A stretch of DNA of 64,000 bases from Patescibacteria group bacterium. Lineage in GTDB: Bacteria; Patescibacteriota; Minisyncoccia; Phycocordibacterales; Zambryskibacteraceae. The notes under the pieces were generated by a model. The model did no database searches. It saw only the letters and a program-made list of their open reading frames with translations, and was not told the DNA's origin. Made by a program: the position numbers and the translations under genes. Location: the NCBI GenBank assembly GCA_004322205.1, contig SCSN01000016.1, forward strand, positions 27,118-91,117, read 5' to 3'. Every line of letters starts with the position of its first letter. Position 1 is the stretch's first letter. Below, in pieces: positions 1 to 64,000 of the stretch.

Positions 1-601
1 AGATCGCCGGCAGATAGAGAAGAGCAATAAAAAGATGCACAAAGACCATGTAGTTGGCAATGGGAATTTCAAAGTCAAAGACAATTGCCCGGTCTATAAC
101 CGCGCCGAGGGAATAAAAGAGAAGGGAGGCGAGAATAAAATGTACATAGCGGGATTTGAAAAAAAATCTCACCGGATAGAGCAAATCATGTTGCGGGTCT
201 AGAGTAAGAATGTAGGAACCGACAATCATTGCGGCAATTCCCAGAATATCGCTGCCTCCAAGAACTTCTCCCAGTATCGCGTAACCCAAAAGGGCTGAAG
301 TGCCGGGACTTAAAGAAAGAAGCGGAGCGGCAAAACTAATCTGCAGATGGCGCACCGCCTTGGCTACCAGATAAAAAGCGATTGCCGCTGCCAGAGCGGA
401 GCCAAAGATAAGGGCAAGCGAGAAGAGCGTTACTTTAGAAAAATCGATAAAAAAGAGGAATGGTAGGGCGAGAATCACATTTACAAAAGCTACCGCTGCT
501 GAAAGATCAATAGTGTGAAGGCGTTTGAGAGCGTGCTTTTCCGCAATGGTTGAGGCGGAGAGAAAGAGGGCGGAGAGCAGTGCGAAAATAAACCAGGTCA
601 T
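1..601 (-). CDS. EamA/DMT-family membrane transporter, 5' partial (runs off window edge)
   Basis: Minus-strand translation from the ATG (reverse of cat at 599-601) gives a multi-TM hydrophobic protein (MTWFIFALLSALFLSASTIAEKHALKRL...) with EamA-like repeat organisation. It is not in the ORF track because it is truncated. Confidence 0.45.
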   Translation of the reverse strand, partial: MTWFIFALLSALFLSASTIAEKHALKRLHTIDLSAAVAFVNVILALPFLFFIDFSKVTLFSLALIFGSALAAAIAFYLVAKAVRHLQISFAAPLLSLSPGTSALLGYAILGEVLGGSDILGIAAMIVGSYILTLDPQHDLLYPVRFFFKSRYVHFILASLLFYSLGAVIDRAIVFDFEIPIANYMVFVHLFIALLYLPAI

Positions 602-668
602 GATAGATTTTCTTGAGCGCGGCGATTAGTGAATTATATTCACTCTTTTCCTTGATTTTCTTGATTTT

Positions 669-1154
669 CTAAATATGGCATGAACCAATCCCTCGTTTCA
701 TCAAATACTTCTGATGATATTCCTCGGCGCGGTAAAACTCTCCAGCCGCGACAATTTCGGTAACAATCGGCCTTCTATATGCGCCCGACTGTTCAAGTTT
801 CTCTTTTGACGCCCGTGCAAGTCTCTCCTGCCCCGGGCCGTGAAAGAAAATAACGGAGCGATACTGGCTGCCGACATCAGGACCTTGGCGGTTTGGAGTG
901 GTTGGGTCGTGGATTTTCCAGAACTTTGCGAGTAGCTCCTCGTAAGAAATTTCTATCGGGTCGTAGGTGATTTGCATCACTTCAGCGTATCCGGTTTTGT
1001 CAGTGCAGACATCTTCGTAGGTTGGGTTGTCGCTGTGTCCACCCATATAGCCAACTGCAGTTTCAATGACCCCCGGCAGCATCCGAAATGCTTCCTCCAC
1101 ACCCCAGAAGCATCCCGCGCCGAATGTCGCAATCTCGGTTTTATCCTTCTCCAT
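669..1154 (-). CDS. msrA: peptide methionine sulfoxide reductase MsrA
   Basis: The GAGCFWGVE active-site motif and full-length MsrA similarity are present. The start is trimmed to [18 protein letters not shown] because the longer ORF overlaps the upstream gene. Confidence 0.85.
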
Positions 1155-1161
1155 CTCCTGT

Positions 1162-1935
1162 TTATTTTTTGAAATAAAACTCAACACCGTCCCACCAGCC
1201 GTCTCCATCCGTATCTCTAACCGCCTGGTCAGTATGGGTGCAGTCCGACTCGTTAAGATACGAGCCGGTGCATAATTCCTGTTCATCAGTCAGCCCATCC
1301 TGGTCGGTATCAAGAACCATTGAATTAAGTCTCCGATTGACAAAATCGGGGTCGGTTTGACCGCCCGTATAAAACCAGCCTTGGGCCGGGTCAAAATATA
1401 AAATTTTCAGCACATTGCTTGGCCCCTTTACAAAGTAGATAAATCCCCTAAACACAGCCGGGGACCCCCCGCTGTCATTGCGCACCGGTGCTGTTGCCAG
1501 AATTATCTGCTTTCCATCTTCCCAAACGTGTACATAATCGTTTTCTTTCATCAACTTGCCGAGTTCAACCACATCATCCATGAGACCAAAACAAGCTTCT
1601 TTCTTTTCAGGGTCGGCGCAGGCGGCTGACTGCTGATACGACAGCTCCTTGAGACCGGCAATGTCGTGGGCTCGGGCGCGGGTGAGATATTCCTGAAGTG
1701 TCTGCCAAGCTCTGTCCTTCGAGGCTCCCGCCGCTGATCCTTTCGGCGGCGGGAAGGTTATGGAAGTGGTGGCGCTTGGAGCGGCCGGTGACGTTGAGGT
1801 GACTTCCGACTCCGTGGTCACATCTCCAGTCCGGGAAGCCGAGCGCAAAGAAACAACAAAATAGACCACGATAATCGCGGCAGCGATTACCAAGGCAACA
1901 AGCGAATACGTTTTTCTTCGTGCCATACTCTCCAT
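1162..1935 (-). CDS. membrane-anchored protein with C-terminal Asp-rich calcium-binding (thrombospondin type-3-like DxDxDG) repeats
   Basis: There is an N-terminal TM helix ([17 protein letters not shown]), and the C-terminus carries [12 protein letters not shown] and [10 protein letters not shown]. It is a paralogue in style of 58628..59671. Confidence 0.45.
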
Positions 1936-2001
1936 TATAGCAATCGTGTCAAGTTACTCTGCTTTGTCTCCTCCTGATTTGTCAACGTCCAAGAGAAATT
2001 T

Positions 2002-2460
2002 CTAGAGAACCTTTTGGACACCCTTCAGGGTGACGGCCGCGCTGTTTTCCTCTTTGACAGAGCCGGGTTCTTCTGCTATCTCATCAACTTCCTCCTGAAT
2101 TTCACCGATGTTTTCCTGAATCTCACCAATTTCCTCCTCGACTTCCTGCAGGCTCTGGGTATTGCGGTTGACAGTCATCTGAATAAAAATCGAAAGATAA
2201 ATTGCCTCAAGAGAAACAACGGTGGTTAGAATGAGGAGAACGACTTCCCAATCACGGTGAATATAGCCATAGAGAAAAAACAGGATAAAAAGAATTGTGT
2301 GTACCACAAGAGATGCGAGCGACCCAATCCATGTCCGACACCGACGTGACCATTCTTCCAGCAGTGACTTTTTTTGTTTCTGCAACATGAAAAGCAACAA
2401 TGACCCAATTGTATCAGCTTTTCTCAAGCACACAATGTGTGTAAAACAAAAGGGAGCCAT
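2002..2460 (-). CDS. small two-TM membrane protein (DUF1003-like), acidic C-terminal tail
   Basis: Two TM helices are followed by the ...QMTVNRNTQSLQEVEEEIGEIQ... motif reminiscent of DUF1003. Family assignment is weak. Confidence 0.3.
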   Translation of the reverse strand: MAPFCFTHIVCLRKADTIGSLLLFMLQKQKKSLLEEWSRRCRTWIGSLASLVVHTILFILFFLYGYIHRDWEVVLLILTTVVSLEAIYLSIFIQMTVNRNTQSLQEVEEEIGEIQENIGEIQEEVDEIAEEPGSVKEENSAAVTLKGVQKVL

Positions 2461-2693
2461 GTTTCAGACTCCCGATGTTTATAATTAACTCGTTTGATTT
2501 TTTGATGATGTATTTAAATTTCCGTAAATTACAGAACTGTCTTTAGTCATTATTTTCAGCTCTTTTTCCATTGCAAAAGTATATCAGCTCTAAAATCGTA
2601 CACTCGGGTGCCCCTCATAAACTCGGGATACTCCAAAAATATAGTCGCCTCTGATCTCCTTATTTTTGGGTGCCTACACCCGCGCCAATAACT

Positions 2694-2948
2694 CTATTGC
2701 AGGCTTTCTGATAACCTCTTTTTAAGTTGCGCGGGGACCCGGCCATCTTTTTTGAGAGCGGCTTCACGGCGACGGGTGTCCTTTTCGGCTGAATACGCCT
2801 CATAATATTTTAGCTTAAAAGGTGTGCGGGTTTTGGTAGATTGCACCTTGCCCTCGTTATGACCAGAAAGCCTGCGTCGCAAATCACTGGTCGAACCTAT
2901 GTATAATTTACCGTCTTTCAAACTTTTCAACACATAAAGGTAGTACAT
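2694..2948 (-). CDS. GIY-YIG nuclease domain protein (UvrC-N/Slx1-like small nuclease)
   Basis: The motif is YYLYVLKSLKDGKLYIGSTSDLRRRLSGHN (GIY-YIG ... R ... H N). The start is trimmed to MYYLY. Confidence 0.6.
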   Translation of the reverse strand: MYYLYVLKSLKDGKLYIGSTSDLRRRLSGHNEGKVQSTKTRTPFKLKYYEAYSAEKDTRRREAALKKDGRVPAQLKKRLSESLQ

Positions 2949-3147
2949 TGAGAAGACAATGAAATTATTGGCGTGGGTCGGGCACTGTCCGGAGTTATAA
3001 CCGTACTCGAGGACAGGGGTTATATGGTTACGGTACGCGAAAAAATCAACAATATCAAGCGCGTTGGCAAATTTTATGACTTCCCGATGCCGTACCAGCC
3101 GAAATAGCCAACTCACCCCAAGTCACCCTAACTCACCCGTTTTCGGC

Positions 3148-3365
3148 AAAAGTCCGGTCCAAACCATTTCACCTTATCCCACCAGTGGCCACCGGTTTTG
3201 AGCAAAAAATCCGGTCCAAAATCATTTAACCGCAACTGACCTTATTTAACCGTTTTTTGCCCAACTATTTGCCCCGGTGGCGAGCTTTGTGCCAGGAATC
3301 GACGTTCGCCCCACCTTGCAACCTCGACCACCGGTTTGACCAAATTTGAACCCTTGGGACGATTG
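3148..3365. repeat. array of about 4 imperfect direct repeats (about 38-bp unit ccggttttgAgcaaaaAatccggtccaaaAtcatttaacc), iteron-like
   Basis: Unit copies lie at 3148-3185 and 3203-3243, with partial copies at 3251-3275 and 3339-3365. The array is intergenic between the GIY-YIG gene and ORF 3427. Confidence 0.45.
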
Positions 3366-3426
3366 TGGGTAACTACGCCAAAATCAGCTTGGCTTCCGCG
3401 AAGGATAAGCATAGGGTTGGGCGTGC

Positions 3427-3735
3427 ATGGAAAATGACGACATTGAAGCGGTCGTCCAAGCCGCAAAAAATATACGACTCAAGTACCGGAAAGGCACGCT
3501 CAACCCGCTTTCTTTGCTTCCTGAATCGAAAGCCAAATTGAAAGCCGCGATCAAGGATCGCATCCGGCTATTGTCAGCCTCTTACATATCGCTCGCCGGC
3601 TTCGTCGATGATGACAATGTTCTTTTTGCGGAACGAAACCCCACATCAAAGAAAACCCGAAGAATTTACCTCAAAATAATCGAGGATATGGAAACGGCAC
3701 AAAAAGAACTGCGTTGTTTTCTTAAGAAGATTTGA
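3427..3735 (+). CDS. hypothetical protein (102 aa), 3' end overlaps the RT gene convergently
   Basis: It is an ORF only, with no recognisable domain. Confidence 0.25.
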   Translation: MENDDIEAVVQAAKNIRLKYRKGTLNPLSLLPESKAKLKAAIKDRIRLLSASYISLAGFVDDDNVLFAERNPTSKKTRRIYLKIIEDMETAQKELRCFLKKI

Positions 3736-4729
3736 TCGATTTTTCTTTGAGTATTTTCTGTCTCAACTTCCAGCTATTGCCGTGACTCATAAGACCGAGA
3801 TATGACTGCACCGTTTCTTCCTTTCCATCTTTCGCTTGTATATTCCTGAACATCCGTTTTTTGGTAGTCGTCCTTAAAACCCTGTGATCCGGAAAATGCA
3901 CCCAACCGAGAAAATCCACGCCCGATGCGACGGTCTGAATGAAAATCTTATCCGGATGCATGACGAGCTTGAGCTTGCTTCCCAAAAATTCCTGCATCGC
4001 CGGCAGAATGGTCTCAAGGTACACTTTGTCTGTCGAAAGGACGGCAAAGTCATCTGCATAACGCAGATAATATTTCGCCTTGAGTCGATGCTTCATAAAT
4101 TGGTCGAATTCATTCATGTATATGTTTACCAAAAGCTGGGACGTCAAATTGCCGAGCGGAAGTCCGACGCCTGCGGTTCTTGAATTAAAGCTCCGGACGA
4201 TGATCGACATGAGATCGAGGACATCTTGATCGGGAATATATTTAGCAGCTATATCCAAGAGAATTGCATGGTCGATGTTTGCGAAGAACTTTTTAATATC
4301 GCATTTGAGCACCCATACCGTCCGTATGTTGTTCTCGGATACCATGCCGATGAATTTTCTAAACCTGCGAAGAGCGCGGTGCGTGCCTTTCCCGTCTTGG
4401 CATGAATTCGAGTCGGGAATAAACGTCTTTGCGAAAAATGGCGACAGTTGCCTGTGCAATGCGTGATGCAAAAGCCGGTCCCGAACGTTGGCTTTGTGTA
4501 TATCGCGCGGTTTCGGATCGGCGATTTTGAAATGCTGATATGCCGAATGCGAATATTTTCTCGCGGCAAGCTCGCGGTGGAGCGCGATGATGTTCGTCAT
4601 CAAATCTCGCTCGAATTCCTGCACGTCTTTACGCGTTCGCTTGCCGCGGACGAATTCTTTCCACGCCTCGAGGAGATTTTCGAGCGAGATGATATTATTA
4701 TATGTATGATGAAATCTAATTTTGGGCAT
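3722..4729 (-). CDS. diversity-generating retroelement (DGR) reverse transcriptase
   Basis: RT motifs 1-7 are present. Close colinear similarity to the Bordetella phage bRT as recalled is seen in DSNSCQDGKGTH, VLKCDIKKFFANIDHAILL, GLPLGNLTSQLL (the DGR-type SQ motif), RYADDFAVL (YxDD) and LHP.K...GVDFLGW. The start is set at MPKIRF (4729). The longer ORF to 4834 only adds a translation of the (TTGG)n repeat. Confidence 0.8.
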   Translation of the reverse strand: MPKIRFHHTYNNIISLENLLEAWKEFVRGKRTRKDVQEFERDLMTNIIALHRELAARKYSHSAYQHFKIADPKPRDIHKANVRDRLLHHALHRQLSPFFAKTFIPDSNSCQDGKGTHRALRRFRKFIGMVSENNIRTVWVLKCDIKKFFANIDHAILLDIAAKYIPDQDVLDLMSIIVRSFNSRTAGVGLPLGNLTSQLLVNIYMNEFDQFMKHRLKAKYYLRYADDFAVLSTDKVYLETILPAMQEFLGSKLKLVMHPDKIFIQTVASGVDFLGWVHFPDHRVLRTTTKKRMFRNIQAKDGKEETVQSYLGLMSHGNSWKLRQKILKEKSIKSS

Positions 4730-4730
4730 A

Positions 4731-5150
4731 ATGGTGGTAACCAACCAACCAACCAACCAACCAACCAACCAACCAACCAATAAGATTTTACCGGTTTTAG
4801 GTAAAGTCAAGGAGTCGTACCTTTTGTGGTACAAATTTTATCTGGATTTACCAAAGACGCATCGTCATTCTCTTGGTCAGCGCATCGACACTTTATTTGT
4901 CGAAGTGATAGAGGCGATATCGGCCGCAAGTTTTCTCTCGCCTGCGGAGAAGCATCCGTATGTTCGTCTCGCGATCAAAAAAGCGGACACTCTCCGCGTA
5001 CTTCTTTTGGTGCTTTGGGAAACGAAATCTTTGGACGATAAAAAATACATCGCCCTTTCGGTAAAGCTGGACGAAGCCGGCAAAATGCTCGGCGGATGGA
5101 ACGGACAGCTCGCAAAACAAAACTCTCCAGCGAAAGCCGGAGAGAAATGA
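4731..5150 (+). CDS. avd: DGR accessory variability determinant (Avd; four-helix-bundle protein)
   Basis: It has a conserved four-helix-bundle/Avd-like core (KESYLLWYKFYLDLPKTHRHSLGQRIDTLFVEV...). The C-terminus (GKMLGGWNGQLAKQN) resembles the bAvd C-terminus as recalled. The N-terminus as drawn (ATG 4731) includes the CCAA repeat, and the real start is uncertain. Confidence 0.6.
   Translation: MVVTNQPTNQPTNQPTNKILPVLGKVKESYLLWYKFYLDLPKTHRHSLGQRIDTLFVEVIEAISAASFLSPAEKHPYVRLAIKKADTLRVLLLVLWETKSLDDKKYIALSVKLDEAGKMLGGWNGQLAKQNSPAKAGEK
4741..4780. repeat. tetranucleotide microsatellite (CCAA)10 / (TTGG)10
   Basis: There are ten perfect tandem CCAA units. They lie 12 nt upstream of the RT start on the minus strand and inside the 5' coding region of the plus-strand avd ORF (NQPTNQPTNQPT). 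Confidence 0.95.
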
Positions 5151-5156
5151 AGAGAG

Positions 5157-5282
5157 TTGCGACACGGCGAACGCGAACCCGTTGTCACGATTCCACCTGT
5201 TGTCAGGCCTGTCGTTGTACGCGTTGAGCCAGCGACCATCGTCGTTACGGTTCGCGTTCAGCAAGTTCGGATCGCCGTCGGA
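5157..5282 (-). repeat. DGR template repeat (TR)
   Basis: This 126 bp aligns with 5629-5754 at 111/126 identity. All 15 mismatches fall at positions that are T on the given strand, which is A on the minus (RNA-sense) strand. Confidence 0.85.
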
Positions 5283-5502
5283 TTGCGCGAAGCATCTTCC
5301 ATATCACCGCCCCTCGAATACTCTCAGGGTTGAATCGAATCCGGCATAGTAATGCCTTAATGCCTCGCGCCAAGTATCTTCTTTTTTATTGAAGTTTCTG
5401 CATGCACCACTCTATCCGAAACCGTAGCCGCGGATACTCCCGATGCATGGATACTGGGGTCGGTAGCGGAAAGCCTTGACCGTCCGCATATTCACCTACT
5501 GC

Positions 5503-5545
5503 CACGAATATTATATATGAAATTTATTTTTATGAAAAAATTTAG
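5503..5545 (-). promoter_or_regulatory. candidate sigma70-like promoter reading toward the TR (minus strand)
   Basis: The minus-strand sequence is ttcata-N17-taatat / tataat (the TATAAT-like box is around 5510-5515), lying between the target-gene terminator and the TR. Confidence 0.25.
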
Positions 5546-5572
5546 CCCTGCTCCGACGGATCGGAACAGGGC
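5533..5572 (-). terminator. rho-independent terminator of the DGR target gene
   Basis: The minus-strand hairpin gccctgttccgatccgtcggagcagggc is followed by a T-run (taaatttttt). Confidence 0.6.
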
Positions 5573-5589
5573 TAAGGGCTAAGCTCAAA

Positions 5590-5603
5590 GGGACTGAAGT
5601 CCC
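5590..5603 (-). other. short GC hairpin (gggac-ttca-gtccc) just 3' of the VR; candidate DGR homing hairpin
   Basis: It is a perfect 5-bp stem with a 4-nt loop 25 nt downstream of the VR 3' end. This is analogous in position to the hairpin that follows the VR in Bordetella phage. Confidence 0.35.
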
Positions 5604-5610
5604 AAGAGTC

Positions 5611-6249
5611 TTAGGATTGAGAACTGACTTGCGACACGGCGAACGCGAACCCGTTGTCACGATTCCACCTGCGGCCAGGCCTGACGATGAACGCGTCGAG
5701 CCAGCGACCACCGTCGCTACGGTCCGCGCCCAGCAAGCGCGGATCGCCGCCGGAGTCGTTGATGGGTTCGTGCATTGCGACGATCCACCAGAGGAGACCC
5801 ATGGCTTCGATCTCCTCATCCGTGAACTTCTCACGGATGAGGCAGGCCAGTTCGGCGTTCGGCTTGGACAGCTTGCGCTTGTCGGCTTCGGTGCGGATCT
5901 TCTTCGTGATCCGGTCGTTGTCCTCGAAGAGCATGCCCTTGAGAACGGCGACTTCGGTCGTCACGCCATTGGTCGGCTTGAAGTCCGGCGAACGGAGCAC
6001 CTGCTTGGCGTAGTCTCCGACGCGGAAACCGTTGCCTTCCAGACGCTTGATCCAGTCCTCGCCGGTCGTGCCGTCGCTGGTGACGCTGAAGTAGATGACG
6101 CCGTCTTCCTCGCGCCACGAACGGATCGGTTCGGAAACCGAGAGTTCGTCGCGGAGAAAACGGAGCGCCATGTCGTGGCCACCGAGCTTCTTGACGATGG
6201 CGTTGAGTTGGCCGGCGGTAAGACCGGCGGATGCGAATTCTGTGCTCAT
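5611..6249 (-). CDS. DGR variable (target) protein, C-terminal C-type-lectin-like VR region
   Basis: The 3' terminal 126 bp of the ORF is the VR. The C-terminus RWLDAFIVRPGRRWNRDNGFAFAVSQ has the pattern typical of DGR variable proteins. No obvious signal peptide is present. Confidence 0.7.
   Translation of the reverse strand: MSTEFASAGLTAGQLNAIVKKLGGHDMALRFLRDELSVSEPIRSWREEDGVIYFSVTSDGTTGEDWIKRLEGNGFRVGDYAKQVLRSPDFKPTNGVTTEVAVLKGMLFEDNDRITKKIRTEADKRKLSKPNAELACLIREKFTDEEIEAMGLLWWIVAMHEPINDSGGDPRLLGADRSDGGRWLDAFIVRPGRRWNRDNGFAFAVSQVSSQS
5629..5754 (-). repeat. DGR variable repeat (VR)
   Basis: It is the counterpart of the TR, with substitutions only at TR-adenine positions. At the amino-acid level AAC (Asn) codons in the TR correspond to G/D/S/I/R in the VR. 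Confidence 0.85.
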
Positions 6250-6399
6250 GATTTTATCTCCTGGGCTAATTTGCCCGTTTTCGTTTTCCTCTAATCCGAG
6301 GAGGAACCATGGCCTGTGTGGTCATAGCGAGGAATGGCCTAGTTTTAAGCCACTTTTCGCTATGACCAATCGCAAGTCTTATCAAAGAACTATACCTAC

Positions 6400-7760
6400 T
6401 ATCATACACCTAAACGCCATATTTGTCAATAGTCCCCCGAGGAAATAGGGTTGCCAAATAAAGGCCCAGTTAAGCAAAATTGCTTACGGGTTGCGTGACA
6501 GCTTGGTTGCCGACCGACAATCAAAAACCTATGAACAACAACGTATTAACGTATGCCGAATACCAAAAAAGACTGAAAGAATTGAAAACGCCCGAGGATA
6601 TCGCCTCGTTCGCCCAAGAGCTTATCGCTCCCGCCCTTGCCGGAAATATGACTCCGGAAAAGAAAGAGGATAAGCCGGATGAGCCGAAAGACGAAGCTCC
6701 GGAGGAACCTCGCAAGAAGCGCATCCTTCTGCCGAAGGAAAAACTCTATGCGATCCGAAAGCTTCAACTTACAGACGCGAACGTGATCAGTCCGTGGTAC
6801 GACGTGGTGGGCAACGATACCGATGCGATGGTAATCAGCCTCTACGCCAAAGGTCTGACGACGCGCGACATCTCAAGCTACCTTAAGAATATGCACGGGA
6901 TCGAAATCGCGCAACCGTCGATATCCGCAATCACCGACAAAGTGTTTCCGTTGGTGAAAGAATGGCAGATGCGATCTCTTTCGTCATGCTATCCGGTCGT
7001 ATACCTCGACGGTTTGCATTTCAAAGTCCGCGACGCCGGCAAGATCGTGTCCAAGGTCGCCTACATCGTGCTTGGCATAAATCAGTACGGACAAAAAGAG
7101 GTGCTTGGCATCTGGGTGAGCGAATCCGAGGGATCGAAGTTCTGGATGCATGTGCTCAATGACATGAAGAATCGAGGCGTCGATGACATACTCATCGCTT
7201 GTGTGGACGGTCTGAAAGGTTTTCCGGAAGCGATCAAAGCCATGTATCCTCACGTCGACGTGCAGGTGTGCATCGCGCATCAGATCAGACACACGATCAT
7301 GTTCATTCCGCACAAGGACAAGAAGCAATTCTGCGACGAGCTCAAATCCATTTACACGGCCGCGAATGAGGAAGCTGGCATGGACTCCCTCAAAGACATG
7401 ATGGAACGCTGGCCGCAGTACCGCTCGTATCTCAAGAGCTGGGAAACTCGATGGTCTGACTTGATACCGTTCTTCGGCTATCCGCAACCGATCCGAAAAA
7501 TGGTCTACACCACGAACGCCATCGAAAATCTCAATAGGCAGTTCCGCAAGGTGACCAAGACGACGACTATCTTCCCTCACGATGACGCGCTTATAAAGCT
7601 GTTATGGCTGGCGCAGGCCGACATCACGCAGGGATGGGTGCTTACCACAAGAAATTGGGGAGAAGTTATGGCTCAACTCAATATTCTGTTTCCGGATCGC
7701 GTACACTTCTAATCGCCGATCCAGTCGACATTAATTAACTAACCGGCCGGTCCAGAACTC
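6400..7760 (+). mobile_element. IS256-family insertion sequence (boundaries not resolved)
   Basis: The transposase gene is present, but I could not find convincing terminal inverted repeats by eye. The coordinates are only a bracket. Confidence 0.4.
6531..7712 (+). CDS. IS256-family (Mutator-type) transposase
   Basis: There is full-length similarity to IS256/mutator transposases (...CYPVVYLDGLHFKVRD...LIACVDGLKGFPEAI...CIAHQIRH...). The start is trimmed to MNNNVLTYAEY. Confidence 0.85.
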   Translation: MNNNVLTYAEYQKRLKELKTPEDIASFAQELIAPALAGNMTPEKKEDKPDEPKDEAPEEPRKKRILLPKEKLYAIRKLQLTDANVISPWYDVVGNDTDAMVISLYAKGLTTRDISSYLKNMHGIEIAQPSISAITDKVFPLVKEWQMRSLSSCYPVVYLDGLHFKVRDAGKIVSKVAYIVLGINQYGQKEVLGIWVSESEGSKFWMHVLNDMKNRGVDDILIACVDGLKGFPEAIKAMYPHVDVQVCIAHQIRHTIMFIPHKDKKQFCDELKSIYTAANEEAGMDSLKDMMERWPQYRSYLKSWETRWSDLIPFFGYPQPIRKMVYTTNAIENLNRQFRKVTKTTTIFPHDDALIKLLWLAQADITQGWVLTTRNWGEVMAQLNILFPDRVHF

Positions 7761-7850
7761 CGCACCCGACAAAAGCCGCTCGTCTCGAGTAGCTTTTGTA
7801 ATTCTTCAGAAATATCCGGATAAGAAATTTTGATGGCAACCGGAGAAAGA

Positions 7851-7870
7851 GGTATAATGAGGTATAATGA
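7851..7870 (+). repeat. tandem duplication ggtataatga x2 (two TATAAT boxes)
   Basis: It is an exact 10-bp tandem repeat immediately upstream of the methyltransferase remnant. Confidence 0.6.
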
Positions 7871-7928
7871 TGTTATCGGCCTATGCCACCAATCGCCAGC
7901 TCAATACAAAAACAGTTCAAAATACTAG

Positions 7929-8498
7929 AACCTCGCGAGGAGTGGTCTTCGAGATGCTGGTCGTTTTCAGACTACTGCTTTCTCTCACGACTATCATCGC
8001 TATCCGGCAAAATTCATTCCGCAAATCGTTCGAAAATTAATTGAAGATTACGCACCTAGTACCGAGCAAATAGTCTGCGACCCATTCGGTGGATGCGGGA
8101 CTACTCTGGTAGAAGCAAAACTGTTGGGACATCCGAGCATCGGTTTTGACATCAACCCTGTTGCGAAATTGATAACCCAAACAAAGACCACCGCGATCAA
8201 GCCACGTACCCTTACAAATCACAAGCAGAAATTTTTAGAATACTACGATACGGCACCTAAGATTTCCTACCAGCACCATCCTCGCATTACTTACTGGTTC
8301 GACGAGGAAACAATCGCTGAATTAGACAGAATTTATTTTGCGATAAAGAAAATAGAGAATCATAATGTCCGTAGGTTTTTCCTCTGCGCCTTTTCACACA
8401 ACCTTAAAAAGGGAAACTTATTCGGAAATTGGGTGCCTACTGGGATTTGCACCCAGTCTGATCCCTCCACAGGGGATAGTGCTGCTGTTACACCATAG
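7929..8498 (+). pseudogene. DNA (N6-adenine/N4-cytosine) methyltransferase remnant; lacks a canonical start and ends before any (D/N/S)PP(Y/F) catalytic motif
   Basis: The frame encodes ...FSHDYHRYPAKFIPQIVRKLIEDYAPSTEQIVCDPFGGCGTTLVEAKLLGH..., the AdoMet-binding motif I region of PF01555-type MTases. No ATG/GTG/TTG occurs before 8124, and the ORF stops after about 190 codons without a catalytic motif. Confidence 0.45.
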
Positions 8499-8574
8499 GC
8501 ACCATTTACCATGAGCCTGTCGAATGGTTCGACAAAGCTGCTGGAGCCGTACAGTTATATCATATACTAACTCC

Positions 8575-9111
8575 ATGACAAAGACTCTCGGTAAAGAATT
8601 CTTCAACAGAAAAACTCTTTTGGTTGCGCGAGATTTGATCGGGAAATATCTGATTAGGAGATTGTGCTCGACTTCGCGCAGACACTACGGCGTAGCAAGG
8701 GAAAAAATCATCGAGGTTGAGGCTTATGTTGGCCCGCACGATCTGGCATGCCATTCGTCAAAAGGAAAAACGCGGCGGACGGAAGTGATGTTTTGTGAGG
8801 CCGGGACGCTCTACGTGTATTTTGTCTATGGAATGTATTGGATGCTTAATGTTGTAACGGAAGAAAAGAACTATCCGGCAGCAATTCTCATTCGCGGCAC
8901 AGAACACTTCAGGAGACCCGGCGTGCTGACCCGCGAACTCAAAATCACTGGCGCTCTCAACGGCAGAGCCGCACGTAAAAGGACTGGGCTTTGGTTTGAG
9001 GATAGAGGAGAAAAAATTCCGCAGTCTAAAATCAAGCGCACTCCTCGTATCGGCATCTCCTACGCCGGGCCGATTTGGTCAAAGAAAAAATATCGCTTTA
9101 CTCTCAAGTAA
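8575..9111 (+). CDS. mpg: DNA-3-methyladenine glycosylase (Mpg/AAG family)
   Basis: FFNRKTLLVARDLIGKYL...EVEAYVGPHDLACHSSKGKTRRTEVMF...YVYFVYGMYWMLNVV...AILIRG is the PF02245 pattern. Confidence 0.8.
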   Translation: MTKTLGKEFFNRKTLLVARDLIGKYLIRRLCSTSRRHYGVAREKIIEVEAYVGPHDLACHSSKGKTRRTEVMFCEAGTLYVYFVYGMYWMLNVVTEEKNYPAAILIRGTEHFRRPGVLTRELKITGALNGRAARKRTGLWFEDRGEKIPQSKIKRTPRIGISYAGPIWSKKKYRFTLK

Positions 9112-9154
9112 AACGGGCCGCGCGCAAGCACGACCCGCCCTCCACTCACCCGGC

Positions 9155-9778
9155 CTAGGCGGATTCCAAGCGGCTTCCGCCAGAGAGACTGCGAAAAGCC
9201 CTCTCCTGATAACGGTGCCTGACCCATGAGATTTCCTCTTCCGAGGCCCCATCCGCCTTCGCAAGCCTTGCCCAATCAGTGTAGGCCCCCCAAACAGCAG
9301 TTACCGGGGAATCGAACACTTCTTGAGGCAGAAGCTGATAGCCGAACTTCTCCAAAACCCACAGCACCTCATGGCGAAGGCGGGAGAGAATGCCGGGAAA
9401 ACGCATAGCCCCGCGGAAACCATTCCTCACCAAGATAAGCGCCCATAACAAAGTGAGGTGATCAACATCTGCTTGAGGCAGAGGTTCGTCGCGCCCATGA
9501 CGCCCTGTGGCTAAATTGCCGTTCTCGGATACCCTCTTGTTGTAGCGCGAACGAATCGAGAGCAGTCTTTCGCCCACTGGCCAAAGAAAAAACTGATCAG
9601 GATCAGCCCTCCTGAATTCCTTTCCGGTTCTTTCCCTGAAAAGCTCGAGGCGGAAAGCCAGCTCCTCCTCGAAAAGCGAGCGGGAAAGACCGTTTTTGGC
9701 GGGGAAAAACCCCATACCGGCTGCGATCCGAAGCAACAGGCGCGCCAGCTTCAAGACAAAACTAGGCTTGGCAGCCAC
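9155..9778 (-). CDS. hypothetical protein
   Basis: It is a 207-aa ORF with no recognised domain. Confidence 0.3.
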   Translation of the reverse strand: MAAKPSFVLKLARLLLRIAAGMGFFPAKNGLSRSLFEEELAFRLELFRERTGKEFRRADPDQFFLWPVGERLLSIRSRYNKRVSENGNLATGRHGRDEPLPQADVDHLTLLWALILVRNGFRGAMRFPGILSRLRHEVLWVLEKFGYQLLPQEVFDSPVTAVWGAYTDWARLAKADGASEEEISWVRHRYQERAFRSLSGGSRLESA

Positions 9779-9901
9779 AATATCCTCCTTGGGTAAAAAG
9801 TTCTTCTGTTGTTATCTTACTCAAAACGCGGGGGAGTTGTCTATGTATATTGGGCAAGTAAATTCCACCGATCTTTTGCCAACAGCAAGTCAGATATTTT
9901 T

Positions 9902-10300
9902 CTAAAGTTCTTGTAAAAATTTTCTCTCGGTCCAGCTTGCATCGCCCAATCTATAATTCCATGTTAATTCCTCTCCTAAATTTATATCAACAGAAGAAAT
10001 GGTCGCACCCTCACTGGTGCCGTTTTCTGCGTCTTCTGTGTTTGCTTGATCAGAGTGGTTAAAAAAACGCGCGTTATCAACGCACAGAATATACTTCTTT
10101 GTTTTGTTGTTCTGGTACGAGTAACCTTTAATAAAATTCCGAATGGTTTCGGGCATGGACACTAGCTCGCTTTCTCCGAATTTCAAGTCAATTCCAGGAG
10201 TAAATTCCCAAATTTTTGTCCCTTTAGGGATAAACTGGTCGGCAAAGAGACCGATACCATGTAATTTACTTAGCCCAATTTTTGTCTTCACTAGAAGCAT
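9902..10300 (-). CDS. SET-domain protein (putative lysine methyltransferase)
   Basis: GIGLFADQFIPKGTKIWEF...NARFFNHSDQANTE...GEELTWNY are the SET signature motifs. Confidence 0.6.
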   Translation of the reverse strand: MLLVKTKIGLSKLHGIGLFADQFIPKGTKIWEFTPGIDLKFGESELVSMPETIRNFIKGYSYQNNKTKKYILCVDNARFFNHSDQANTEDAENGTSEGATISSVDINLGEELTWNYRLGDASWTERKFLQEL

Positions 10301-10495
10301 TAAATATATTGTATTCTTTGCTTCACTTGTGTTTACACTGAACGAGCTTGCGAGTCGAAGTGTGCGCGGGAGAGGAATTGCACCTCCACGCCTTGCGGCA
10401 CAGGAACCTCAATCCTGCGTGGCTACTATTACACCACCCGCGCGTCTGACAAATTATATAAAAAGATAAAAAGAGAAGAGACTTTCAACACAGCG

Positions 10496-10936
10496 CTATT
10501 TTTGAGGCAAAGACCCCTCTGCCGCTATTTTTTCAGATTCCTTTTCTTTTGGCTCAATTTCAGGGATTTCTTCTTCCTCTGCCGACACGAACTGGATATT
10601 TCTCATCTGGCGCTTGATTTCTTTGGCCGCTTTCTTGCGAATGTGGTAGAGCTTGGCGCGGCGGACTTTTGAACGCTTCACAATTTCAACCTTATCAACA
10701 ACCGGTGAATATAGGGGAAAGATTTTCTCCACTCCTACTCCGCTTGCTAGTCTACGGACGGTGAAAGTTGCTCCCGGCTCTCTGCCGTGTTTAACAGCAA
10801 GCACCAACCCCTCAAACGATTGCAGGCGCGTTTTGCCTTTCTCTTGAATTTTCTGGGAGACGCGAACTGTGTCCCCCGCCTTGAGGTCGAGTTTCTGGCG
10901 CTCGGTAATATCAATGGGAGAAATTTTTATTGCCAC
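10496..10936 (-). CDS. rplS: 50S ribosomal protein L19 with C-terminal acidic extension
   Basis: GDTVRVSQKIQEKGKTRLQSFEGLVLAVKHGREPGATFTVRRLASGVGVEKIFPLYSPVVDKVEIVKRSKVRRAKLYHIR is the L19 pattern. Confidence 0.85.
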   Translation of the reverse strand: MAIKISPIDITERQKLDLKAGDTVRVSQKIQEKGKTRLQSFEGLVLAVKHGREPGATFTVRRLASGVGVEKIFPLYSPVVDKVEIVKRSKVRRAKLYHIRKKAAKEIKRQMRNIQFVSAEEEEIPEIEPKEKESEKIAAEGSLPQK

Positions 10937-10974
10937 GATTGAAAATATTAGAGCACCACTTTATCACACACCCC

Positions 10975-11724
10975 TTACGGAGGCAAATGAACCAAGCCAA
11001 GCTCTCTAGCGGCACTCTGAAAATCTGGCGGATGAGAAGCCGTCACTGTGACGAGAATCCTTTCAAGATTGCGGAAGGTGAGAGAATAGGCGTGAAGGGC
11101 AAGCCGTTTAAATCCGAGGAGAGGCGGGCGCTTGGGTGCATAGAGTTTGTCGCAGACAATCGGGTGGTCCATTGCTTTGAAATGAACACGGATTTGGTGC
11201 GTCCGCCCGGTCTTTGGCCGCGCCTCAACAAATGTCGCATCTTTACCTCTCCCGAGCACCCAGAAGTAAGTGGTCGCCTCGCGCAGAGCGCCTCGCGCTC
11301 CGCGCTCGGCGGAGCGTTTGCGAAAATCGCTTCTGCTCCTGCCAATGGGCAGATTTATTATCCCCTCATTATCCTTGAGTACTCCATAGACAAAGCAGTG
11401 ATAGGTCTTCTCTATCTCCCTGCCTTGAAACTGTTTTTTGAGAGCGGCGAATGCTTCCTTGTTTTTCGCCAAAACCAAAACACCCGATGTTTCCCGGTCT
11501 AGCCGATGCACCACACCCGGACGCGGTATCTCGCGAGCTATAGATCGTGAACCGTTAATCTTTAGCGGTTCGCCAACTGTTGCCGACTGTGGGTAGCGAG
11601 TTAGCATCCAGTCTGTAATATCCTCCTCCTTCCTTCTGCCATCCGAATGCACGACGAGCCCCGGCGGCTTGTTTATAACAACAATATCCTTGTCCTCATA
11701 TAGAACAGAGATCTTCTGAATCAT
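10975..11724 (-). CDS. RluA-family 23S rRNA pseudouridine synthase (RluD-like)
   Basis: HRLDRETSGVLVLAKN is the catalytic Asp motif, and there is an N-terminal S4-like region. Confidence 0.85.
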   Translation of the reverse strand: MIQKISVLYEDKDIVVINKPPGLVVHSDGRRKEEDITDWMLTRYPQSATVGEPLKINGSRSIAREIPRPGVVHRLDRETSGVLVLAKNKEAFAALKKQFQGREIEKTYHCFVYGVLKDNEGIINLPIGRSRSDFRKRSAERGARGALREATTYFWVLGRGKDATFVEARPKTGRTHQIRVHFKAMDHPIVCDKLYAPKRPPLLGFKRLALHAYSLTFRNLERILVTVTASHPPDFQSAARELGLVHLPP

Positions 11725-11726
11725 TG

Positions 11727-11809
11727 TGGGCGAGGGGAGATTTGAACTCCCACGGGCTTGCGCCCATAGCGCCCTGAACGCTACGTGTCTGCCATTTCAC
11801 CACTCGCCC
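11727..11809 (-). tRNA. tRNA-Leu (anticodon CAG)
   Basis: A manual cloverleaf fits: acceptor GGGCGAG/CTCGCCC, anticodon stem TAGCG/CGCTA, loop TTCAGGG, long variable arm and T-loop TTCAAAT. Confidence 0.8.
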
Positions 11810-11810
11810 G

Positions 11811-11842
11811 AGTGGGTGCGCGGTGAGAGATTCGAATCTTAC
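11811..11842 (-). other. tRNA 3'-half-like fragment (resembles the acceptor and T-arm of the adjacent tRNA-Val)
   Basis: ggtgcgcggtgagagattcgaatct matches ggtgcgcgctgagagatttgaactc of the tRNA-Val 3' end at about 22/26. No complete cloverleaf could be folded. Confidence 0.3.
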
Positions 11843-11939
11843 AGATTCTGTAGGCCTTTCGCTTCACACTCGTTTCGCTCGCGCGACAAGCTCAAGGCCC
11901 TCTCATCTCTCACGCAAGCAAAGCAGTTTACTTGCTAGC

Positions 11940-12013
11940 GCGGTGCGCGCTGAGAGATTTGAACTCCCGGCCTACTGAGTGTAAATCAGTCGCTCTAACC
12001 AACTGAGCTAAGC
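11940..12013 (-). tRNA. tRNA-Val (anticodon TAC)
   Basis: A manual cloverleaf fits: acceptor GCGCGCT/AGCGCGC, D-arm GCTC/GAGC, anticodon stem ACTGA/TCAGT and loop TTTACAC. Confidence 0.8.
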
Positions 12014-12098
12014 GCGCGTTGCAATACATTATCCTATCTTGTCTCGTGACTGCAAGTTTTTGTACTTCTTTCGGGTTTCTATTATAGTTCTTATCAAC

Positions 12099-12674
12099 AT
12101 GAAAAAAACTTGCGAATGGCCGACGGGAGATAAACTTATGCTCCGCTACCACGACAGAGAGTGGGGTGTGCCGGTTCACAACGACAGGAAAATTTTTGAA
12201 TTTCTGGTGCTTGAGAGCGCGCAGGCCGGTCTTTCTTGGAGAATAATTCTTCATCGGCGCCATGGATACAAAAAAGCCTTCGCGAACTACAATCCGAAGA
12301 AAGTGGCGAAATTTTCTAAGAAAGATGCCGCGCGGCTTCTCAAAGACACCGGCATTATTCGCAATCGTCTAAAAATTGAAGCGACGATCAATAACGCAAG
12401 GCGATTTTTGGAGATTCAAAAAGAGTTTGGAAGTTTTGCTAAGTATATGTGGAGTTTTATCGGAGGGAAACCGATTGACGGCAAAAGAAAAACACTCAAA
12501 GATTTGCCCGCTGTAACCAGAGAGGCGGAAGTTTTTGCGGCAGACCTAAGGCGGCGAGGATTTAAATTTCTCGGACCGACTGTTGTTTACGCCCACATGC
12601 AGGCGGTGGGGATGGTGAACGATCATGTTGTTGAATGTTTCCGGTACAGAGAGATAAAAAGAAGAGCTCTGTAA
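12099..12674 (+). CDS. tag: DNA-3-methyladenine glycosylase I (Tag)
   Basis: CEWPTGDKLMLRYHDREWGVPVHNDRKIFEFLVLESAQAGLSWRIIL is the classic Tag N-terminus. The start is trimmed to MKKTCEW. Confidence 0.85.
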   Translation: MKKTCEWPTGDKLMLRYHDREWGVPVHNDRKIFEFLVLESAQAGLSWRIILHRRHGYKKAFANYNPKKVAKFSKKDAARLLKDTGIIRNRLKIEATINNARRFLEIQKEFGSFAKYMWSFIGGKPIDGKRKTLKDLPAVTREAEVFAADLRRRGFKFLGPTVVYAHMQAVGMVNDHVVECFRYREIKRRAL

Positions 12675-12694
12675 ATCTCCAGTTATTTGTGTAA

Positions 12695-12767
12695 GATAAA
12701 TCCACGCCCCCGTAGTTCAATGGACAGAACCGCGGACTTCTAAGCCGCTGATGTAAGTTCGATTCTT
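12695..12767 (+). tRNA. tRNA-Arg (anticodon TCT)
   Basis: Acceptor GCCCCCG/CGGGGGC, anticodon loop CTTCTAA and T-arm GTAAG-TTCGATT-CTTAC fit. Confidence 0.85.
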
Positions 12768-12797
12768 ACCGGGGGCGCAAAATTCGTAGTATAGTTA
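12765..12797 (+). repeat. 33-bp direct repeat X, copy 1 (gcgcaaaattcgtagtatagttaaaccacaaaa), starting in the last bases of tRNA-Arg
   Basis: It is identical to 14485-14517. Confidence 0.85.
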
Positions 12798-12813
12798 AAC
12801 CACAAAAGAACCC

Positions 12814-12844
12814 AAAGAAAAACATCGGCTCGAACCATATTTTA
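12814..12844 (+). repeat. recombinase-gene micro-remnant: aaagaaaaac fused to a reverse-complement copy of the 27-bp repeat (aaaaacatcggctcgaaccatatttta)
   Basis: It matches the reverse complement of 20605-20631 and 22026-22052 (one mismatch each) and also 13468-13493. Confidence 0.6.
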
Positions 12845-12889
12845 ATTTTGGGGGAAGAAAATTTTTTAATCCTTCTCTGATGATTACAA

Positions 12890-13339
12890 ATGACTTTACC
12901 TACACATGTATTAGCTGGACTAATAATTGGCAAAATAACAGGAGATTTTTCTACGGCAATCGCCGGTTCTCTGGTAATGGATTTAGACCATACTATTTCG
13001 TATTTTCGCCACGGAATTTTATTTAAACCTCGCCAATTATTTAAGGCAATATCTGACGAAGCAGACCCGTGGGGTGACCAAAGAAATTTTTTACACAGCA
13101 TTTTTAGTTGGGTTGTCATTTCTGTTGCGCTTTTAACAATTAATTTTAATTTTGGTTTAGTATTTTCCATAGCTTATTTTTTTCACTTAGTTTTTGACGC
13201 TTTGGATGGGGCTGATTTTTATCCATTTTTCCCTTTCAAAAAATTTGCGATAAAAGGGTTTGTAGAATATTACTCAAAACAAGAAATTATTTTTGACATT
13301 TTATTGATTCTCGTTTTTGTCGCTCTTTTTGTCATTTGA
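12890..13339 (+). CDS. YdjM-like membrane-bound metal-dependent hydrolase family protein
   Basis: MTLPTHVLAGLIIGKI...HLVFDALD gives a multi-TM protein with His/Asp motifs typical of PF04307. The assignment is moderate. Confidence 0.45.
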   Translation: MTLPTHVLAGLIIGKITGDFSTAIAGSLVMDLDHTISYFRHGILFKPRQLFKAISDEADPWGDQRNFLHSIFSWVVISVALLTINFNFGLVFSIAYFFHLVFDALDGADFYPFFPFKKFAIKGFVEYYSKQEIIFDILLILVFVALFVI

Positions 13340-13401
13340 TTCAGCTCCAATTTTTTGATAAAATCCGCTTGGTATTCGCTTCGCGAATTCTTGGATTAAA
13401 T

Positions 13402-13493
13402 GCCGCCAAAGAAAAACTTGAAATCGTTGCTTCGCTCTGCGAAGCCCAAACTGCCAAAGAACCTGAAAACAAATCGGCTCGAACCATATTTTG
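13402..13493 (+). pseudogene. internally deleted fragment of a large serine recombinase gene (codons about 30-55 joined to the 3'-end repeat)
   Basis: It translates AAKEKLEIVASLCEAQTAKEP, matching residues 31-53 of the intact recombinase at 21978. It is followed by aaacaaatcggctcgaaccatattttg, the reverse complement of the 27-bp repeat. Confidence 0.5.
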
Positions 13494-13634
13494 TAAGGGC
13501 AAAAGAAATTTTTTCATAAGGATTTTTGAAAACAGAAACTCGAAAGGGTTTCTGTTTTCAGTTGATTTTTATTGTTATTTCTGCTAGTTTGTCTATGGAA
13601 CCCCGACAACTAAACACAGAGAGGAGAGTTCTTT

Positions 13635-14270
13635 ATGACACAAGAAGCACTGATGACAGAGCTTCTTTCCATGCGAAAGCGAGCGGAACGAACGGCGCAG
13701 AGCATCGACCAAATCTCACGCAACCTTTCTTCCGAGCGTCAGACGCTCCGGCAGGTGGTCAAGGAATACGGAGCGAAGCGCGTCGAGCTCCTCAAGCAGG
13801 AACTTCAGGCGCGAGGGATGACCTGGTGCACCTGCTGCTCCGGGGCGATTCCCGAAAGCGAGTCTGAGCTTCTGTTCGTCGAAGGAGCTGAGGAACGCTC
13901 CGGTGGCTACGAGAATTCATGTTGGGGTTGCGAGCGGTTCTCGAAACTCCATCGAGTGTGCTCGGGCTGCCGCGACAAAGCACAAGATCGACATGGTACA
14001 CAGGGCCGCTACGACAACTTCAACAAGATTCAGGCATACTTCTACGCCTCTCGCGTAGAGAAGCGCGAGGGCGGCTACTACGCCCGCAAGTTCGGCAACT
14101 GGGTCAAGCTCGACGACGAGAACTGTAAGCTCGATGAGCCGTCGGGCCAACTAGTAGAGAGACTTGCGGAGGAGTGGAATCTCCCGCCACGAATCGAGGT
14201 CGAGCCGAAGTGGCCGAGCTCCGAGGGGAAGCTCGTCGTCCACGAGCGGATGCTGGCTGAAGCGGGTTAG
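13635..14270 (+). CDS. hypothetical Cys-rich protein (possible zinc-ribbon) in a GC-rich segment
   Basis: It is a 211-aa ORF with WCTCCSG...CWGCERF...CSGC. The segment 13.56-15.25 kb is noticeably more GC-rich than its surroundings. Confidence 0.4.
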   Translation: MTQEALMTELLSMRKRAERTAQSIDQISRNLSSERQTLRQVVKEYGAKRVELLKQELQARGMTWCTCCSGAIPESESELLFVEGAEERSGGYENSCWGCERFSKLHRVCSGCRDKAQDRHGTQGRYDNFNKIQAYFYASRVEKREGGYYARKFGNWVKLDDENCKLDEPSGQLVERLAEEWNLPPRIEVEPKWPSSEGKLVVHERMLAEAG

Positions 14271-14365
14271 CCATACGTCCCTAACAGAGGGTGTTCTGCC
14301 AAGTGCCGGACACCCTCATTTCTTTTTACAAAGAACATTTGTGCGTGCTTCGCACGCTAGAATTT

Positions 14366-14426
14366 GTATTCCGCCAAAGAAAAACTTAAAATTGTCAGTG
14401 TGCGCGGCGGAGCCGCTCATTTTTGG
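14366..14426 (+). repeat. about 60-bp direct repeat R1, copy 1 (gtattccgccaaagaaaaacttaaaattgtcagtgtgcgcggcggagccgc...)
   Basis: It is near-identical to 19037-19096. It covers codons about 31-38 of a recombinase (AKEKLKIV) followed by a non-recombinase sequence. Confidence 0.8.
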
Positions 14427-14484
14427 TGGGGGCTTCCTCGCCGCCTGCGGCGGCGAAATGCGTTCGGACTAATCCAAGAATACT

Positions 14485-14517
14485 GCGCAAAATTCGTAGT
14501 ATAGTTAAACCACAAAA
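14485..14517 (+). repeat. 33-bp direct repeat X, copy 2, followed by a perfect 12-bp palindrome (aaaacctgccgg/ccggcaggtttt)
   Basis: It is identical to 12765-12797, and the palindrome lies at 14513-14536. Confidence 0.85.
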
Positions 14518-15252
14518 CCTGCCGGCCGGCAGGTTTTGTGGTTTTGAGTTGACAGACTGACCAGAAATGTCAGAATAAAAAAAGAACATTCCACCGGGAG
14601 GTGTTGTGAAAAAGCTGATCTGGGGAACGGTTCTTTTTGTTTCCTCGCATGGGCAGAGCCGGTCCAGGCCCAAAAACTGATCAACAGGCACATACCCCAC
14701 TTCCTCACCAAAATAGCTACGGGAGTTGCGGCAACGGAAGGACTGAAGCTTTTTGGAGTCCCCCGCCCCAAGGCGGCGGTTCTCGGCGTGGTCGGCACGT
14801 GGGCCGCCTCGGTGGTGGTCTCCTGCATCCGCTGGTGCGGCAGTCGCGGCTATTCTCTGGTACCGGCGGCTTGCGACAAGGGAGCTGACCTGTTCGCCAC
14901 GACTCTGGTCGCAGTGCCGCTCAATGTCCGGTTGGGCCGGATAGGAAGGTTCGAGGTTATGGTCGGAGGAACTGGTCTTTACTTCCTCACCTTCGATCGG
15001 TGCGCCAGGCCCTGATCTTTCCTCGCCAAGCAAAAAGCACCCCGCACTCACGTGCGGGGTTTGCTCTTTTATGAGACATTGATCTCGTCTAGCGAATCTC
15101 GTACGTCACCGAAACCACAATGACTACCTCTTGGCTTCCCGACTGAAGCTCGGGTGTTCCCCCGCCCCCAAGGCCCAAGGGCACCGCCCGTTCCAGATAC
15201 TGAATCGGCGGGAAACCAGAATCGGACTCATTCAAAATTACTGCGTAAAAAC

Positions 15253-15591
15253 TTAGCGTGAAGGGTCCGGAAGTGATACCGGGCGCGTCTTGAGACTCTC
15301 GAGAATAGCTGCTCTTTCTTCAAAACGGGAAAGAGTTTGTCGGAGCAGATTCTCATCGATTGCCCCTTGCACTGCATCAGAGCCTTGCTTGATGACAAAA
15401 ACCTCTCCCTTACTCACCTTCACAAACAAGAGCAGGTTAAAAGCGACAACAAGAATAGTCATCAAAAGAGCAGAAAGGAGAACCAATCGCCAGTCGCGCG
15501 CCGCGCGCGTGGAAAGAGTTGGGAAATCTCGCCCCTGCAACTGAAACAAACTGATAATTTTCGAAAACGATAGACGCAGTTTCATAGTCAC
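15253..15591 (-). CDS. pilus-assembly-associated membrane protein (PilP-position ORF)
   Basis: It is a single-TM protein at the end of the pilMNO operon. It is called on context only. Confidence 0.3.
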   Translation of the reverse strand: MTMKLRLSFSKIISLFQLQGRDFPTLSTRAARDWRLVLLSALLMTILVVAFNLLLFVKVSKGEVFVIKQGSDAVQGAIDENLLRQTLSRFEERAAILESLKTRPVSLPDPSR

Positions 15592-16157
15592 TTGAGCTTG
15601 AGCACTGTAAAATCATAATACCCCTTCCAAAGCCTCCTGCCGCGAGCGCTATCGCTATCAAACAGCGGCTCCTTACCATCTTCCAGGGAGAAAATAACTT
15701 GATCCACCTCAACTCGATACGGGAGATGCTCGAGAACAGAGAGCAGTTCGGCGACCTCCGCCCAACTGCCAACCATCTCCACTTTAAGGCGCAAAAGTTC
15801 TTTGAAGTCGTCTTTGCTTTTTGTATCCGGCTCCACTGTCACCGCCCCGATCACCAGCGAGAGATCGTACTGGCGCCCAATGTTCTCCAGAAACTCGATG
15901 AAATGAGGTACACCATCGCGCGCCACAAAATATGAGTCGAGAGTAGCAATATTTGTGCTGTGCTGTCCCAAAGCGCGCTTTGCCGCCCGCAGGAACTCGT
16001 CATTTTTAATGTCCCGTTCCGCAGCATTCGCTAGAGCGTGGGCTTTTTCATTTACCTTTTTCACAATGTAGAAGAGAGTGCCGTAGGCGCCCCAAGCCAG
16101 CGCCGCCAAGACAGCGGTCAGAGCAAGGAGTTTTCTGATGTTTGAAAGGTGGTGCAT
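15588..16157 (-). CDS. pilO: type IV pilus assembly protein PilO-like
   Basis: It has an N-terminal TM region and a periplasmic domain and sits in the operon position after PilN. The start is trimmed to MHHLSNI so it abuts the PilN stop. Confidence 0.45.
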   Translation of the reverse strand: MHHLSNIRKLLALTAVLAALAWGAYGTLFYIVKKVNEKAHALANAAERDIKNDEFLRAAKRALGQHSTNIATLDSYFVARDGVPHFIEFLENIGRQYDLSLVIGAVTVEPDTKSKDDFKELLRLKVEMVGSWAEVAELLSVLEHLPYRVEVDQVIFSLEDGKEPLFDSDSARGRRLWKGYYDFTVLKLK

Positions 16158-16158
16158 G

Positions 16159-16689
16159 CTAGCGAACAGTAATCTGAATGGAGAAGCTGGCGTTCCGGTC
16201 TTTGGCAAAATCGGAGACTGGAATATTGACACGCCCAAACGATGGTTCGCTTTCAAGCAATTTCACAAACTGCGCCAGACTCTCCCGGTTTGCGGCAATC
16301 CCGGAGAACCTAAGCTCGTTGCCTCCCGCTTTTCGCTGGTACTCGAGAGAGCTCAAGCGGACAGATGAAATTCTCCTAGCAAGCAGACGTTCAAAGAGCG
16401 CCTCTGCCGACTGTGGGCTGGTGGTGGCAAGAGTCCGGATCTTGAGATTGGCGCTGGTGAGCTTGGTGTTGAGCTCATTGGCCTCCCGAAGAATGGTTGA
16501 ATGCCGCACTGCATCAATTCTGCCGGACACTTCCTTATAGCGAGAGTCCGACACTAAATACGACGGAACAAGAAAAATAAACGCCAAGGCGGCGGTCAGA
16601 GCAAGAAAGAGACAGACAAGAATCCCCACTCGAATGCGGTACTCCGCGAAGATGTGCTTTTTCTCTGCGTCAGGAAGGAGGTTAAACAT
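16159..16689 (-). CDS. pilN: type IV pilus assembly protein PilN
   Basis: The start MFNLLPDAEKK is the conserved PilN N-terminus, and there is a single TM region. Confidence 0.6.
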   Translation of the reverse strand: MFNLLPDAEKKHIFAEYRIRVGILVCLFLALTAALAFIFLVPSYLVSDSRYKEVSGRIDAVRHSTILREANELNTKLTSANLKIRTLATTSPQSAEALFERLLARRISSVRLSSLEYQRKAGGNELRFSGIAANRESLAQFVKLLESEPSFGRVNIPVSDFAKDRNASFSIQITVR

Positions 16690-16701
16690 GGTGGTGCGTG
16701 G

Positions 16702-17691
16702 TCAGAGGTGTGAGCGATACGAAAGAGCGGCGCCGATTACCGGGGCATATTCAAAAGCCTCTTCGCGGGAAAGGTCGGGTACAAATTGCTCAAGAGAAAA
16801 GACATTCTCCCAGACATCGGCAACCTTAAGCGGCAAGCCCAGAGGCGTCAGGGCAGCAGCCAGAGCGGGGTGATCGGCAAATTTCCCGGAGAGAATGAGC
16901 GCTTGCGGCTGCCCTCTCCGGTCACTCTCATCCTCATTTTCATTGTGCCAGTAGGAAATAACTTTCCTTGCCTCGCTTACGAGCTCTCCCGCCCACGGAA
17001 ATTCTCCGCTCTCCAAAGCGTTGGCCGAAAGTGGAATCGTGGCGGAAAAATGAACAGCGTTCTTGCGGACAACATATACCCCGACCTTCCGGGAAAAGAT
17101 GTGGATGACAGCATAGACAGCCGGATCATCGTGAGCCACCACTGCTTTGACTACCGCTTGCGACTCAATCTCAAAATGAAAGGGCGAGAGCTCAGCCGAG
17201 CGATAGACATCGAGGAACGAGCGGACAACGTGCTCGGGCACTACAGAGACCGCTACCTCAAATGGCTCCCGCCCCTCGCCCCCATCGCGAAGAACAGCAA
17301 AATCAAAAACCGCCTCCGAAAGTGAGAGGGGGACATTTTCCTCAATCGTAAACTCCACCGCGGTGCGGATGTCTCGTTCTCCGGCGCGGGAGATTTTAGT
17401 TTGAAAAAGATAGGCTTTCTCGTCCGGCAGAACGCAGCGAATATAGTGAAGGTCAAAGCGCTTGCGAAGCGAAGTCAGGGCGGTTGTGAGCTCTTGAGGT
17501 TTTTTAATTTCGCCTGAGACCAAGGTGCCTTCGGGTAGGGTCTCTTCGCCGTATCGTTTGAGAACTATATGGTCACCGACGTGCTGAAATTCAACACACC
17601 TTGCATGAGTATCTTCTAGAACTAGTCCTGGAGAGGGCATTTCCAAAAACTTCGGTGTCGGAAAAAAGTCAAAAAAGCTGCGGCTGGGCAT
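16702..17691 (-). CDS. pilM: type IV pilus assembly ATPase-fold protein PilM
   Basis: It has an actin-like fold with a PilM-like length and motifs and leads the pilMNO arrangement. Confidence 0.7.
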   Translation of the reverse strand: MPSRSFFDFFPTPKFLEMPSPGLVLEDTHARCVEFQHVGDHIVLKRYGEETLPEGTLVSGEIKKPQELTTALTSLRKRFDLHYIRCVLPDEKAYLFQTKISRAGERDIRTAVEFTIEENVPLSLSEAVFDFAVLRDGGEGREPFEVAVSVVPEHVVRSFLDVYRSAELSPFHFEIESQAVVKAVVAHDDPAVYAVIHIFSRKVGVYVVRKNAVHFSATIPLSANALESGEFPWAGELVSEARKVISYWHNENEDESDRRGQPQALILSGKFADHPALAAALTPLGLPLKVADVWENVFSLEQFVPDLSREEAFEYAPVIGAALSYRSHL

Positions 17692-17719
17692 AAGGGAAAT
17701 TATATCATTTCAGCGCGCG

Positions 17720-18046
17720 CTAACGAATTAGCATTCCAGAAGGAATTGCACTGCCGACTTCAAGAAGAGAGAGTGATTGTTTGGAGGCGGCGGCCAGAAT
17801 CATCGCTTCACTTATCTCTCCCAAAATCTGGCGCGGTTCAAGATTCGCGGCAAAGGCACAACGCTTGCCAACTAGTACAAAAGGGTCAAGAAAAAAGGGT
17901 GCGATGCCAGCAATAACCTGCCGCGGCCGCTCCTCGCCCAAGTCGACGGAGAGCTTGAGAAGTTTCTCCGACCCTTCCAGGCGCTCCGCCGAGAGAATTT
18001 CTCCAACCCGGATTTCTATTTTTTTGAAATCATCGTGGGTTACCAT
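17720..18046 (-). CDS. tRNA-binding (EMAP/CsaA-like) domain protein
   Basis: KIEIRVGEILSAERLEGSEKLLKLSVDLGEERPRQVIAGIA...NLEPRQILGEISEAMIL is the OB-fold tRNA-binding domain pattern. Confidence 0.7.
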   Translation of the reverse strand: MVTHDDFKKIEIRVGEILSAERLEGSEKLLKLSVDLGEERPRQVIAGIAPFFLDPFVLVGKRCAFAANLEPRQILGEISEAMILAAASKQSLSLLEVGSAIPSGMLIR

Positions 18047-18428
18047 TTCTGTTCTTGCGGTCCAAAAAACTGCGCAGAATTAGGGCGGCTGCCGAAGCGT
18101 CGAGAGATTCTTGTTTGCCCTGTATGCGCTCGGCTTCGATGCTCGTAAAAAACTCCGGCTCATAGTAAACCGGCAGACTGATTTTTCTTTCCAGTTCATT
18201 TTTAAACTTCTCAATCTCGGCAGTAATGGGGTTTTCTCCGCCCGCAAGTGTGCGTGACTCACCAAGAACAATTGCCCCGACACCTTCCTTTACACAAAGG
18301 GCAGCAATGTCATGAGTGAGGTGCGCTGGATTAGATAGAGTGGTTTTGGGAAAGGCAAGCTTTCCCTCTTCGTCAGAGACGGCAATGCCAACTCTTTTGC
18401 TGCCGTAATCAATTCCCAAAAATTTCAC
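18030..18428 (-). CDS. ruvX: Holliday-junction resolvase-like / pre-16S rRNA nuclease YqgF (RuvX)
   Basis: MKFLGIDYGSKRVGIAVSDEEGKLAFP is the YqgF N-terminus. Confidence 0.8.
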   Translation of the reverse strand: MKFLGIDYGSKRVGIAVSDEEGKLAFPKTTLSNPAHLTHDIAALCVKEGVGAIVLGESRTLAGGENPITAEIEKFKNELERKISLPVYYEPEFFTSIEAERIQGKQESLDASAAALILRSFLDRKNRNGNPR

Positions 18429-18475
18429 TCCTCTTAATATATCACCGTTTGCCTCCGCTTGGCCGCTCGTCTATT

Positions 18476-18727
18476 ATGAAGCCTATGGAGTCTTTCCTGC
18501 CGCAGATCGCTTTAGTGAATTCTTACCTTGAAGCTCACCCCGCCCTCACCATTTTTCTTGTCGTCTGGTCGCTTTTCTGGAAAGCCCAGGCTCTTTGGCG
18601 TTCGGCGCAGTTGTCTCACCGCTGGTGGTTTGTTATTATCCTGGTCTTAAACACCCTTGGCCTTCTGGAAATCTACTATCTCTACTTTGTCTCTCGCAAG
18701 TATTCAGTCCAGGTTGAAGAAGTCTAG
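18476..18727 (+). CDS. small hypothetical membrane protein
   Basis: It is an ORF with two predicted TM helices. Confidence 0.3.
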   Translation: MKPMESFLPQIALVNSYLEAHPALTIFLVVWSLFWKAQALWRSAQLSHRWWFVIILVLNTLGLLEIYYLYFVSRKYSVQVEEV

Positions 18728-18816
18728 GTGGGGTGGCAGAGTGGTTGAATGCACCGGTCTTGAAAACCGGAGTGTCCGAAAGGGCACCGTGAGTTCGAAT
18801 CTCACCCCCACCGCCA
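18727..18816 (+). tRNA. tRNA-Ser (anticodon TGA), CCA encoded
   Basis: Acceptor GGTGGGG/CCCCACC, anticodon stem CCGGT/ACCGG, loop CTTGAAA, long variable arm and a 3' GCCA fit. Confidence 0.85.
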
Positions 18817-18840
18817 GAAAGGATTTTGCAAATGCGAGTT

Positions 18841-18864
18841 GCCCGCCTCGCTTCGCTCGGCGGC
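18841..18864 (+). repeat. 23-bp GC-rich motif gccgcc-TCGCT-TCGCT-cggcggc (copy 1 of 3)
   Basis: It also occurs at 20537-20559, and in reverse complement with two 1-nt indels at 35963-35985. Confidence 0.7.
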
Positions 18865-18947
18865 TAATTTGTATGGGATTTTTGGCGAAAAAGAAATGCT
18901 TTTATCAATAAGGGCAAAAGAAATTTTTAATCATTTTTTGAAATCAT

Positions 18948-19060
18948 ATGAGATACGTAATTTACACAAGAAAATCGAGTGAAAGTGAGGAACGACAGAT
19001 TTTGAGTATTGAGGCGCAGCTCGCAGAGCTGCAAGAGTATTCCGCCAAAGAAAAACTTAA
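18948..19060 (+). pseudogene. N-terminal fragment (36 codons) of a large serine recombinase, then diverges into repeat R1
   Basis: MRYVIYTRKSSESEERQILSIEAQLAELQEYSAKEKLKIV matches the resolvase-domain N-terminus of the intact gene at 21978 (MRYVIYARKSTEDDDRQVLSIEAQLVELHEFAAKEKLEIV). After codon 36 it continues into the sequence shared with 14366-14426. Confidence 0.55.
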
Positions 19061-19215
19061 AATTGTCAGTGTGCGCGGCGGAGCCGCACATTTTTGCTCG
19101 CCTCACCCGAGCCGCGCGGAGCGCGGCGAGGGAATGCAGTTCGAGCTATTTCTAAAATACACCGCCAGTTAGGAAATCAGCTTTGAAATTTGACTTTGTG
19201 CTAAACTAGTAGTTA

Positions 19216-19674
19216 ATGACGGTAATAGCAGAACTTCTAGTCGCGCTTCTTGGGCTAGCGGGTTTTCTGCTCGCCAATTACATCCGCGCCACTAAGCGAA
19301 GACAGACACCGCTTGTTTGTCCAATCCACGGAAGCTGCGAAGTTGTTGTCCGAAGCCAATTCTCCGCTCTGCTTGGCATCCCGCTTGAATACTGGGGGAT
19401 GGCGTACTACTCTCTCATCACTCTCGCCTACTTTCTTTTTGCTCTCTCCCCTACGGCCGCCCCGGCGATTGTTTCTTACTTTATTTTGAGCCTCACTGCC
19501 ACCGCCTTTCTCTTCTCTCTCTACCTTACCGCCATTCAGGCAGTCGTTCTCAAACACTGGTGCACTTGGTGTCTCTGCTCGGCAGCGCTCTGCACTGTGA
19601 TTTTTTCACTGGTAATCTACGTCTCCGATCTTTCGCTCGCCGCTCTCACTGGCTCGTGGCTCTCACTCTTCTAA
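19216..19674 (+). CDS. vitamin K epoxide reductase (VKOR) family protein
   Basis: It is a multi-TM protein with the CTWC active-site motif (KHWCTWCL) and an additional Cys pair. Confidence 0.7.
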   Translation: MTVIAELLVALLGLAGFLLANYIRATKRRQTPLVCPIHGSCEVVVRSQFSALLGIPLEYWGMAYYSLITLAYFLFALSPTAAPAIVSYFILSLTATAFLFSLYLTAIQAVVLKHWCTWCLCSAALCTVIFSLVIYVSDLSLAALTGSWLSLF

Positions 19675-19723
19675 CTTCTGCGTGATACAATATTTACGAT
19701 GGAAGCGGGCAACTAATACAATG

Positions 19724-20185
19724 CGCAAACAAAATCCTCTTCACTGGCAAGCCCACGAATACGAGGAGCGGGTTCGCGGTGCCGACTGGTTTTGGGCAGT
19801 CGGCATTCTGACGGTGGCTATTTCCGTGACTGCCGTTATTCTCGGAAACATTCTCTTTGCTCTCGTCATTCTCCTCAGCGGCTTCTCACTCTCGCTCTAC
19901 GCCGCGCGCAAGCCGCGGCTCGTTGATATTGTTCTAAGCGACAAGGGGGTGCGTATTGACAACTACTTCTACCCTTACCACGCCCTCGAATCATTCTGGG
20001 TGGATGAACACAGCTCCTCGCCCAAGGCTCTTATCAAATCACAGAAACTTTTCATGCCCTACATCATCGTGCCGCTTGTTGAGGTGAACCCAGAGTGGGT
20101 GCGTCACTACCTTTCCCGGCATCTGCCGGAAATCTTCCATAGCGAATCTGTCTTTCATAAGCTGATGGATCATTTGGGATTCTAA
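19724..20185 (+). CDS. hypothetical membrane protein
   Basis: It is an ORF with two TM helices. The start is trimmed to MRKQNPLHW. Confidence 0.3.
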   Translation, partial: RKQNPLHWQAHEYEERVRGADWFWAVGILTVAISVTAVILGNILFALVILLSGFSLSLYAARKPRLVDIVLSDKGVRIDNYFYPYHALESFWVDEHSSSPKALIKSQKLFMPYIIVPLVEVNPEWVRHYLSRHLPEIFHSESVFHKLMDHLGF

Positions 20186-20319
20186 AGGCTTGAAGGTTCA
20201 ACCTTTAAGCTGTAAGCTCTAGTCCTCACCCCTCGTCGTTCAACTGGCCCGCCTACGGCAAAAAATATGAGTTCAGTTTGTTTTCAAGGGCAGGTAGGAC
20301 ATGCGAGATTGTTCCCGAT

Positions 20320-21978
20320 TTACCAAAGAACGAAGTGATTGGTTGTAAATCGCAATCCCGTTAAAAGTTCGCCCCTGTAGTTCAATGGATAGAATGCGAG
20401 ATTGCGGATCTCGTGATTCAGGTTCGAATCCTGACGGGGGCGCAGAATTAAGGACAAACTTTTTTGGGACGGAGCTTGTAATCGGGGTTCGATTCCTCGC
20501 GGGGGGGACACTTTAGAAAAGCGCAAGTCAGAGGAAGCCGCCTCGCTTCGCTCGGCGGCCATTTCGTATTGAATTTTGGGGGCAAAAACGAATTGGCGGT
20601 TTCGCAAAATATGGTTCGCGCCGATGTTTTTAAGAAATGTTGTCATTTTGGGATAATTATTTTCGGAAAGCAATTTTTCGGCTTGATTTAAGGATAAAAC
20701 GAACTCACGAGCCGGTTCGAGCCACGACAGGCCTTTCTGCTCAAAATCAACAACCTTCTCCTGTAAACGGACTTTTTCGGCCACCAATTTTTCTTTTTTG
20801 GCGGCGTATTCTGCTTGTGTAAGCGCGTTGTCTAAATATACATCAAGCAGTTTTTGGAGCTTCATTTCGTTTTGGGTTAATTTGCTTTTCAAAATATCAA
20901 CTCCAGCTTGAAATTCTTGTTTCGCGTTCTCCTGTTCTTTTGCTAACGCCGCCAAAACTTTTTCAGTGTCGTGGCTCGACAAAGAAACTTTTTGAAGAAA
21001 GGTTTTGATTTGCGCGGCTAACTCGTTTTCTTGGATATAGTGCTTTTCTTGGCATACGCCTTTCTTTTTCGTACATCGGTAGTAGGTATAAATGCCACCG
21101 TTGCCTTTGGCATATTGCGCGGTTATGGAGCAATCGCATGAGGCGCATTTCATCAAGCCGAGAAAAGCAAAGTGGTGTTTCTTTACTTCCTGAACCCTGC
21201 CGCGCTTCGCCATCACTTCTTGGCACAAATCAAAAAGTTTCTTTGAGATTAACGGCTCGTGTGTTCCCTCAAATATCTCACTTCGGTATCGCATGAGTCC
21301 GAAGTAGAATGGATTTTGTAGAAGGTGCCGAACATTGCTTACGGAAATTTCTTTGCCGAGATTTCCGCGCAAGCCGTTTTCCTTGCACCAATTTGCGAGA
21401 GAAAGAAATGTGTAGCTTCCGGTTGAATACATCTCAAAAAGTTTTCTGACCTTAGGTGCTTTTTCGGTATCAACATCAATACCTCGGGTCTTAGGGTTAT
21501 TCAAGTAGCCAATCGGAGCCCAACTTGGCCACACTCCATTTCGGATTTTTTGCCGCAAACCCCTTTTTACATTCTCTCGCAGATTGTCCACATAGTATTT
21601 TGATTGTCCAAAAGCAATATTCAGCATAAAAAGTCCTTGCGGTGTCGGTTCACACCAAAAAGTCGGAAATTTGAGGGAACGAATCAAGCCGCGGTCTATC
21701 ATGTGGATTATCTTTCCTCCGTCCACGGAATTTCTCGCAAGACGATCCGGGTGCCATGATAGTATTCCGTCAGCTTTTCCTTTTTCCAAAAATGACAACA
21801 TTTCTGCGAATTTCATTCGCCCGGGTTCTTTTGCGGTTTTCGCCTCTTGGAAAGAGGCGACAATTTCAAGTTTTTCTTTGGCGGCAAATTCATGAAGCTC
21901 AACGAGTTGAGCTTCAATAGAAAGTACTTGCCTGTCGTCATCTTCCGTTGATTTGCGAGCGTAGATTACATATCGCAT
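20320..21978 (-). CDS. large serine recombinase (integrase/transposase-like); true 3' end uncertain because the ORF reads through the repeat and the tRNA genes
   Basis: It has the resolvase catalytic domain (YARKST...DRQ...), a recombinase domain and a zinc-ribbon (CASCDCS...YYRC) followed by a coiled-coil. The last about 95 codons translate the tRNA-Arg and partial-tRNA region (…PRGIEPR…). Confidence 0.8.
   Translation of the reverse strand: MRYVIYARKSTEDDDRQVLSIEAQLVELHEFAAKEKLEIVASFQEAKTAKEPGRMKFAEMLSFLEKGKADGILSWHPDRLARNSVDGGKIIHMIDRGLIRSLKFPTFWCEPTPQGLFMLNIAFGQSKYYVDNLRENVKRGLRQKIRNGVWPSWAPIGYLNNPKTRGIDVDTEKAPKVRKLFEMYSTGSYTFLSLANWCKENGLRGNLGKEISVSNVRHLLQNPFYFGLMRYRSEIFEGTHEPLISKKLFDLCQEVMAKRGRVQEVKKHHFAFLGLMKCASCDCSITAQYAKGNGGIYTYYRCTKKKGVCQEKHYIQENELAAQIKTFLQKVSLSSHDTEKVLAALAKEQENAKQEFQAGVDILKSKLTQNEMKLQKLLDVYLDNALTQAEYAAKKEKLVAEKVRLQEKVVDFEQKGLSWLEPAREFVLSLNQAEKLLSENNYPKMTTFLKNIGANHILRNRQFVFAPKIQYEMAAERSEAASSDLRFSKVSPPRGIEPRLQAPSQKSLSLILRPRQDSNLNHEIRNLAFYPLNYRGELLTGLRFTTNHFVLW
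20371..20442 (+). tRNA. tRNA-Arg (anticodon reads GCG, unusual)
   Basis: Acceptor GCCCCTG/CGGGGGC, anticodon stem CGAGA/TCTCG and loop TTGCGGA fit. A GCG anticodon is atypical for bacteria, so it should be re-checked with a tRNA finder. Confidence 0.7.
20460..20512 (+). other. partial tRNA-like element (T-arm plus acceptor-like, no D-arm)
   Basis: gggacggagcttgtaatcggggttcgattcctcgcggggggg contains a GGTTCGATTCC T-loop but no complete cloverleaf. It is a possible att-site remnant. Confidence 0.3.
20537..20559 (+). repeat. 23-bp GC-rich motif copy 2
   Basis: gccgcctcgcttcgctcggcggc. Confidence 0.7.
20605..20631 (+). repeat. 27-bp direct repeat DR2 copy (caaaatatggttcgcgccgatgttttt), inside the 3' coding end of the recombinase
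   Basis: It is identical to 22026-22052. On the minus strand it encodes ...KNIGANHIL... Confidence 0.85.
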
Positions 21979-22025
21979 AGTTTTGTTGGATTAAATTGAT
22001 TAAAAATTTTTCCGTCCCCCAATAT

Positions 22026-22052
22026 CAAAATATGGTTCGCGCCGATGTTTTT
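22026..22052 (+). repeat. 27-bp direct repeat DR2 copy, 48 bp upstream of the recombinase start
   Basis: It is identical to 20605-20631. Confidence 0.85.
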
Positions 22053-22238
22053 CTCAGGGTTCTTTTGCGGTTTTTATCGGTGCGGCTCCGCCGGATTTCG
22101 GATTTTTCGCGGGGGGCTTTCCTCGCCGCCTGCGGCGGCGAAAACGGTTCGCACTATTTCAAGAATACTGGACACTTTAGGAAAACAAAAACATCCTATG
22201 TTCCCAAGAAACATAGGATGTTTTTGTTCGCAGAGAGG

Positions 22239-22502
22239 TTATGAAATTTTTCTCACCATCACCGAGAGGCGGGACTTTTTGCGGGCAGCGGTATTCTTTT
22301 TGATGATTCCTCTCTTTGCGAGCTTATCGAACGCTTTCTGAACTTGAGGAAAGAGAGCTTCAGCTTCCGCACGTTTTTTTGCAGCGATAAGTCCTCTGAG
22401 TTTCTTAATAACTTGCCGAGCCGCTTGCAGCTGTCGGAGATTTAGCGCTCGGCGACGAATCGACTGGCGAAGCGCCTTTTTGGCTGATTTGGTAATTGGC
22501 AT
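22239..22502 (-). CDS. rpsT: 30S ribosomal protein S20
   Basis: MPITKSAKKALRQSIRRRALNLRQ is the S20 pattern. Confidence 0.85.
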   Translation of the reverse strand: MPITKSAKKALRQSIRRRALNLRQLQAARQVIKKLRGLIAAKKRAEAEALFPQVQKAFDKLAKRGIIKKNTAARKKSRLSVMVRKIS

Positions 22503-22610
22503 TCCCCAGATACTATCTTAGCTTTCGTGATTAAGCAATGTTCTTAAAGAGCTGGGAAGACTAAAAGCCGAAAGCTGGCAGCTGAAAGCTCTGGTTGCTA
22601 TGATGGTGCT

Positions 22611-23183
22611 ATGATTGCTCGCCTCACAGGCTCTATTGCCCACCGCGGAGAATCGTTCGTCGTAATCGAAGCGGGGGGCATTGGGTATAAAGTTTTTGTC
22701 ACTGGCGCCGCGCTTAAAAAATTGGAGGATGGCAAGGAAACAAGTTTCTGGACTTACTTAGCGGTGCGCGAAAACGCTCTCGATCTGTTTGGGTTTGAGG
22801 GCCGCGAGGAACTTGAGCTCTTTGAAATTCTCATCACTGTCCCCGGTATTGGACCAAAAACCGCTCTCAATGTTCTCAACGTCGCTTCCGCGGAAATCCT
22901 CAAGCATGCTGTCTTTTCAGAAAACACCGCCGAGCTGGTGAAAGTCTCCGGCATCGGCAAAAAAACCGCCGAGAAAATCGTTCTCGAACTGCGCGGCAAG
23001 CTCGGCGCTCCGCGCGAGGTAAGCGGCAAATTTTTGCGCGACGAAAGCGACGCTCTTGAAGCTCTAGTCTCTCTTGGCTATTCTCGGGAGCAGGTTCGCC
23101 AGACTCTCAAGCGCCTGCCGCAGGAGGTAACCGGCACAAACGAGCGGGTCAAACATGCCCTGAAACTCTTGAGCGGGCAATGA
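22611..23183 (+). CDS. ruvA: Holliday junction DNA helicase RuvA
   Basis: MIARLTGSIAH...IEAGGIGYKVFV...ELFEILITVPGIGPKTALNVL fits RuvA domains I-III. Confidence 0.9.
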   Translation: MIARLTGSIAHRGESFVVIEAGGIGYKVFVTGAALKKLEDGKETSFWTYLAVRENALDLFGFEGREELELFEILITVPGIGPKTALNVLNVASAEILKHAVFSENTAELVKVSGIGKKTAEKIVLELRGKLGAPREVSGKFLRDESDALEALVSLGYSREQVRQTLKRLPQEVTGTNERVKHALKLLSGQ

Positions 23184-24502
23184 TATCGCTCATCAAAAAA
23201 CTCATTCCTGACTGGCTTTATAAGAGAGTGCAATCTCCCTATCACTTTTTACTTGCTTGCCTTGGAGCGCTTCTTTATCGTTTCCCTTCGCGTTCCATTC
23301 AAGTTGTCGGCGTTACCGGCACCAAAGGAAAGACGACCACCACCGAGCTCGTGGCGAGTATTCTGGAGGAAGCGGGGATGAAAGTGGCGCTGGCTAGCAC
23401 GCTGCGTTTCAAGATAGGCGCAAAGAGTATGCGTAATCTCCACAAAATGACTATGCCGGGGAGATTTTTTATGCAGCGTTTTCTGCGGCAGGCGGTGGAG
23501 CGCGGCTGCCGCTGGGCGGTGATTGAGATGACTTCAGAGGGGGTTGCGCAATGGCGCCATCTTTTCATAGACTTAGACGCCCTAATTTTTACAAACATCT
23601 CACCCGAACACATTGAGTCACACGGCTCGTTTGAAAAATATCTTCAGGCGAAACTGGCTCTTGGCAGAGCACTTGCAAATTCGCCCAAGAAACACCGTGC
23701 AATTATCGTCAACAAAGATGACGCCCGCGGCATTGATTTTCTTTCCTTGCCCATTCCCAACAAATACCCATTCTCCATCTCCCAAGCCACGTCGTACGAA
23801 ACAAGAGACGACGGGGTTTCGCTTACTTTTGAAGGGGTGCGCATTATCTCTTCTCTCCGCGGTCTTTTCAACATTTACAACATCCTTGCCGCCGCCAGCC
23901 TCGCCTCTGCCTTTGGCATTTCTCCGCAGACAATCAAGAGAGGAATCGAGCGGGTTGGCGCGGTGCGCGGCAGAGTGGAATTTGTAAAAATCGACCAACG
24001 ACAAACTACCAACGACCAACGACACAAAGCGCAGAATTTCGATGTGGTTGTTGACTATGCCCACACGCCAGATTCGCTGGAAAAACTCTATCAGGCATTC
24101 GATGACCGGAGAAAAATTTGTGTTTTGGGAAATACCGGCGGGGGACGAGACAAGTGGAAACGGCCGGAAATGGGACGCATCGCCGACAGCTATTGCGAGC
24201 ACATAATTCTCACCAACGAAGATCCTTACGACGAAGATCCTCTAGAAATTCTAAATCAAATGAAAGAAGGCATTAAAAACAAACCCTTTGAAATTGTTTT
24301 GGATCGTCGCGAGGCAATAAAAAAAGCCATCACGTTAGCCAAAATATCAAGGTTAAACCTTGATAAGGGGGAGCGAAAAAACATCATAGTTTTAGTGACT
24401 GGCAAGGGTACGGATCCATATATCATGGGGCCAAAGGGAAGCAAAACTCCGTGGGATGACGCGACGGTGGTGAGAGAGGAGTTGGAGAAAGTTCCACAAT
24501 AG
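23180..24502 (+). CDS. murE: UDP-N-acetylmuramoyl-tripeptide ligase (MurE-like Mur ligase)
   Basis: The P-loop GVTGTKGKTTT and DYAHTPDSLE are the MurE signature. There is a short Q/T/N/D-rich insertion encoded by tandem ccaacgac repeats (about 23995-24035). Confidence 0.75.
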   Translation: MISLIKKLIPDWLYKRVQSPYHFLLACLGALLYRFPSRSIQVVGVTGTKGKTTTTELVASILEEAGMKVALASTLRFKIGAKSMRNLHKMTMPGRFFMQRFLRQAVERGCRWAVIEMTSEGVAQWRHLFIDLDALIFTNISPEHIESHGSFEKYLQAKLALGRALANSPKKHRAIIVNKDDARGIDFLSLPIPNKYPFSISQATSYETRDDGVSLTFEGVRIISSLRGLFNIYNILAAASLASAFGISPQTIKRGIERVGAVRGRVEFVKIDQRQTTNDQRHKAQNFDVVVDYAHTPDSLEKLYQAFDDRRKICVLGNTGGGRDKWKRPEMGRIADSYCEHIILTNEDPYDEDPLEILNQMKEGIKNKPFEIVLDRREAIKKAITLAKISRLNLDKGERKNIIVLVTGKGTDPYIMGPKGSKTPWDDATVVREELEKVPQ

Positions 24503-24597
24503 AAAAGAGCCCTTCGGTAAAAACCTAAATAGGCCTAATATTAAAGAGGTTCTAAAACAAGCTAGTTGTTAATATCTAAAACCTATAAGCTATTCCT

Positions 24598-25554
24598 GTG
24601 CCTGAACTTCCCGAAGTACAGACGACAGTCAACGGAATCAATCGCTCATTGCGAGGTTTAAAAATTGTTGATGTCTGGACAGACTACCCCGTGCGAAGTT
24701 ACGACCATTTACAATGGTCGACTTCTAACGGGGCTGGTACTCGGCAAATTAAAAATCGACATTTTTTTGACTATTTCAAAAAACAAGTTGTTGGGAAAAA
24801 AATTGTTGGAGCAACCCGCAGAGCGAAAAATGTTTTGATTCATCTCTCAAACGGAAAAACAGTGCTAGTTCATATGAAGATGACAGGACATCTACTTTTC
24901 GGTAAATACCGAAAAGTAAAGTTGAAAGTTAAAAGTGGAAAGTTAAAAGATAGATGGATAGCCAGAGAAGCTGGACCTCTGCGAGATGATTCGTATAATC
25001 AGTTCATTCACTTGGTCTTTACTCTTTCAAATGACAAACATTTAGCGCTCTCTGACGTCAGAAAATTTGCCAAGGTTACGGTTTTGCCAACACAAGATTC
25101 AGAAAAGGAACTTGGCAAGCTTGGCCCGGAGCCACTTGAAAAAAACTTTACTGCCCGCGTTCTGGCAGAGAGATTGAAGAAGAAACCAAACGGAAAAATT
25201 AAACAAGTGCTTATGGATCAGAGTATTATTTCAGGCATTGGCAATATCTACTCTGACGAAATCCTCTGGGCGGCTGGCGTTCACCCCTTGCGGAAAATCA
25301 AAACCCTCTCTAAAAAAGAAGTCGAGCTTATCTGGAAAAACATAAAGACAATACTCAAAAAAGGCATTGACTTTCGGGGCGACTCCCTCTCCGACTACCG
25401 CAACCTCAACGGTCGTCGGGGCGGATTCCAATATCACCACAGAGCCTACCAACAGACAGGAAAACCTTGCTCGTGGCCTGGATGCAAAGGTACAATTCAG
25501 AGGATTGTTTTAGGCGGACGAAGTGCTCACTTCTGCCCCGCGCACCAGAAATAA
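24598..25554 (+). CDS. mutM: formamidopyrimidine-DNA glycosylase (Fpg/MutM, Nei family)
   Basis: The N-terminus is MPELPEV, and the C-terminal zinc finger is CSWPGC...CPAHQK. An internal insertion makes it about 318 aa. Confidence 0.8.
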   Translation: MPELPEVQTTVNGINRSLRGLKIVDVWTDYPVRSYDHLQWSTSNGAGTRQIKNRHFFDYFKKQVVGKKIVGATRRAKNVLIHLSNGKTVLVHMKMTGHLLFGKYRKVKLKVKSGKLKDRWIAREAGPLRDDSYNQFIHLVFTLSNDKHLALSDVRKFAKVTVLPTQDSEKELGKLGPEPLEKNFTARVLAERLKKKPNGKIKQVLMDQSIISGIGNIYSDEILWAAGVHPLRKIKTLSKKEVELIWKNIKTILKKGIDFRGDSLSDYRNLNGRRGGFQYHHRAYQQTGKPCSWPGCKGTIQRIVLGGRSAHFCPAHQK

Positions 25555-25556
25555 CA

Positions 25557-26153
25557 ATGCTTGAGTACATTCTCTTTTTCATCGGCATCATGGTTCTGGG
25601 GGACATTGCGCTTATTCCGCTAGTTTACTTCGCAGTAACCCACGCCTTAAGCTTACCCTCGGTTCTTTTGGCGGGCTTCTTGGCAGAACTGGGGAGTGAT
25701 TGCGTCTGGTATTGGATCGGGTACTCGTTCAACAAAGAATCGGTGTACCGCTTTTTCAAACTTAATCGATTGCAAAGCAAAAATCCTGAATTTTTCTCCG
25801 AATTCGCAAAGCGAGCCGACAAAATCCTTTTTCTATCAAAGTTCCTTTACGGCATCCGCGTTCCTGTACGAGTGCTCTACGGCATTGAAAAGCTTCCGTT
25901 CAAAAACTACTTGGCGATTAACATCTGGGGCTCGGTTCTGTGGCTTCTGCTTATTTCAGGTCTTGCTTTCACCCTTGATGTTAGCGCCGAGGAGCTCAAG
26001 CTCTACGTGCGGCGCGGCGAAATCGGGTTTACGGTCTTTTTCTTGTTTGTCTTTCTATTTGAAGTTTGGGCGAAAAGATACCTCAAGCGCTTTCTCGACT
26101 TCAAGAACAAATCATCCGGAACACAGTCACGCCCACGGCCACAGAAACATTGA
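25557..26153 (+). CDS. DedA/VTT-domain membrane protein
   Basis: It is multi-TM with ...FLSKFLYGIRVPV... typical of the DedA family. The start is trimmed to MLEYILFF. Confidence 0.65.
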   Translation: MLEYILFFIGIMVLGDIALIPLVYFAVTHALSLPSVLLAGFLAELGSDCVWYWIGYSFNKESVYRFFKLNRLQSKNPEFFSEFAKRADKILFLSKFLYGIRVPVRVLYGIEKLPFKNYLAINIWGSVLWLLLISGLAFTLDVSAEELKLYVRRGEIGFTVFFLFVFLFEVWAKRYLKRFLDFKNKSSGTQSRPRPQKH

Positions 26154-26574
26154 GAGACTCCTTTTTACCGTGCATGGGGATTTCAGCGATCACGTCAGCC
26201 AAATTTAAGACGCTTTCAGTCAGTCCGCCCACTTCGCTGCCGAAGATAAAGACGCAGGGAAATTTAATTTTAGCTTTTCTGTAATCTCTTGCTCGTCTCT
26301 CCTGTTCGACAGCAACCACAAACACTTTTTCTCTTTTGAGATTTTCAATAAGACGCCCGATATCTTTCCTCTTCTCCCACGACATCGTTCTCTCCGCTCC
26401 CAGCGCCACTTTGGCAATTTCTTTGACCCCGCGGCCAAAGCGATCGTGCGGTGCCGGCGTGTAACCGGTGAGATATATTTTCGAAACACCCGCCGCATCA
26501 GCCGTTCGAAAAATCGAACCGACGTTGTGGCAGCTTCTTATGTTGTGCAGAATAAGATAAACCTCTCTTTTCAT
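26101..26574 (-). CDS. SpoU/TrmH-family RNA 2'-O-methyltransferase
   Basis: YLILHNIRSCHNVGSIFRTADAAG...IFGSEVGGL are SPOUT motifs. Confidence 0.8.
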   Translation of the reverse strand: MKREVYLILHNIRSCHNVGSIFRTADAAGVSKIYLTGYTPAPHDRFGRGVKEIAKVALGAERTMSWEKRKDIGRLIENLKREKVFVVAVEQERRARDYRKAKIKFPCVFIFGSEVGGLTESVLNLADVIAEIPMHGKKESLNVSVAVGVTVFRMICS

Positions 26575-26654
26575 TTTATTCAGTCATCCGCCCGGCAGGC
26601 TCATCAAAACACCTATCTGACTTCCGACCTTAACTTTCATGCTAATATAACATT

Positions 26655-27059
26655 ATGCTGAATCCCTTCCCAAATCTCCTCGCCTATGGACTATTGGCAC
26701 CGTTGATTCTACGCCTTGTATTGGGACTTATTTTCCTTAACCTCGGCTACCTCAAACTCCGAGGAGAGCGCGAGCGTTGGCAGAAAGGTTTTGAGGTACT
26801 CCGTCTGCGTCCGGCGCGGGAGCTGGTAAAATTACTCGCTATAATTGAAATCGTCGGAGGCGCAGCTCTCATCGCGGGGTTCTACACTCAAATCGCGGCG
26901 CTTGTTTTTGCCGTCATAACTGCCCTTGAACTCTTCATCGAGTACCGAGAGGAAACACTTCTCAAACGCGACTTCGTTTTCTACTTTCTCGTCTTTGCCA
27001 TCTCACTCTCTCTTCTCTTCTCCGGCGCCGGTTTTTTTGCATTCGATTTACCGCTGTAG
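26655..27059 (+). CDS. DoxX-family membrane protein
   Basis: It has four TM helices with a DoxX-like pattern. Confidence 0.65.
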   Translation: MLNPFPNLLAYGLLAPLILRLVLGLIFLNLGYLKLRGERERWQKGFEVLRLRPARELVKLLAIIEIVGGAALIAGFYTQIAALVFAVITALELFIEYREETLLKRDFVFYFLVFAISLSLLFSGAGFFAFDLPL

Positions 27060-27094
27060 CAAATCGTACCTCGATTTGATACCATTTAAGGTAG

Positions 27095-27165
27095 CCCCCC
27101 ATAGCTCAATGGTAGAGCAACGGACTTTTAATCCGCTGATATGGGTTCGATTCCTATTGGGGGGA
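27095..27165 (+). tRNA. tRNA-Lys (anticodon TTT)
   Basis: Acceptor CCCCCCA/TGGGGGG, D-arm GCTC/GAGC, anticodon loop CTTTTAA and T-arm ATGGG-TTCGATT-CCTAT fit. Confidence 0.8.
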
Positions 27166-27167
27166 AT

Positions 27168-27998
27168 GTGAACACTTTCAAACAAATTTGCATAGAACTT
27201 AGACAAAAAGATCACACCCTTAATGAGATCGCAAGAATTACAAAAAGACCAAAAACATCAATATTTTTTCATATTCAAAATGTGCCATTAAGCCAAAAAA
27301 AGAAGAAAGAAATTATCAGGGCGAACATCGAAAGGCTCAAAAGAACTTCACCAAACAAAAAAGGTAAGAGTTTAAAATCTTTTAAGAAATTCGGAAAGTG
27401 GAATAAGAATAATGTTTTTTTTATTTCACACTTTCTTTTTGATGGAGAAATTAGGTATAACGGTTGTGTATATATAAACAGAAGTAAAATCTTGATTAAT
27501 AAAATGAAAGATGCAATAGGAAAAATCTACTCATATCCTCCTAAAAACTATTTCATTCAGGAAAGTGGTGTTTACAAAATTGCCTATTACAATGTTGCTT
27601 TAGCTAGTTATATTAAAAAAAGGTCTATACAACTAATCAAACAGGCGCCATATTTAGTCAAAGAACTTAAAAGAAAATTGATTCAGGCTTTTTTTGATGA
27701 TGAGGGTTGTATAGATTTTCGCCCAAAGGCTAACACCCGCAGGATTAGAGGATATCAAAAAAATATTTTTGTTCTTGAACTCATTCAAAAACTATTAGTG
27801 GATTTTGATATGGGTTCAAAAATTGTAAAACCAAATGAAATTGTCATCACGGGAAAAGAGAACTTAAATAAATTCCAAAAAGAAATTAATTTTTCAGCTG
27901 GAGTAAAAATAAATGGAAATCGTTCAAATAGTACATGGAAAAAATCTCTGGAGAAAAGAGAAATTTTAGATAGAGCAATTCACTCCTATCAGAATTGA
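27168..27998 (+). CDS. LAGLIDADG-family homing endonuclease (double-motif), AT-rich
   Basis: Two dodecapeptide-like motifs (ISHFLFDGEIRY and LIQAFFDDEGCIDF) about 105 aa apart resemble those of I-SceI-type enzymes. GC content is about 30% against about 50% in the flanks. The start codon is uncertain (GTG 27168 or internal), and the ATG at 27141 lies inside the tRNA. Confidence 0.55.
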   Translation: MNTFKQICIELRQKDHTLNEIARITKRPKTSIFFHIQNVPLSQKKKKEIIRANIERLKRTSPNKKGKSLKSFKKFGKWNKNNVFFISHFLFDGEIRYNGCVYINRSKILINKMKDAIGKIYSYPPKNYFIQESGVYKIAYYNVALASYIKKRSIQLIKQAPYLVKELKRKLIQAFFDDEGCIDFRPKANTRRIRGYQKNIFVLELIQKLLVDFDMGSKIVKPNEIVITGKENLNKFQKEINFSAGVKINGNRSNSTWKKSLEKREILDRAIHSYQN

Positions 27999-28002
27999 TA
28001 CA

Positions 28003-28035
28003 AGGTCAAGAACGCCACGAGTTCGATTCCTAATG
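28003..28035 (+). repeat. degenerate duplicate of the tRNA-Lys 3' end (gagttcgattcctaatgagggata) flanking the HEG insertion
   Basis: It matches about 22/26 to 27142-27167 (gggttcgattcctattggggggaa). Confidence 0.6.
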
Positions 28036-28387
28036 AGGGATATAAACACCCCTCTCCATCAGTCGCGCTACACTAAATACGGATGCACACAGCCATCAGG
28101 AGGTCGTATGTTCTCGTCCTATGAGGTCTATCTTTCAATTGAAAGAAGGGCGAATGGGATAATGCACGTGCGACACTTCTGCTGTAACGGGAAGACACAC
28201 GTCGTCAGGCTTGAAGTCCTCGAACAACAAGGCAAGCGAGAAGTCGTTGCCAGAATCCGCTACCTTATGTGGCGTGATTGTGACAGAAGCTGCCTCGGAC
28301 GTGAGATCGTCGGCATTGTGGTATGCCCCGCGCACCCTTGAACGCCACCCCACCTCGGATGGCGTTCATTCATTTCAAATTTCAATT

Positions 28388-29110
28388 CTAAATCCCCAGC
28401 ACAAATCTCTCGAGGGCAATATCAAAATCTAAAATGCCGCGGCGGGTGTCGTGGTAGAGCCGCACTAAATCAGAAGAGAGTTTGTTGAGTTCGTCTTTGG
28501 TGAAGTTTCTGGCAAAGCCCAGCGACTTGCGGTAGACAAAAGGATTAAGCCCTGCCTCGCTCGCCCCTTTTGAACCGCGCGCGGCAATCATGGCCTTGAC
28601 TTGCCAGAAAAAGAGACGATGCATCTCTTCCGGCTCAATTCCCTCTCGCAATCCTCGCTGAAACAAAATCCAGAGACGCTTGCGGTCTCTAGCGCCAAGA
28701 GCATCAGTCAGAGTAAAAACATTGAATTCCTTGACAGTAGACTTTGTTTTTTTGGCGTCAGAAAATTCCTGGACCCGCTCGACATACTTTGAAACCCGTT
28801 TAATGAGCTCCTTGGGCATCTCTCCTTCAACAAAAATAAAAATGTTTGGAGAAAGAGAAATTTCTTCGAGTTTACTAAGCACCACCTCGCCCGACTCTGG
28901 CAGGAGAAGCAAACCGTCGAGTACTATGAGGAAGCGCGTGATAAAAAGGCCTTGGCTAGACGTAAATTCTTCGAGCCTGCCCTCACTCCAGTTGTCCTCA
29001 CTGATGCGGAAGTGGGCGGCGTCGGGTTTTTTCTTCATCTGTGAATTGACAATCTGGCGCAACTTGCCGCGCACTTTATTGAAATTGTTGCCGTGGAGAA
29101 GGTAGATCAT
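28388..29110 (-). CDS. holA: DNA polymerase III delta subunit (HolA)
   Basis: The N-terminus MIYLLHGNN is typical of delta subunits, with matching length and helical C-terminus. Confidence 0.65.
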   Translation of the reverse strand: MIYLLHGNNFNKVRGKLRQIVNSQMKKKPDAAHFRISEDNWSEGRLEEFTSSQGLFITRFLIVLDGLLLLPESGEVVLSKLEEISLSPNIFIFVEGEMPKELIKRVSKYVERVQEFSDAKKTKSTVKEFNVFTLTDALGARDRKRLWILFQRGLREGIEPEEMHRLFFWQVKAMIAARGSKGASEAGLNPFVYRKSLGFARNFTKDELNKLSSDLVRLYHDTRRGILDFDIALERFVLGI

Positions 29111-29119
29111 AAAAACGAA

Positions 29120-31546
29120 TCACGAATCACGGATATCAAGCCCGTTCATCTCTCCCCAATTTTTGCCGCAGGCGGCGTTGGCAGTACAGACAATTCCCTC
29201 TGATTTTTCTTTCGGCACAATGCTCTCCATAATTTTTTTTATTTGCGGCGCGACCGTATCCACCAGAGAACTTTTAACTTCAAAGAGGAGCTCATCGTGG
29301 ATTTGCAGAATCATGCGCACGTTGTCGCCAAGCCCCTCTTTCTCAACCCAGCGGGCAATGTCGCGCATAGCAATTTTTATAATATCGGCCGCCGTGCCCT
29401 GAAAGGGGGCATTGACTGCCATCCGCTCCGCTGCCGCCTTTATGTAGGGAATTTTTGACTTAATCCCCTCAAAGTACCTGCGCCTGCCGAAAAGAGTCTC
29501 AGTGTAGCCCTTCCTCTCCGCTTCCGACTTGACGTGATCAAGATAGCGCGCAAGAACACTAAATGTTTTAAAGTACTCGGCCAGATAGGCGGCAGCATCA
29601 CCGCGCGATGTGCCGAGGTTGCCCCGGAGAGCGTTTACTCCCATACCGTAGAGAATTCCGAAATTAATGACTTTGGCGCGGCGGCGCATCTCTTTGTCAA
29701 CCTTCTCCTGCGGCACCTTGAAAACATAAGAAGCCACGGCGGCGTGAACGTCTTCGTCATTTCGGAAGATCCGGAGAAGTTTTGAATCCTTGGAGAGAAT
29801 GGCCGCCACTCGCAGTTCAATCTGGGAGTAGTCAAAAGAAAGCAGAGTAAATCCGCGTTCGGCAGTGAAAGCCCGCCGGATGTTTCTCCCTAGCTCGGTT
29901 TTAATGGGGATGTTTTGGAGGTTGGGAGAGGTCGAAGCCATTCTGCCGGTAGTTGTCCCCGCTTGCTTGAGGTTCGTGTGCAAGCGATTGCCAGCGTCGA
30001 GAAGCGGCGGTATATTATCAATGTAGGTAGAGAGAAGTTTGGCAAACTCCCGATACTCTAGAATATGAGAAACAATCGGGTGAGCTCGGAGTTTCTCAAG
30101 CTCCGACTCACGCGTCGAGCGCATGCCGCCGGGAGTCAAACGCTCTCTCTTGGCGGAAAGACCAAGCTTGTCGAAGAGAACAGTCCCAAGCTGACGGGGG
30201 GAGTTAATGTTGAATTCTTCCCCGGCTTCGCTCCAAATCCGTTTCTCACGCTCGCCAAGCTCGCGGTGATACTCTTTGGAGAGAGCTTTCAAATAGGCGC
30301 GGTCAATTTTGACTCCCCGCTCTTCCATTGCTCTCACCACCGGAACGAGCGGTTTCTCGATTTCTTCATAAACAAAGGTGAGGTTTCGCCGCTTTATTTC
30401 GGCGAGAACTTTCTCTTTGGCCTGCGTAAACGAGCGCGTTCGGGCGAAGCGGAGAATATCGTCAAGCGTCGGATTGGTGGTGTTTGAATCTATAAGCCAG
30501 AGCGCGAGTGCTATCTCCTCGACCTCTTGCGGGGAGAGATTTTCGTTTTCGACGACATTGAACGAAGGCTGCGCTCGCTCTACACGCTGCCCATCATTTT
30601 GCCGAAGCGCTTCCTTGAGACGACTGCCGAGTGTTCGGAATTCAAAACGGGCGAAGGTCTGCTCTGCTTTTCCCATATCAAAACCCTCCCGCCACAGACG
30701 CTCTGGGAGAGCAAAGACAATAGGTACATCGCGGCGGATAGTGGCGAGCATTTTGGAGAAGTGCGCTTCTTCTTCGTTGTCGGCTAAAAGTTTCACTTGC
30801 CGTTTGGTGAAGCCCTTCTGTGAGAATTTTTCAGGGTGCTTCTTTAGCTCTTGGTACATCTCTTCGATAGAGCCGAAGTTTTTCACAAGAATGGAGGCGG
30901 TCTTTTCCCCAACGCCCTTGACTCCGGGGATATTGTCCGATGGATCGCCTCGCAGTCCCTTAAAATCCGGCAGAAGTTCGGGCGGGAATCCGAAGCGCTC
31001 TGCCACGCGCTTCTCGTCATAGAGCACGGTGTCGGAGAGACCCTTACGCAGGGTATAGACCACCACCCGATCTCCCTCGACCAGCTGAAGCGTGTCCATG
31101 TCGCCCGAGGCGATAATGATTTTGAGACTCTCGTTTTCCTTCGTTTGTTCCACAATGGCTCCCAAAATGTCGTCCGCCTCAAAGCCCGGTTCGGCATAAA
31201 CCGGAATGGCAAGAGCTTCAAAGAGTTCGCGAGAATGCTCGATTTGAAAGGCAAGATCGTCTTCAAGCTTGGGACGCTTGGCTTTGTACTCCTCATAGGC
31301 TTCATGGCGATAGGTGGGGCCGGGCAGATCGTAGGCGGCGGCGACATAGTCAGGTTTGAGATCAGAGAGCGCCCGGATGAGCATTGCCGCCAGCCCGTAA
31401 AGAGCACCCGTCGGTTCACCTTGCGAAGTTGAAAACTCGGGCAGGGCGTGATAGGCGCGGTGGAGAATGGCATGAGCGTCAAGCAGGACAAGAGTTTTCC
31501 TGTCGCCGTCCCCAACCTTCCCTCTTTCAGATTTGCCTTTAATCAT
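29120..31546 (-). CDS. polA: DNA polymerase I
   Basis: It has a 5'-3' exonuclease domain and a polymerase domain with motifs RRRAKVINFGILYGMG and QIHDELLFE. Confidence 0.9.
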   Translation of the reverse strand: MIKGKSERGKVGDGDRKTLVLLDAHAILHRAYHALPEFSTSQGEPTGALYGLAAMLIRALSDLKPDYVAAAYDLPGPTYRHEAYEEYKAKRPKLEDDLAFQIEHSRELFEALAIPVYAEPGFEADDILGAIVEQTKENESLKIIIASGDMDTLQLVEGDRVVVYTLRKGLSDTVLYDEKRVAERFGFPPELLPDFKGLRGDPSDNIPGVKGVGEKTASILVKNFGSIEEMYQELKKHPEKFSQKGFTKRQVKLLADNEEEAHFSKMLATIRRDVPIVFALPERLWREGFDMGKAEQTFARFEFRTLGSRLKEALRQNDGQRVERAQPSFNVVENENLSPQEVEEIALALWLIDSNTTNPTLDDILRFARTRSFTQAKEKVLAEIKRRNLTFVYEEIEKPLVPVVRAMEERGVKIDRAYLKALSKEYHRELGEREKRIWSEAGEEFNINSPRQLGTVLFDKLGLSAKRERLTPGGMRSTRESELEKLRAHPIVSHILEYREFAKLLSTYIDNIPPLLDAGNRLHTNLKQAGTTTGRMASTSPNLQNIPIKTELGRNIRRAFTAERGFTLLSFDYSQIELRVAAILSKDSKLLRIFRNDEDVHAAVASYVFKVPQEKVDKEMRRRAKVINFGILYGMGVNALRGNLGTSRGDAAAYLAEYFKTFSVLARYLDHVKSEAERKGYTETLFGRRRYFEGIKSKIPYIKAAAERMAVNAPFQGTAADIIKIAMRDIARWVEKEGLGDNVRMILQIHDELLFEVKSSLVDTVAPQIKKIMESIVPKEKSEGIVCTANAACGKNWGEMNGLDIRDS

Positions 31547-31565
31547 TAAACTAAATCAGAGACTT

Positions 31566-32078
31566 TTAGCTTCCCAGCTTCATTGGCTTTTTAGGAAGGG
31601 CGATGCGTCGGGAAGTTTCATTGATAAATCGGAAACGGACAATCTGTGTGCCGCGAGGCAGAATCTCGCGCACTCGTTCAGGCCATTCAAGGAGAATTAG
31701 GTTTCGAGGATCGGAGACAATTTCGCGCCAGCCGAGACGCAGAAGTTCTTCGGGTTTTTCAATACGGTAGGCATCAACGTGAATTAGATGCAACCAGCGA
31801 CCAACCTGCCTTGCCGGCAGGCGGGCAACTGACAACCGACGATCGGGAGACGAAATTTTGAAAGTTTTCATGATTACAAAAGTTGGGCTGGTAACCGTCT
31901 CCCTGACACCAAGGAGTTTTGCTACGCACTTGGCGAAGGCCGTTTTACCGGCCCCGAGATTACCGGCAAGACCAAGAACGGTCGCGCCACCCTTCTGCGG
32001 CGCAAGAGTTTTGAGAAGTTGTCTGGCGCATCGCTCGGTTTCAGCAATGTTTTTGGAAAGAAGCACTCTCATTCTCAA
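31566..32078 (-). CDS. tsaE: tRNA threonylcarbamoyladenosine biosynthesis ATPase TsaE
   Basis: The P-loop GNLGAGKTAF, the SPTF motif and HVDAYR are present. Confidence 0.8.
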   Translation of the reverse strand: MRMRVLLSKNIAETERCARQLLKTLAPQKGGATVLGLAGNLGAGKTAFAKCVAKLLGVRETVTSPTFVIMKTFKISSPDRRLSVARLPARQVGRWLHLIHVDAYRIEKPEELLRLGWREIVSDPRNLILLEWPERVREILPRGTQIVRFRFINETSRRIALPKKPMKLGS

Positions 32079-32162
32079 GACTCCATTCTAGTTTTTCGGC
32101 ACAAAAAGGAAAGGGCGCGGAACATTGTTCGTTCCGCGCCCGCCTGCCCGCAGACAAGAGCT

Positions 32163-32711
32163 CTAGTAGCTACCGTTGGTCTGGACGAAGGCACACCGGC
32201 CCTGCTCATCGGCAAGCTTGCCGATGAGCGCGATGGACTGACCTCCGTATCCGTAAGAAGAGTACGAGTAGCTATACCCGTAGCCCTGCTGGTAGCCAGG
32301 GATAAACACCCGGACTACCGCGCAGCCTACGGGTTCTGCCTGTCTCTCTCGAAATCCAACAACGAGATACTCTCGCGTCTCGTTGTTGCAAGTCGTTCCC
32401 CCGTAGTAGTGGGGGGAGAAGCTGCGGCGCCGTCCACGCCCATAGTAGTAGCCGTAGTAGGCGTAAGGATTGTAGCACTCCCTATTGAGCGCGCGGAAGT
32501 GAATAAGATCACCGCGCCGCCCAACGGCCAGAGTGTCCGGTCCCTCAACTACCACTACGTAGTCAGCGTCAGGTCCGTTGTAAATCATCTGGACCCGAGG
32601 GCGAGTGTCGAGCCAGTTGCGGACCTCGGACGCGGGAGCCGTCTCCACACGCAGGACACCACAACCACCGAGAAATGCGGCAAGCACGAGTGTGAAAAGA
32701 ACCTTGGACAT
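32163..32711 (-). CDS. Tyr/Gly-rich lipoprotein (hypothetical)
   Basis: It has a signal peptide with lipobox LGGCG, then a YGYSYSYSSYGYGG low-complexity region. It is GC-rich. Confidence 0.45.
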   Translation of the reverse strand: MSKVLFTLVLAAFLGGCGVLRVETAPASEVRNWLDTRPRVQMIYNGPDADYVVVVEGPDTLAVGRRGDLIHFRALNRECYNPYAYYGYYYGRGRRRSFSPHYYGGTTCNNETREYLVVGFRERQAEPVGCAVVRVFIPGYQQGYGYSYSYSSYGYGGQSIALIGKLADEQGRCAFVQTNGSY

Positions 32712-32835
32712 TTGGAACCTCCAGGAAAGAGTTCGGTCATTCGGGATTTATTTAATTATACCATACTTCGTATTAAAATGTCAAGCAAAACCTGTGCACG
32801 GAAAAGGGCTAACTTTGGTGCTACAATGAGGAGAA

Positions 32836-34521
32836 ATGGTAGTCGAATTTAACGAAGAAAAACAGGAGAAGAAAATAGCCGATCTGCGGAAGCGTGAGGA
32901 AGAAGAACTGGCTCGCGCTCTCTCCGCCAAATATGGCGTGAGCTACCTCGACCTCTCGGCCGTACCCATTAACATTGGGGCCCTGCGCACCGTCCCGGAA
33001 GCAGAGGCCAGAGCGGCAAACATCGCTCCCTTCAATATCGTTAACAAAAACATCGACGTAGCGGTGCTCTCGCCCGAGCACCCAAAAACTCTTGAAGCTC
33101 TGGAGAGTCTTCGCCAAAAAGGATACAACCCCACCCCCTACATGGTCTCCCACGAGAGCCTAAGCAAAGTCTGGGGACGCTACAAGGATCTCTCATTCTC
33201 ATTTGAAACCAGAAGCGGAGCGATTGATATCTCAAATGAAGAAATCGTCGAGCTTCTTAAGCATGTCACCTCCCTCTCCGCCATCAGGGCAAAAATCGAG
33301 GAGGTTCTGGCGCAGACAGCGGGCTTTCGCATCTCGCGAATCCTCGAAATCATCATCGCCGGAGCTCTTTCCGTCAACTCCTCCGACGTACATTTTGAAC
33401 CGGAAGAAGACGACGTGCGCTTGCGCTACCGCCTCGACGGAGTGCTCACTGACATTCTTCGCTTTGATCAGGAAACTTATCGCTTTCTGCTCTCGCGCGT
33501 CAAACTTGTCTCGAATTTGAAACTCAACATCACCGGAGCGCAGGACGGACGCTTCACCATTAAACTCCCCGAGGTGGAGATTGAAATCCGCACCTCAATC
33601 CTGCCCGGCGCCTACAACGAGACGATTGTGCTGCGCATTCTCAACCCCTCGGCTATTTCTGTGCCCCTTGAGAAACTTGGTATTCATCTGCTACTTCTGG
33701 AAATTCTCCAGCGTGAAATCGCTAAACCGACTGGCATGATTCTTGCCACCGGGCCCACTGGCTCGGGGAAAACCACAACCCTCTACGCCTTTTTAAAGAA
33801 AGTCCACAAACCGGAAATCAAGATTATTACAATCGAAAACCCCATTGAGTATCACCTGCCGGGCATTGTCCAGACCCAGACCAACCCCGATCGTGGTTAC
33901 ACTTTTTCCGAAGGGCTTCGCTCTGCGCTGCGGCAGGACCCCGACATCATCATGGTCGGTGAAATCCGCGACGCCGAAACAGCAGAAATCGCCGTGAACG
34001 CCGCCCTGACCGGACACTTGGTCTTCTCCACCTTGCACACCAACGACGCCGCCGGTTCATTCCCCCGCCTTATTGATCTTGGCGTTAACCCCAAGATTAT
34101 TACCTCCGCCATCAATGTCTCCATCGCCCAGCGTCTGGTCCGCCGGCTCTGCCCAGACTGCAAGCAAAAAGTTTCTCCCTCCGCCGTCGAGAAAAAACTT
34201 ATTAATGAAACGCTTGAGAGTATTAGAGACCGCCGCTACCTTGAGGGTGTGGAGCAAGAGTTTGTCTGGAAAGCCGACGGTTGCGAGCGCTGCCAGATGA
34301 CAGGATATAAAGGGAGAATAGGGATTTTTGAGGCAATCCTCACTGATGAAGCTGTTGAAGCGGTGGTCCGTGAAAACCCAAGTGAACGTGAAGTCAAACG
34401 CGCGGCGGCTCCCCAGAATATTCTTGATTTGCGGCAAGACGGCATACTCAAGGTGCTCAGCGGCACCACTTCACTTGAAGAACTCGGACGCGTCGTTGAT
34501 CTTGGCGCTAAGCTTTCGTGA
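32836..34521 (+). CDS. pilB: type IV pilus assembly / type II secretion ATPase (PilB/GspE family)
   Basis: Walker A is TGPTGSGKTTT. It also has the Asp box, Walker B, His box, an N-terminal GSPII_E_N region and a zinc tetracysteine CPDC...CERC. Confidence 0.85.
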   Translation: MVVEFNEEKQEKKIADLRKREEEELARALSAKYGVSYLDLSAVPINIGALRTVPEAEARAANIAPFNIVNKNIDVAVLSPEHPKTLEALESLRQKGYNPTPYMVSHESLSKVWGRYKDLSFSFETRSGAIDISNEEIVELLKHVTSLSAIRAKIEEVLAQTAGFRISRILEIIIAGALSVNSSDVHFEPEEDDVRLRYRLDGVLTDILRFDQETYRFLLSRVKLVSNLKLNITGAQDGRFTIKLPEVEIEIRTSILPGAYNETIVLRILNPSAISVPLEKLGIHLLLLEILQREIAKPTGMILATGPTGSGKTTTLYAFLKKVHKPEIKIITIENPIEYHLPGIVQTQTNPDRGYTFSEGLRSALRQDPDIIMVGEIRDAETAEIAVNAALTGHLVFSTLHTNDAAGSFPRLIDLGVNPKIITSAINVSIAQRLVRRLCPDCKQKVSPSAVEKKLINETLESIRDRRYLEGVEQEFVWKADGCERCQMTGYKGRIGIFEAILTDEAVEAVVRENPSEREVKRAAAPQNILDLRQDGILKVLSGTTSLEELGRVVDLGAKLS

Positions 34522-34897
34522 TCACTCCACCTCAAGCAATTCCCAAAAAGCAAATCCACAATATACATTGCGCCCCACAACAAAGTGTGAATAATGAGGA
34601 GAGAAAGAGAAATCCCCCTGTGAGATGGTCCCGCATGCGCGGAGCGACATCTCACGGGGGATCTCCAAGCCACGAACCTCTAAGCAACACTTTTAATAGA
34701 AGTACTAAAAGTCCGACACTTCTCAGAGGATAGCCCCAGGGACGTCGAGACGCACCAGAACGTCCTCGATGAAGTGGCTGATCGGCTCTTGCGAGCCTTG
34801 TTGCTTAGAGATTCGTTGCTTGGAAGAACTTCCAGAAACTCCAGAAGGGAGCACCGGGGAACTGGGAACAACCAGAGTTTAGCATAAAAATCTTCCC

Positions 34898-35917
34898 ATG
34901 TCAAGAAACACGGCAAAGGCGAACGGGGGCAACACTCTCGAGAGCTTGGACCAGGCACTCCGCCCAACCCGTTGGGACGAATACGTTGGGCAGGAAACGG
35001 TCAAAAAAAACCTCCAGATTCTCCTGGATGCTGCTCGAGAGCGTGCTCACCTACCCGAACACCTTCTCTTCTACGGACCGCCGGGGCTCGGCAAAACTAC
35101 CCTCGCTCATCTAATTGCCAAGGAGGCTGCCGCCGCCATGAAAGCCACCTCCGGACCCGCTCTCGAGAAGGTCGGGGACTTGGCGGCTATCCTCACGAAC
35201 TTATCGCCGGGCGACATCTTTTTTATTGATGAGATCCACCGTCTCAACAAAACTATCGAGGAGGTTCTCTACCCGGCAATGGAATCTGGAACACTGGATA
35301 TTATCATAGGCAAGGGTCCTTCAGCAAGAACCATCGCTCTTGAGCTCCCCCCCTTCACCCTCATCGCCGCCACTACCAAAATAGCCCTTATCTCCTCGCC
35401 CCTGCGCTCCCGCTTTTCCGGTGGAATTTTCCGTCTTGATTTCTATTCAGTGCCAGAAATTGAGAAAATTCTCCGCCGCTCTGCTCAAATTCTTGGTGTG
35501 ACGGTCGCCCCTGACGCCCTAGCCGAAATTGCCAGACGAAGCAGATTCACTCCACGCACCGCCAACTATCTTCTCAAGCGCTCACGAGACTTCGCCCAGG
35601 TGCATAAACAAAAGATGAACCGCAAGACCGTGGAGGAAGCGCTTGAGCTTCTCGGTGTCGATGGGGAGGGGCTGGCACCGTCCGACCGCGCCATCCTCGA
35701 AGCTATCGCTTTCAAGTTTTCCGGCGGTCCTGTCGGTCTCAACACTCTGGCCGCTTCTCTAGCCGAAGAAGAGGCAACGATTGAAGAATTCAACGAGCCC
35801 TATCTCATGCAGATTGGCTTTCTGGAACGCACTCCGCGAGGTAGAGCCGTCACTCCGCGAGGCTTCGAACACATTCGCGCTATATCTCAGTTAGCGAAAC
35901 AAGAAAAACTTCTATGA
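34898..35917 (+). CDS. ruvB: Holliday junction DNA helicase RuvB
   Basis: LLFYGPPGLGKTTLAHLIA (AAA+ Walker A) and full-length RuvB similarity are present. Confidence 0.9.
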   Translation: MSRNTAKANGGNTLESLDQALRPTRWDEYVGQETVKKNLQILLDAARERAHLPEHLLFYGPPGLGKTTLAHLIAKEAAAAMKATSGPALEKVGDLAAILTNLSPGDIFFIDEIHRLNKTIEEVLYPAMESGTLDIIIGKGPSARTIALELPPFTLIAATTKIALISSPLRSRFSGGIFRLDFYSVPEIEKILRRSAQILGVTVAPDALAEIARRSRFTPRTANYLLKRSRDFAQVHKQKMNRKTVEEALELLGVDGEGLAPSDRAILEAIAFKFSGGPVGLNTLAASLAEEEATIEEFNEPYLMQIGFLERTPRGRAVTPRGFEHIRAISQLAKQEKLL

Positions 35918-35920
35918 AGT

Positions 35921-36018
35921 AAGGCACGCAAGCACTTTTCTGAAAAATTCCTTCCCGCGCCGTCCGAGCGTTCCGCCGAAGCGAAGCGGAGGCGGTCAGG
36001 AATTTTTCAGAAAAGCGG
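35921..36018. repeat. about 100-bp imperfect hairpin (31-bp arms) immediately after ruvB, with the 23-bp GC-rich motif (reverse complement, copy 3) in its loop
   Basis: Arm 35921-35952 aaggcacgcaagcacttttctgaaaaattcct pairs with arm 35988-36018 aggaatttttcagaaaagcggttcgtgcctt. The loop contains ccgccgaagcgaagcggaggcgg at 35963-35985. Confidence 0.7.
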
Positions 36019-36222
36019 TTCGTGCCTTGTTGTAAAGATGCTCCTTAGTGTCTTGCACCAACTATATTGTTTTTTAAGATCAGAATTGATCTTTATCTAC
36101 CACCCCAAGCCGTAGCCGAGAGTGCCAGGAGATAAAGTCATTATATAGAAAAAGGGCGCCTCCACGGAAGCACCCCTTGGACCCAGGTCATCCGTCCCGC
36201 CTGCGGGACGGATGACAAAGGG

Positions 36223-36924
36223 TCAGTTGCGAGAGAGTACCTGGTGGCCAGCGCGCCAGTTGCCCGGGTCCTCGACGGAGTAGGCGTCGACACCCCAGCC
36301 ACGGCCGTCGTACCAGCTCGCGTTCACCGCCCAGAGAAGGCCATGAGGGCCATTCTCGTCACGGATGTAGGCAATGATTGCATATCCGTTGGTGAGAAGT
36401 GGCCCCCTTTCACCTCTGCCCTGGGCTTGGAGAAGAGCCCAAAACTGGGAAAGAGCGACCTCCTCGTGACTGCCGCCGAGCTCGGAGCGGATCTTCCTGT
36501 CCAGAGCGTTCCTCGTGAGTCGGGAGACCGCAAGGTTGGTCTCCCCGACTGGCTCCTCAACCTTGCCGAGGAAGTGGTCCTTGAAATTGTCTCCCAAGAA
36601 CCAGGTCTTCACTCTGGCGGTGTCGCTCCCATCCTCCTTGAAGCAGTCGCGAGCGACGAAGCGGGGTTGGACCGGCAGGCGGACGGTTCTGACGAAGTCA
36701 AGGATTAACTTCGGAACCTCCGGTTTCTGCGCGGCCCCGTTTGGCGGGGCGAGCTTGGGACACCCAGCCCGCAAGTACTCTGCAAGGTTACGCCTCGCAG
36801 CCTTGTCGTTCATCGGGCGCGTGAGGTCTTCGAGTCTCACGCCTTCCTTGCCGAGAACTCTGACGAGCTTGGCTGCCGTGTCGAGCGAATCGCTCATGTT
36901 CTCGAGGGATGCGATGTTTGACAT
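36223..36924 (-). CDS. hypothetical protein (GC-rich ORF)
   Basis: It is a 233-aa ORF with no recognised domain, and its GC content is about 60%. Confidence 0.4.
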   Translation of the reverse strand: MSNIASLENMSDSLDTAAKLVRVLGKEGVRLEDLTRPMNDKAARRNLAEYLRAGCPKLAPPNGAAQKPEVPKLILDFVRTVRLPVQPRFVARDCFKEDGSDTARVKTWFLGDNFKDHFLGKVEEPVGETNLAVSRLTRNALDRKIRSELGGSHEEVALSQFWALLQAQGRGERGPLLTNGYAIIAYIRDENGPHGLLWAVNASWYDGRGWGVDAYSVEDPGNWRAGHQVLSRN

Positions 36925-36966
36925 CGTGTGCCTCTCCTATTTAGGGTTTGCTTGGCAACGGGGTGT

Positions 36967-37078
36967 CGCCATAGCCCCCCACTTTCTATGTAGACTAAAG
37001 AAAGTGGTTATTTATCACCTCTCATAATTCATCCAACTAAGAGATTGGAGGAGAGATAAAAAGTGGGGGGCTACGGCG
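36967..37078. other. nested inverted repeats able to form mutually exclusive hairpins in the divergent intergenic region
   Basis: The 20-bp arms cgccatagccccccactttc (36967-36986) and aaagtggggggctacggcg (37059-37078) pair with one mismatch. The inner 9-bp stem is ccactttct (36979-87) with agaaagtgg (36998-37006), and the shared segment can pair with either partner. Confidence 0.6.
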
Positions 37079-37184
37079 ATTCTGCAAGTAGTACCTCAAT
37101 GTTCTTTCCGCTTCCAATTATACACCCAAACCGATTTTATGTCAAGGACTTTTACATGATTATCATTAGCTATAAGCTGGTGTC

Positions 37185-37712
37185 ATGAGCGGTCATAATA
37201 AATGGTCAAAAATCAAGAGGCAGAAAGAGCAAACGGATGCAGAGAAAAGCAAGCTTTTCGGGAAGCTTTTGCGGGCAATTTCCGTAGAGGCAAAAAGGTC
37301 AGGCGGTGACGTGAGTTCATCGTCTCTACGACAAGCCATTGAAAAGGCCCGCGCCGCCAATGTGCCGAGCGATAACATCGAACGGGCAGTGAGACGCGCC
37401 CGGGAGGACGCACAGCATCTCGAGGAGATCAGCTATGAAGCTTATGGTCCGGGCGGCTGCGCTCTTATGATTAAGGCGCTCACCCAAAACAGAAACAAGG
37501 CAACGCAGGAGATTAAGCAAATTCTCTCCGCTCATGGTTCCTCACTCTCCGAGCCGGGCAGCGCCGCTTGGGCATTTGAAAAAACCGCCGAGGGATGGCG
37601 ACCGAAGAGCGTTGTACCAATCTCCCCGAAGGACGGGAAAGAACTCTCCTCCCTCACCCAGGCGCTTGAAGAAAGTGACGAGGTGCAAGAGGTATTTACA
37701 AATGCTCAATGA
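37185..37712 (+). CDS. YebC/PmpR-family transcriptional regulator (short form)
   Basis: MSGHNKWSKIKRQKEQTDAEKSKLFGKLLRAISVEAKRSGGD is the YebC N-terminus. It is 175 aa against a typical length of about 240. Confidence 0.75.
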   Translation: MSGHNKWSKIKRQKEQTDAEKSKLFGKLLRAISVEAKRSGGDVSSSSLRQAIEKARAANVPSDNIERAVRRAREDAQHLEEISYEAYGPGGCALMIKALTQNRNKATQEIKQILSAHGSSLSEPGSAAWAFEKTAEGWRPKSVVPISPKDGKELSSLTQALEESDEVQEVFTNAQ

Positions 37713-38212
37713 CGAATGCTCGGAGAGAAAAACTAAAGCGGGTGGCGGGTATCGACCCCGGCTACGGGCGAGCGGGAGTAGCGATTGTCGGGCGAGAGAG
37801 AGGCAAGGAGAAACTCGTCTTCTCCAAATGTCTTACTACCAGTCAATCTCTCTCTCATGAGAAACGGTTGGAGCGCATCGGGGACGAAGTGGGGAAACTC
37901 CTGCGGCGCTATCGTCCGGAGGCAGTGGCAGTTGAAAAGCTCTTCTTTGCCGCCAATCAAAAAACCGCCCTGCAGGTTGCCGAGGCGCGCGGGGTAATTC
38001 TGTCCGAGGCAGCGAAGCAGAACCTGCCGGTCCACGAATTTACTCCTCTCGAGATCAAACTTGCCGTCACCGGCGACGGCCGCGCCGACAAGCGGCAGGT
38101 GATCGCTATGGTAGAGCGCCTGATCGCAATCAAAAGAGAGAAACCGCAGGACGATGAGTACGACGCTATTGCCGCTGCTCTAACTCTCCTTGCCACTATC
38201 CGCTCTCACTAG
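37709..38212 (+). CDS. ruvC: crossover junction endodeoxyribonuclease RuvC
   Basis: GIDPGYGRAGVAIV...VEKLFF...EYDAIAAAL fits the RuvC catalytic residues. Confidence 0.85.
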   Translation: MTNARREKLKRVAGIDPGYGRAGVAIVGRERGKEKLVFSKCLTTSQSLSHEKRLERIGDEVGKLLRRYRPEAVAVEKLFFAANQKTALQVAEARGVILSEAAKQNLPVHEFTPLEIKLAVTGDGRADKRQVIAMVERLIAIKREKPQDDEYDAIAAALTLLATIRSH

Positions 38213-38338
38213 GAGCGTTATCCACATAGTGACCTCATTTGTATTGCAAAAAAAATTCCATCTGATACAAATAGAAAATCCTAAAAGGATCGTCCGCCTG
38301 CGCGGCGCGGTCGTTTACAAGATGTAACTCTTTTGTAT

Positions 38339-38512
38339 ATGCCAGACGACGTAAGAGACGAGTTCGGGAACACCCTGGGTGAAGACGAACTTAGTCCAGA
38401 CGAAGAAGAAGAGGGGAAGGAAGACGACGAAGGAGAAGACGGAGACGACGAAAAAGAACTAGAGGAAGAAGAGAAACCGGGCGAAGAAAGTCCCGGCGAC
38501 GAACAGCGATAG
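38339..38512 (+). CDS. small highly acidic peptide (57 aa; D/E-rich), not in the ORF track because it is under 60 aa
   Basis: The ATG at 38339 opens MPDDVRDEFGNTLGEDELSPDEEEEGKEDDEGEDGDDEKELEEEEKPGEESPGDEQR, and it is followed directly by a strong terminator. Confidence 0.3.
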   Translation: MPDDVRDEFGNTLGEDELSPDEEEEGKEDDEGEDGDDEKELEEEEKPGEESPGDEQR

Positions 38513-38545
38513 TAAAGGCCCCGCCTGCGCGGGGCCTTTACATTT
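38513..38545 (+). terminator. rho-independent terminator
   Basis: aaggccccgc-ctgc-gcggggcctt is followed by tacatttt. Confidence 0.6.
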
Positions 38546-38575
38546 TCGAGAGAAGAGCCGTGGCGTTCCGCTCCT

Positions 38576-39958
38576 TCACTTGGGGATTAATTTTACAAAG
38601 CGCTTTTTGCCAATCCGGATCGTCATAGGCTCAGAAACAACAAAGTCGGGAGAGGTGATGGTGAGTTTTTTTTCAAGCGCCTCAAGCGCCCCTCCTGCAA
38701 GCAGTCGGCGAAACTCTGAATTCGACGCCACCAATTTGTGGCGGAGGAGCGCTTCGGCCAAAGAGGTACCGGGCTCGAGAGAAAGCTCGAGGATATCCGT
38801 GGGAATCTCATGGTCCCGGAAAGTCTTCTCAAAATGTTCCTGCGCCAAGCGACCTGCCTCCTTTCCGTGATACATCTCAACAACTTCCCTAGCTAGGCGC
38901 GACTTGGCGTCGCGGGGGTGAAGTCTACCTCCCTCAAGATCCCCCGCTATTTTCTCAATATCGTCGAGGGGAGTGTAAGTACAGAGGGAAAAGTAGCGAA
39001 TCAGAAGAGTGTCGGGCAGCGACATGATTTTTCCAAACATCTCACTTGGCACATCGGCAATGCCAACATAGTTATTAAGGCTTTTGCTCATCTTCTCCTT
39101 GCCGTCAAGACCCTCGAGGAGCTCGCAGGCAAGGACAGCCTGGGGCTCTTGGTCATTGGCTTTCATAATATCGCGTCCCATGAGCATGTTGAAAATCTGA
39201 TCTGTGCCACCCATCTCAAGATCGCAGGAACCGTAAATGCGGGCGAGCACCGAAGAGTCAATGCCCTGAAGAACGGGGTAGAGCATCTCATGCATATAGA
39301 GCTCTTCGCCCTTCTTGATACGTTCTTGAAACATGTCCCGTTCGATGAGCCGAGCGTGCGTCACCCGCTGTAAGGTTGTCAAAAAGGTTCGGAGACTGAC
39401 GTTATGTATTTCGCTTAGCTTGAGATGGGTTTTCTGCATCCGGCTGCTGTCATAGACTGCCGTCTTGGCAAAAAAAGAGTTGACCGGAAAAATTACACTG
39501 GCTTTGGTGGCATTGTCAGTGTAAATCACGGGAGTGCCGACAAAAAGGTCGGTGATGTTTAGAAACCAATCAGAGTTGCGAATCCAGGAGAAAACTTCCG
39601 GCTCGGTGGAGAGAATCTTGCCCACCTGGTCGAGATAAGTTTTCATATTCGCCTCAATCTCACCTTGACTAAGCTGCGGGCGAACCTTGCTCTTGCCCGA
39701 AGGGTCTCCGATCTGAGCAGTAAAATCACCGATTAAAAAAACTACCTTGCAGCCCAGGTCCTGAAACTTCCGAAGTTTCCGCAGAATGACCGCATGGCCG
39801 AGGTGAATATCAGGGCAGCTCGGGTCTGCCCCCAACTTGATGACAATCTCCCGCGGCTTCTCCTCGAGCTTCCGACGAAAGGCGCCGTCGGGGTCGATAA
39901 GCTCGCCGACCCCGCGAGTGAGCAGGTCATCGAGAGCTTGGCGCGCGCTTTCTTTCAT
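38576..39958 (-). CDS. tyrS: tyrosyl-tRNA synthetase with C-terminal S4-like domain
   Basis: The HIGH motif (PDIHLGHAV), KMSKS (KMSKSLNNY) and the class I TyrRS pattern are present. The start is trimmed to MKESARQ. Confidence 0.85.
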   Translation of the reverse strand: MKESARQALDDLLTRGVGELIDPDGAFRRKLEEKPREIVIKLGADPSCPDIHLGHAVILRKLRKFQDLGCKVVFLIGDFTAQIGDPSGKSKVRPQLSQGEIEANMKTYLDQVGKILSTEPEVFSWIRNSDWFLNITDLFVGTPVIYTDNATKASVIFPVNSFFAKTAVYDSSRMQKTHLKLSEIHNVSLRTFLTTLQRVTHARLIERDMFQERIKKGEELYMHEMLYPVLQGIDSSVLARIYGSCDLEMGGTDQIFNMLMGRDIMKANDQEPQAVLACELLEGLDGKEKMSKSLNNYVGIADVPSEMFGKIMSLPDTLLIRYFSLCTYTPLDDIEKIAGDLEGGRLHPRDAKSRLAREVVEMYHGKEAGRLAQEHFEKTFRDHEIPTDILELSLEPGTSLAEALLRHKLVASNSEFRRLLAGGALEALEKKLTITSPDFVVSEPMTIRIGKKRFVKLIPK

Positions 39959-40025
39959 TGTCCTTAATCTACCACACTTTTTCTTGCCAGCGATAGCCCG
40001 AGCCCGTATGCTATAGAAACCTCTC

Positions 40026-42551
40026 ATGCGCAGATCACTCACCTCCGCAGTATTTTCTCAAAGGCGGAGAGACACGGTAATTCTTGCCGCTGCAATCTTG
40101 CTGCTTCTGGTCGGTCTCTCTTTCGTTTGGGTGGCCTCTCTTGAACTACCGACACTCTCGGCGGTGCGCGAGCGTAAGGTCTCCGAATCCACAAAGATTT
40201 ACGATCGGACGGGGAAGACCCTCCTCTACGACGTAAACCAAAACGTCAAGCGTACCGTTATTCCCTTTGAAGAAATCTCCCGCCACATCAAGAACGCGAC
40301 CATCGCCATCGAAGATCGGGAATTCTATGAGCATCGCGGCGTCAAACCGCGCTCAATGCTTCGGGCTCTCCTTAAAAACACCAGCACTTTGCAGTTTAGC
40401 CAGGGAGGTTCGACCATTACCCAGCAAGTGGTGAAAAATTCTCTTCTCTCCGGGGAAAAGAAAGTTACAAGAAAAATCAAAGAGATTGTGCTAGCTCTCA
40501 AGCTCGAACGTACACTTAGCAAGGACGAGATTCTTTCTCTCTATCTCAACGAAATTCCCTATGGCGGAAGCATCTACGGCGCGGAAGAGGCAAGTCAAAC
40601 ATTTTTCGGCAAGAGCGCCGCTGAAGTTGACCTGGCCGAAGCCGCATACCTGGCGGCCCTGCCAAAAGCACCGACCTTCTACTCGCCTTACGGCGTGCAT
40701 CGGGATAAACTCGAAGAGCGTAAGAATCTGGTGCTTGATTTGATGCAGCAGTACAGCTTCATAAGCGAAGAAGAATATCGCGCGGCGCGCAAGGAGCAGG
40801 TTTTCTTTCAGCCGAAAAAAAGTTCAAGCATTAAGGCGCCCCATTTTATCTTCTTTGTTCTCGACTACCTTGAGCGGCGCTACGGTGAGAATCTACTTCA
40901 GAACGGAGGGCTAAGGGTCAAAACGACGCTCGATTACAACATTCAGGAAAAAGCTGAAGATATTGCGCGGCGTAATGCTCTAGCCAACAAAGAAAAGTTC
41001 AACGCTGAGAACGCCGCCTTCGTTGTCATTGATCCAAAAACCGGAGACATTTTCTCCATGGTCGGCTCGCGAGATTACTTCGACAATGAGATTGACGGCA
41101 ACTTTAACATTGCCACTGCCTATCGTCAGCCCGGCTCGACCTTCAAGCCGTTTGTCTACAGCACTGCTTTTCTCAAGGGTTACACCCCGGAAACCGTGCT
41201 CTTCGACCTCCCGACTCAGTTTGCCGCCGAGTGCGCTCCCGACAACTTTGACAGTGAGAACAATTGCTACGCGCCAAGCAATTACGACAACCGCAACCGC
41301 GGACCAATAACGCTACGCGAATCGTTGGCTCAATCAATCAACATCACCTCAGTCAAAACTCTCTATCTTGCCGGGGTACGCGACTCAATCGCTCTGGCTA
41401 GACAGATGGGAATTAGTACTTTGGAAGACCCAAACCGTTACGGCTTGACCTTGGTGCTCGGCGGTGGTGAAGTCTCCCTGCTGGATCTGACAAGTGCCTA
41501 CAGTGTTTTCGCAAACGGAGGCGTGCGTAACCCATACCGGTCAGTTCTTGAAGTAACCGACAAGGACGGAGTAATTCTCGAGCAAAGCGAACTTCGACCC
41601 AGTGGAGTTCTGTCGCCCGAAATCGCCTCGACTATTTCTGACATTCTCTCCGACAACGTCGCCCGCGCCCCCGCTTTTGGAGAAACTTCTTATCTCTACA
41701 TTCCCAGCCGCCAAGTCGCTGTCAAAACAGGAACTACTAATGACTACCGAGACGCTTGGATTATTGGCTACACGCCAAGCATTGCCATCGGCGCTTGGGC
41801 GGGCAACAACGATAACTCACCTATGGAGAAGAAAGTGGCAGGATTCATTGTGGCACCAATGTGGCGGGAACTCATGGACCAGATTCTGCCACTTCTCCCA
41901 AACGAAGCATTCCCCACACCGAGTCGTGAGGATTCCTTTGAGTTGAAACCGGTGCTGCGCGGGCGCTGGGAGGGAGGAACTTCCCATCTCATTGACACTG
42001 TTTCAGGCAAGTTTGCCACCCGCTACACCCCAAAGGAAACCACAAAAGAACTTCTCTCCGGAGGGGTGTACAGTATTCTCTATTGGGTCGATAAAGATAA
42101 TCCTCGGGGAGTGCAGCCGGCGCGTCCAGAGAATGATTCTCAATTCCGTCTCTGGGAGTATGGGGTCCAAAAGTGGGTAGCCGATAACAACAAATTTCAG
42201 CCAGTTGAGATCACTCTTCCCCAGGGGCTTGACGACGTCCATACTCCCGAGAATGCCCCGAAGGTTTCAATCTCCATTCCTTCCGATACCTTTTCCTCAA
42301 GTGACCAGATTGTCGCACGGGTGTCAGCTGCGGGGCGGTATCCGCTCCGTAAGGCGGAGTATTTCGTCAACGGCGCTTTTGTCGGTGAATCGAGCGTTTC
42401 ACCTTTCTCATTCACCTTGAACCCCGCTGATCTCGATTTTCTCGGAGAAAACAACACCTTGCGAGTTGTGGTGACCGACTCGGTTTACAACCGCGGAGAA
42501 GCAGAGAAAACGTTTCACCTGATTCCATCGGAGACTTTACCTAATATCTAA
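40026..42551 (+). CDS. penicillin-binding protein 1A (bifunctional transglycosylase/transpeptidase) with C-terminal extension
   Basis: GT51 motifs (EDREFYEHRGV, TITQQVVKN) and a transpeptidase domain are present. Confidence 0.85.
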   Translation: MRRSLTSAVFSQRRRDTVILAAAILLLLVGLSFVWVASLELPTLSAVRERKVSESTKIYDRTGKTLLYDVNQNVKRTVIPFEEISRHIKNATIAIEDREFYEHRGVKPRSMLRALLKNTSTLQFSQGGSTITQQVVKNSLLSGEKKVTRKIKEIVLALKLERTLSKDEILSLYLNEIPYGGSIYGAEEASQTFFGKSAAEVDLAEAAYLAALPKAPTFYSPYGVHRDKLEERKNLVLDLMQQYSFISEEEYRAARKEQVFFQPKKSSSIKAPHFIFFVLDYLERRYGENLLQNGGLRVKTTLDYNIQEKAEDIARRNALANKEKFNAENAAFVVIDPKTGDIFSMVGSRDYFDNEIDGNFNIATAYRQPGSTFKPFVYSTAFLKGYTPETVLFDLPTQFAAECAPDNFDSENNCYAPSNYDNRNRGPITLRESLAQSINITSVKTLYLAGVRDSIALARQMGISTLEDPNRYGLTLVLGGGEVSLLDLTSAYSVFANGGVRNPYRSVLEVTDKDGVILEQSELRPSGVLSPEIASTISDILSDNVARAPAFGETSYLYIPSRQVAVKTGTTNDYRDAWIIGYTPSIAIGAWAGNNDNSPMEKKVAGFIVAPMWRELMDQILPLLPNEAFPTPSREDSFELKPVLRGRWEGGTSHLIDTVSGKFATRYTPKETTKELLSGGVYSILYWVDKDNPRGVQPARPENDSQFRLWEYGVQKWVADNNKFQPVEITLPQGLDDVHTPENAPKVSISIPSDTFSSSDQIVARVSAAGRYPLRKAEYFVNGAFVGESSVSPFSFTLNPADLDFLGENNTLRVVVTDSVYNRGEAEKTFHLIPSETLPNI

Positions 42552-42794
42552 CAACTTCCTTTCTCCGCAACACTCACCAACTGCCGCCAAGAGCTCTTCC
42601 TTATGAAGCATAATCTCACTGCGAAGAGTCGGCGAAACCTTGAGATAGACAACATGTTCGGCAAACGATAGAGTATTTTTTTTTAGGCTGGTATGAAATC
42701 GTTTTTCAAGCAGGGAGAGCAAAGCGTCTCTGACACATTCTTGGGGAAACAAGCGGCTTTGGATAATTTTGAAAAAGGAGGCGGCGTCTTTCAT
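42537..42794 (-). CDS. small protein downstream of dnaN (DUF721-like)
   Basis: It is called on conserved position and size only, and the family assignment is tentative. Confidence 0.35.
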   Translation of the reverse strand: MKDAASFFKIIQSRLFPQECVRDALLSLLEKRFHTSLKKNTLSFAEHVVYLKVSPTLRSEIMLHKEELLAAVGECCGERKLLDIR

Positions 42795-43891
42795 TTATTC
42801 ATTGGCATGACGAGATAAAGAAAACTCGAATCCGACACTCCGCGCACAACCATGGGTTTGCCCGCGCCGTCGAGGGAAAGCGCAACACTGTCAGAGGCAA
42901 CAGGTTGAAAGGCGTCGGAGAGATAGCGGTGGTTGAAAGAAAGCGTCACCCCGTCACCCCGCAGCGCCCCACCAACTAGAGTCGCACTCTCTCCCACTTC
43001 AGCATTGCGAGTCCGAATTTCAAAGATTTTATCTTTGGGAGCAATGCGGAAAGTTACCTGCTGAAAAGCGTCGGAGAAAATGTGGGCAAGTTTGAGAGCG
43101 TTTACGAGTTCAGCTTTGAGCGCCACCACCTCTGTCTTTCCTTCTTTGGGAAGAATTTGCTTGTAGTCAGGAAATGTTCCATCAATGGTTCGGGAGACCA
43201 GAGCGACACTATCCCAGAGAAAGGCAACCTGATTCGTCCCGATGGTCAGAGTGAAACTTCCTGGAATCGATTCGAGGAGACGAACGAGTTCCGGCACATT
43301 TTTTAGAGGGATGAGAACATTACTGATCTCCTCCTTTTTTTTGAGAGGGATTCGCTTCTCAGCCAGACGGAATGAGTCAGTGGCAACAAAGACGAGTTCC
43401 TGGTCTTCAGCGTGGAGATAGACGCTTGAGAGCTCCGGCTTGACGCTTGAGAGTGCCGCACTAAACCAAACAGACCGCAAACCCCTCAAGAGATCGTCCG
43501 AGGAAAGGCTTTTGATTTCCGCTCCCGTAACCTTCGGCAGAGTTGGAAAGTCCTCATGAGGGAAAGTTTTAATGAGAGCTGCTGTCGCCTTACTGCCGAC
43601 CCGAATCCCTCCTTCATCCTGCTCAAGGATAACGTTTTTCTCCTCCGGAATATGATTGAGAACGTGGGTAAGAACGTTACCGAGAAGCGCTGCCGAACCG
43701 GGGCGGACAACCTTGACCGGCAGAGTAAGCTCAATTCCTAAATCGAGATTCGTGGCGCGGACAGTAAGAAGGTTATTCTTCGCTTCCAGAAAGATGCATT
43801 TGAGAATGGGAAGGGAGAGATTTTTACCAGTCAGACGCTCCGCCTTTGTAATTCCGTCTGTTAATTTTTCTTTTAGACATTCGATCTTCAT
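42791..43891 (-). CDS. dnaN: DNA polymerase III beta sliding clamp
   Basis: It is a full-length DnaN with a three-domain pattern, and it sits downstream of dnaA. Confidence 0.9.
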   Translation of the reverse strand: MKIECLKEKLTDGITKAERLTGKNLSLPILKCIFLEAKNNLLTVRATNLDLGIELTLPVKVVRPGSAALLGNVLTHVLNHIPEEKNVILEQDEGGIRVGSKATAALIKTFPHEDFPTLPKVTGAEIKSLSSDDLLRGLRSVWFSAALSSVKPELSSVYLHAEDQELVFVATDSFRLAEKRIPLKKKEEISNVLIPLKNVPELVRLLESIPGSFTLTIGTNQVAFLWDSVALVSRTIDGTFPDYKQILPKEGKTEVVALKAELVNALKLAHIFSDAFQQVTFRIAPKDKIFEIRTRNAEVGESATLVGGALRGDGVTLSFNHRYLSDAFQPVASDSVALSLDGAGKPMVVRGVSDSSFLYLVMPMNK

Positions 43892-44107
43892 ATTATTTTC
43901 TCTTTTAAGATTATTAGTGTTATTAGAGGTGTGAATATGGGCAAAATTATTTTTATCAATGAGGCTCTTGGTTAAATAGGGAGATTGGTCAGGCGAGCGG
44001 TGGGAGATAATGTGGAAAAGTCAGGTTGTATGAGAAATAGAAGGAGTTTTTTCTTGATAGTAGGAATTCTTCCAGTCTGTTTCCACACCTTATTAAACTC
44101 TTCTCCC
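43892..44107. promoter_or_regulatory. candidate oriC (AT-rich dnaA-dnaN intergenic region with DnaA-box-like sites)
   Basis: It is AT-rich, with TTTTCCACA-like boxes at about 44014-44023 (as reverse complement tgtggaaaa) and 44078-44086 (tttccacac) in opposite orientations. A further tgttgataa / tgttgatga pair lies upstream of dnaA at about 45770-45790. Confidence 0.4.
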
Positions 44108-45469
44108 CTAGACAATGAGGGAGCGGAGTTGGTTAATTTCCTGAAGCAGAACAGCGTCATGCTTTAGCTCACCTTTCACTTTTTCACAAGAGTGGATGAC
44201 GGTGGTGTGGTCCCGTCCGCCAAGTTTTTGACCGATCGAAGGGTAGGAAATGCTGAAATCCTCGCGCAGGATATACATTGCTACCTGGCGCGGTTTGATG
44301 ATTTCCTTCCTTCGGGTTTTCTCGTAAATGTTTTCCTCATCAATCTGGTAGAAATCCGCCACAATTTTTACCACTTCCTTGATGGAAATTGCTTTTTTTG
44401 GTTTGGCGTTGGTTTTGATGAAGCTTTTGATTTCGTGCAGGGCGAGGTCACGGTTTTTGAGTTGGGTCTGGATGGAAACGGAGTTGAGAACTCCTTCAAG
44501 ATCGCGAACATTGCCGGTAATGGTATGGGCAAGAAATTCGACAATCTCCTCCGATAGGCTGAGACTGCTCGTCGCCGCTTTTGCTTTGAGGATGGCGACC
44601 CGGGACTCGTAGTCTGGGGCGGGGATGTCAACAATCATGCCCGCGGAGAAGCGAGACTTTAGACGGTCCTCGAGATTGGGAATGAAATTTGGATGCTTGT
44701 CCGAGGAGAAGACAATTTGTTTGTTCGTGTCATAGAGGGTATTGAAGAGATGGAAAAGCTCTTCGGCAGTCTTTTCTTTGTTGGTCAGAAACTGGACGTC
44801 ATCCATAATAAGAACATCGTAGCGGCGGTACTTCTCCTTGACTTGGTTTATTTTCCCCGTCTGAATGGCGTTGATGATATCAGAGGCGAAGCGCTCGGAG
44901 GTGACGTAGAGGACTCGCTTGTCTTTGGAGGTGTGTTTGATGAAGTTGCCGACCGCTTGAATCAGATGGGTTTTGCCGTGACCGGTGTTGCCGTAGATGA
45001 AGAGAGGGTTATAGACGATCCCCGGTTTTCTGATAACGGCCTGCGAAGCGGCGTGGGCAAGTTCGTTGAATGGTCCTACTACAAAAGTCTCGAAAGTGTA
45101 GCGGGGGTTGAGATTGTCTTCTTTGTTGATGTAATACTCCTGGAGAGGCAGTTCCCTGGTGGGAAGTGACGTAACTTGCTCGGGGCGTTCGAGAGAGCGC
45201 AGCCGGCCGTCGTCTCGCGCCACTAGGTATTCAATGGCATGAATGGCGGAGGAGAGATTGCGAAGATGTTTGAGGATAGTGGCGTGGTATTTGCTGACCA
45301 GCCATTCTTTGACGAAGGCGTTGGGAACGCAGAGGTAGACGATGCCGTCGTCGAATTTGCTGATGTGAGTGTCCTTGAACCAAGTAGTAAAACTTGCCTT
45401 TGAAACAGAGAGCTCGATTTCGACGAGGACGCTGTCCCAGAGTTGTTTTGTGTCCATGGTAAGTTCCAT
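44108..45469 (-). CDS. dnaA: chromosomal replication initiator protein DnaA
   Basis: It has AAA+ motifs GNTGHGKTHL and DDVQFL and the C-terminal DnaA-box-binding domain. The start is at MELTMDTKQLW. Confidence 0.9.
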   Translation of the reverse strand: MELTMDTKQLWDSVLVEIELSVSKASFTTWFKDTHISKFDDGIVYLCVPNAFVKEWLVSKYHATILKHLRNLSSAIHAIEYLVARDDGRLRSLERPEQVTSLPTRELPLQEYYINKEDNLNPRYTFETFVVGPFNELAHAASQAVIRKPGIVYNPLFIYGNTGHGKTHLIQAVGNFIKHTSKDKRVLYVTSERFASDIINAIQTGKINQVKEKYRRYDVLIMDDVQFLTNKEKTAEELFHLFNTLYDTNKQIVFSSDKHPNFIPNLEDRLKSRFSAGMIVDIPAPDYESRVAILKAKAATSSLSLSEEIVEFLAHTITGNVRDLEGVLNSVSIQTQLKNRDLALHEIKSFIKTNAKPKKAISIKEVVKIVADFYQIDEENIYEKTRRKEIIKPRQVAMYILREDFSISYPSIGQKLGGRDHTTVIHSCEKVKGELKHDAVLLQEINQLRSLIV

Positions 45470-45874
45470 CCCGTTAGAGGCAGGCCCCGTTAGAAATTTT
45501 ACATTCAAACGAACGTGTACTTCCAACTTTACTGCATCTATTGTTAATACATCGGTGACTCATCTGGTTTGAAAATTTCTCGCGGGGCAGGTCGCGGTCA
45601 GCCAATCCTGTCTGGTGTTATTTTGGTAAATATTTCGTCCCGACATCATAATTTGTACCTGCCTACCACTGGTCCCACGATCGCTGACTCTAACGGGATC
45701 CATGCTCCTCTTTGGCAGTACTCAAGTATATACTTTCTAACTCTTCCGAGAACTTGATGGAAGAAGGAATTTATGTTGATAACATGTTGATGAATTGTGC
45801 AAAGGAAGCTCTTGCAAAATCAACTGTTTTTTCTCTTGAAAAAGTGGGTGGGAGACAATACAATAGGGCATAAT

Positions 45875-46009
45875 ATGTCCCAGACATATCAACCCAAGAA
45901 GCGCAAGCGTCGAAAGACCCACGGCTTTATTGTTCGAAAGCGAACGGCGGGCGGCAGGCGGGTCCTTCGCAGACGCCGCCGCAAGGGCAGAGGGCGGCTT
46001 GCTCTCTAA
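45875..46009 (+). CDS. rpmH: 50S ribosomal protein L34
   Basis: [44 protein letters not shown] is the L34 pattern. Confidence 0.85.
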
Positions 46010-46012
46010 ATC

Positions 46013-46360
46013 ATGCTTCCGAAAAGCCGCAGAATCCCCCGCAAACTCTTTGCCACCATCTCCTTCGAGGGCGCTCCGCTCCGCACCCCTCTTTTTAACC
46101 TGCGGTACTCGCGGGGGCGGCGGTCGCCCAGCCGGGCGGCGGTGGTAGTTTCGGTTAGGGTGGCGCGCCGGGCGGCGGAGCGGAATCGTATCCGCCGCCG
46201 ATTGACCGCTGCCCTCGAATCGTATCTTCCCCAGCTCCAACCGGGTTTCTTTCTCGTTTTTTATCCAACGGCGGAAGCGCGGCGTGCGAAATTTTCACTC
46301 ATCCGCCAAGCAGTTGGCGGCGCTCTGGCACACATTGGCGCATTCCCACTTTCACAGTGA
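46013..46360 (+). CDS. rnpA: RNase P protein component
   Basis: It is a basic 115-aa protein in the conserved position after rpmH, and RNR-like motif remnants (NRIRRRL) are present. Confidence 0.75.
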   Translation: MLPKSRRIPRKLFATISFEGAPLRTPLFNLRYSRGRRSPSRAAVVVSVRVARRAAERNRIRRRLTAALESYLPQLQPGFFLVFYPTAEARRAKFSLIRQAVGGALAHIGAFPLSQ

Positions 46361-46415
46361 CGCTCCGCACGGTATAGAGCGTAGCTCTTGGAAGACAGCC
46401 GGGATATTCAACGAT

Positions 46416-47150
46416 CTATGTTTTACGTTCCGTGTTCTGCGATTTGAGTTTCTTCCGGACTACCAACTCCTGCCCCAGAGTGAAGAGATTGCTGGTGAAC
46501 CAATAAAGCGCAACAGCCCCGGAAATATTGTAGGAAATGAAAAAAACAATGATGGGAAAGACATAGCGCATCTGGATATTCATACTTCGCGCCAAATCAT
46601 CACGAAATGAGCGCACGGTAGACGGTTTGTGGGGTTGGACAGAAAAGCGAATTTGAAAAAAACTCGAGACGCCAGCCAGAAGAGCAAGCAGATAATTCTT
46701 ACCAGCGATATCAATGAGACCGAGGAATGCCATGTTGATATTTTCCGGCCTCGGCACGAAAGAGTAGAGCAGAGTTTCGTTGACGGCCGGCAGACCCGAG
46801 CGAAGAAAAACAAAGTATAGAGCGAGGACAATGGGCAGTTGGATGAAAATGACAAAAATACTTGAGAACGGGTTGACTTTTTTGGTTTTATAAAGATCCA
46901 TGGTTCGTCGCGCTTGCTCCTGCTTGTCTTTATACTTTTCTCGAATCTGTGTGAGTTCGGGTTCAATTTGTTTCATGGAAAGCTGAGCGGTGATAGCTTT
47001 CCGCGAAAGAGGAAAGAGAGCGAGCTTAACGAGAAGAGTGAAAAGAATCACCAACACTCCTGCGTCCAGCCACGGAAAAAAATCAAAGAGAACAATAAAA
47101 GCATTGTAGAGCGGCTGGAAAAAGAAGGTGCGAAAGAGTGATGAGATCAC
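46416..47150 (-). CDS. yidC: membrane protein insertase YidC (short form)
   Basis: It has five TM helices and the YidC/Oxa1 core pattern (…FPLSRKAITAQLSMKQIEPEL…). Confidence 0.75.
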   Translation of the reverse strand: MISSLFRTFFFQPLYNAFIVLFDFFPWLDAGVLVILFTLLVKLALFPLSRKAITAQLSMKQIEPELTQIREKYKDKQEQARRTMDLYKTKKVNPFSSIFVIFIQLPIVLALYFVFLRSGLPAVNETLLYSFVPRPENINMAFLGLIDIAGKNYLLALLAGVSSFFQIRFSVQPHKPSTVRSFRDDLARSMNIQMRYVFPIIVFFISYNISGAVALYWFTSNLFTLGQELVVRKKLKSQNTERKT

Positions 47151-47157
47151 AACATTA

Positions 47158-48426
47158 CTATAGTGTTTTGAGTGTCCAGAGAGTCAGGTCGTTCTTATTT
47201 CTGAAGAGAAGTAAGTCTTCTCTCGGAGAGAGTTGGGGATCAATGATGTCAATGTCTCCGCCACTCAAATCTTTGAGGTTAGCAACGAGCTCGGTTTCTC
47301 CCGTTTCCAGATTGAATTTCCAAATATCGTCGGAGAAGGAAACTATCCCCTGATACCACTGGTCGGGTAGCTCGCCGCGCAGCGCTGCCCGCGGCACACC
47401 GCAATAGAGGATCAAAACGGAGAGCTTACTCCAGACGCACTTCTCCGGGAAGGTGGCGGGAGAAACCTGCGTTGTCCCTTCTTTTCGGTTGAAGAGGTTA
47501 AGAAGGATTAGGTCTTGTCTACCTTCCGAAAAGATAGTCCACTCGCCGCCGAGGTGGGTTAAACTTGTGAAGGCTCCTTCACTCCGGAGAACTCTAGAGA
47601 AGTTTTTTGTTTTTGGGTTGAGGAAGAAGAGATAGCCGGGTGCCAGGACGCTCGATTTGCTGGTGAGGGCAATGGTGTCGTCCTTCGGCCAGAGAGCAGT
47701 CCATTCGGAGAGGGGCGACTGCCAGATGAGCGCTGGCTTGTCTCCCTCGGCAGTTCCGAGATAGCCGCGTGAGCCGTTTGAATCTTTCGCGACGTAGAAC
47801 AACTGGTTTCCTTTGGGTGAGAGAGCCAGAGCGGAGATATTTACCGGCAGGAATTTCACGCGGAGCCCCCCAACTTCTTGGCTTGTGGTGGTTGAGGTGG
47901 TTGCTTCCGTCAAAGTTGCGGCGAAAGTTTCAATACCTTCGTCTTTCTCGAGTTGGGCGAGGAAAAGCGAGCCGGACGGACCCCAAAGGACGTTTGCGAT
48001 TTTCGGTATTGTAGTGTTGCTTATTTTTTTCACCGAGCCCGTTTCTGGTTGGGACTCATAGACATGGCCGGTTGCAGCCTCAATGAATCTCACGAAAGTT
48101 ATTCCGGCGGCGCTGAATATTCCGGCGCCGGAAACCGGCACGTCGGAAATTTTCCTTAAGGCGCCGAAAGTTTGTGTTTGGAGCTGGGTTGCTTCTCCTC
48201 CTCCGCTCGGGACTGATACCGGCACGTTGGCTTGTGACCCCGAGGGCGGAGTACCAAAGGGAGATGTGCTCCCGCCAGTTTTTTCTTCTGGGTTTCCCTT
48301 TGAAAAGAAGAAGTACCACCCTCCTCCTAATAAGATGAGGAAGATAAGAATACCGATGCCTGTTAAAATCCTTTTATTCATGCTGATTAATATATGTGGA
48401 AGTGAGGTACAGCTCCTGTAACCCAA
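47158..48426 (-). CDS. hypothetical membrane-anchored / secreted protein
   Basis: It has an N-terminal TM region, a Gly/Pro-rich linker, and a large domain with no confident assignment. Confidence 0.35.
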   Translation of the reverse strand: MGYRSCTSLPHILISMNKRILTGIGILIFLILLGGGWYFFFSKGNPEEKTGGSTSPFGTPPSGSQANVPVSVPSGGGEATQLQTQTFGALRKISDVPVSGAGIFSAAGITFVRFIEAATGHVYESQPETGSVKKISNTTIPKIANVLWGPSGSLFLAQLEKDEGIETFAATLTEATTSTTTSQEVGGLRVKFLPVNISALALSPKGNQLFYVAKDSNGSRGYLGTAEGDKPALIWQSPLSEWTALWPKDDTIALTSKSSVLAPGYLFFLNPKTKNFSRVLRSEGAFTSLTHLGGEWTIFSEGRQDLILLNLFNRKEGTTQVSPATFPEKCVWSKLSVLILYCGVPRAALRGELPDQWYQGIVSFSDDIWKFNLETGETELVANLKDLSGGDIDIIDPQLSPREDLLLFRNKNDLTLWTLKTL

Positions 48427-49301
48427 ATATATCCTGCAGAGACCCCAGCTCTTACGAGCGCTTGTTTGTCTGCGTCTGTTTTTACCTCGTAAGCACCTTG
48501 GAAACCATTTCCTAGGGCTGCTCTTAAAACACTCTTTATCTGTTGTGCTGTTGGACTGGAAATATAGACGAAGTTTATGTCAACACAAGTTCCATTTCTG
48601 TGGCAGTCACTTAGATGTGGAACAGTGGGGGGCCAGGCTTCAGTTATCCAGTATGGTATACCAAGGGTCTGAAGATCTGTGTCAAGGTTTGTTAATTTGT
48701 CCGAGAGCCCCCTTTCTACTTGGTCGTTGTTTTTAACTCTGAAACCGAGTCTTCTTAGGGAAACACAGTTTGTGCATTGACAGGGAACTTGGCTACCTGA
48801 TGTTGTTCCAATACATATGCCTGTCGTCACAGCAGAAGGCTTGGCCACCGGCGGTCTCTGGGCTTTGATTTTGCTCAAGTCGAACTGAAGAGTTCCTGAG
48901 CTTATGGTGTTCAAGAGCGCGAAGGCGCCTATGGCAAGCACCAGTCCCCAGATGGCATTGGTTATAGTTTTCTTTCCCTCTTCCTTCTTGAAAACAGCGT
49001 CGGTTGAAAGGTACTCGATGCCGCCAATAACGATTCTCGCTACCGCCAGCACCCCGGCAATACCAATTGCCAAGTAGAAAATTTTAGGGATGTAGTCGGT
49101 TGGCTTTACCTTGCATTTTGGGTCCTTCACATAGTTGGGGTCGCTCGGGTCGCATGTCCCTACGGTGGTTCCCGGCAGAGGCGAGAGCGGTGTGTATTGT
49201 ATTCCTTGAGCGTCTAGAACGGTGAGGCTTGCAGAAAAAATAAAAATCGCAAGGAAGCTGGTTGCTAAAAGCCGGGGAATATTTTTTGTAGATGCATGCA
49301 T
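48387..49301 (-). CDS. secreted/membrane protein with two TM helices, possible VirB2/TrbC-like pilin of the T4SS-like cluster
   Basis: It has a signal peptide (MHASTKNIPRLLATSFLAIFIFSASL) and two hydrophobic helices (IFYLAIGIAGVLAVARIVIGGIEYL and AIWGLVLAIGAFALL) like VirB2-type pilins. The cysteine-rich C-terminal domain is unassigned. Confidence 0.35.
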   Translation of the reverse strand: MHASTKNIPRLLATSFLAIFIFSASLTVLDAQGIQYTPLSPLPGTTVGTCDPSDPNYVKDPKCKVKPTDYIPKIFYLAIGIAGVLAVARIVIGGIEYLSTDAVFKKEEGKKTITNAIWGLVLAIGAFALLNTISSGTLQFDLSKIKAQRPPVAKPSAVTTGICIGTTSGSQVPCQCTNCVSLRRLGFRVKNNDQVERGLSDKLTNLDTDLQTLGIPYWITEAWPPTVPHLSDCHRNGTCVDINFVYISSPTAQQIKSVLRAALGNGFQGAYEVKTDADKQALVRAGVSAGYIWVTGAVPHFHIY

Positions 49302-49302
49302 G

Positions 49303-50325
49303 CTATTGGCCAAATGAAACAAAGAAATCCTTCTTATCGGATTGGAGCAGGCGTGATATATTTTGCACCGAGAGCGAGATTTGCGATTTGCCCCGAGCTT
49401 CGTCTTCCTGTCGCAGAGTAATTGTGTCTCTCTCATCCTGGCTTTGCGCGGGGTTACTATTTAGACTCCACTGGAATTCAAGCTGTGGGTCGCCACGTTC
49501 CGCCGCGCTGAAGAAATAGGGAACGGCGAGTACTGAAACCTCCTTGTTCTTGAGAGCGAATTCATTTCCCACCGCCTGGTTGTAGAGGGGACCGAAAAGC
49601 GGGTGGTTCTCGTAGAAAACGATTCGCGGGCTGACCGGAGTTATGGTGATTGATTTTTTTGCCCGGAAACGCCCGTCGGTTGACTGCACCTCAACTGCCA
49701 CCACTTCTCTTTTTTCAAAAAGTGAGCCGGTGAAAGTAAAAGAACCTCTCCCGTAGCCAGAGACGCCACCGAGAACAGTTCCGTTGTTTGACCACTGGTA
49801 GATCAAGTTTTCTCTTGGCAGTGTTCGGCTGTTTGAATCTACAAAATGCGGCAGTGCCGCTACAGTGATGTCGCTTTCTTGCGAGTAGAGCGCTTTGCCG
49901 CGGTAGAAAGACGGCGTATATGTTCGTGCCTCCCATAGAAGATCAACAAGAGCCGGACGGATAGTGACCGTATCGCTAAATGGAAGACCATTCAATGGTT
50001 GAACGTAAATTCCAACCGTGGTAACACCGCCCAACCCTCCGGTGGTAATGACTAACCTCTTTTCACCCACGCCCCTTCTTTCAACTTTTCCGTTCACTGT
50101 CCAGCTAATGTTTGCTGCATTGAGATCAACTATAAAACTTTCTGCCTCAATCGAGACGCTCTCGTTTGGACCGGGAGTTTCCGGTATAAGAGTGACGGAA
50201 AGCTGTGATGCTTGAAGGCCGAAGTTAGCGAGCTGGGCAGAGAGTTTTCCTTGGAATCCGGGAAACAGAGTAAGAGCAACGAGAAGGGGGGAAATAAAAT
50301 ATACTATCGAGCTTCTCTTTTTCAT
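49303..50325 (-). CDS. hypothetical secreted protein
   Basis: It has a signal peptide (MKKRSSIVYFISPLLVALTLFPGFQG) and no other assignable domain. Confidence 0.35.
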   Translation of the reverse strand: MKKRSSIVYFISPLLVALTLFPGFQGKLSAQLANFGLQASQLSVTLIPETPGPNESVSIEAESFIVDLNAANISWTVNGKVERRGVGEKRLVITTGGLGGVTTVGIYVQPLNGLPFSDTVTIRPALVDLLWEARTYTPSFYRGKALYSQESDITVAALPHFVDSNSRTLPRENLIYQWSNNGTVLGGVSGYGRGSFTFTGSLFEKREVVAVEVQSTDGRFRAKKSITITPVSPRIVFYENHPLFGPLYNQAVGNEFALKNKEVSVLAVPYFFSAAERGDPQLEFQWSLNSNPAQSQDERDTITLRQEDEARGKSQISLSVQNISRLLQSDKKDFFVSFGQ

Positions 50326-50361
50326 GTATTTCTATTATACCTTTTCCCAGCGAAGTAGTTG

Positions 50362-50817
50362 TCAGGCAGCCCGCTGCAACTCACTGTCCTCGTTTGTTCT
50401 CGGTTCAATTTTTCCGACAACCCTCCCTTCTGTCGGTTGTGTTTTTCTACCAGCCTGGGGGAAGCCAGCGATTTTTTCTAGGGCTTGTATTCCAACGTGG
50501 GAGGCAAGCCGCTCCGCTTTCTCTATCCCGATGAGAAAGATAACTGCCACCGTCCAGCCCGGAAGGATGCTTAACACGGGGATTATCTCAATAATCGCGC
50601 CCGCGCCCATGGCAAGGGTTCTTTTGGGCGAAAGAAAGCTCCGCCCGTAAATTTTGAACCAGAGGTAAAAGGTCAGAAAGGCGAAAATCCAGATTATCCA
50701 ATAGACCATCTGTCCAACGATCGGCAAAAGCTGAATGCCGCCGCCGACAACGTCGTAGAGAAGAGCAACCGAGACCATAAGCCACATCGTGCCGTTGCTG
50801 ATTTCTTTTCGCTCCAT
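50362..50817 (-). CDS. small polytopic membrane protein in the T4SS-like cluster
   Basis: It has four hydrophobic helices. The start is trimmed to MERKEISNGTMW to abut the upstream gene. Confidence 0.35.
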   Translation of the reverse strand: MERKEISNGTMWLMVSVALLYDVVGGGIQLLPIVGQMVYWIIWIFAFLTFYLWFKIYGRSFLSPKRTLAMGAGAIIEIIPVLSILPGWTVAVIFLIGIEKAERLASHVGIQALEKIAGFPQAGRKTQPTEGRVVGKIEPRTNEDSELQRAA

Positions 50818-50818
50818 G

Positions 50819-52645
50819 TTATTGGGTGCCTTGCCCTTCAAGCTCTTGGCGCGCCTTTTGAATTGCCAAAATCTGTGATGGGTCGGAGGTGATAATTTGA
50901 TCTTCGGTATAAGAAGCGATGACCTTGATGGCGACGTGCTTGAGTCCGGCAAAGAAAATTCCCTCTCCAACGTTTGATTCAAGCAGAAGGTATTTTTCTT
51001 CATCGGTCAGGTTGAAAACCTCTTGAAGGTGGTCGATTGCCGTAGGCGACTGTTTCATCAGAAGTTGAATGGACGAATTGGTGATGATGGGAGTGCCGTA
51101 GGGCGAACGCAAGAAGTCGTCCACGTCTTGGGTAATGGTGGAGACTCCGAGGTAATATTTTCTTCCGCGCTTGGCGACGTTCAAAAGAAAAGAGGCGGTA
51201 TCTTCCGACTTCATCATCCACCAAGCCTCGTCAATCACCAGGAGCCGCTTCTTGAGTTCCTTGCGAATGGCGTTCCAAATATAGTGGGTGACGATGTACA
51301 TGGCGATGGGTTTGAGCTCGTCTTCCATGTCGCGCAGGGAGAAGACGACGAATTTTTTGTTAATGTCTACGTTGCTTGGCTGGTTGATGAAGCCTGCCCA
51401 GGTGCCCTTGGTGTATTTGGTAAGTCGCTGGGCAAGCGACTGCCCGCCCTCGAGCCCGGAGAGGACCAGTTCGAAGTCGGAGAGAAGCGGTGGCGAAGCG
51501 CTGCGAAAGTCGGAGTCGGGGGTGATGTCCTTGAGAGCATATGTCTCGGTGATGGCGCGATCAATGAGGGCGTCCTCCTCAGCGGAGAGCCCTCCGAGCA
51601 TCAGTCGAAAGAGACCGACGAGGTTTATGATGTTTGAACGCAAAACATTTGCTCCCGACTCACCCTCGGTCGGCACCGGCAGTTCAAAGGGGTTGATGTG
51701 ATGTTCTGAAGTCAGAGAGATTTTAAAATACCTTCCGCCGACCGCCTCTGCCATGTATTCATACTCCCGTTCGGGATCAATGACCATGATGTCGGTGTCA
51801 AACATGAGAGTGCGCAGAATCTCGAGTTTAGTGGCGTAAGATTTGCCCGCACCGGATTTGGCGAAAATGATTGAGTTGTAGTTCTCGAGCGAAAAGCGGT
51901 CGAAGAGAATGAGGCTGGAATTGTGTCGGTTGATGCCGTAGAGAATTCCCTTGTCAGAAGTGAGGTCAAAAGAAATGAAGGGGAAAAGGCTGGAGAGCGG
52001 TGTTGAGTTGAGTTTAGAGTTTACCGAAAGCAAATCTGTGCCGAGGGGCAGAATGGTCTTGAAACCCTGCTCCTGCTGAAAGAGCGCCGGTTTGACATAG
52101 ACAAGCTTGGATTCAAGGATGGAGCGGATTTCCGATTCAATCTTGTCAAGTTCAGCATCATCTTCGGCGTAGATAGAAATGTAGAGCCCGACGTCAAAAA
52201 GTTTTTCCTGCGCCTGCTGAAGGGCGTCGCGCAGGTTCTCAAGATCCTGATAGGCGGTGTCTAGCATGGGATCGCGCACCAGCCCCTTCTCCTCACGGGC
52301 GTGAATTTGGCTCTGCACTTCGGCGACCTTCTTTTGAAACTGCTTAAGAACCCGCGATGTCTCAATGGGGTGAATGAAAATGGAAACGTCAAAGACTCGG
52401 TCGAGGTTAATGATCGGAGCAAACCAGCTCTCTCCGAGAAAGCGCGGATAAGAGATGACAAAAAAGCTGCGGACGATTTTCTCTCCCAAGTTGAGTTCCT
52501 TAGGACTGACCTTGAGAGCGCTCGGGGCAATTATGTCTCTGAGCTCCAGAGTATTTGCCTCATATATCTCATGCGGCAAAATAGATACACCACCTTCTTC
52601 AGTTCCACTCCTCTTTTTTAATTTGAGAAAATCTAGTAAGGCCAT
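50819..52645 (-). CDS. VirB4/TrbE/TraC-family conjugal-transfer-type ATPase (ATPase portion)
   Basis: Walker A is AKSGAGKSYATK, Walker B is LLVIDEAWWMM, and GYPR...WL is the N-terminal signature of this family. Confidence 0.7.
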   Translation of the reverse strand: MALLDFLKLKKRSGTEEGGVSILPHEIYEANTLELRDIIAPSALKVSPKELNLGEKIVRSFFVISYPRFLGESWFAPIINLDRVFDVSIFIHPIETSRVLKQFQKKVAEVQSQIHAREEKGLVRDPMLDTAYQDLENLRDALQQAQEKLFDVGLYISIYAEDDAELDKIESEIRSILESKLVYVKPALFQQEQGFKTILPLGTDLLSVNSKLNSTPLSSLFPFISFDLTSDKGILYGINRHNSSLILFDRFSLENYNSIIFAKSGAGKSYATKLEILRTLMFDTDIMVIDPEREYEYMAEAVGGRYFKISLTSEHHINPFELPVPTEGESGANVLRSNIINLVGLFRLMLGGLSAEEDALIDRAITETYALKDITPDSDFRSASPPLLSDFELVLSGLEGGQSLAQRLTKYTKGTWAGFINQPSNVDINKKFVVFSLRDMEDELKPIAMYIVTHYIWNAIRKELKKRLLVIDEAWWMMKSEDTASFLLNVAKRGRKYYLGVSTITQDVDDFLRSPYGTPIITNSSIQLLMKQSPTAIDHLQEVFNLTDEEKYLLLESNVGEGIFFAGLKHVAIKVIASYTEDQIITSDPSQILAIQKARQELEGQGTQ

Positions 52646-52650
52646 ACGTT

Positions 52651-53304
52651 CTATGTTTGTAACTGAATCGGTTTCTCTGTTTCCCCCGGGTTCATGATTT
52701 TGTAGAAGAGCTCGATAATCTCTTCTGTTCCCAAGCGAACAACTCGCAAGCCCGAGCGCGCCAGCCCCTGCTCAACCACCGCCAGTCTTTGCTCCAGCTG
52801 GCTGCGGTTTTCCTCGAACGCCTCTTCTTTATTTTCGGAGACAGTTTGAGTGGACTGCTTTTTTGAAAGGAAGGGGATTTTTTGAACTACTCCCCCGCCT
52901 TTCATTTGAAGGAGGGCCGGAGTGTACGGAACAACCGCAAAGAAGTTTTTGGTCATAACATTAGTGCTCTCTGTAAAGGCGCGGATGAACTCAACGTATT
53001 CCTGAATTTGGATTTTGAGAAGGTCATTGGTGATGTTTTTCTTTTGATTTTCGAGTAAGGCAAGGTAGGGGCGGATGTCGTGCTTCCGCGATTGGACAAA
53101 GATTTGGAGAGAAAAATCGAGGGAATTTAGAAAGTCCTGAAATTGCAGTAAAATGGCCGTTTTCTCGTCTTCCGACTTGAGTGAGAAGTTGAGCGATGAG
53201 ACAAGCAAAATAGCTCGCAACCCCCCATCTTTGAGGATGACAACTCCGTCTCGAACATCTTCGATGGGAACAAATTCTTGAGTTGGTTTTGCAGCGACAG
53301 CCAT
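52651..53304 (-). CDS. VirB4 N-terminal-domain-like protein (separate ORF ending 6 nt before the ATPase ORF)
   Basis: …VILKDGGLRAILLVSSLNFSLKSEDEKTAILLQFQDFLNSLDFSLQIFVQSRK… resembles the CagE/TrbE/VirB N-terminal region. The combined length of 217 + 608 aa matches VirB4. Confidence 0.4.
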   Translation of the reverse strand: MAVAAKPTQEFVPIEDVRDGVVILKDGGLRAILLVSSLNFSLKSEDEKTAILLQFQDFLNSLDFSLQIFVQSRKHDIRPYLALLENQKKNITNDLLKIQIQEYVEFIRAFTESTNVMTKNFFAVVPYTPALLQMKGGGVVQKIPFLSKKQSTQTVSENKEEAFEENRSQLEQRLAVVEQGLARSGLRVVRLGTEEIIELFYKIMNPGETEKPIQLQT

Positions 53305-53391
53305 GGAAATAACTTACAACCCACAACCAACAACTTACAATTAAATTCTAACACATCTATTCTATGCTTTATTCTTTCAGCAACCTTTTGC

Positions 53392-53832
53392 CTAATTGTT
53401 TGCTTTTTCGTTGTAAGTTGTCTGTTGTTGTTTGTCTGTTGGTTGTTTGACACCCAGCGTCCAAGATAGATCACGAAGCTTGCTGTTGGAGAGACGGGGA
53501 ACGTAAAGCTGCGGATTTTCTTTTTCCTCTCCCGGCTTTTTTACTACTTTTTTCTCCCCCTTTCTCCAGAGATAGAGCCTGCTTCCAACCAAATACTTGA
53601 GAGCAGCCTCGAGGATGTTGATGAAAGGCTTATTGTTGACCTTAAAGAAGGCAAGGGCCAGGGAGAGAGCAACGATGGGAGCGGAAATGAGAAGGGCGAG
53701 AAATTTCGGGAGCAGGCTAAAGAAAACCATCACAAATCCTGCTCCTCCGGCAAGGTAGATAAATTGCCGCAGAGTGAGCGGCCCCACAATTTTGTCCTCA
53801 ACCTCGATGAATTGTGGAACTTGGAATCTCAT
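53392..53832 (-). CDS. PrgI-family protein (VirB3-like T4SS component)
   Basis: MRFQVPQFIEVEDKIVGPLTLRQFIYLAGGAG is the PrgI signature, and it has two TM helices. Confidence 0.6.
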   Translation of the reverse strand: MRFQVPQFIEVEDKIVGPLTLRQFIYLAGGAGFVMVFFSLLPKFLALLISAPIVALSLALAFFKVNNKPFINILEAALKYLVGSRLYLWRKGEKKVVKKPGEEKENPQLYVPRLSNSKLRDLSWTLGVKQPTDKQQQTTYNEKANN

Positions 53833-53872
53833 GTGGTGGAATAAGGAATGTGGAATAGTGAATAAAGAAAAG

Positions 53873-54241
53873 TTAGGAATAAAATTCTTTGGATTTGTTA
53901 ATCAATCCCCGACAAATCCTCTCCGCCTTCATGGACCGATTGTTTATCTTATCAAATTCAGCTTCTGAAATATATCCTATGTCTTTTGCTATGATCAGTT
54001 GGTTTTGAATTTCAATAATAGAACCGGGGGCAATTTGATAGAAATGATTTTTGTCCTTGTATGAAGATCTGCCGAAACCCTCAGCAATGTTAGACGTGAT
54101 TGATACAACCGCTCGCCTCATTTGATTTGCAAGACCGAACTGCTCTTCTTTTGGAAACTTCTTTGTGCTCCTGTAAATAAGAATTACAAGCCCGTGACTT
54201 TCTTTCCAAACGTCAAGGTCTCTGAATGACTGAATCTTCAT
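53873..54241 (-). CDS. four-helix-bundle protein (TIGR02436 / Avd-like)
   Basis: FRDLDVWKESHGLVILIYRSTKKFPKEEQFGLANQMRRAVVSITSNIAEGFGR...IAPGSIIEIQNQLIIAKDIGYISEAEFDKI is the classic pattern. Confidence 0.75.
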   Translation of the reverse strand: MKIQSFRDLDVWKESHGLVILIYRSTKKFPKEEQFGLANQMRRAVVSITSNIAEGFGRSSYKDKNHFYQIAPGSIIEIQNQLIIAKDIGYISEAEFDKINNRSMKAERICRGLINKSKEFYS

Positions 54242-54300
54242 TGTTCTTTATTCCCCATTCATTATTCAAATCCAACATTCTTGCAGCTTGAGTCTCGAAG

Positions 54301-55095
54301 CTAGATTGGTGGTTCGCGATACGGGTCCTGATCTCTATACTGCGCCACGCGGTCTTGTTCTTGCTCCGCTCCCTTGCCCGTTATCTCTGCGAGTTTTTCT
54401 TCAACTGCAGTTTGGAGCGGAACGTGACCAGCTTGGCTTGGAGAAGTGCTTGGAGCGGCGGCCTCCCCAGTGGGTAAATTAAAGAGCGGTTCGTTTGGTT
54501 TGCTCTCTGATTCTTGCTTCTCCGGCGGAGTCAGTTCTTCTCTATACGGCATAACATCTTTATTTATTTTTGGTTGTTGGTCGTTAGTTGGAGGTTGTTG
54601 GCTGTCTATCGCCTGCGCCTCTTCCCACCACTTTTTTTCTTGGAGTTGCGTTTGTTGTGTGAATGTTGTCGGAGTAGCTTGAGTCGGAGTTTCTGGTGCC
54701 GCTGGTGATTGAGCGTTGCTTGTTATTTGTTGCTCCATTGTCTGTTGTTGGCTGTTTGTCGTTGGTTGTAAGTTGTCCGGTTCTTTTTCCTTCGGTAGCC
54801 ACCCTTTAACTTCTTTGAAAATTCTTTCCTGCACTTCGGCATCAATGTCACGGGCAAACAGTTCGGGAATAGAGAGCTCTCTTTGGATGTTTGTCTTGAA
54901 GTCGCCAAAAAATTCCAGTCCGATCAGAACGAACAGCACCTCGTTTTCAAGAGCGGTAGATTGATCGCTAGAAAAATTATTTTTCTTTGCGATTTCAGAT
55001 ATTACCAAGGACCACCGATTCTGCGAGAGAAAATTTCTTATCTCCTTCGGCGCGGTTTTTATTTGTTCTCCTAATGTCTCTCGTGTTTCATCCAT
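54301..55095 (-). CDS. hypothetical protein with Q/T/P/N-rich low-complexity centre
   Basis: It is an ORF whose middle region is encoded by TTG/GTT-rich simple sequence. Confidence 0.35.
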   Translation of the reverse strand: MDETRETLGEQIKTAPKEIRNFLSQNRWSLVISEIAKKNNFSSDQSTALENEVLFVLIGLEFFGDFKTNIQRELSIPELFARDIDAEVQERIFKEVKGWLPKEKEPDNLQPTTNSQQQTMEQQITSNAQSPAAPETPTQATPTTFTQQTQLQEKKWWEEAQAIDSQQPPTNDQQPKINKDVMPYREELTPPEKQESESKPNEPLFNLPTGEAAAPSTSPSQAGHVPLQTAVEEKLAEITGKGAEQEQDRVAQYRDQDPYREPPI

Positions 55096-55098
55096 AGT

Positions 55099-57099
55099 TT
55101 ATGGCCTCGGAGGGGAACCTCCAGGTGTGGTTCCAGCCGGCGGCGGAGCGGCTGGAGGTGTTGTTGGTGCCGCTCCTGGCGGCGCGCCCGCTGGCGGCGG
55201 AGCGGCAGCTGCTACCTGTTTTTTGACTTCTTCATCGATGATTTCTTTAAGTTTATCGCCGGTTGTTTTTTCCTTAATGTCTTTTCTAATCTTTTCAGCC
55301 GCGACCTTATGTTTCCTGCTCACCAAAGGCGACCAGAATGTTCTTCTTTCTATATGCTCTGCGTATTGCCTGGCTCTTTCTTTTCCTTCTCTTTCAGTTT
55401 CTATTCTCGCTTTACTACGAGCGTCGGTTATTTCTTTTTGATATCGCTCTTCAATTATACTTGCGTCTGCTTTGTATTTCTCTTGAGCAGCGTCCTCCAT
55501 TTTTTTTGCTTGTGCTGGATTAGTTTGTTTTATAGCAGCTGCCTGCCTCCTTGCTTGATTTAATTGATTTTTGGAGATGTCAAGATCGAAATCTCTCTTA
55601 AGTTTTGCGCCGAGCACTTTACTTTTTGCTTTATCATGTACCTCAACATCGGAGACTCGCTTGAATTCTTTACCAAGCTCTTCTCTTCTCTTCACTTGTT
55701 TCTCGAAGAACGCTTCGTATCCCCCCTTGCCGCCAGCTTTTCCTATTCCTAAGTCTCCCGCACCGACCGCTTCGCCGACCTTGCCAAGCGGTGTTCGCAC
55801 ATCAAAGCCCCCCTTTGCGATGGCTTTGCTAGTGCCGAGTGTGAGTCTGGCAAGACGACTCTCCGGCGCTCTTTTTCTCAACCATTCGCTTTCAGCAAAT
55901 TTGCTGGCGGCGCGGCCGATTGTCTGTCTGCCAACAAACCCAGCTGTTCCCACCGCCCCTCCCAACACCTTTCCCATAATTTTTTCTCCGACACTGCCTG
56001 CCTGACCAGCGACGGTTTTGGAAATGATGAGTGTGGCGACTGCAAAAATGATGACGATGACAAAGTTCATGACCAGCCCGAATGTTCCCTGCTGGGCTGC
56101 TCCTCCCGCCCCTCCCCCTGCTATACCAGACAGACTACTTGCGAGAACTGATGTGCTGGTAGTGACGCTTCCCGCGGGCGTGCTGGATATCCCTGTTTGG
56201 GCAACGGAACTGCTTATGACTGTAAGCACAACCCAAGTGAGGATCATATAGAGCGGGGCGAAGACTGCTTCTCCCGTGAGCTTACTGCTCCAGAAATTGC
56301 TTACTTTCTCCCCCCAACCGCCCGGCAGAACCGCCCGCAGAAATACCACGGGCGACAAGATAAGAAGAAAAATAAAGTTCACGTATCGTATGAGAAACAT
56401 TATTGAGACAGCAAGAAAGACAAATGCCAACACGACAAAAAAAGCTGATCCGCCGAAAGAGATCGTGGCAAGCTTCCCGAAATCGTTACCGACTTGCTCT
56501 AATATTTTTCCACCCTGTGTTGGGTCAAAGAAGCTCGTCAGACCAAGCGGTTGCATAAAACTGTTGGAGAGTCCGGAACCGAAGATGTCTATTCTCCCAC
56601 TAGGGTTGGCTATGGGAGCTATTCTTTCGTAAAAGAGAACCGCCACAATATTCGAAGCGTCAATGATGAGTTTGGTGAAGAATAAGCTGAAGTTTATGAG
56701 AAGAGCGGCGATGATGATGCCGACGAGTGTCTTCTTCCAGTTCACTTTTTCAAGTCCGAGTATGGTGCCGATGGCGATGTAGAGGAGGATGAAAATGAAC
56801 GCCATATTGGCAACGTCCCGAATCACTCCCCAGGCGATGTTTATGCCCGTGATGCCAGAGAGATTTTGCGCAAGATCCACAACGGTGAATTGCAAAACCG
56901 CATTGAGAAGCACCCCCGCCAGCCAGAGTATCCAGCTTGAGAGCAGCAGTGGTATTGTGATCAGGTCAGCAAACGCTTCGCAAATTCCTCCGAACGGGAA
57001 ACTGCACTTTGCTTCGGCAAAGTAAAAACCAAAAGGGCCGGCCGCAAGAAGGACAAAAAGGACAACAATCAGACCTATTCGAAAGTATTTTTTCATCAC
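55099..57099 (-). CDS. VirB6/TrbL-like polytopic membrane protein with Lys/Glu-rich and Pro/Ala-rich C-terminal tail
   Basis: It has at least 7 TM helices in the N-terminal 420 aa, and a charged coiled-coil followed by a PPAGAPPGAAPTTPPAAPPPAG tail. Confidence 0.5.
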   Translation of the reverse strand: MMKKYFRIGLIVVLFVLLAAGPFGFYFAEAKCSFPFGGICEAFADLITIPLLLSSWILWLAGVLLNAVLQFTVVDLAQNLSGITGINIAWGVIRDVANMAFIFILLYIAIGTILGLEKVNWKKTLVGIIIAALLINFSLFFTKLIIDASNIVAVLFYERIAPIANPSGRIDIFGSGLSNSFMQPLGLTSFFDPTQGGKILEQVGNDFGKLATISFGGSAFFVVLAFVFLAVSIMFLIRYVNFIFLLILSPVVFLRAVLPGGWGEKVSNFWSSKLTGEAVFAPLYMILTWVVLTVISSSVAQTGISSTPAGSVTTSTSVLASSLSGIAGGGAGGAAQQGTFGLVMNFVIVIIFAVATLIISKTVAGQAGSVGEKIMGKVLGGAVGTAGFVGRQTIGRAASKFAESEWLRKRAPESRLARLTLGTSKAIAKGGFDVRTPLGKVGEAVGAGDLGIGKAGGKGGYEAFFEKQVKRREELGKEFKRVSDVEVHDKAKSKVLGAKLKRDFDLDISKNQLNQARRQAAAIKQTNPAQAKKMEDAAQEKYKADASIIEERYQKEITDARSKARIETEREGKERARQYAEHIERRTFWSPLVSRKHKVAAEKIRKDIKEKTTGDKLKEIIDEEVKKQVAAAAPPPAGAPPGAAPTTPPAAPPPAGTTPGGSPPRP

Positions 57100-58631
57100 G
57101 GATTTACGAAAATGAGTCTTATTTGCGTCTGCGCCCTATCACCCACCAAATCTGTCACGTCGTATCGTAGTGAGTAAAGGCCAGAAGTGTTTGTATCAAC
57201 CGTTCCTGACACGGTAACTCTTGAAGTTATGTCTCCATCCTCTGCGTCAGTTGCCACAAACCCCGGCTCGTTGTAGGTGTCCCCAACCTTAAGATTCATT
57301 GTCTTAGGGTCGTTGAGAGTGACAACAGGCGGAGTGTTTGTAATCGGTCCGAAGGGAAATCCGCCGCCGGGTCCGGTGACACTCGGTTGAACAATAATTG
57401 TGCGGATTGCTTGCGCTGTTTGCCCTGAAGAGTTGGTTACTGTGTAGGTCAAGTTGTATGTACCGGGCACCGAAGTGTCCACAATTCCTGAAACTACAAC
57501 TTGCCCTGTGAGACTGCCCTCGTTGGGATCGAGGGCGACATAGCCGGGTTCGATGTATGCATCGCCCACCGAAAGTGTCATGGGATTTGGATCTGCCAAG
57601 AAAATTGTAAGGGTGGCGGGGGAGCCAGGTATAGCCACCCCACCGGAGCCGCCAGAGAGCTGCTGCCCGTTAAACAAGCCGCTGCCCCCGAACACTTCAC
57701 CGAGAACCTTGCCAATAATTGCATCTATAACAGCCCCGATCGTTTCGTCCAGTTCGTCCGCGACCTCAAGAGATCTTTGTTTTGTTCCCAAAACTTGATT
57801 GAGTCCCTCCTCTATGACAACACCCGGTGTTTTTGTCGGTCCTCGCTTTAGACATTTTCCAGAACCAGTCATTCCACTCTGGGCGTCGGCAAAATCATCT
57901 CGTTCGAGACAATCTGAGAAAGAAAGAAAACCATCTGCCCAGTTAAGACGGGTAAGCTCAATACTTTTCTCACCGGCAAGTCTTACAGAGAGTTGAGCTT
58001 GCGCGTCCAAAACGGCGCTGTAAGGATTTCCCTGCGGTGTTTGCGTTAGTTGATACCAACCGCCCCACCCTCCCTGGCTGAAATCGCCTTTGATGAACTG
58101 ATCTACGTTTTGCACCACCCCACTCAAGGTACAGCTTCCGATGTATGGGTCGCGTGAGCGTATTCGCGAACTGTTGTAGTTAAGAGCAATTGCTTGTTGA
58201 ACTTCAAGTCGAAACGGACTGCAGAGCGCTCCGAACCCAGAGCTTCGGATGAAGTCTCCGGCAACCACGTCTCCTACTCCAAGAAAAAACTGTTCGGGGT
58301 CTGTGGCAAAAAGTGGTCCTCCTTCAAACCCCCTTTTTGCCCAATTGGTGATGCTCTGAGTGATGGCACTCGCGGCGACCTTGGCGGCAACCCAGGCCAG
58401 ACCATCAAGGCTGGTGGGGATGCCAAGTCTGGACAAAACACTCAGTAATCCACCTTTTCCTGTTTCTTTTTCTCGCAATTTTCCCTCGCTTACCGGGACG
58501 TCTCCACTCCCAAGAATACTAATGGCTTCGGTCTCTCGAGGATAAAAGAAAGCGAGGTTTGCGAACAAAAGGGAAACAATCAAAGCCGCAGCCGCGGTAT
58601 TTCTCGCTCGTGTAAGTAGAGAGCGTCTCAT
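57096..58631 (-). CDS. secreted protein with two C-terminal Ig-like (DUF5011-type) domains
   Basis: It has a signal/TM region, and the tandem repeats LSVGDAYIEPGYVALDPNEGSLTGQVVVSGIVDTSVPGTYNLTYTV and LKVGDTYNEPGFVATDAEDGDITSRVTVSGTVDTNTSGLYSLRYDV are Ig-like. Confidence 0.5.
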   Translation of the reverse strand: MRRSLLTRARNTAAAALIVSLLFANLAFFYPRETEAISILGSGDVPVSEGKLREKETGKGGLLSVLSRLGIPTSLDGLAWVAAKVAASAITQSITNWAKRGFEGGPLFATDPEQFFLGVGDVVAGDFIRSSGFGALCSPFRLEVQQAIALNYNSSRIRSRDPYIGSCTLSGVVQNVDQFIKGDFSQGGWGGWYQLTQTPQGNPYSAVLDAQAQLSVRLAGEKSIELTRLNWADGFLSFSDCLERDDFADAQSGMTGSGKCLKRGPTKTPGVVIEEGLNQVLGTKQRSLEVADELDETIGAVIDAIIGKVLGEVFGGSGLFNGQQLSGGSGGVAIPGSPATLTIFLADPNPMTLSVGDAYIEPGYVALDPNEGSLTGQVVVSGIVDTSVPGTYNLTYTVTNSSGQTAQAIRTIIVQPSVTGPGGGFPFGPITNTPPVVTLNDPKTMNLKVGDTYNEPGFVATDAEDGDITSRVTVSGTVDTNTSGLYSLRYDVTDLVGDRAQTQIRLIFVNP

Positions 58632-59671
58632 TGAGATTTAGTGATGAAAACTCCGCCTGATTCAGAGAAAATTATACCACGCGTCGCCAGATAATTTTCT
58701 AATGTTTTCAACAAAGATGACTCTTCGGCGCTGTTCTCCTTGATTTTTCTGATGGATGTTAACCCCGGCAGAGGATCGGACTTGATAAGCAGAAGGTTTT
58801 TGAATTCGGCCGACGTTTGCAGGTAGTTATTCATGAGAGAGACTTGGGTAGCGGCGATTTCTTTCGGTACAGACAGTTTCTGCAGGTCTTGTGCAAGCGC
58901 AATATAGGCATCCGAGACTTGAGTGATACGTTCCTTAAATTTAGGACTTTCTGGATCAACCAGTTGTTTGTAGTCAGCGGAAGCCCCTTCAAGTTTACTG
59001 CGTGTGTTTTGGTAGACAGAGAGGAGGTTGTTGGCATAGCTAAGCAAGGTCGCCTGCGTTGCCCCCGTCGGGATGATTTGTAAGTCTGCTAGGGAGTATG
59101 TCTTTTTCGGCTGCGGTGTGGATATACTTCCGGCAGCTCGAGCGGCAATATCAAAAATAGAGTCGGGGTTAATGCCCCCCGACTGCTTCATGGACAGATA
59201 ATCAGCAAAAAGTTTTTTACTGATCTCATCTGTTTGGTTTTCACTCTGATTTGCCGTCGAGTCATTCCTTTCGAATATCGGCAGAGCTGAATTCGCTGTT
59301 TCTTTTTGTTTTGCTATCTCCTTCTCGTCTGTCAAGCCGTTACCGTTTGTATCGGGATTGTCTGGATCGGTTCCCCAGATCACCTCTTCCCAGTCCTTGA
59401 GCCCGTCGCCGTCGCTGTCGAGCTCTGAAACAGCGGGCAGGTTTTGGGACGAGGAGGGCTTTGTTTGGGAATAGATTGCCGGTTTCTGATTTTGCGAAAA
59501 GTAAAATATTGCCCCCACCAATGCGGCAGCAAGGATGAAGATGAGGATGATCTTTTTGCTCGGCACGCTCTTATTATAGCCCGCATTTGAGAAGTTTGGT
59601 ATAATTAAAGAGCTTATGCGACATCTTCTCTTGCCGTTTTTTCTCGCCTTTCTTTTTGTTGTTTGGCTCAC
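58628..59671 (-). CDS. membrane-anchored protein with Asp-rich calcium-binding (thrombospondin type-3-like) repeats
   Basis: It has a TM helix (IILIFILAAALVGAIFYF) and SELDSDGDGLKDWEEVIWGTDPDNPDTNGNGLTDEKE. The true start is probably downstream of 59671, because the first about 35 codons are dubious and overlap ORF 59616. Confidence 0.45.
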   Translation of the reverse strand: MSQTTKRKARKNGKRRCRISSLIIPNFSNAGYNKSVPSKKIILIFILAAALVGAIFYFSQNQKPAIYSQTKPSSSQNLPAVSELDSDGDGLKDWEEVIWGTDPDNPDTNGNGLTDEKEIAKQKETANSALPIFERNDSTANQSENQTDEISKKLFADYLSMKQSGGINPDSIFDIAARAAGSISTPQPKKTYSLADLQIIPTGATQATLLSYANNLLSVYQNTRSKLEGASADYKQLVDPESPKFKERITQVSDAYIALAQDLQKLSVPKEIAATQVSLMNNYLQTSAEFKNLLLIKSDPLPGLTSIRKIKENSAEESSLLKTLENYLATRGIIFSESGGVFITKSQ

Positions 59672-59978
59672 CCCTGTGGGGGCGCTTGCCTTGAGTCTGG
59701 GTTCTGCCGCCGCGCGGACATTTGGCGGTAGGATTTTGGCTGTGATTGGTTGTAATGCCGGAGGCTCGGCAGTGCTCGTTGGGCCGCCGAAACCGGGACT
59801 GTTTTTATACCAGCCGCCCGCCTCGACGCTCTATAACAGAAAGAATCTCACACCCGTGAGGTGGGTTCTCGGCAACTATACTCCCGGCGGGGTCTGCGTC
59901 ATTACGATTGGCGGGCTTATTCCAACTCCTGTAGCTTTGCCAATTCAGGGAACGATAAGCAAAATCGGCACCTCATAA
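59616..59978 (+). CDS. small Gly-rich secreted protein (hypothetical)
   Basis: It is an ORF with a signal peptide (MRHLLLPFFLAFLFVVWLTPVGALA). Confidence 0.3.
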   Translation: MRHLLLPFFLAFLFVVWLTPVGALALSLGSAAARTFGGRILAVIGCNAGGSAVLVGPPKPGLFLYQPPASTLYNRKNLTPVRWVLGNYTPGGVCVITIGGLIPTPVALPIQGTISKIGTS

Positions 59979-60800
59979 GTGCTTTGAGAGACAGAGCCAA
60001 TCTTTGGCGGAGAGGTTTTCAGGACGATTCAAGAGGTTGAGCCTGCAGGCGGTAAATGACTTTTCTATTTCTTCCCGCTCGAATTCTCTTTCTAAGACCC
60101 TCGAGAGTTTCTTTCTTTTCTGCGAAAAACCGGCTCTGACGATCTCGAAAAATTTTTTCTCGTTAAGGCGGCGGAAATTTTTTCTTGAAATGTCTTCGAC
60201 AGCAAGAATTGCTGAATCAACTTTGGGCGGAGGAAAGAAGTTTCCTCTTTTGACGATTGAAACGATTCGAGGAGTGCCGTAGGTTTTGACGCTTATGGAA
60301 AGAATGCTTTCCTTTTTGTCGCGCGCGACAATGCGCTCTGCCACTTCTTTTTGTAATAGAAGAATCATGTCGTTCGGCTGGTTTTTGCTCGAGAGAAATT
60401 CTTTCAAGAATCTGCCGGTGATATAGTAGGGAATATTTGCCACGATTTTGTAGCGCTGACCACGGAACACAGAGCGCAAATCCATTTCAAGAATGTCGCC
60501 GTGAATTATTTTCAAATCTCCGCTCTTGATCTCTTTTACAAAACGCTCTTGCAGAAGCGGTATGAGTCTATCGTCTTTTTCAACTGTTACCACCCGCGCG
60601 CCGGCGTTAAGAAGCGCTGTTGTTAGGTTTCCCTTTCCTGGTCCCACTTCGAGCACTCGCTCTCCACTTTTTATTTTTGCGGCGGCAACAATTTTTTGAA
60701 AAATGCCCGGCGAATGCAGAAAATGCTGCCCCAGAGATTTTTTTGCCCAGAAGAATTTTTTTACAAAAGGCTTGCCTTCTCTGTTTTCATTCCGTTTCAT
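59973..60800 (-). CDS. rsmA: 16S rRNA (adenine1518/1519-N6)-dimethyltransferase
   Basis: LGQHFL, VLEVGPGKGNLT and NIPYYIT are KsgA motifs. Confidence 0.85.
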   Translation of the reverse strand: MKRNENREGKPFVKKFFWAKKSLGQHFLHSPGIFQKIVAAAKIKSGERVLEVGPGKGNLTTALLNAGARVVTVEKDDRLIPLLQERFVKEIKSGDLKIIHGDILEMDLRSVFRGQRYKIVANIPYYITGRFLKEFLSSKNQPNDMILLLQKEVAERIVARDKKESILSISVKTYGTPRIVSIVKRGNFFPPPKVDSAILAVEDISRKNFRRLNEKKFFEIVRAGFSQKRKKLSRVLEREFEREEIEKSFTACRLNLLNRPENLSAKDWLCLSKHL

Positions 60801-60856
60801 TTTTTGACTCCCGACAACATGTTTGGAGTGCGCTGAAAATTTGCCGGTTTTCATAA

Positions 60857-62785
60857 TTAAAATTTTATGACGCGCAAGGGTTTACGCAGGAGACCGTAGT
60901 TCCCTTCCTCCTCGATAATCCAGCGCTCTGGGATGTCGGTGATAAACTCGGAAGGAATGTTTATTTGCCGAGTGCCATAGAGAGTCCGGATCTGCGTGTA
61001 TGAGAGAAAAATTTTCTTCCGCGCTCGAGTCAGCGCCACGTAAAAGAGCCGCCGCTCTTCTTCGGCCTCCTCGGCAGTTATAGCGGTGTCGCGCTCGTGG
61101 GGGAAAAGTCCTTCTTCAAGTCCGGTAATAAAGACATAGTCGAATTCGAGACCTTTAGCGGCGTGCACTGTCATGAGTTTCACTCCCTTCTTCGGTCTTT
61201 CCAGATCGTCTTGCTCACTGGCAAGTGCGGCTTCTGTTAGAAGCCGCACGACTCCCTCACCGCTTGCGAGATTGTCATAGCGGCTGGCGAAGGTGACAAG
61301 CTCCTTGAGGTTCTCGAGGCGCTCGGTGTCTTCCTCGCCCCCCCGCTCCAGTTCTTCCCGGAGCCCCGAGGTTTCGAGAATAAAACGCAGTGTCAAAGAG
61401 ACAGGCTCGCCTCCCATGCGCCCTCGGATCTCCTCGAGGAATTTTTTAAGATTACCCCACCCGTCGCGAGCCTTGCCCGAAAGCTCTCCCTCTTTACCCT
61501 CGAAGATTTTGAGAAGCGAGATCTTGCCGATGCCGCGTGTCGGGACGTTTATGATGCGTTTGAGGTCGGAAAGACTCCCCGGGTTAAGTGCGGCGCGCAG
61601 GTAGGAGAGCAGGTCTTTGACTTCTTTGCGTTCAAAAAATCGCGTCCCAACTATTTGGTAAGGGATGTCGTAGGAGAGAAATGCCTCTTCTAGAGCGCGC
61701 GACTGAAAATTTGCCCGGAAAAGCACTGCTATCTCCTCAAGTCTCACTCCTTGCTCGCGAAGCCTGCCGGCAGTGGCGGCGACAAACTCCGCTTCACTTC
61801 CCTCGTCCGGCGCTTCATAGAGAGAAATTGCTTCGCCAACCGGATTTTTTGTGAAGAGTCGCTTTTCTTTGCGATAGATATTTTTTGCAATGATAGCATT
61901 AGCCGCATCGAGGATGGTTTTTGTTGAGCGGTAGTTCTCTTCAAGAACAATAATTCTTGCTTCCGAGTAGTCTTTTTCAAAGTCCAGAATGTTGCGAAGC
62001 CGCGCCCCCCGCCAGCTGTAGATGTTCTGATCAATGTCGCCGACCACGCAGATGTTTTGATCTGAAGCGGCAAGCTTGCGGACGAGGAGATATTGAATAT
62101 GATTGGTGTCTTGATACTCGTCGATGTGGATGTAGCGCCACTGTCTCTGATACTTGGCGAGAACCTCTTTGCGGCGCAGAAGCCCTTCGGCGGCGGTGAG
62201 CAGGTCGTCGAAGTCAAGGGCGCGCTCCCGCGAGAGAATGCGCTCATACTCCTCCCAGATTCTGCCAATTTCCCTGCCGATATACTCGCCGCTCTCACGC
62301 GCCTGAAACTCCTCTAAAGATATGCCGTTACCTTTTTCTTTTGAGATAACTCCGAGAATCCGCGCCGGATCAAATTGTTTGGGGTCAAGCCCGGCCGCTT
62401 TGACCGCCTGACGGATGGCTTGCCGCGAATCGGCGCGGTCGAAAATGGCAAAATGGCGCGGCAAGTCAAGAAGTCTGGCGTGCTCGCGGATAATGTGGGC
62501 GGCGAGACTATGGAAGGTGCTTACAAAGGGGGTTTCGCCGGAAGCCAAAGCGCTTATTTCAGTGGTATCTGTGAGAAGCCCCCTTATCCGCTCTCTCATT
62601 TCCGAGGCGGCTTTGTTAGTGAAAGTAATGGCAAGAATTGAGGTCGGCGCCACCCCCATCCGAATGAGGTTCCCAATTCGCTCAACAATAACTCTGGTTT
62701 TCCCCGCTCCGGCTCCGGCAAGGATAAGGACCGGTCCCTTGATGGTTTCAACCGCCTCTCTTTGGGCTGGGTTGAGGCTGTTCAT
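60857..62785 (-). CDS. pcrA: ATP-dependent DNA helicase PcrA/UvrD
   Basis: LNPAQREAV, AGAGAGKTRV, DEYQDTN and other SF1 helicase motifs are present. Confidence 0.9.
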   Translation of the reverse strand: MNSLNPAQREAVETIKGPVLILAGAGAGKTRVIVERIGNLIRMGVAPTSILAITFTNKAASEMRERIRGLLTDTTEISALASGETPFVSTFHSLAAHIIREHARLLDLPRHFAIFDRADSRQAIRQAVKAAGLDPKQFDPARILGVISKEKGNGISLEEFQARESGEYIGREIGRIWEEYERILSRERALDFDDLLTAAEGLLRRKEVLAKYQRQWRYIHIDEYQDTNHIQYLLVRKLAASDQNICVVGDIDQNIYSWRGARLRNILDFEKDYSEARIIVLEENYRSTKTILDAANAIIAKNIYRKEKRLFTKNPVGEAISLYEAPDEGSEAEFVAATAGRLREQGVRLEEIAVLFRANFQSRALEEAFLSYDIPYQIVGTRFFERKEVKDLLSYLRAALNPGSLSDLKRIINVPTRGIGKISLLKIFEGKEGELSGKARDGWGNLKKFLEEIRGRMGGEPVSLTLRFILETSGLREELERGGEEDTERLENLKELVTFASRYDNLASGEGVVRLLTEAALASEQDDLERPKKGVKLMTVHAAKGLEFDYVFITGLEEGLFPHERDTAITAEEAEEERRLFYVALTRARKKIFLSYTQIRTLYGTRQINIPSEFITDIPERWIIEEEGNYGLLRKPLRVIKF

Positions 62786-62923
62786 GGAGCTACTATAGCA
62801 TGGCTGTGTCATACCGATATTACAAATCAACCCCAGAATGGCTATAAATAAGCCCGGTTTGTGCTATTCGTAATATTCTTTAGTTCGTATGTTTATCTTG
62901 TCCACAGAGGTGGAAAACTTTTG

Positions 62924-62951
62924 TTGACGCACAGGCCTCCGGAGCTATAAT
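62924..62951 (+). promoter_or_regulatory. sigma70-like promoter (TTGACG-N16-TATAAT)
   Basis: TTGACG lies at 62924-29 and TATAAT at 62946-51, upstream of the peptidase gene. Confidence 0.45.
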
Positions 62952-63138
62952 TGTTCCTAACCGGTGTGATGAACGATTGAAAAAGTGGCTCTACAGAGCC
63001 ACGTAGTGTCTGGACGAAAGAATTATCAGTAAACAGAGGCTTATTTTACCATCTTCTCCACGGCGGACCCGCTTTTCGCGGTTTCTTGCAAGGGTCCGAA
63101 CCATACGTTTTCCCCTGACGGGGCTTTCAATTAGTGCC

Positions 63139-64000
63139 TTGCTCGTTTTTAGTTTGAGCTTTCCGAGCGGTGTCTCCGCCGGGCTTCTTTCTTTTGTCTC
63201 TGTTTTCTTTGGCTCAGGAGTGAAGGGAGAATCTCACGAGAGGGTTCAAAATTCCCAGACCATGCCCCTCCTACAGGGCGTGCTTAACATTAACCCCAAT
63301 GCGCCGCGGGGCGGCGGCGATATTACTATTGTCGGCGGCACGGCACTTCTTTTTGAGGGATTAGGCGGGCTTTCGGAGAATCTCGACGACCGCCCCATTT
63401 CCGACCAAATTAGCATCTATGTGGTGAGAGAGGGCGATACACTCTCGGGAATCGCCAAGATGTTCGGGGTTTCGGTAAATACCATTCGCTGGAACAACGA
63501 GATCCGCGGCTCGGCTATTTCTCCCGGTCAGACTCTTGTCATTCTACCCGTTTCCGGTATCCGCCACACAGTAAAGAAAGGTGAAACTCTAGCTGGTATT
63601 GCCAAGCTCTATAGGGGCGATTTGGGGGAAATCAAGCGGTATAACAACATTACCGAATCTACCAGGCTTGCGGTCGGCGACGTGGTGATTGTTCCGGATG
63701 GCGAACTGCCGGCGAGCACTCCAGCAAGTTCACAGGTCAAGTTCGTGACAAGCACGAAAGTATATGAGGGGTATTATCTGCGACCGGTGGGCGGCCCAAA
63801 GACGCAGGGTGTTCACGGCTATAACGGTGTTGACCTTGGCTCGCCTCTGGGCACGCCCATTCTTGCCTCGGCTTCCGGCAGAGTGATTATAAGCAGAAAT
63901 TCCGGCTGGAACGGCGGCTATGGTCGCTACATTGTCATTCAGCATGGTAACGGCACCCAGACACTCTATTCTCACAACAGCGAAAATATTGTCTTTGAGG
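63139..64000 (+). CDS. LysM-domain M23-family metallopeptidase, 3' partial (runs off window)
   Basis: It has an N-terminal TM/signal region, two LysM repeats (YVVREGDTLSGIAKMFGVSVNTIRWNN and HTVKKGETLAGIAKLYRGDLGEIKRYNN), then M23 motifs (HGYNGVDLGSPLGTPILA... HGNGTQTLYSHN). The start is uncertain (TTG 63139/63154 or ATG 63262). Confidence 0.7.
   Translation, partial: MLVFSLSFPSGVSAGLLSFVSVFFGSGVKGESHERVQNSQTMPLLQGVLNINPNAPRGGGDITIVGGTALLFEGLGGLSENLDDRPISDQISIYVVREGDTLSGIAKMFGVSVNTIRWNNEIRGSAISPGQTLVILPVSGIRHTVKKGETLAGIAKLYRGDLGEIKRYNNITESTRLAVGDVVIVPDGELPASTPASSQVKFVTSTKVYEGYYLRPVGGPKTQGVHGYNGVDLGSPLGTPILASASGRVIISRNSGWNGGYGRYIVIQHGNGTQTLYSHNSENIVFE

Follow-up and report, generated by a model that had tools for sequence, protein, structure and literature searches.

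A predicted free-standing LAGLIDADG homing endonuclease gene, member of a family abutting the 3' end of tRNA-Lys in Patescibacteria

How did an AT-rich open reading frame (ORF) come to lie directly against the 3' end of a tRNA-Lys gene, with a second, degenerate tRNA 3' end behind it? This question is raised by one locus of an ultrasmall Patescibacteria genome, which we re-examined within the window, that is, the whole 64,000-nucleotide stretch of DNA analyzed, to whose positions all coordinates refer. The original prediction of a free-standing LAGLIDADG gene next to an intact tRNA-Lys 3' end was supported by the modeled fold of the protein, its conserved catalytic residues and the existence of related genomes in which the site is empty. 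The explanation that we favor, with a probability of roughly 0.7, is that the gene belongs to a family of free-standing homing endonucleases tied to the 3' end of tRNA-Lys, that it is expressed by read-through from the tRNA, and that it was acquired by this lineage. Across 24641-29118, the window sequence recurs without a difference in L166, a per-run assembly made independently, so the arrangement is not confined to one MAG assembly. The locus comprises the following features, in window order.

26655..27059, plus strand: DoxX-family membrane protein gene (Pfam PF07681, E 1.6e-13), the upstream syntenic anchor.
27095..27165, plus strand: complete tRNA-Lys(UUU) gene (ARAGORN; Rfam RF00005 full length, 71.7 bits).
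27166..27167, plus strand: 2-nt spacer (AT) between discriminator and start codon, from the sequence and a comparison of the junctions of 76 loci.
27168..27998, plus strand: free-standing LAGLIDADG homing-endonuclease gene (predicted), 276 aa, GTG start, TGA stop.
27168..27359, plus strand: N-terminal three-helix (HTH-like) domain (aa 1-36) and long linker helix (aa 43-64), as modeled by AlphaFold2 (AF2).
27426..27449, plus strand: LAGLIDADG motif 1, SHFLFDGE (aa 87-94), from the alignment.
27687..27710, plus strand: LAGLIDADG motif 2, AFFDDEGC (aa 174-181), from the alignment.
28021..28040, plus strand: degenerate tRNA 3'-end fragment, a direct repeat with 27145-27165.
28041..28387, no strand: orphan spacer of host-like GC content, from the fragment to the HolA stop codon.
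28388..29110, minus strand: DNA polymerase III delta (HolA-like) gene (Pfam PF21694), the downstream syntenic anchor.
29120..31546: PolA gene, next after the HolA-like gene.

As originally proposed, tRNA-Lys directly precedes the ORF, which begins two bases on from the tRNA found by both ARAGORN and Rfam. The acceptor 3' strand of this tRNA reads TGGGGGG and is followed by the discriminator A at 27165, whereas CCA is not encoded. The called ORF (27141-27998) does open, as had been remarked, at an ATG within the T-arm of the tRNA, but alignment to the ATG of homologues identifies GTG 27168, 2 nt past the discriminator, as the actual start. Gene callers that extend the frame to the in-tRNA ATG thus produce a 285-aa protein in place of the correct one of 276 aa, an annotation problem. 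The spacer between discriminator and start codon leaves no space for a promoter or a Shine-Dalgarno site before the nuclease gene; promoter-like sites were no more frequent than shuffling predicts, and a search for terminator-like sites returned none. Size and composition of the ORF (831 nt, GC 0.294) agree with the earlier estimate of an AT-rich frame of about 830 bp and 30% GC, the window as a whole having a GC content of 0.494. Its GC3 is 0.25 versus 0.43-0.58 for neighboring window genes, which evidences a foreign codon composition. The tRNA (27137-27148) and the ORF (27806-27817) also share an exact 12-nt repeat, TGATATGGGTTC, which we dismissed as a coincidence; homologues match it at 8-10 of the 12 positions there owing to conserved DF(D)IxS codons.

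The two LAGLIDADG-like motifs noticed at the outset were located in the protein, where SHFLFDGE closes helix 80-92 and AFFDDEGC closes helix 165-179 of an AlphaFold2 model (pLDDT 89.7). D92 (27441-27443), the predicted catalytic acid of the former, is kept in 74 of 75 homologues and the adjacent G93 in all of them; E179 (27702-27704) and G180 are likewise kept in 75/75, and an HMM alignment pairs E179 with the catalytic E117 of I-DmoI. Sequence search of the PDB was only marginal (E ~0.3 to I-DmoI), so that a fold search was required. Foldseek returned 77 PDB matches at E<=1e-3, headed by the TliVMA intein endonuclease, I-DmoI, PI-PfuI and I-Tsp061I (E 1e-7 to 1e-6), and with I-SceI and WhiA also among the fold matches. 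According to the model and these matches, the alpha-beta-beta-alpha-beta-beta-alpha fold is present twice. In profile searches, the window protein matched neither PF00961 nor PF03161, and it scored 21.7 bits against PF14528, under the 22.5-bit cut-off of this family (E 2.5e-4), which most homologues carry in precomputed matches. The modeled N-terminal helices (residues 3-13, 18-25, 29-36, and 43-64) fall in a region conserved in the family, and the HTH-like domain that they include is presumed to be an extra DNA-binding module. The protein is therefore predicted, as part of the explanation that we favor, to be a monomeric, two-domain homing endonuclease of the LAGLIDADG type that carries an additional HTH at its N-terminus. 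The ORF does not lie in frame inside any host protein, which excludes an intein setting, and searches for a phage origin yielded no relative in IMG/VR and no match in PHROG or NCBIfam.

The family numbers at least 657 homologues, the best of which is 58% identical to the window protein, a close donor being absent from the sampled sequences. Paceibacteria-type Patescibacteria are the hosts in which it sits immediately 3' of tRNA-Lys(UUU). We analyzed 80 gene-bearing genome loci, 77 of them with upstream DNA; tRNA-Lys(UUU) occurs upstream on the same strand in 76 of these 77, and in 68 of those loci the start codon follows the ARAGORN tRNA end by 0-3 nt, the usual junction being ...GGGCG[G/C]A-C-ATG. 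This near-invariant placement holds whichever way the tRNA is oriented to the flanking genes, with the nuclease gene on its 3' side. The original prediction had deemed such a gene unusual. It is indeed free-standing and lacks an integrase, but so many homologues with a conserved junction show that it is not isolated. Ordinary genes also start against tRNAs, namely an RluA-like gene after tRNA-Leu in the window and a zincin-like gene after tRNA-Lys in L090. Because of these cases, the tight junction may reflect general genome compactness rather than a gene-specific expression trick.

Comparison with related genomes, suggested at the outset as a way to find the empty site, uncovered the DoxX-tRNA-Lys-HolA arrangement without the nuclease gene in the five closest sampled relatives (L086/L167, L087, L168, L170, and L099), whose proteins are 60-66% (PolA), 43-64% (HolA), and 36-68% (DoxX) identical to those of the window. 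Further unoccupied loci are L092, L094, L098, and L090, the last of them without the gene although placed inside the gene-carrying clade. Together, the 80 occupied loci and the unoccupied relatives make up a presence/absence polymorphism at one defined site among related genomes.

The fragment downstream of the gene consists of a T-loop, the 3' strand of a broken T-stem, the acceptor 3' strand, and a discriminator. A second copy of the tRNA 3' end had been placed at 28003-28035; it proved real at 28021-28039, where 17 of 19 nucleotides are identical to 27145-27163, whereas 28003-28020 does not match the window tRNA. With blastn, the repeat stretches to about 25/31 across 28021-28049. It reaches z=6.1 versus shuffles in the window and does not exceed 3.3 in 71 other family loci, so the family as a whole does not share a duplicated tRNA 3' end. 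The fragment matches best the tRNA-Lys genes of the window, L086, and L017, although tRNA-Arg genes reach similar scores; since its assignment to either tRNA is uncertain, the repeat should not be taken for a component of the mechanism. Neither blastn nor tblastx linked the spacer beyond it to any of 165 loci, Pfam gave no match either, and the called 102-aa ORF that overlaps this spacer (28033-28341) matched only itself among 5.8 billion proteins. No stable RNA fold was evident in 27990-28140 (z=0.16).

Elsewhere in the window, tRNA-Arg(GCG) is likewise trailed by an orphan tRNA 3' fragment (about 20455-20510), and relatives without the nuclease gene have partial tRNA-Lys end duplications.

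The stretch 28021-28040 could thus be what is left of a separate, neighboring tRNA gene whose decay had nothing to do with the arrival of the endonuclease. The comparable scores of tRNA-Arg genes, the other orphan fragment, and the duplications in gene-less relatives are all consistent with this origin. We nonetheless regard it as doubtful, though a genuine possibility, given that the closest relatives have no second tRNA between DoxX and HolA, that the fragment aligns best, without gaps, to tRNA-Lys of the GGGGGGA class, down to the 'TA' trailer of L086/L167, and that it starts only 22 nt past the nuclease stop codon.

Two alternatives raised earlier assign the fragment a role in how the insert arose. 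According to one of them, the locus is the remnant of a tRNA-targeting integrative element that lost its integrase, and the two tRNA 3'-end copies, which do bracket an AT-rich insert in the window as 17/19 direct repeats, correspond to attL and attR. The ORF list, however, contains neither an integrase nor any other gene between the repeats, the insert being the 831-nt nuclease gene alone, and the repeat is missing at the 71 family loci with the same junction. Besides, a near base-exact junction is not expected from recombination at a shared core, tRNA-end duplications occur in gene-less relatives, and the window has an orphan fragment at another place. Nor did any of the 80 genome loci show the nuclease gene within a larger element that has an integrase and att repeats to match. 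An integrative origin is, on these grounds, highly improbable.

Hardly credible at all is the other alternative, a degenerate group I intron or other intervening sequence of the tRNA, with the downstream fragment as the true 3' exon. Such introns, some of them with endonuclease genes, do occur in Patescibacteria tRNA genes (PMC13011429), and a tRNA 3'-like sequence does lie 3' of the ORF. Yet a complete tRNA, at 71.7 bits, precedes the ORF, and an Rfam scan of 26900-28500 found this tRNA only, with no intron family at E<=10. The T-stem of the downstream fragment is broken, other family members have no such fragment, and the reported Patescibacteria tRNA introns interrupt the anticodon loop at 35/36 and encode HNH enzymes (PMC13011429).

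As for the history of the family, nuclease identity stays between 0.5 and 0.75 while HolA identity spans 0.28 to 0.93, which suggests that nuclease divergence is largely decoupled from that of the host. In close pairs, conservation is lower in the gene body than in the flanks, and across 47 loci nuclease GC3 lies below PolA GC3 by 0.15 on average. Nuclease identity correlates with PolA identity (r=0.70), and only in L042/L046 does the similarity of nuclease copies greatly exceed that of the host genes; inheritance therefore seems mainly vertical, with transfers perhaps rare. In the exceptional pair, a 1.2-kb block of tRNA plus gene is 99-100% identical (dS=0) between flanks with dS 0.38-0.60; the L046 contig stops 263 nt upstream of the gene, and misassembly of the metagenome could have created this block. 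As to whether the tRNA travels with the gene, a comparison of tRNA identity and gene identity that controlled for PolA yielded a partial r of 0.09, which speaks neither way, and identities to the window revealed no pattern relating endonuclease lineage to acceptor-stem class (GGGGGGA or GGGCGGA).

A domesticated LAGLIDADG protein that binds DNA or RNA, for instance to regulate the tRNA-Lys locus or as a transcription factor resembling WhiA, would be host-beneficial and vertically inherited with the tRNA instead of selfish. Several of our observations fit such a factor: the ORF is intact in 75/77 loci and in deep lineages, purifying selection is strong (omega ~0.07 in L033/L038), nuclease identity follows PolA identity at r=0.70, the position beside an essential gene is fixed, and the combination of HTH and LAGLIDADG resembles WhiA, itself a fold match. 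On the other hand, both catalytic acids are essentially invariant, whereas domesticated proteins of the WhiA type have lost them, and neither L090 nor any of the five genomes closest to the window has the gene. Its GC3 is systematically below that of the host, its sequence changes more quickly than the flanking genes do in close pairs, a block with dS=0 exists, and pseudogene copies are present (2/77). Domestication is therefore an unlikely account of the family.

Under the favored reading, in which these homing endonucleases are linked as a family to the 3' end of tRNA-Lys, we infer the following route of expression and spread. Presumably devoid of its own promoter and ribosome-binding site, the nuclease gene would be transcribed by read-through from the tRNA promoter. 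Once the 3' trailer of the tRNA is cut off behind the discriminator, the nuclease mRNA would have a leader of only 1-2 nt and may be translated as a leaderless or near leaderless message. The putative target of the enzyme is the unoccupied tRNA-Lys 3' end together with the adjoining downstream DNA; insertion would split this site and thereby protect carriers, whereas an unoccupied site would be cut and double-strand-break repair would copy in the gene plus some flanking sequence. The right half of the candidate target site varies between genomes, so homing across species would be limited. The copy in the window lineage would be a comparatively recent gain from a lower-GC donor, and the orphan tRNA 3' fragment might be a scar of the repair, or else the former tRNA end moved out of place. 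More speculatively, and rather against the odds, tRNA-Lys and endonuclease could form one cassette, in which the tRNA would provide the promoter and, through its 3' processing, the leaderless or near leaderless mRNA, and the nuclease would drive replacement, duplication, and in-place inversion of the tRNA. If true, this would account for the two tRNA orientations and the partial tRNA-end duplications across Paceibacteria.

Introns, inteins, and phage genomes are the known settings of homing endonucleases, and work on those of CPR bacteria has treated them as passengers within rRNA insertions. The present data add a cellular, intron-less LAGLIDADG family of more than 650 members with near single-base placement at the 3' end of one tRNA. 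A literature search, not exhaustive, returned no account of Patescibacteria with a LAGLIDADG gene directly beside tRNA-Lys, and the family is apparently undescribed so far. Should the proposed route hold, the gene would be a natural case in which transcription depends fully on a tRNA gene and the mRNA 5' end is set by processing of that tRNA, and there would be a reason for the frequent rearrangement of the tRNA-Lys locus in reduced genomes. Related nucleases would presumably recognize a conserved tRNA-derived sequence and may be of interest for meganuclease engineering.

Among known systems, enzymes of the archaeal, intron- or intein-encoded I-DmoI type (PF14528, LAGLIDADG_3) share with the window protein the two pseudo-symmetric LAGLIDADG domains in one chain, with motif-end acids D21 and E117 in I-DmoI and D92 and E179 here. 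They reside in introns or inteins, whereas the window gene is free-standing and encodes an extra N-terminal HTH and linker helix of ~65 aa. WhiA, a transcription factor conserved in its host lineages, is a domesticated LAGLIDADG protein with a C-terminal HTH that has lost the catalytic residues. It likewise joins a LAGLIDADG scaffold to an HTH, but in the window protein the HTH is N-terminal, the catalytic residues are kept, and the distribution is patchy. Phage T4 SegB is a free-standing GIY-YIG homing endonuclease encoded in a tRNA gene cluster; it and other seg/mob genes spread by break repair with co-conversion of flanking markers. The likeness lies in a free-standing endonuclease gene among or beside tRNA genes, yet SegB is GIY-YIG and phage-borne, while the window gene is LAGLIDADG and resides on a cellular chromosome. 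We know of no start codon fixed against a tRNA end for SegB. Leaderless mRNAs arise from mitochondrial 'tRNA punctuation', demonstrated experimentally in organelles. There too the mRNA abuts a tRNA, whose end-processing would set the mRNA 5' end, a parallel that the 1-2 nt spacing alone suggests for the window gene.

Closer in taxonomy are the CPR rRNA insertions and introns, which target highly conserved RNA genes and encode LAGLIDADG endonucleases such as I-ShaI; these enzymes are mostly single-domain homodimers, and many of the insertions are group-I-intron-like (PMC11270868). Bacterial radiation and nuclease superfamily are the same, but those enzymes lie inside an RNA gene, and the two-domain window enzyme lies outside one, its tRNA being uninterrupted. 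Finally, group I introns with endonuclease genes are found in cyanobacterial tRNA-fMet and tRNA-Arg and in Patescibacteria tRNA-Asn (PMC13011429), likewise associating an endonuclease gene with a tRNA gene. They interrupt the anticodon loop and need a ribozyme, whereas the window gene involves no intron RNA and simply follows the tRNA 3' end.

Directly behind tRNA-Lys(UUU), the window carries the AT-rich ORF that the original prediction had placed there from the sequence alone:

27095-27165, + strand: complete tRNA-Lys(UUU) (ARAGORN; Rfam, 71.7 bits)
27141-27998, + strand: ORF as called in the ORF list, its first ATG falling in the tRNA T-arm

The nominal ATG thus lies inside the tRNA, as anticipated, but alignment with homologues matched GTG 27168, 2 nt past the discriminator A, to their ATG-AAY, which shows this GTG to be the true start; the endonuclease gene therefore spans 276 codons. 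Many database entries are 285 aa long since gene callers extend the ORF to the ATG in the T-arm (window 27141-27167), 276 being correct. Many homologues show the same spurious 9-10 residues at the N-terminus, their lengths falling into classes of 276 and 285 aa, and one homologous protein entry, P0100, is even extended N-terminally by translated tRNA sequence (VAQLVEQ...). The GC content of the gene is 0.294 versus 0.494 for the window, and its GC3 is 0.25 versus 0.43-0.58 for the nearby Fpg, SpoU, DoxX, HolA and PolA genes; the base bias is thus codon-level and does not merely reflect a lysine-rich protein. Window positions 24641-29118 are identical to a per-run assembly of SRR8426596 (L166).

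The window protein scored just below the cut-off of Pfam LAGLIDADG_3 (21.7 versus 22.5 bits), a domain found in most of 657 homologues, and no NCBIfam or PHROGs family covered it. A 25-sequence alignment confirmed the two expected LAGLIDADG-like motifs, which read SHxLFDG(E) and AFFDDEGC. Among full-length homologues, D92 is conserved in 74 of 75 and G93, E179 and G180 in 75 of 75, with E179 aligned to the catalytic E117 of I-DmoI. A confident AlphaFold2 model built on the alignment (pLDDT 89.7, pTM 0.73) displays an N-terminal three-helix bundle (aa 3-36), a long helix (aa 43-64) and two alpha-beta-beta-alpha-beta-beta-alpha units, and Foldseek matched it in the PDB to an intein-associated endonuclease, I-DmoI, PI-PfuI, I-Tsp061I, I-SceI and the LAGLIDADG domain of WhiA. 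The protein is a monomeric LAGLIDADG enzyme built of two domains plus an added HTH module, with intact active-site residues.

Scanning one genome per GTDB species retrieved 80 family loci, 79 of them labelled Patescibacteria, CPR or unclassified (including Kaiserbacteria, Nomurabacteria, Paceibacterota and 'Minisyncoccia') and a single one, L082, belonging to an Omnitrophota MAG. In the latter (L082 1800-1910), only a tRNA 5' half (GGGCCTCTAGCTCATCTGGTAGAGCACCACCTTG...) and no full tRNA-Lys precedes the gene, a distant member (38% identity). Upstream DNA was available for 77 loci, and in 76 of these the gene immediately follows a same-strand tRNA-Lys(UUU), its start codon coming 0 nt past the ARAGORN tRNA end in 55 loci and 1-3 nt past it in 13. 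The usual junction is ...GGGCG[G/C]-A73-C74-ATG; because 'CA' mostly follows tRNA-Lys in unoccupied relatives, the A of the start codon is a base already there. At this junction, two decaying copies with a premature stop or frameshift were seen, L062 (4001-4825) ending after 76 codons and L085 (4001-4824) after 115. In most genomes, SpoU/DoxX and HolA-PolA flank the tRNA-Lys and endonuclease module, which can face either way with respect to them, and unoccupied tRNA-Lys genes likewise occur in both orientations; therefore, the tRNA and not the neighbouring genes sets the position of the endonuclease gene.

The closest sampled relatives of the window, retrieved by a metagenome scan with its PolA and by look-ups of the best HolA homologues, were L086/L167, L087, L168, L170 and L099 (60-66% identity in PolA, 43-64% in HolA and 36-68% in DoxX). 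All five hold tRNA-Lys(UUU) between DoxX and HolA without an endonuclease gene, so that the empty site sought at related tRNA-Lys loci was indeed found. The tRNA-Lys of L167/L086 is of the GGGGGGA class, like that of the window, and stops a few bases short of HolA, while that of L170 is inverted. HolA proteins of carrier genomes are only 21-48% identical to the window HolA, which therefore places its lineage outside the main carrier clades; judged by the names of its HolA matches, this lineage is nearest Zambryskibacteria. An unoccupied site was also evident in L090, which is nearest to the carriers L026 and L085 (72-76% nucleotide identity), yet lacks the endonuclease gene and has its tRNA-Lys inverted relative to L085. 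There (reverse complement, tRNA-Lys 9775-9848), a ~127-aa zincin-like ORF (HEFAHYFG motif) occupies the same GGGCGGAC/ATG junction, whereas in L085 and L025 its homologue lies on the opposite side of tRNA-Lys, in divergent orientation, which suggests that the 74-nt tRNA gene was inverted in situ. At the tRNA-Lys position of L092 (5972-6045), ARAGORN reported a 'tRNA-Stop(tta)', but given the sequence CCCTTTTAAGG, the label probably stems from a shifted anticodon-loop call on a normal tRNA-Lys(UUU).

Whether the gene is mobile or resident was weighed on mixed evidence, which leans towards mobility. Residence would account for the correlation between endonuclease and PolA identities (r=0.70), an omega of ~0.07 (from the single pair with usable dS) and the disruption of only 2 of 77 copies. 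Mobility, on the other hand, is favoured by the unoccupied sites in the closest relatives of the window and in L090, by an endonuclease GC3 below that of the host in nearly all loci (mean gap 0.15; 0.33 in the window), by a near-flat divergence (endonucleases 0.52-0.75 identical while HolA of the same pairs spans 0.28-0.93) and, in close pairs, by dips in nucleotide identity that do not extend beyond the gene body. Further, L042 (3738-4900) and L046 (1-1160), from different species, share a ~1.2-kb block that is 99-100% identical and comprises 190 nt upstream, tRNA-Lys, the endonuclease gene and ~100 nt downstream, with dS=0 versus 0.60 and 0.38 in the flanking PolA and HolA. Such a block is what recent homing with co-conversion would leave behind, but it may also be an assembly artefact, given that the L046 contig starts inside it. 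Identity in the flanks is 72-91%, with another block, of 200 bp and 100% identical, at L042 6738-6937. A search of viral contigs revealed no relative of the endonuclease.

The predicted second copy of the tRNA 3' end exists, although its coordinates needed a small correction: positions 28021-28039, beginning 22 bases past the endonuclease stop codon, match 27145-27163 at 17 of 19 bases (z=6.1 against shuffles), a match that blastn stretches to ~25/31. The window is the only one of 72 tested loci in which a significant copy follows the gene, and the fragment is not part of the family mechanism. It matches the GGGGGGA-class tRNA-Lys of the window, L086 and L017, reaching ~21/24 by manual count against L086/L167, including the 'TA' after the discriminator; several tRNA-Arg genes match equally well with gaps allowed. 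With only moderate confidence, we regard it as a break-repair scar or a displaced resident tRNA end. The 348-nt spacer from the fragment to HolA has host-like GC, retrieved no homologue in any search and displayed no evident RNA structure.

Other duplications and a possible insertion were observed beside tRNAs. Without any endonuclease gene, L087 (~9400-9520) and L094 (~6390-6500) carry a tRNA-Lys 5'-end copy ~90 nt upstream, and L088 (4488-4823, tRNA-Lys CUU) a directly repeated tRNA 3' end together with the sequence downstream of it; the tRNA-Lys locus looks like a rearrangement hot spot. Elsewhere in the window, an orphan tRNA 3' fragment (20455-20510, + strand; T-arm GGGGTTCGATTCCTCG, acceptor CGGGGGGGA-CAC) lies ~45 nt past tRNA-Arg(GCG) (20371-20443), where L016 and L090 have tRNA-Arg(CCG); this may be the remains of a second tRNA, or a tRNA that ARAGORN and Rfam miss. 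A second AT-rich stretch (12751-13500, GC ~0.35), directly downstream of tRNA-Arg(TCT) (12706-12778) and holding a 149-aa hydrophobic ORF (12890-13339, + strand), may be another insertion beside a tRNA.

The 1-2-nt gap between tRNA and start codon is too short for a promoter or Shine-Dalgarno sequence, and consensus scans for promoter-like sites yielded nothing above chance, from which we infer that the tRNA promoter must drive transcription of the endonuclease gene. Where tRNA genes encode no CCA, RNase Z usually removes the 3' trailer endonucleolytically after the discriminator; such cleavage would release an effectively leaderless mRNA beginning C-AUG (AU-GUG in the window). On the minus strand of the window (11640-11809), the ATG of an RluA/RluD-like ORF (MIQKISVLYEDKDIVVINK...) comes within 1-2 nt of tRNA-Leu(CAG), the junction reading A-ATG, and tRNA/start-codon abutment in this genome is therefore not endonuclease-specific. 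Since ordinary genes abut tRNAs (RluA-like in the window, zincin-like in L090), the endonuclease seems to exploit a general feature of these compact genomes. Its target is presumably the unoccupied tRNA-Lys junction, which insertion of the gene would split; the left half of this putative site would comprise the conserved DNA of the acceptor and T-arm, which the extra HTH domain may recognise, and the right half would be variable.

A full-text literature search found neither this endonuclease family nor its tRNA junction described, and specialists may find it moderately surprising; it matters chiefly as a starting point for studying tRNA-coupled expression and tRNA-Lys locus rearrangements in CPR genomes. 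The tRNA-associated endonuclease genes described in Patescibacteria encode HNH enzymes and are carried by group I introns located at anticodon position 35/36 (PMC13011429). The window endonuclease is closest in structure to I-DmoI-type enzymes, in lifestyle to phage T4 SegB, which lies in the tRNA cluster, and in ecology to the single-domain LAGLIDADG enzymes of CPR rRNA insertions (PMC11270868).

What the first reader, a model, noticed from the sequence alone, without database searches (positions are those of the whole stretch)
48387..59671. T4SS-like gene cluster (VirB4-like ATPase, PrgI/VirB3-like, VirB6-like, putative pilin, Ig-domain and Ca-binding surface proteins) with a split VirB4
Consecutive minus-strand genes encode the following. 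A two-helix secreted protein like VirB2 pilins. A VirB4/TrbE-type ATPase whose N-terminal domain is a separate ORF ending 6 nt before the ATPase ORF starts (52651 and 52645). A PrgI-family protein. A large VirB6/TrbL-like polytopic membrane protein with a Pro/Ala-rich tail. Secreted proteins with DUF5011-type Ig domains and thrombospondin-type Ca-binding repeats. No relaxase or coupling protein is present in the window, which suggests a DNA-uptake or surface-structure system rather than a conjugative element. The VirB4 split could be a real two-gene arrangement, a frameshift or a pseudogene.
Basis: partly seen in the sequence, partly recalled or inferred. Interest (0 to 1): 0.6.

Follow-up and report, generated by a model that had tools for sequence, protein, structure and literature searches.

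The report
Known Patescibacteria type IV secretion locus
This is the chromosomal type IV secretion system typical of ultrasmall Patescibacteria; its "split" ATPase is a conserved two-gene arrangement already described in 2025, so the finding is real but ordinary, apart from a "pilin" that carries a cell-wall-peptidase-like domain.

Summary
Window 47158-59671 (minus strand) is a tightly packed operon. It encodes a VirB4 ATPase (NCBIfam CD1110 family, 5.8e-112, above the curated cut-off), a PrgI/VirB3 protein, a VirB6/TrbL-like polytopic protein (family shown only through orthologues), a PF18895 pilin-like protein, and secreted Ig-like and TSP3 proteins. No coupling protein or relaxase was found among the 20 other ORFs tested, which include every untested ORF over 250 aa.

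The VirB4 "split" is not a frameshift or a pseudogene. The 217-aa ORF and the 608-aa ORF match complementary parts of the same full-length VirB4 models. All 120 best database homologues of the 217-aa ORF are 210-232 aa. In 79 related loci the two genes are always separate, with spacers of -4 to 590 nt in all three frame offsets.

The system has already been published (Quinonero-Coronel et al. 2025, PMC12102498; Wang et al. 2023, PMC10633639). Those papers cover the TrsD-like N-terminal protein next to virB4, the VirB2-like pilins, the absence of a relaxase and the position beside dnaA/ksgA.

Two details were not found in the papers I searched. The "pilin" is a VirB2-like hairpin fused to a Hedgehog/MepA/VanY-type (LAS) zinc-peptidase-like domain. 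A 23S-rRNA-IVS-type gene flanked by inverted repeats sits at varying intergenic sites of the operon.

The parts
58628..59671 (-). First gene of the operon: 347-aa protein with one N-terminal membrane segment and bacterial thrombospondin-type-3 (Ca-binding) repeats. Its role is unknown.
   Evidence: PF18884 TSP3_bac 7.8e-6, 26.1 bits against a cut-off of 25. One hydrophobic segment at residues 41-59. tblastn homologue in 42 of 84 related loci, always upstream of the 511-aa gene. 4-nt overlap with the next gene.
57096..58631 (-). 511-aa secreted or anchored protein: a conserved Cys-containing N-terminal domain of about 330 aa with unknown fold, followed by two Ig-like domains.
   Evidence: PF16403 Bact_surface_Ig-like, two copies, 1.8e-41. 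N-terminal hydrophobic segment. tblastn homologue in 62 of 84 related loci at the same position. A profile of 35 orthologues finds nothing significant in the PDB.
55099..57099 (-). VirB6/TrbL-like polytopic membrane protein (666 aa; 665 in the NCBI product), with about 7 hydrophobic segments, a charged C-terminal region of about 300 aa and a Pro/Ala tail.
   Evidence: No Pfam or NCBIfam hit of its own. 762 homologues found, some carrying PF19590 TrbL_3 or PF04610 TrbL. 5 of 33 aligned orthologues hit PF04610, best 3.7e-6. The L003 orthologue has a weak TrbL_3 hit. Hydropathy. No match to solved VirB6 structures by sequence profile.
54301..55095 (-). 264-aa protein with no membrane segment: a globular N-terminal part of about 100 aa and a Gln/Pro-rich tail. 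Fast-evolving, function unknown.
   Evidence: No family hit. Detectable by tblastn in only 20 of 84 loci, but a gene of 249-292 aa occupies the same slot in L001 and L003.
53839..54267 (-). Inserted cassette: a 23S-rRNA-intervening-sequence-type four-helix-bundle gene (53873-54241) bracketed by 38-nt inverted repeats. Probably not part of the secretion machine.
   Evidence: PF05635 2.4e-37. Inverted-repeat arms at 53839-53876 and 54230-54267, 76% complementary. Present in 18 of the 84 fetched loci, or 17 of the 82 distinct ones, at different intergenic sites of the operon.
53392..53832 (-). PrgI/VirB3-like small membrane protein (146 aa, two membrane segments). Predicted to anchor the ATPase to the membrane.
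   Evidence: PF12666 PrgI 9.9e-11. Segments at 24-42 and 44-62. Detected in 80 of 84 loci, always upstream of TrsD, directly or with only an IVP gene between.
52651..53304 (-). TrsD-like protein (217 aa, cytoplasmic): the N-terminal part of VirB4 encoded as a separate gene.
   Evidence: NCBIfam: VirB4_plasma model positions 104-230 of 894 (7.9e-10); CD1110 VirB4 model positions 2-111 of 752 (3.8e-5); TrsD/TraD NF041427 (1.9e-4). Precomputed PF26593 'TraC-like' on the exact database copy of this protein (P0001) and on all 120 best homologues, which are all 210-232 aa. Always a separate ORF in the 79 related loci examined.
50819..52645 (-). VirB4 ATPase (608 aa) lacking the first ~180-270 residues of canonical VirB4. 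Walker A and Walker B are intact.
   Evidence: NF045971 5.8e-112, 375 bits above the 325 cut-off, model positions 182-733 of 752. P-loop_TraG 6e-27. 4ag5 3e-40. 78-87% identical across 80 species.
50362..50817 (-). Small polytopic membrane protein (151 aa), function unknown.
   Evidence: No family hit. Two hydrophobic regions that could hold 2-4 membrane segments. ATG lies one base after the VirB4 stop. Homologue detected in 42 of 84 loci at the same position.
49303..50325 (-). 340-aa secreted protein, probably made of repeated beta-rich (Ig-like?) modules. Function unknown.
   Evidence: N-terminal hydrophobic segment. Homologue in 78 of 84 loci. Its profile gives only a weak Ig-like hit in the PDB (Hoc, 0.013).
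48387..49301 (-). Pilin-like protein (304 aa): signal peptide, VirB2-like two-helix hairpin (about residues 67-133), Pro-rich linker, and an extracytoplasmic LAS (Hedgehog/MepA/VanY-type) zinc-peptidase-like domain (about residues 168-304).
   Evidence: PF18895 at 70-131, 4.4e-9. Mbov_0395 pilin-like family 9.8e-6. The C-terminal domain profile hits Sonic hedgehog N-domain at 8.5e-6 and aligns the E, H, HxxxxxxD and E residues. AF2 model with pLDDT 93.4. Foldseek: MepA 4e-4, about 38 Hedgehog N-domain chains at probability 0.99-1.00, and VanY/VanXYc more weakly (E 0.05-0.17, probability 0.54-0.87). E221, H229, H234, D241, E272 and H300 are at least 90% conserved.
47158..48381 (-). 407-aa protein (422-aa ORF) with an N-terminal membrane anchor and a conserved extracytoplasmic domain of unknown fold. 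Last conserved gene of the cluster.
   Evidence: No family hit. Homologue in 66 of 84 loci, always directly after the pilin gene. Its profile finds nothing in the PDB.

Best explanation
[quoted passage not shown] The source genome is labelled 'Patescibacteria group bacterium', and its closest relatives are labelled Zambryskibacteria, Paceibacterota or Parcubacteria.

Shown here:
- One tightly packed operon encodes a VirB4 motor split into two polypeptides: a TrsD-like N-terminal piece and a 608-aa ATPase.
- It also encodes a PrgI/VirB3 anchor, a VirB6-like channel protein and a VirB2-like hairpin protein carrying an extracytoplasmic LAS-peptidase-like domain.
- Five to six further exported or membrane proteins are encoded in the same operon.
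- The split is an ancient and universally retained gene arrangement.

Inferred:
- TrsD supplies the part of the VirB4 N-terminal domain that VirB3 wraps around in the R388 structure. PrgI, TrsD and VirB4 would then assemble into the membrane-docked ATPase, with VirB6 forming the membrane conduit.
- The hairpin-peptidase protein sits with its peptidase domain outside the membrane, where it cuts peptidoglycan (its own or the host's), taking the place of the VirB1-type hydrolase.
- The fast-evolving Ig-like, TSP3 and other exported proteins form the host-facing surface part.
- There is no relaxase or coupling protein nearby, and the equivalent locus is essential for epibiotic growth in Southlakia epibionticum. 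The machine therefore most likely serves contact-dependent exchange with, or attachment to, a host cell (protein or other cargo, possibly through a pilus) rather than conjugation.
For: Component identities.

Split ATPase:
- The two ORFs cover complementary parts of the same VirB4 models: CD1110 positions 2-111 versus 182-733, and VirB4_plasma positions 104-230 versus 288-893.
- All 120 best homologues of the N-terminal ORF are 210-232 aa, among 7754 hits.
- In all 79 related loci examined TrsD ends in a stop codon. In the 50 loci where the VirB4 match starts at residue 1 with ATG, the spacer is -4 to 590 nt, in all three frame offsets. In at least three loci (L017, L054, L056) an IVP gene lies between the two genes.

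Synteny and conservation:
- The order PcrA-KsgA-347-511-VirB6-(264)-PrgI-TrsD-VirB4-(151)-340-pilin-422-YidC-DnaA-DnaN recurs in 80 GTDB species representatives.
- Median identity to the window is 80.7% for VirB4, against 64.0% for DnaA and 46.6% for DnaN. The exported components are only 27-36% identical.

Context and literature:
- No T4CP or relaxase among 20 other window ORFs.
- TrsD next to virB4, PF18895 pilins, the lack of relaxases and the dnaA/ksgA neighbourhood are published (PMC12102498).
- The Southlakia T4SS is essential and lacks a recognisable coupling protein and relaxase (PMC10633639).
- VirB3 wraps around the VirB4 N-terminal domain in R388 (PMC9259494).

Peptidase-like domain. 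135 of the 150 best representatives of this domain also carry the pilin hairpin.
Against: - No function was tested, and no cargo, effector or pilus is identifiable from sequence.
- The window's VirB6-like protein has no direct family hit. Its assignment rests on orthologues.
- TrsD scores far below NCBIfam's TrsD cut-off (21 versus 200 bits), and its profile finds no solved structure. Its equivalence to the VirB4 N-terminus therefore rests on modest E-values (7.9e-10, 3.8e-5) plus complementarity.
- No VirB8-like protein was recognised.
- Only 64 kb of a 101-kb contig of an incomplete genome was seen, so a coupling protein or relaxase may lie elsewhere. PMC12102498 reports many VirD4 homologues far from virB4.
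- Only 19 of 72 pilin-like ORFs (in 70 relatives plus the window) carry this LAS-type domain. The other C-terminal domains are unidentified, so a peptidoglycan-cutting role cannot be generalised.
Confidence: 0.72

Rival explanations
1. The locus is a DNA-uptake (competence-type) machine, analogous to H. pylori ComB or the archaeal Ced system, importing DNA or nucleotides from the host.
For: - No relaxase or coupling protein.
- VirB4 has a weak hit to the CedB DNA-import family, 5.5e-9 over about 70 residues.
- In relative L001 a ComEC-type gene (PF03772) lies just upstream of ksgA, next to the cluster.
- PMC12102498 notes comF, recG and radA near T4SS genes in the ABY1 class.
Against: - The CedB hit is many orders of magnitude weaker than the conjugative VirB4 hits.
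- The FEMS review (PMC12857230) summarises Wang et al. 2023 as showing that loss of ComEC does not affect viability in Southlakia, whereas the T4SS is essential. T4SS essentiality is therefore not explained by ComEC-dependent uptake.
- The ComEC neighbour is absent in the window, where PcrA occupies that position.
Confidence: 0.12
2. The locus is a conventional conjugative element (ICE or integrated plasmid) whose relaxase, oriT and coupling protein lie outside the window.
For: - VirB4 is most similar to conjugative VirB4 families (CD1110, Mycoplasma ICE, TraC).
- The pilin resembles a Mycoplasma ICE pilin-like protein.
- Only 64 kb of a 101-kb contig was seen.
- The window also holds a serine recombinase and a transposase, but 26-40 kb away.
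Against: - The cluster sits at the same chromosomal site, between ksgA and yidC/dnaA, in 80 species, with gene order preserved and VirB4 at 78-87% identity. This indicates vertical inheritance of a core locus.
- No integrase or repeats flank the cluster.
- GC content (0.46-0.50) is like the rest of the window.
- Relaxases were found in only 103 of 3035 Patescibacteria genomes (PMC12102498).
Confidence: 0.04
3. The VirB4 split is a frameshift, a sequencing or assembly indel, or a decaying pseudogene.
For: The two ORFs are only 5 nt apart and in different frames, which is what a single indel would produce.
Against: - All 120 best homologues of the N-terminal ORF are stand-alone proteins of 210-232 aa from independent assemblies.
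- In all 79 related loci the two genes are separate, with different spacer lengths (-4 to 590 nt) and frame offsets. In some an inserted gene lies between them.
- Both halves are highly conserved: median 63% and 81% identity.
- TrsD next to VirB4 is a published arrangement in plasmid pGO1 and in Patescibacteria.
Confidence: 0.01
4. The apparatus does not translocate cargo. It only builds a surface filament or adhesion structure, or remodels the envelope at the host contact site.
For: - A pilin-like gene and several exported Ig-like or Ca-binding proteins dominate the operon.
- There is no coupling protein to recruit substrates.
- The fused peptidase-like domain points to wall remodelling.
Against: - A VirB6-like channel protein and the extreme conservation of the ATPase are equally expected for a translocator.
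- T4SSs without a coupling protein that still secrete are known (Ptl and Brucella VirB, as cited in PMC12102498).
- Sequence data cannot discriminate between the two readings.
Confidence: 0.11

Closest known systems
Patescibacteria-clade T4SS (Quinonero-Coronel et al. 2025, Microb Genom, PMC12102498; essential T4SS of Southlakia epibionticum, Wang et al. 2023, Cell, PMC10633639)
   Same: - VirB4 with a separate TrsD-like protein beside it.
- PrgI/VirB3, VirB6 and a PF18895 VirB2-like pilin.
- No relaxase or coupling protein nearby.
- Chromosomal position next to dnaA, dnaN, rnpA and ksgA, as reported for Paceibacteria.
   Different: Nothing in kind. Three details are not in the main text of that paper. 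First, this clade has a single pilin-like gene of 260-430 aa with a C-terminal extension, which here is a LAS-peptidase-like domain; Saccharimonadia have arrays of short pilins instead. Second, a PF05635 cassette is inserted in the operon. Third, yidC is inverted in this genome.
MPF-FATA conjugative T4SS of Gram-positive bacteria, pGO1/pSK41 subclass (TrsD + TrsE) and CTn2/CD1110-type VirB4
   Same: - The best family match of the ATPase is the CD1110 VirB4 family, above its cut-off.
- The N-terminal VirB4 segment is a separate TrsD-like gene, as in pGO1.
- A PrgI/TrsC-type VirB3 is present.
- Monoderm architecture without VirB7, VirB9 or VirB10.
   Different: - No relaxase, coupling protein or oriT.
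- Not on a mobile element.
- Has a VirB2-like pilin, which Gram-positive systems lack.
- No recognisable PrgK/TrsG-type hydrolase or VirB8-like protein.
- TrsD similarity is far below the NCBIfam cut-off (21 versus 200 bits).
LAS zinc metallopeptidases (E. coli MepA, VanY/VanXY D,D-peptidases, Hedgehog N-terminal domain: the 'Hh/DD-peptidase' fold)
   Same: The C-terminal domain of the pilin-like protein has the same fold (Foldseek probability 0.99-1.00 to MepA and Hedgehog N-domains, weaker to VanY) and conserves the equivalents of Shh H135, H141, D148 and E177, plus a C-terminal H-x-H.
   Different: - It is fused behind a T4SS pilin hairpin and a Pro-rich linker.
- It carries extra conserved cysteines (CxxC, CHxNGTC).
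- No Pfam model detects it.
- Activity and substrate are untested.
VirB1-type cell-wall hydrolases of T4SSs (VirB1; PrgK, TraG and TcpG in Gram-positives)
   Same: A predicted peptidoglycan-cleaving domain encoded inside the T4SS operon and exposed outside the membrane.
   Different: - Different enzyme class: a LAS peptidase rather than a lytic transglycosylase or CHAP/NlpC-P60 enzyme.
- Different anchoring: a VirB2-like hairpin.
- It works like a VirB1 by inference only and is not a family member.

Membership tests
VirB4 ATPase (T4SS signature protein) | Score above a curated VirB4 family threshold | tested here: met
   NF045971 'VirB4-like conjugal transfer ATPase, CD1110 family': 375.3 bits against a cut-off of 325, E 5.8e-112. 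HerA/DUF87 and FtsK-type families are far weaker or absent.
VirB4 ATPase (T4SS signature protein) | Intact Walker A and Walker B motifs in a TraG-type P-loop domain | tested here: met
   KSGAGKS and LLVIDEA are present in the translation. P-loop_TraG 6e-27. VirB4 C-terminal domain structure 4ag5, 3e-40.
VirB4 ATPase (T4SS signature protein) | Full-length N-terminal domain in the same polypeptide | tested here: not met
   The 608-aa protein aligns only from model position 182 of 752 (CD1110), 274 of 792 (TIGR00929) and 269 of 800 (TraC). The missing part matches the separate 217-aa ORF.
Patescibacteria-clade T4SS (PMC12102498) | TrsD-like gene adjacent to virB4 | tested here: met
   The 217-aa ORF ends 5 nt upstream of virB4. 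It hits the N-terminal parts of VirB4 models and TrsD NF041427. The arrangement is conserved in 79 related loci.
Patescibacteria-clade T4SS (PMC12102498) | VirB3 (PrgI), VirB6 and PF18895 pilin near virB4; no relaxase or T4CP nearby | tested here: met
   for the components. for the absence of T4CP and relaxase among the other window ORFs.
Patescibacteria-clade T4SS (PMC12102498) | VirB4 falls inside the monophyletic Patescibacteria clade nested in MPF-FATA | not tested
   No reference VirB4 set (CONJScan) was available for a tree. Indirect evidence: the best model is an MPF-FATA-type family, and all 80 closest genomic relatives are Patescibacteria MAGs.
Patescibacteria-clade T4SS (PMC12102498) | Chromosomal location beside dnaA, dnaN, rnpA and ksgA (Paceibacteria pattern) | tested here: met
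   KsgA at 59973-60854, YidC at 46416-47150, DnaA at 44108-45526 and DnaN at 42791-43891 (ORF, matched to relatives). An rnpA-like ORF at 46013-46360 was identified by eye only. The cumulative GC-skew minimum is near 42-44 kb. The same neighbours occur in relatives.
TrsD/TraD family (NCBIfam NF041427) | Score above the family cut-off (200 bits) | tested here: not met
   21.3 bits, E 1.9e-4. It is related but not a member by NCBI's criterion. The precomputed Pfam assignment is PF26593 'TraC-like', a model my local Pfam copy did not report.
Conjugative element (plasmid or ICE T4SS) | Relaxase and type IV coupling protein associated with the mating-pair genes | tested here: not met
   None among the cluster genes or among 20 other ORFs of the 64-kb window. 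The rest of the genome was not seen.
Conjugative element (plasmid or ICE T4SS) | Mobile-element behaviour: variable presence or position, flanking integrase and repeats | tested here: not met
   Same position and gene order in 80 species. No recombinase within 25 kb of the cluster.
VirB2/TrbC-type T4SS pilin | Signal peptide plus a two-helix hydrophobic hairpin matching a pilin profile | tested here: met
   PF18895 4.4e-9, with weak PF04956 TrbC at 0.11 (16 of 31 family members hit TrbC). The model shows helices at 67-99 and 103-133.
VirB2/TrbC-type T4SS pilin | Small protein (about 100-130 aa) consisting of the hairpin only, able to pack into a pilus | tested here: not met
   The protein is 304 aa, with a folded C-terminal domain of about 140 aa. 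64 of 72 pilin-like ORFs (window and relatives) have a C-terminal extension of at least 100 aa. Pilus formation cannot be tested here.
LAS zinc peptidase (MepA / VanY / Hedgehog N-domain fold) | LAS fold | tested here: met
   AF2 model with pLDDT 93.4. Foldseek top hits are MepA (4e-4) and about 38 Hedgehog N-domain chains at probability 0.99-1.00, with VanY/VanXYc weaker (E 0.05-0.17, probability 0.54-0.87). Two unrelated weak hits (5jir, 6td9) also appear in the top 50. The sequence profile hits ShhN at 8.5e-6.
LAS zinc peptidase (MepA / VanY / Hedgehog N-domain fold) | H-x6-D and C-terminal His zinc ligands plus catalytic Glu/His | tested here: met
   H234-x6-D241, H300 (HFH), H229 and E272 are at least 90% conserved (positions H67, D74, H133, H62 and E105). 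They align with the Shh sequence [24 protein letters not shown]...YYES. The Shh residue numbering is from my own knowledge of 1VHH.
LAS zinc peptidase (MepA / VanY / Hedgehog N-domain fold) | Zinc binding and peptidase activity on peptidoglycan | not testable with these tools
   Needs biochemistry.
VirB6/TrbL | Match to PF04610 or related models; polytopic protein with at least 5 membrane segments | tested here: inconclusive
   The window protein has no hit. 5 of 33 orthologues hit PF04610 and some hit PF19590. About 7 hydrophobic segments. No match to solved VirB6.

The most novel reading that the evidence does not exclude
In this Paceibacteria lineage the only VirB2-like protein of the T4SS is not a simple pilin. 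It is a hairpin-anchored carrier of an exchangeable extracytoplasmic domain, which here is a catalytically competent Hedgehog/MepA-type zinc peptidase. This domain would act as the system's missing VirB1-like wall-cutting enzyme. If the hairpin still polymerises, the domain would be displayed along a pilus to breach the host cell wall. Separately, an IVS-like hairpin cassette carrying a PF05635 gene moves between intergenic sites of the PrgI-TrsD-VirB4 segment and may process the operon mRNA.
Probability: 0.35. Interest if true: 0.55.

Novelty: already known. Interest (0 to 1): 0.3.

Why it matters
The locus is a textbook example of the Patescibacteria T4SS, the first T4SS shown to be essential for its bearer's growth (Southlakia epibionticum on its host). 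The finding adds no new kind of system.

Three points from the comparative data are useful to specialists:
- The TrsD/VirB4 gene fission is invariant across 80 species. VirB4 is more conserved than DnaA, which argues for very strong selection on the motor.
- In this clade the pilin gene is a single long fusion protein. Its outer domain differs between species, and in about a quarter of them it is a Hedgehog/MepA-like peptidase-like domain. This gives a concrete, testable candidate for how these epibionts open a cell wall.
- The exported components evolve much faster than the motor, as expected for host-facing parts.

Tried and rejected
- Frameshift or pseudogene reading of the split: rejected by homologue lengths and by 79 junctions.
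- Programmed frameshift: rejected, because spacer length and frame are not conserved.
- FtsK/HerA reading of the ATPase: rejected.
- Direct family assignment of the VirB6-like protein failed in Pfam, NCBIfam and a PDB profile search. Only the orthologue route worked.
- The TrsD single sequence and its profile found nothing in the PDB.
- Profiles of the 511-aa, 422-aa and 340-aa accessory proteins found nothing significant in the PDB.
- The whole-protein Foldseek search of the pilin model was uninformative. The search with the domain alone worked.
- The second large group of pilin C-terminal domains (L001 type, HxxGGNAVD...HWH) looks LAS-like by eye. This was not supported: no PDB hit, and hhalign against the first group gave probability 0.8% and E 0.07. 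My impression that L056 carries an SLT-like domain and L033 an HExxH domain was not confirmed by Pfam.
- Look-ups of the window's own contig to see beyond 64 kb failed: no exact product on record.
- The RNA fold of the whole IVP cassette is no more stable than shuffled sequence (z = 0.34). Only the terminal inverted repeat stands out.

Full report
**What is in the sequence.** Between about 47.2 and 59.7 kb the minus strand carries twelve tightly packed ORFs. Several junctions are 4-nt overlaps (59671/58631/57099) or a stop codon followed by one base and an ATG (50819/50817, 49303/49301). This indicates a single, translationally coupled operon. Two of the mechanical ORF starts are too long. The pilin gene starts at 49301 (304 aa), which is identical to the NCBI product P0121. 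The small membrane gene starts at 50817. The flanks are housekeeping genes. On one side lie PcrA/UvrD and KsgA. On the other lie YidC, an rnpA-like ORF (assigned by eye only), DnaA and DnaN (ORF, matched to relatives). The cumulative GC-skew minimum lies at about 42-44 kb, so the cluster lies right next to the replication origin. The exact 217-aa protein is on record as EPN83_03470 of a 'Patescibacteria group bacterium' on a 101-kb contig.

**Component identities.**
- The 608-aa protein is a VirB4. NCBIfam NF045971 (VirB4-like conjugal transfer ATPase, CD1110 family) scores 5.8e-112 and 375 bits, above the curated cut-off of 325. The Mycoplasma-ICE VirB4, TraC and VirB4_CagE models follow.
- Pfam gives P-loop_TraG 6e-27 and AAA_10 8e-11, while DUF87/HerA is only 3.9e-6. 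The solved VirB4 C-terminal domain 4ag5 matches at 3e-40 and R388 TrwK at 2e-7. Walker A and Walker B are intact. The refutation condition 'FtsK or HerA' is therefore not met.
- PrgI (PF12666, 1e-10), the T4SS pilin (PF18895, 5.7e-9), two Bact_surface_Ig-like domains (PF16403, 1.8e-41) and a TSP3_bac repeat (7.8e-6, just above the cut-off) are confirmed.
- The 666-aa protein has no family hit of its own and no sequence match to solved VirB6. It does have about seven hydrophobic segments and the Pro/Ala tail. Among its orthologues (E <= 1e-71, 31-46% identity), 5 of 33 hit PF04610 TrbL/VirB6 (best 3.7e-6) and some carry PF19590 TrbL_3. I accept VirB6-like on that transitive evidence.
- Five further proteins have no recognisable family: the 407-aa product of the 422-aa ORF, the 340-aa, 151-aa and 264-aa proteins, and the N-terminal 330 aa of the 511-aa protein. 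Profiles built from 34-35 orthologues found nothing in the PDB.
- All of the exported candidates have a single N-terminal hydrophobic segment. TrsD, VirB4, the 264-aa protein and the IVP protein have none.

**The split VirB4.** The 217-aa ORF ends with TAG at 52653-52651. Five bases later the 608-aa ORF begins with ATG in another frame. Three lines of evidence show that this is a genuine, ancient two-gene arrangement.
- Complementarity. In the same full-length VirB4 models the short ORF covers the N-terminus and the long ORF covers the remainder. For CD1110 this is positions 2-111 of 752 (3.8e-5) against 182-733. For VirB4_plasma it is 104-230 of 894 (7.9e-10) against 288-893. The short ORF also hits the TrsD/TraD family at 1.9e-4.
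- Homologue lengths. Of 7754 database homologues of the short ORF, the best 120 (64-100% identity, from many independent assemblies) are all 210-232 aa. They carry the precomputed Pfam family PF26593 'TraC-like'.
- Junctions. I fetched 80 species-representative loci through VirB4. In all 79 loci examined, TrsD ends in a stop codon. Where the VirB4 match starts at residue 1, VirB4 has its own ATG. The spacer ranges from a 4-nt overlap to 590 nt in all three relative frames. In at least three loci (L017, L054, L056) a whole gene is inserted between the two.

There is thus no fused form, no conserved slippery site and no decay. Median identity to the window is 63% for TrsD and 81% for VirB4, and VirB4 is more conserved than DnaA (64%) or DnaN (47%) in the same loci.

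**Surroundings.** The gene order PcrA-KsgA-347-511-VirB6-(264)-PrgI-TrsD-VirB4-(151)-340-pilin-422-YidC-DnaA-DnaN recurs across the 80 species. This behaviour fits a vertically inherited core locus, not a mobile element. Twenty other ORFs of the window, including every untested ORF over 250 aa, contain no VirD4/TcpA-type coupling protein and no relaxase. They do include type IV pilus genes (PilM, PilB), a reverse transcriptase, a Mutator transposase and a serine recombinase far from the cluster. I could not see the remaining 37 kb of the contig.

**Comparison with what is known.** The system is already published.
- Quinonero-Coronel et al. 2025 (PMC12102498) surveyed 3035 Patescibacteria genomes. 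They found VirB4 in 2417 of them, forming a monophyletic clade nested in MPF-FATA.
- They also report PrgI/VirB3, VirB6 and PF18895/VirB2-like pilins, a near-absence of relaxases, and a location beside dnaA, dnaN, rnpA, ksgA and rpmH in Paceibacteria.
- Wang et al. 2023 (PMC10633639) showed that the equivalent locus of Southlakia epibionticum is essential for epibiotic growth and lacks a recognisable coupling protein and relaxase.
- A 2025 review (PMC12857230) lists these systems as a new branch of the T4SS superfamily.

[quoted passage not shown] PrgI, TrsD and VirB4 are neighbours in essentially every locus, directly or with only an IVP gene between them. I infer that PrgI and TrsD together form the membrane-docking module for the 608-aa ATPase, and that VirB6 provides the membrane conduit. 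The exported proteins evolve three times faster than the motor (27-36% against 81% identity), as expected for host-facing parts. The cargo is unknown. Given the missing relaxase and coupling protein and the essentiality data, contact-dependent exchange with, or attachment to, a host cell is more likely than conjugation. DNA import cannot be excluded.

**The pilin-like protein.** This goes beyond what I found in the literature. The 304-aa protein has a signal peptide, a VirB2-like hairpin (PF18895; model helices 67-99 and 103-133), a Pro-rich linker and a C-terminal domain of about 140 aa.
- A profile of that domain hits the Sonic hedgehog N-terminal domain in the PDB at 8.5e-6. It aligns TEAWPP..H....CHxNGTCVD...YE with [24 protein letters not shown]...YYE.
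- Its AF2 model (pLDDT 93.4) matches E. coli MepA (4e-4) and about 38 Hedgehog N-domain chains at probability 0.99-1.00, with VanY/VanXYc more weakly (E 0.05-0.17). Two unrelated weak hits aside, the top 50 hits are all LAS zinc peptidases.
- H229, H234-x6-D241, E272 and H300 are at least 90% conserved. By my knowledge of 1VHH these correspond to Shh H135, H141, D148, E177 and H181/H183.
- The topology places this domain outside the membrane.
- Against 1.84 billion representatives the domain has 1071 relatives (824 at 1e-10 or better). Of the best 150, 135 also carry the pilin hairpin; most of the remaining 15 are short and may be fragments.
- More distant database homologues (E 8e-17 to 8e-9) combine the same hairpin with VanY, NlpC/P60 + Amidase_5 or SLT domains.
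- In the syntenic position of the relatives there is normally exactly one hairpin ORF. Of 72 such ORFs (window included), 64 have a C-terminal extension of at least 100 aa. Nineteen are of this LAS type, 16 belong to a second type whose LAS-like motifs I could not confirm statistically, and the rest are singletons with no Pfam match.
- No stand-alone short pilin occurs within 10 kb of VirB4 in any locus.

I read this as a hairpin-anchored, exchangeable outer domain. In this genome it is probably a peptidoglycan peptidase standing in for the VirB1-type hydrolase. Whether the hairpin still polymerises is open. The main text of PMC12102498 does not mention such fusions.

**Verdict.** The system is already known, so interest is low to moderate. 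The residual value lies in the pilin-peptidase fusion and, as a side observation, the IVS-like cassette in the operon.

Noticed in passing
window 53839-54267 (gene 53873-54241, minus strand); related loci L001, L006, L007, L014, L017, L019, L021, L032, L033, L038, L054, L056, L057, L062, L068, L073, L078: A PF05635 '23S rRNA intervening sequence protein' gene (four-helix bundle, bAvd-like) is bracketed by 38-nt inverted repeats. It sits inside the T4SS operon, and in relatives it occupies different intergenic sites: before PrgI, between PrgI and TrsD, between TrsD and VirB4, and once after the 422-aa gene. Predicted pairing between its flanks is stronger (median duplex dG -26.9 kcal/mol) than for control genes (-17 to -21). 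It looks like a mobile IVS-like hairpin cassette that prefers the PrgI-TrsD-VirB4 segment. It might create RNase III sites in the mRNA.
   Followed up: partly
TrsD/VirB4 spacers in L001, L021, L038, L052, L057, L059, L061, L066, L068, L077: The spacers between TrsD and VirB4 in these loci are 65-117 nt long, have no ORF, and appear by eye to contain inverted repeats. They may be empty or miniature versions of the IVS-like cassette. The window itself has only a 5-nt spacer.
   Followed up: no
window 46416-47150 (yidC, minus strand): yidC is co-directional with the T4SS operon and starts 8 nt after the stop of the 422-aa ORF. In all 61 related loci where it was detected, yidC is on the opposite strand (in L001 and L003 as part of an rnpA-yidC unit). 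This is a local inversion specific to this genome, or an assembly quirk.
   Followed up: partly
window 47158-59671 relative to oriC (about 43-45 kb): The whole T4SS operon is transcribed toward the replication origin, that is, head-on to the replication fork. The orientation relative to dnaA is the same in the 80 relatives.
   Followed up: no
related loci L005-L084: VirB4 is more conserved between species (median 80.7% identity to the window) than DnaA (64.0%), PcrA (54.2%), YidC (50.6%), KsgA (49.4%) or DnaN (46.6%) in the same loci. VirB6 and all exported components are only 27-36% identical.
   Followed up: yes
window 3722-4834 (-), 6480-7712 (+), 20320-21978 (-) with tRNA-Arg 20371-20443 (+): The window holds a reverse transcriptase (RVT_1, 2.7e-23), a Mutator-family transposase (1.2e-84) and a large serine recombinase whose 3' end overlaps a tRNA-Arg gene. 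The recombinase lies in a lower-GC stretch (0.445). These may be mobile elements and appear unrelated to the T4SS.
   Followed up: no
window 16702-17691 (-) and 32836-34521 (+): Type IV pilus genes lie in the same window: PilM (1.9e-10) and a PilB/GspE-type ATPase (T2SSE, 9.4e-115). In cultivated Patescibacteria the T4P is the other essential envelope machine.
   Followed up: no
L001 1-1226: In relative L001 a ComEC-type competence gene (DUF4131 + PF03772) replaces PcrA upstream of ksgA, next to the T4SS cluster.
   Followed up: no
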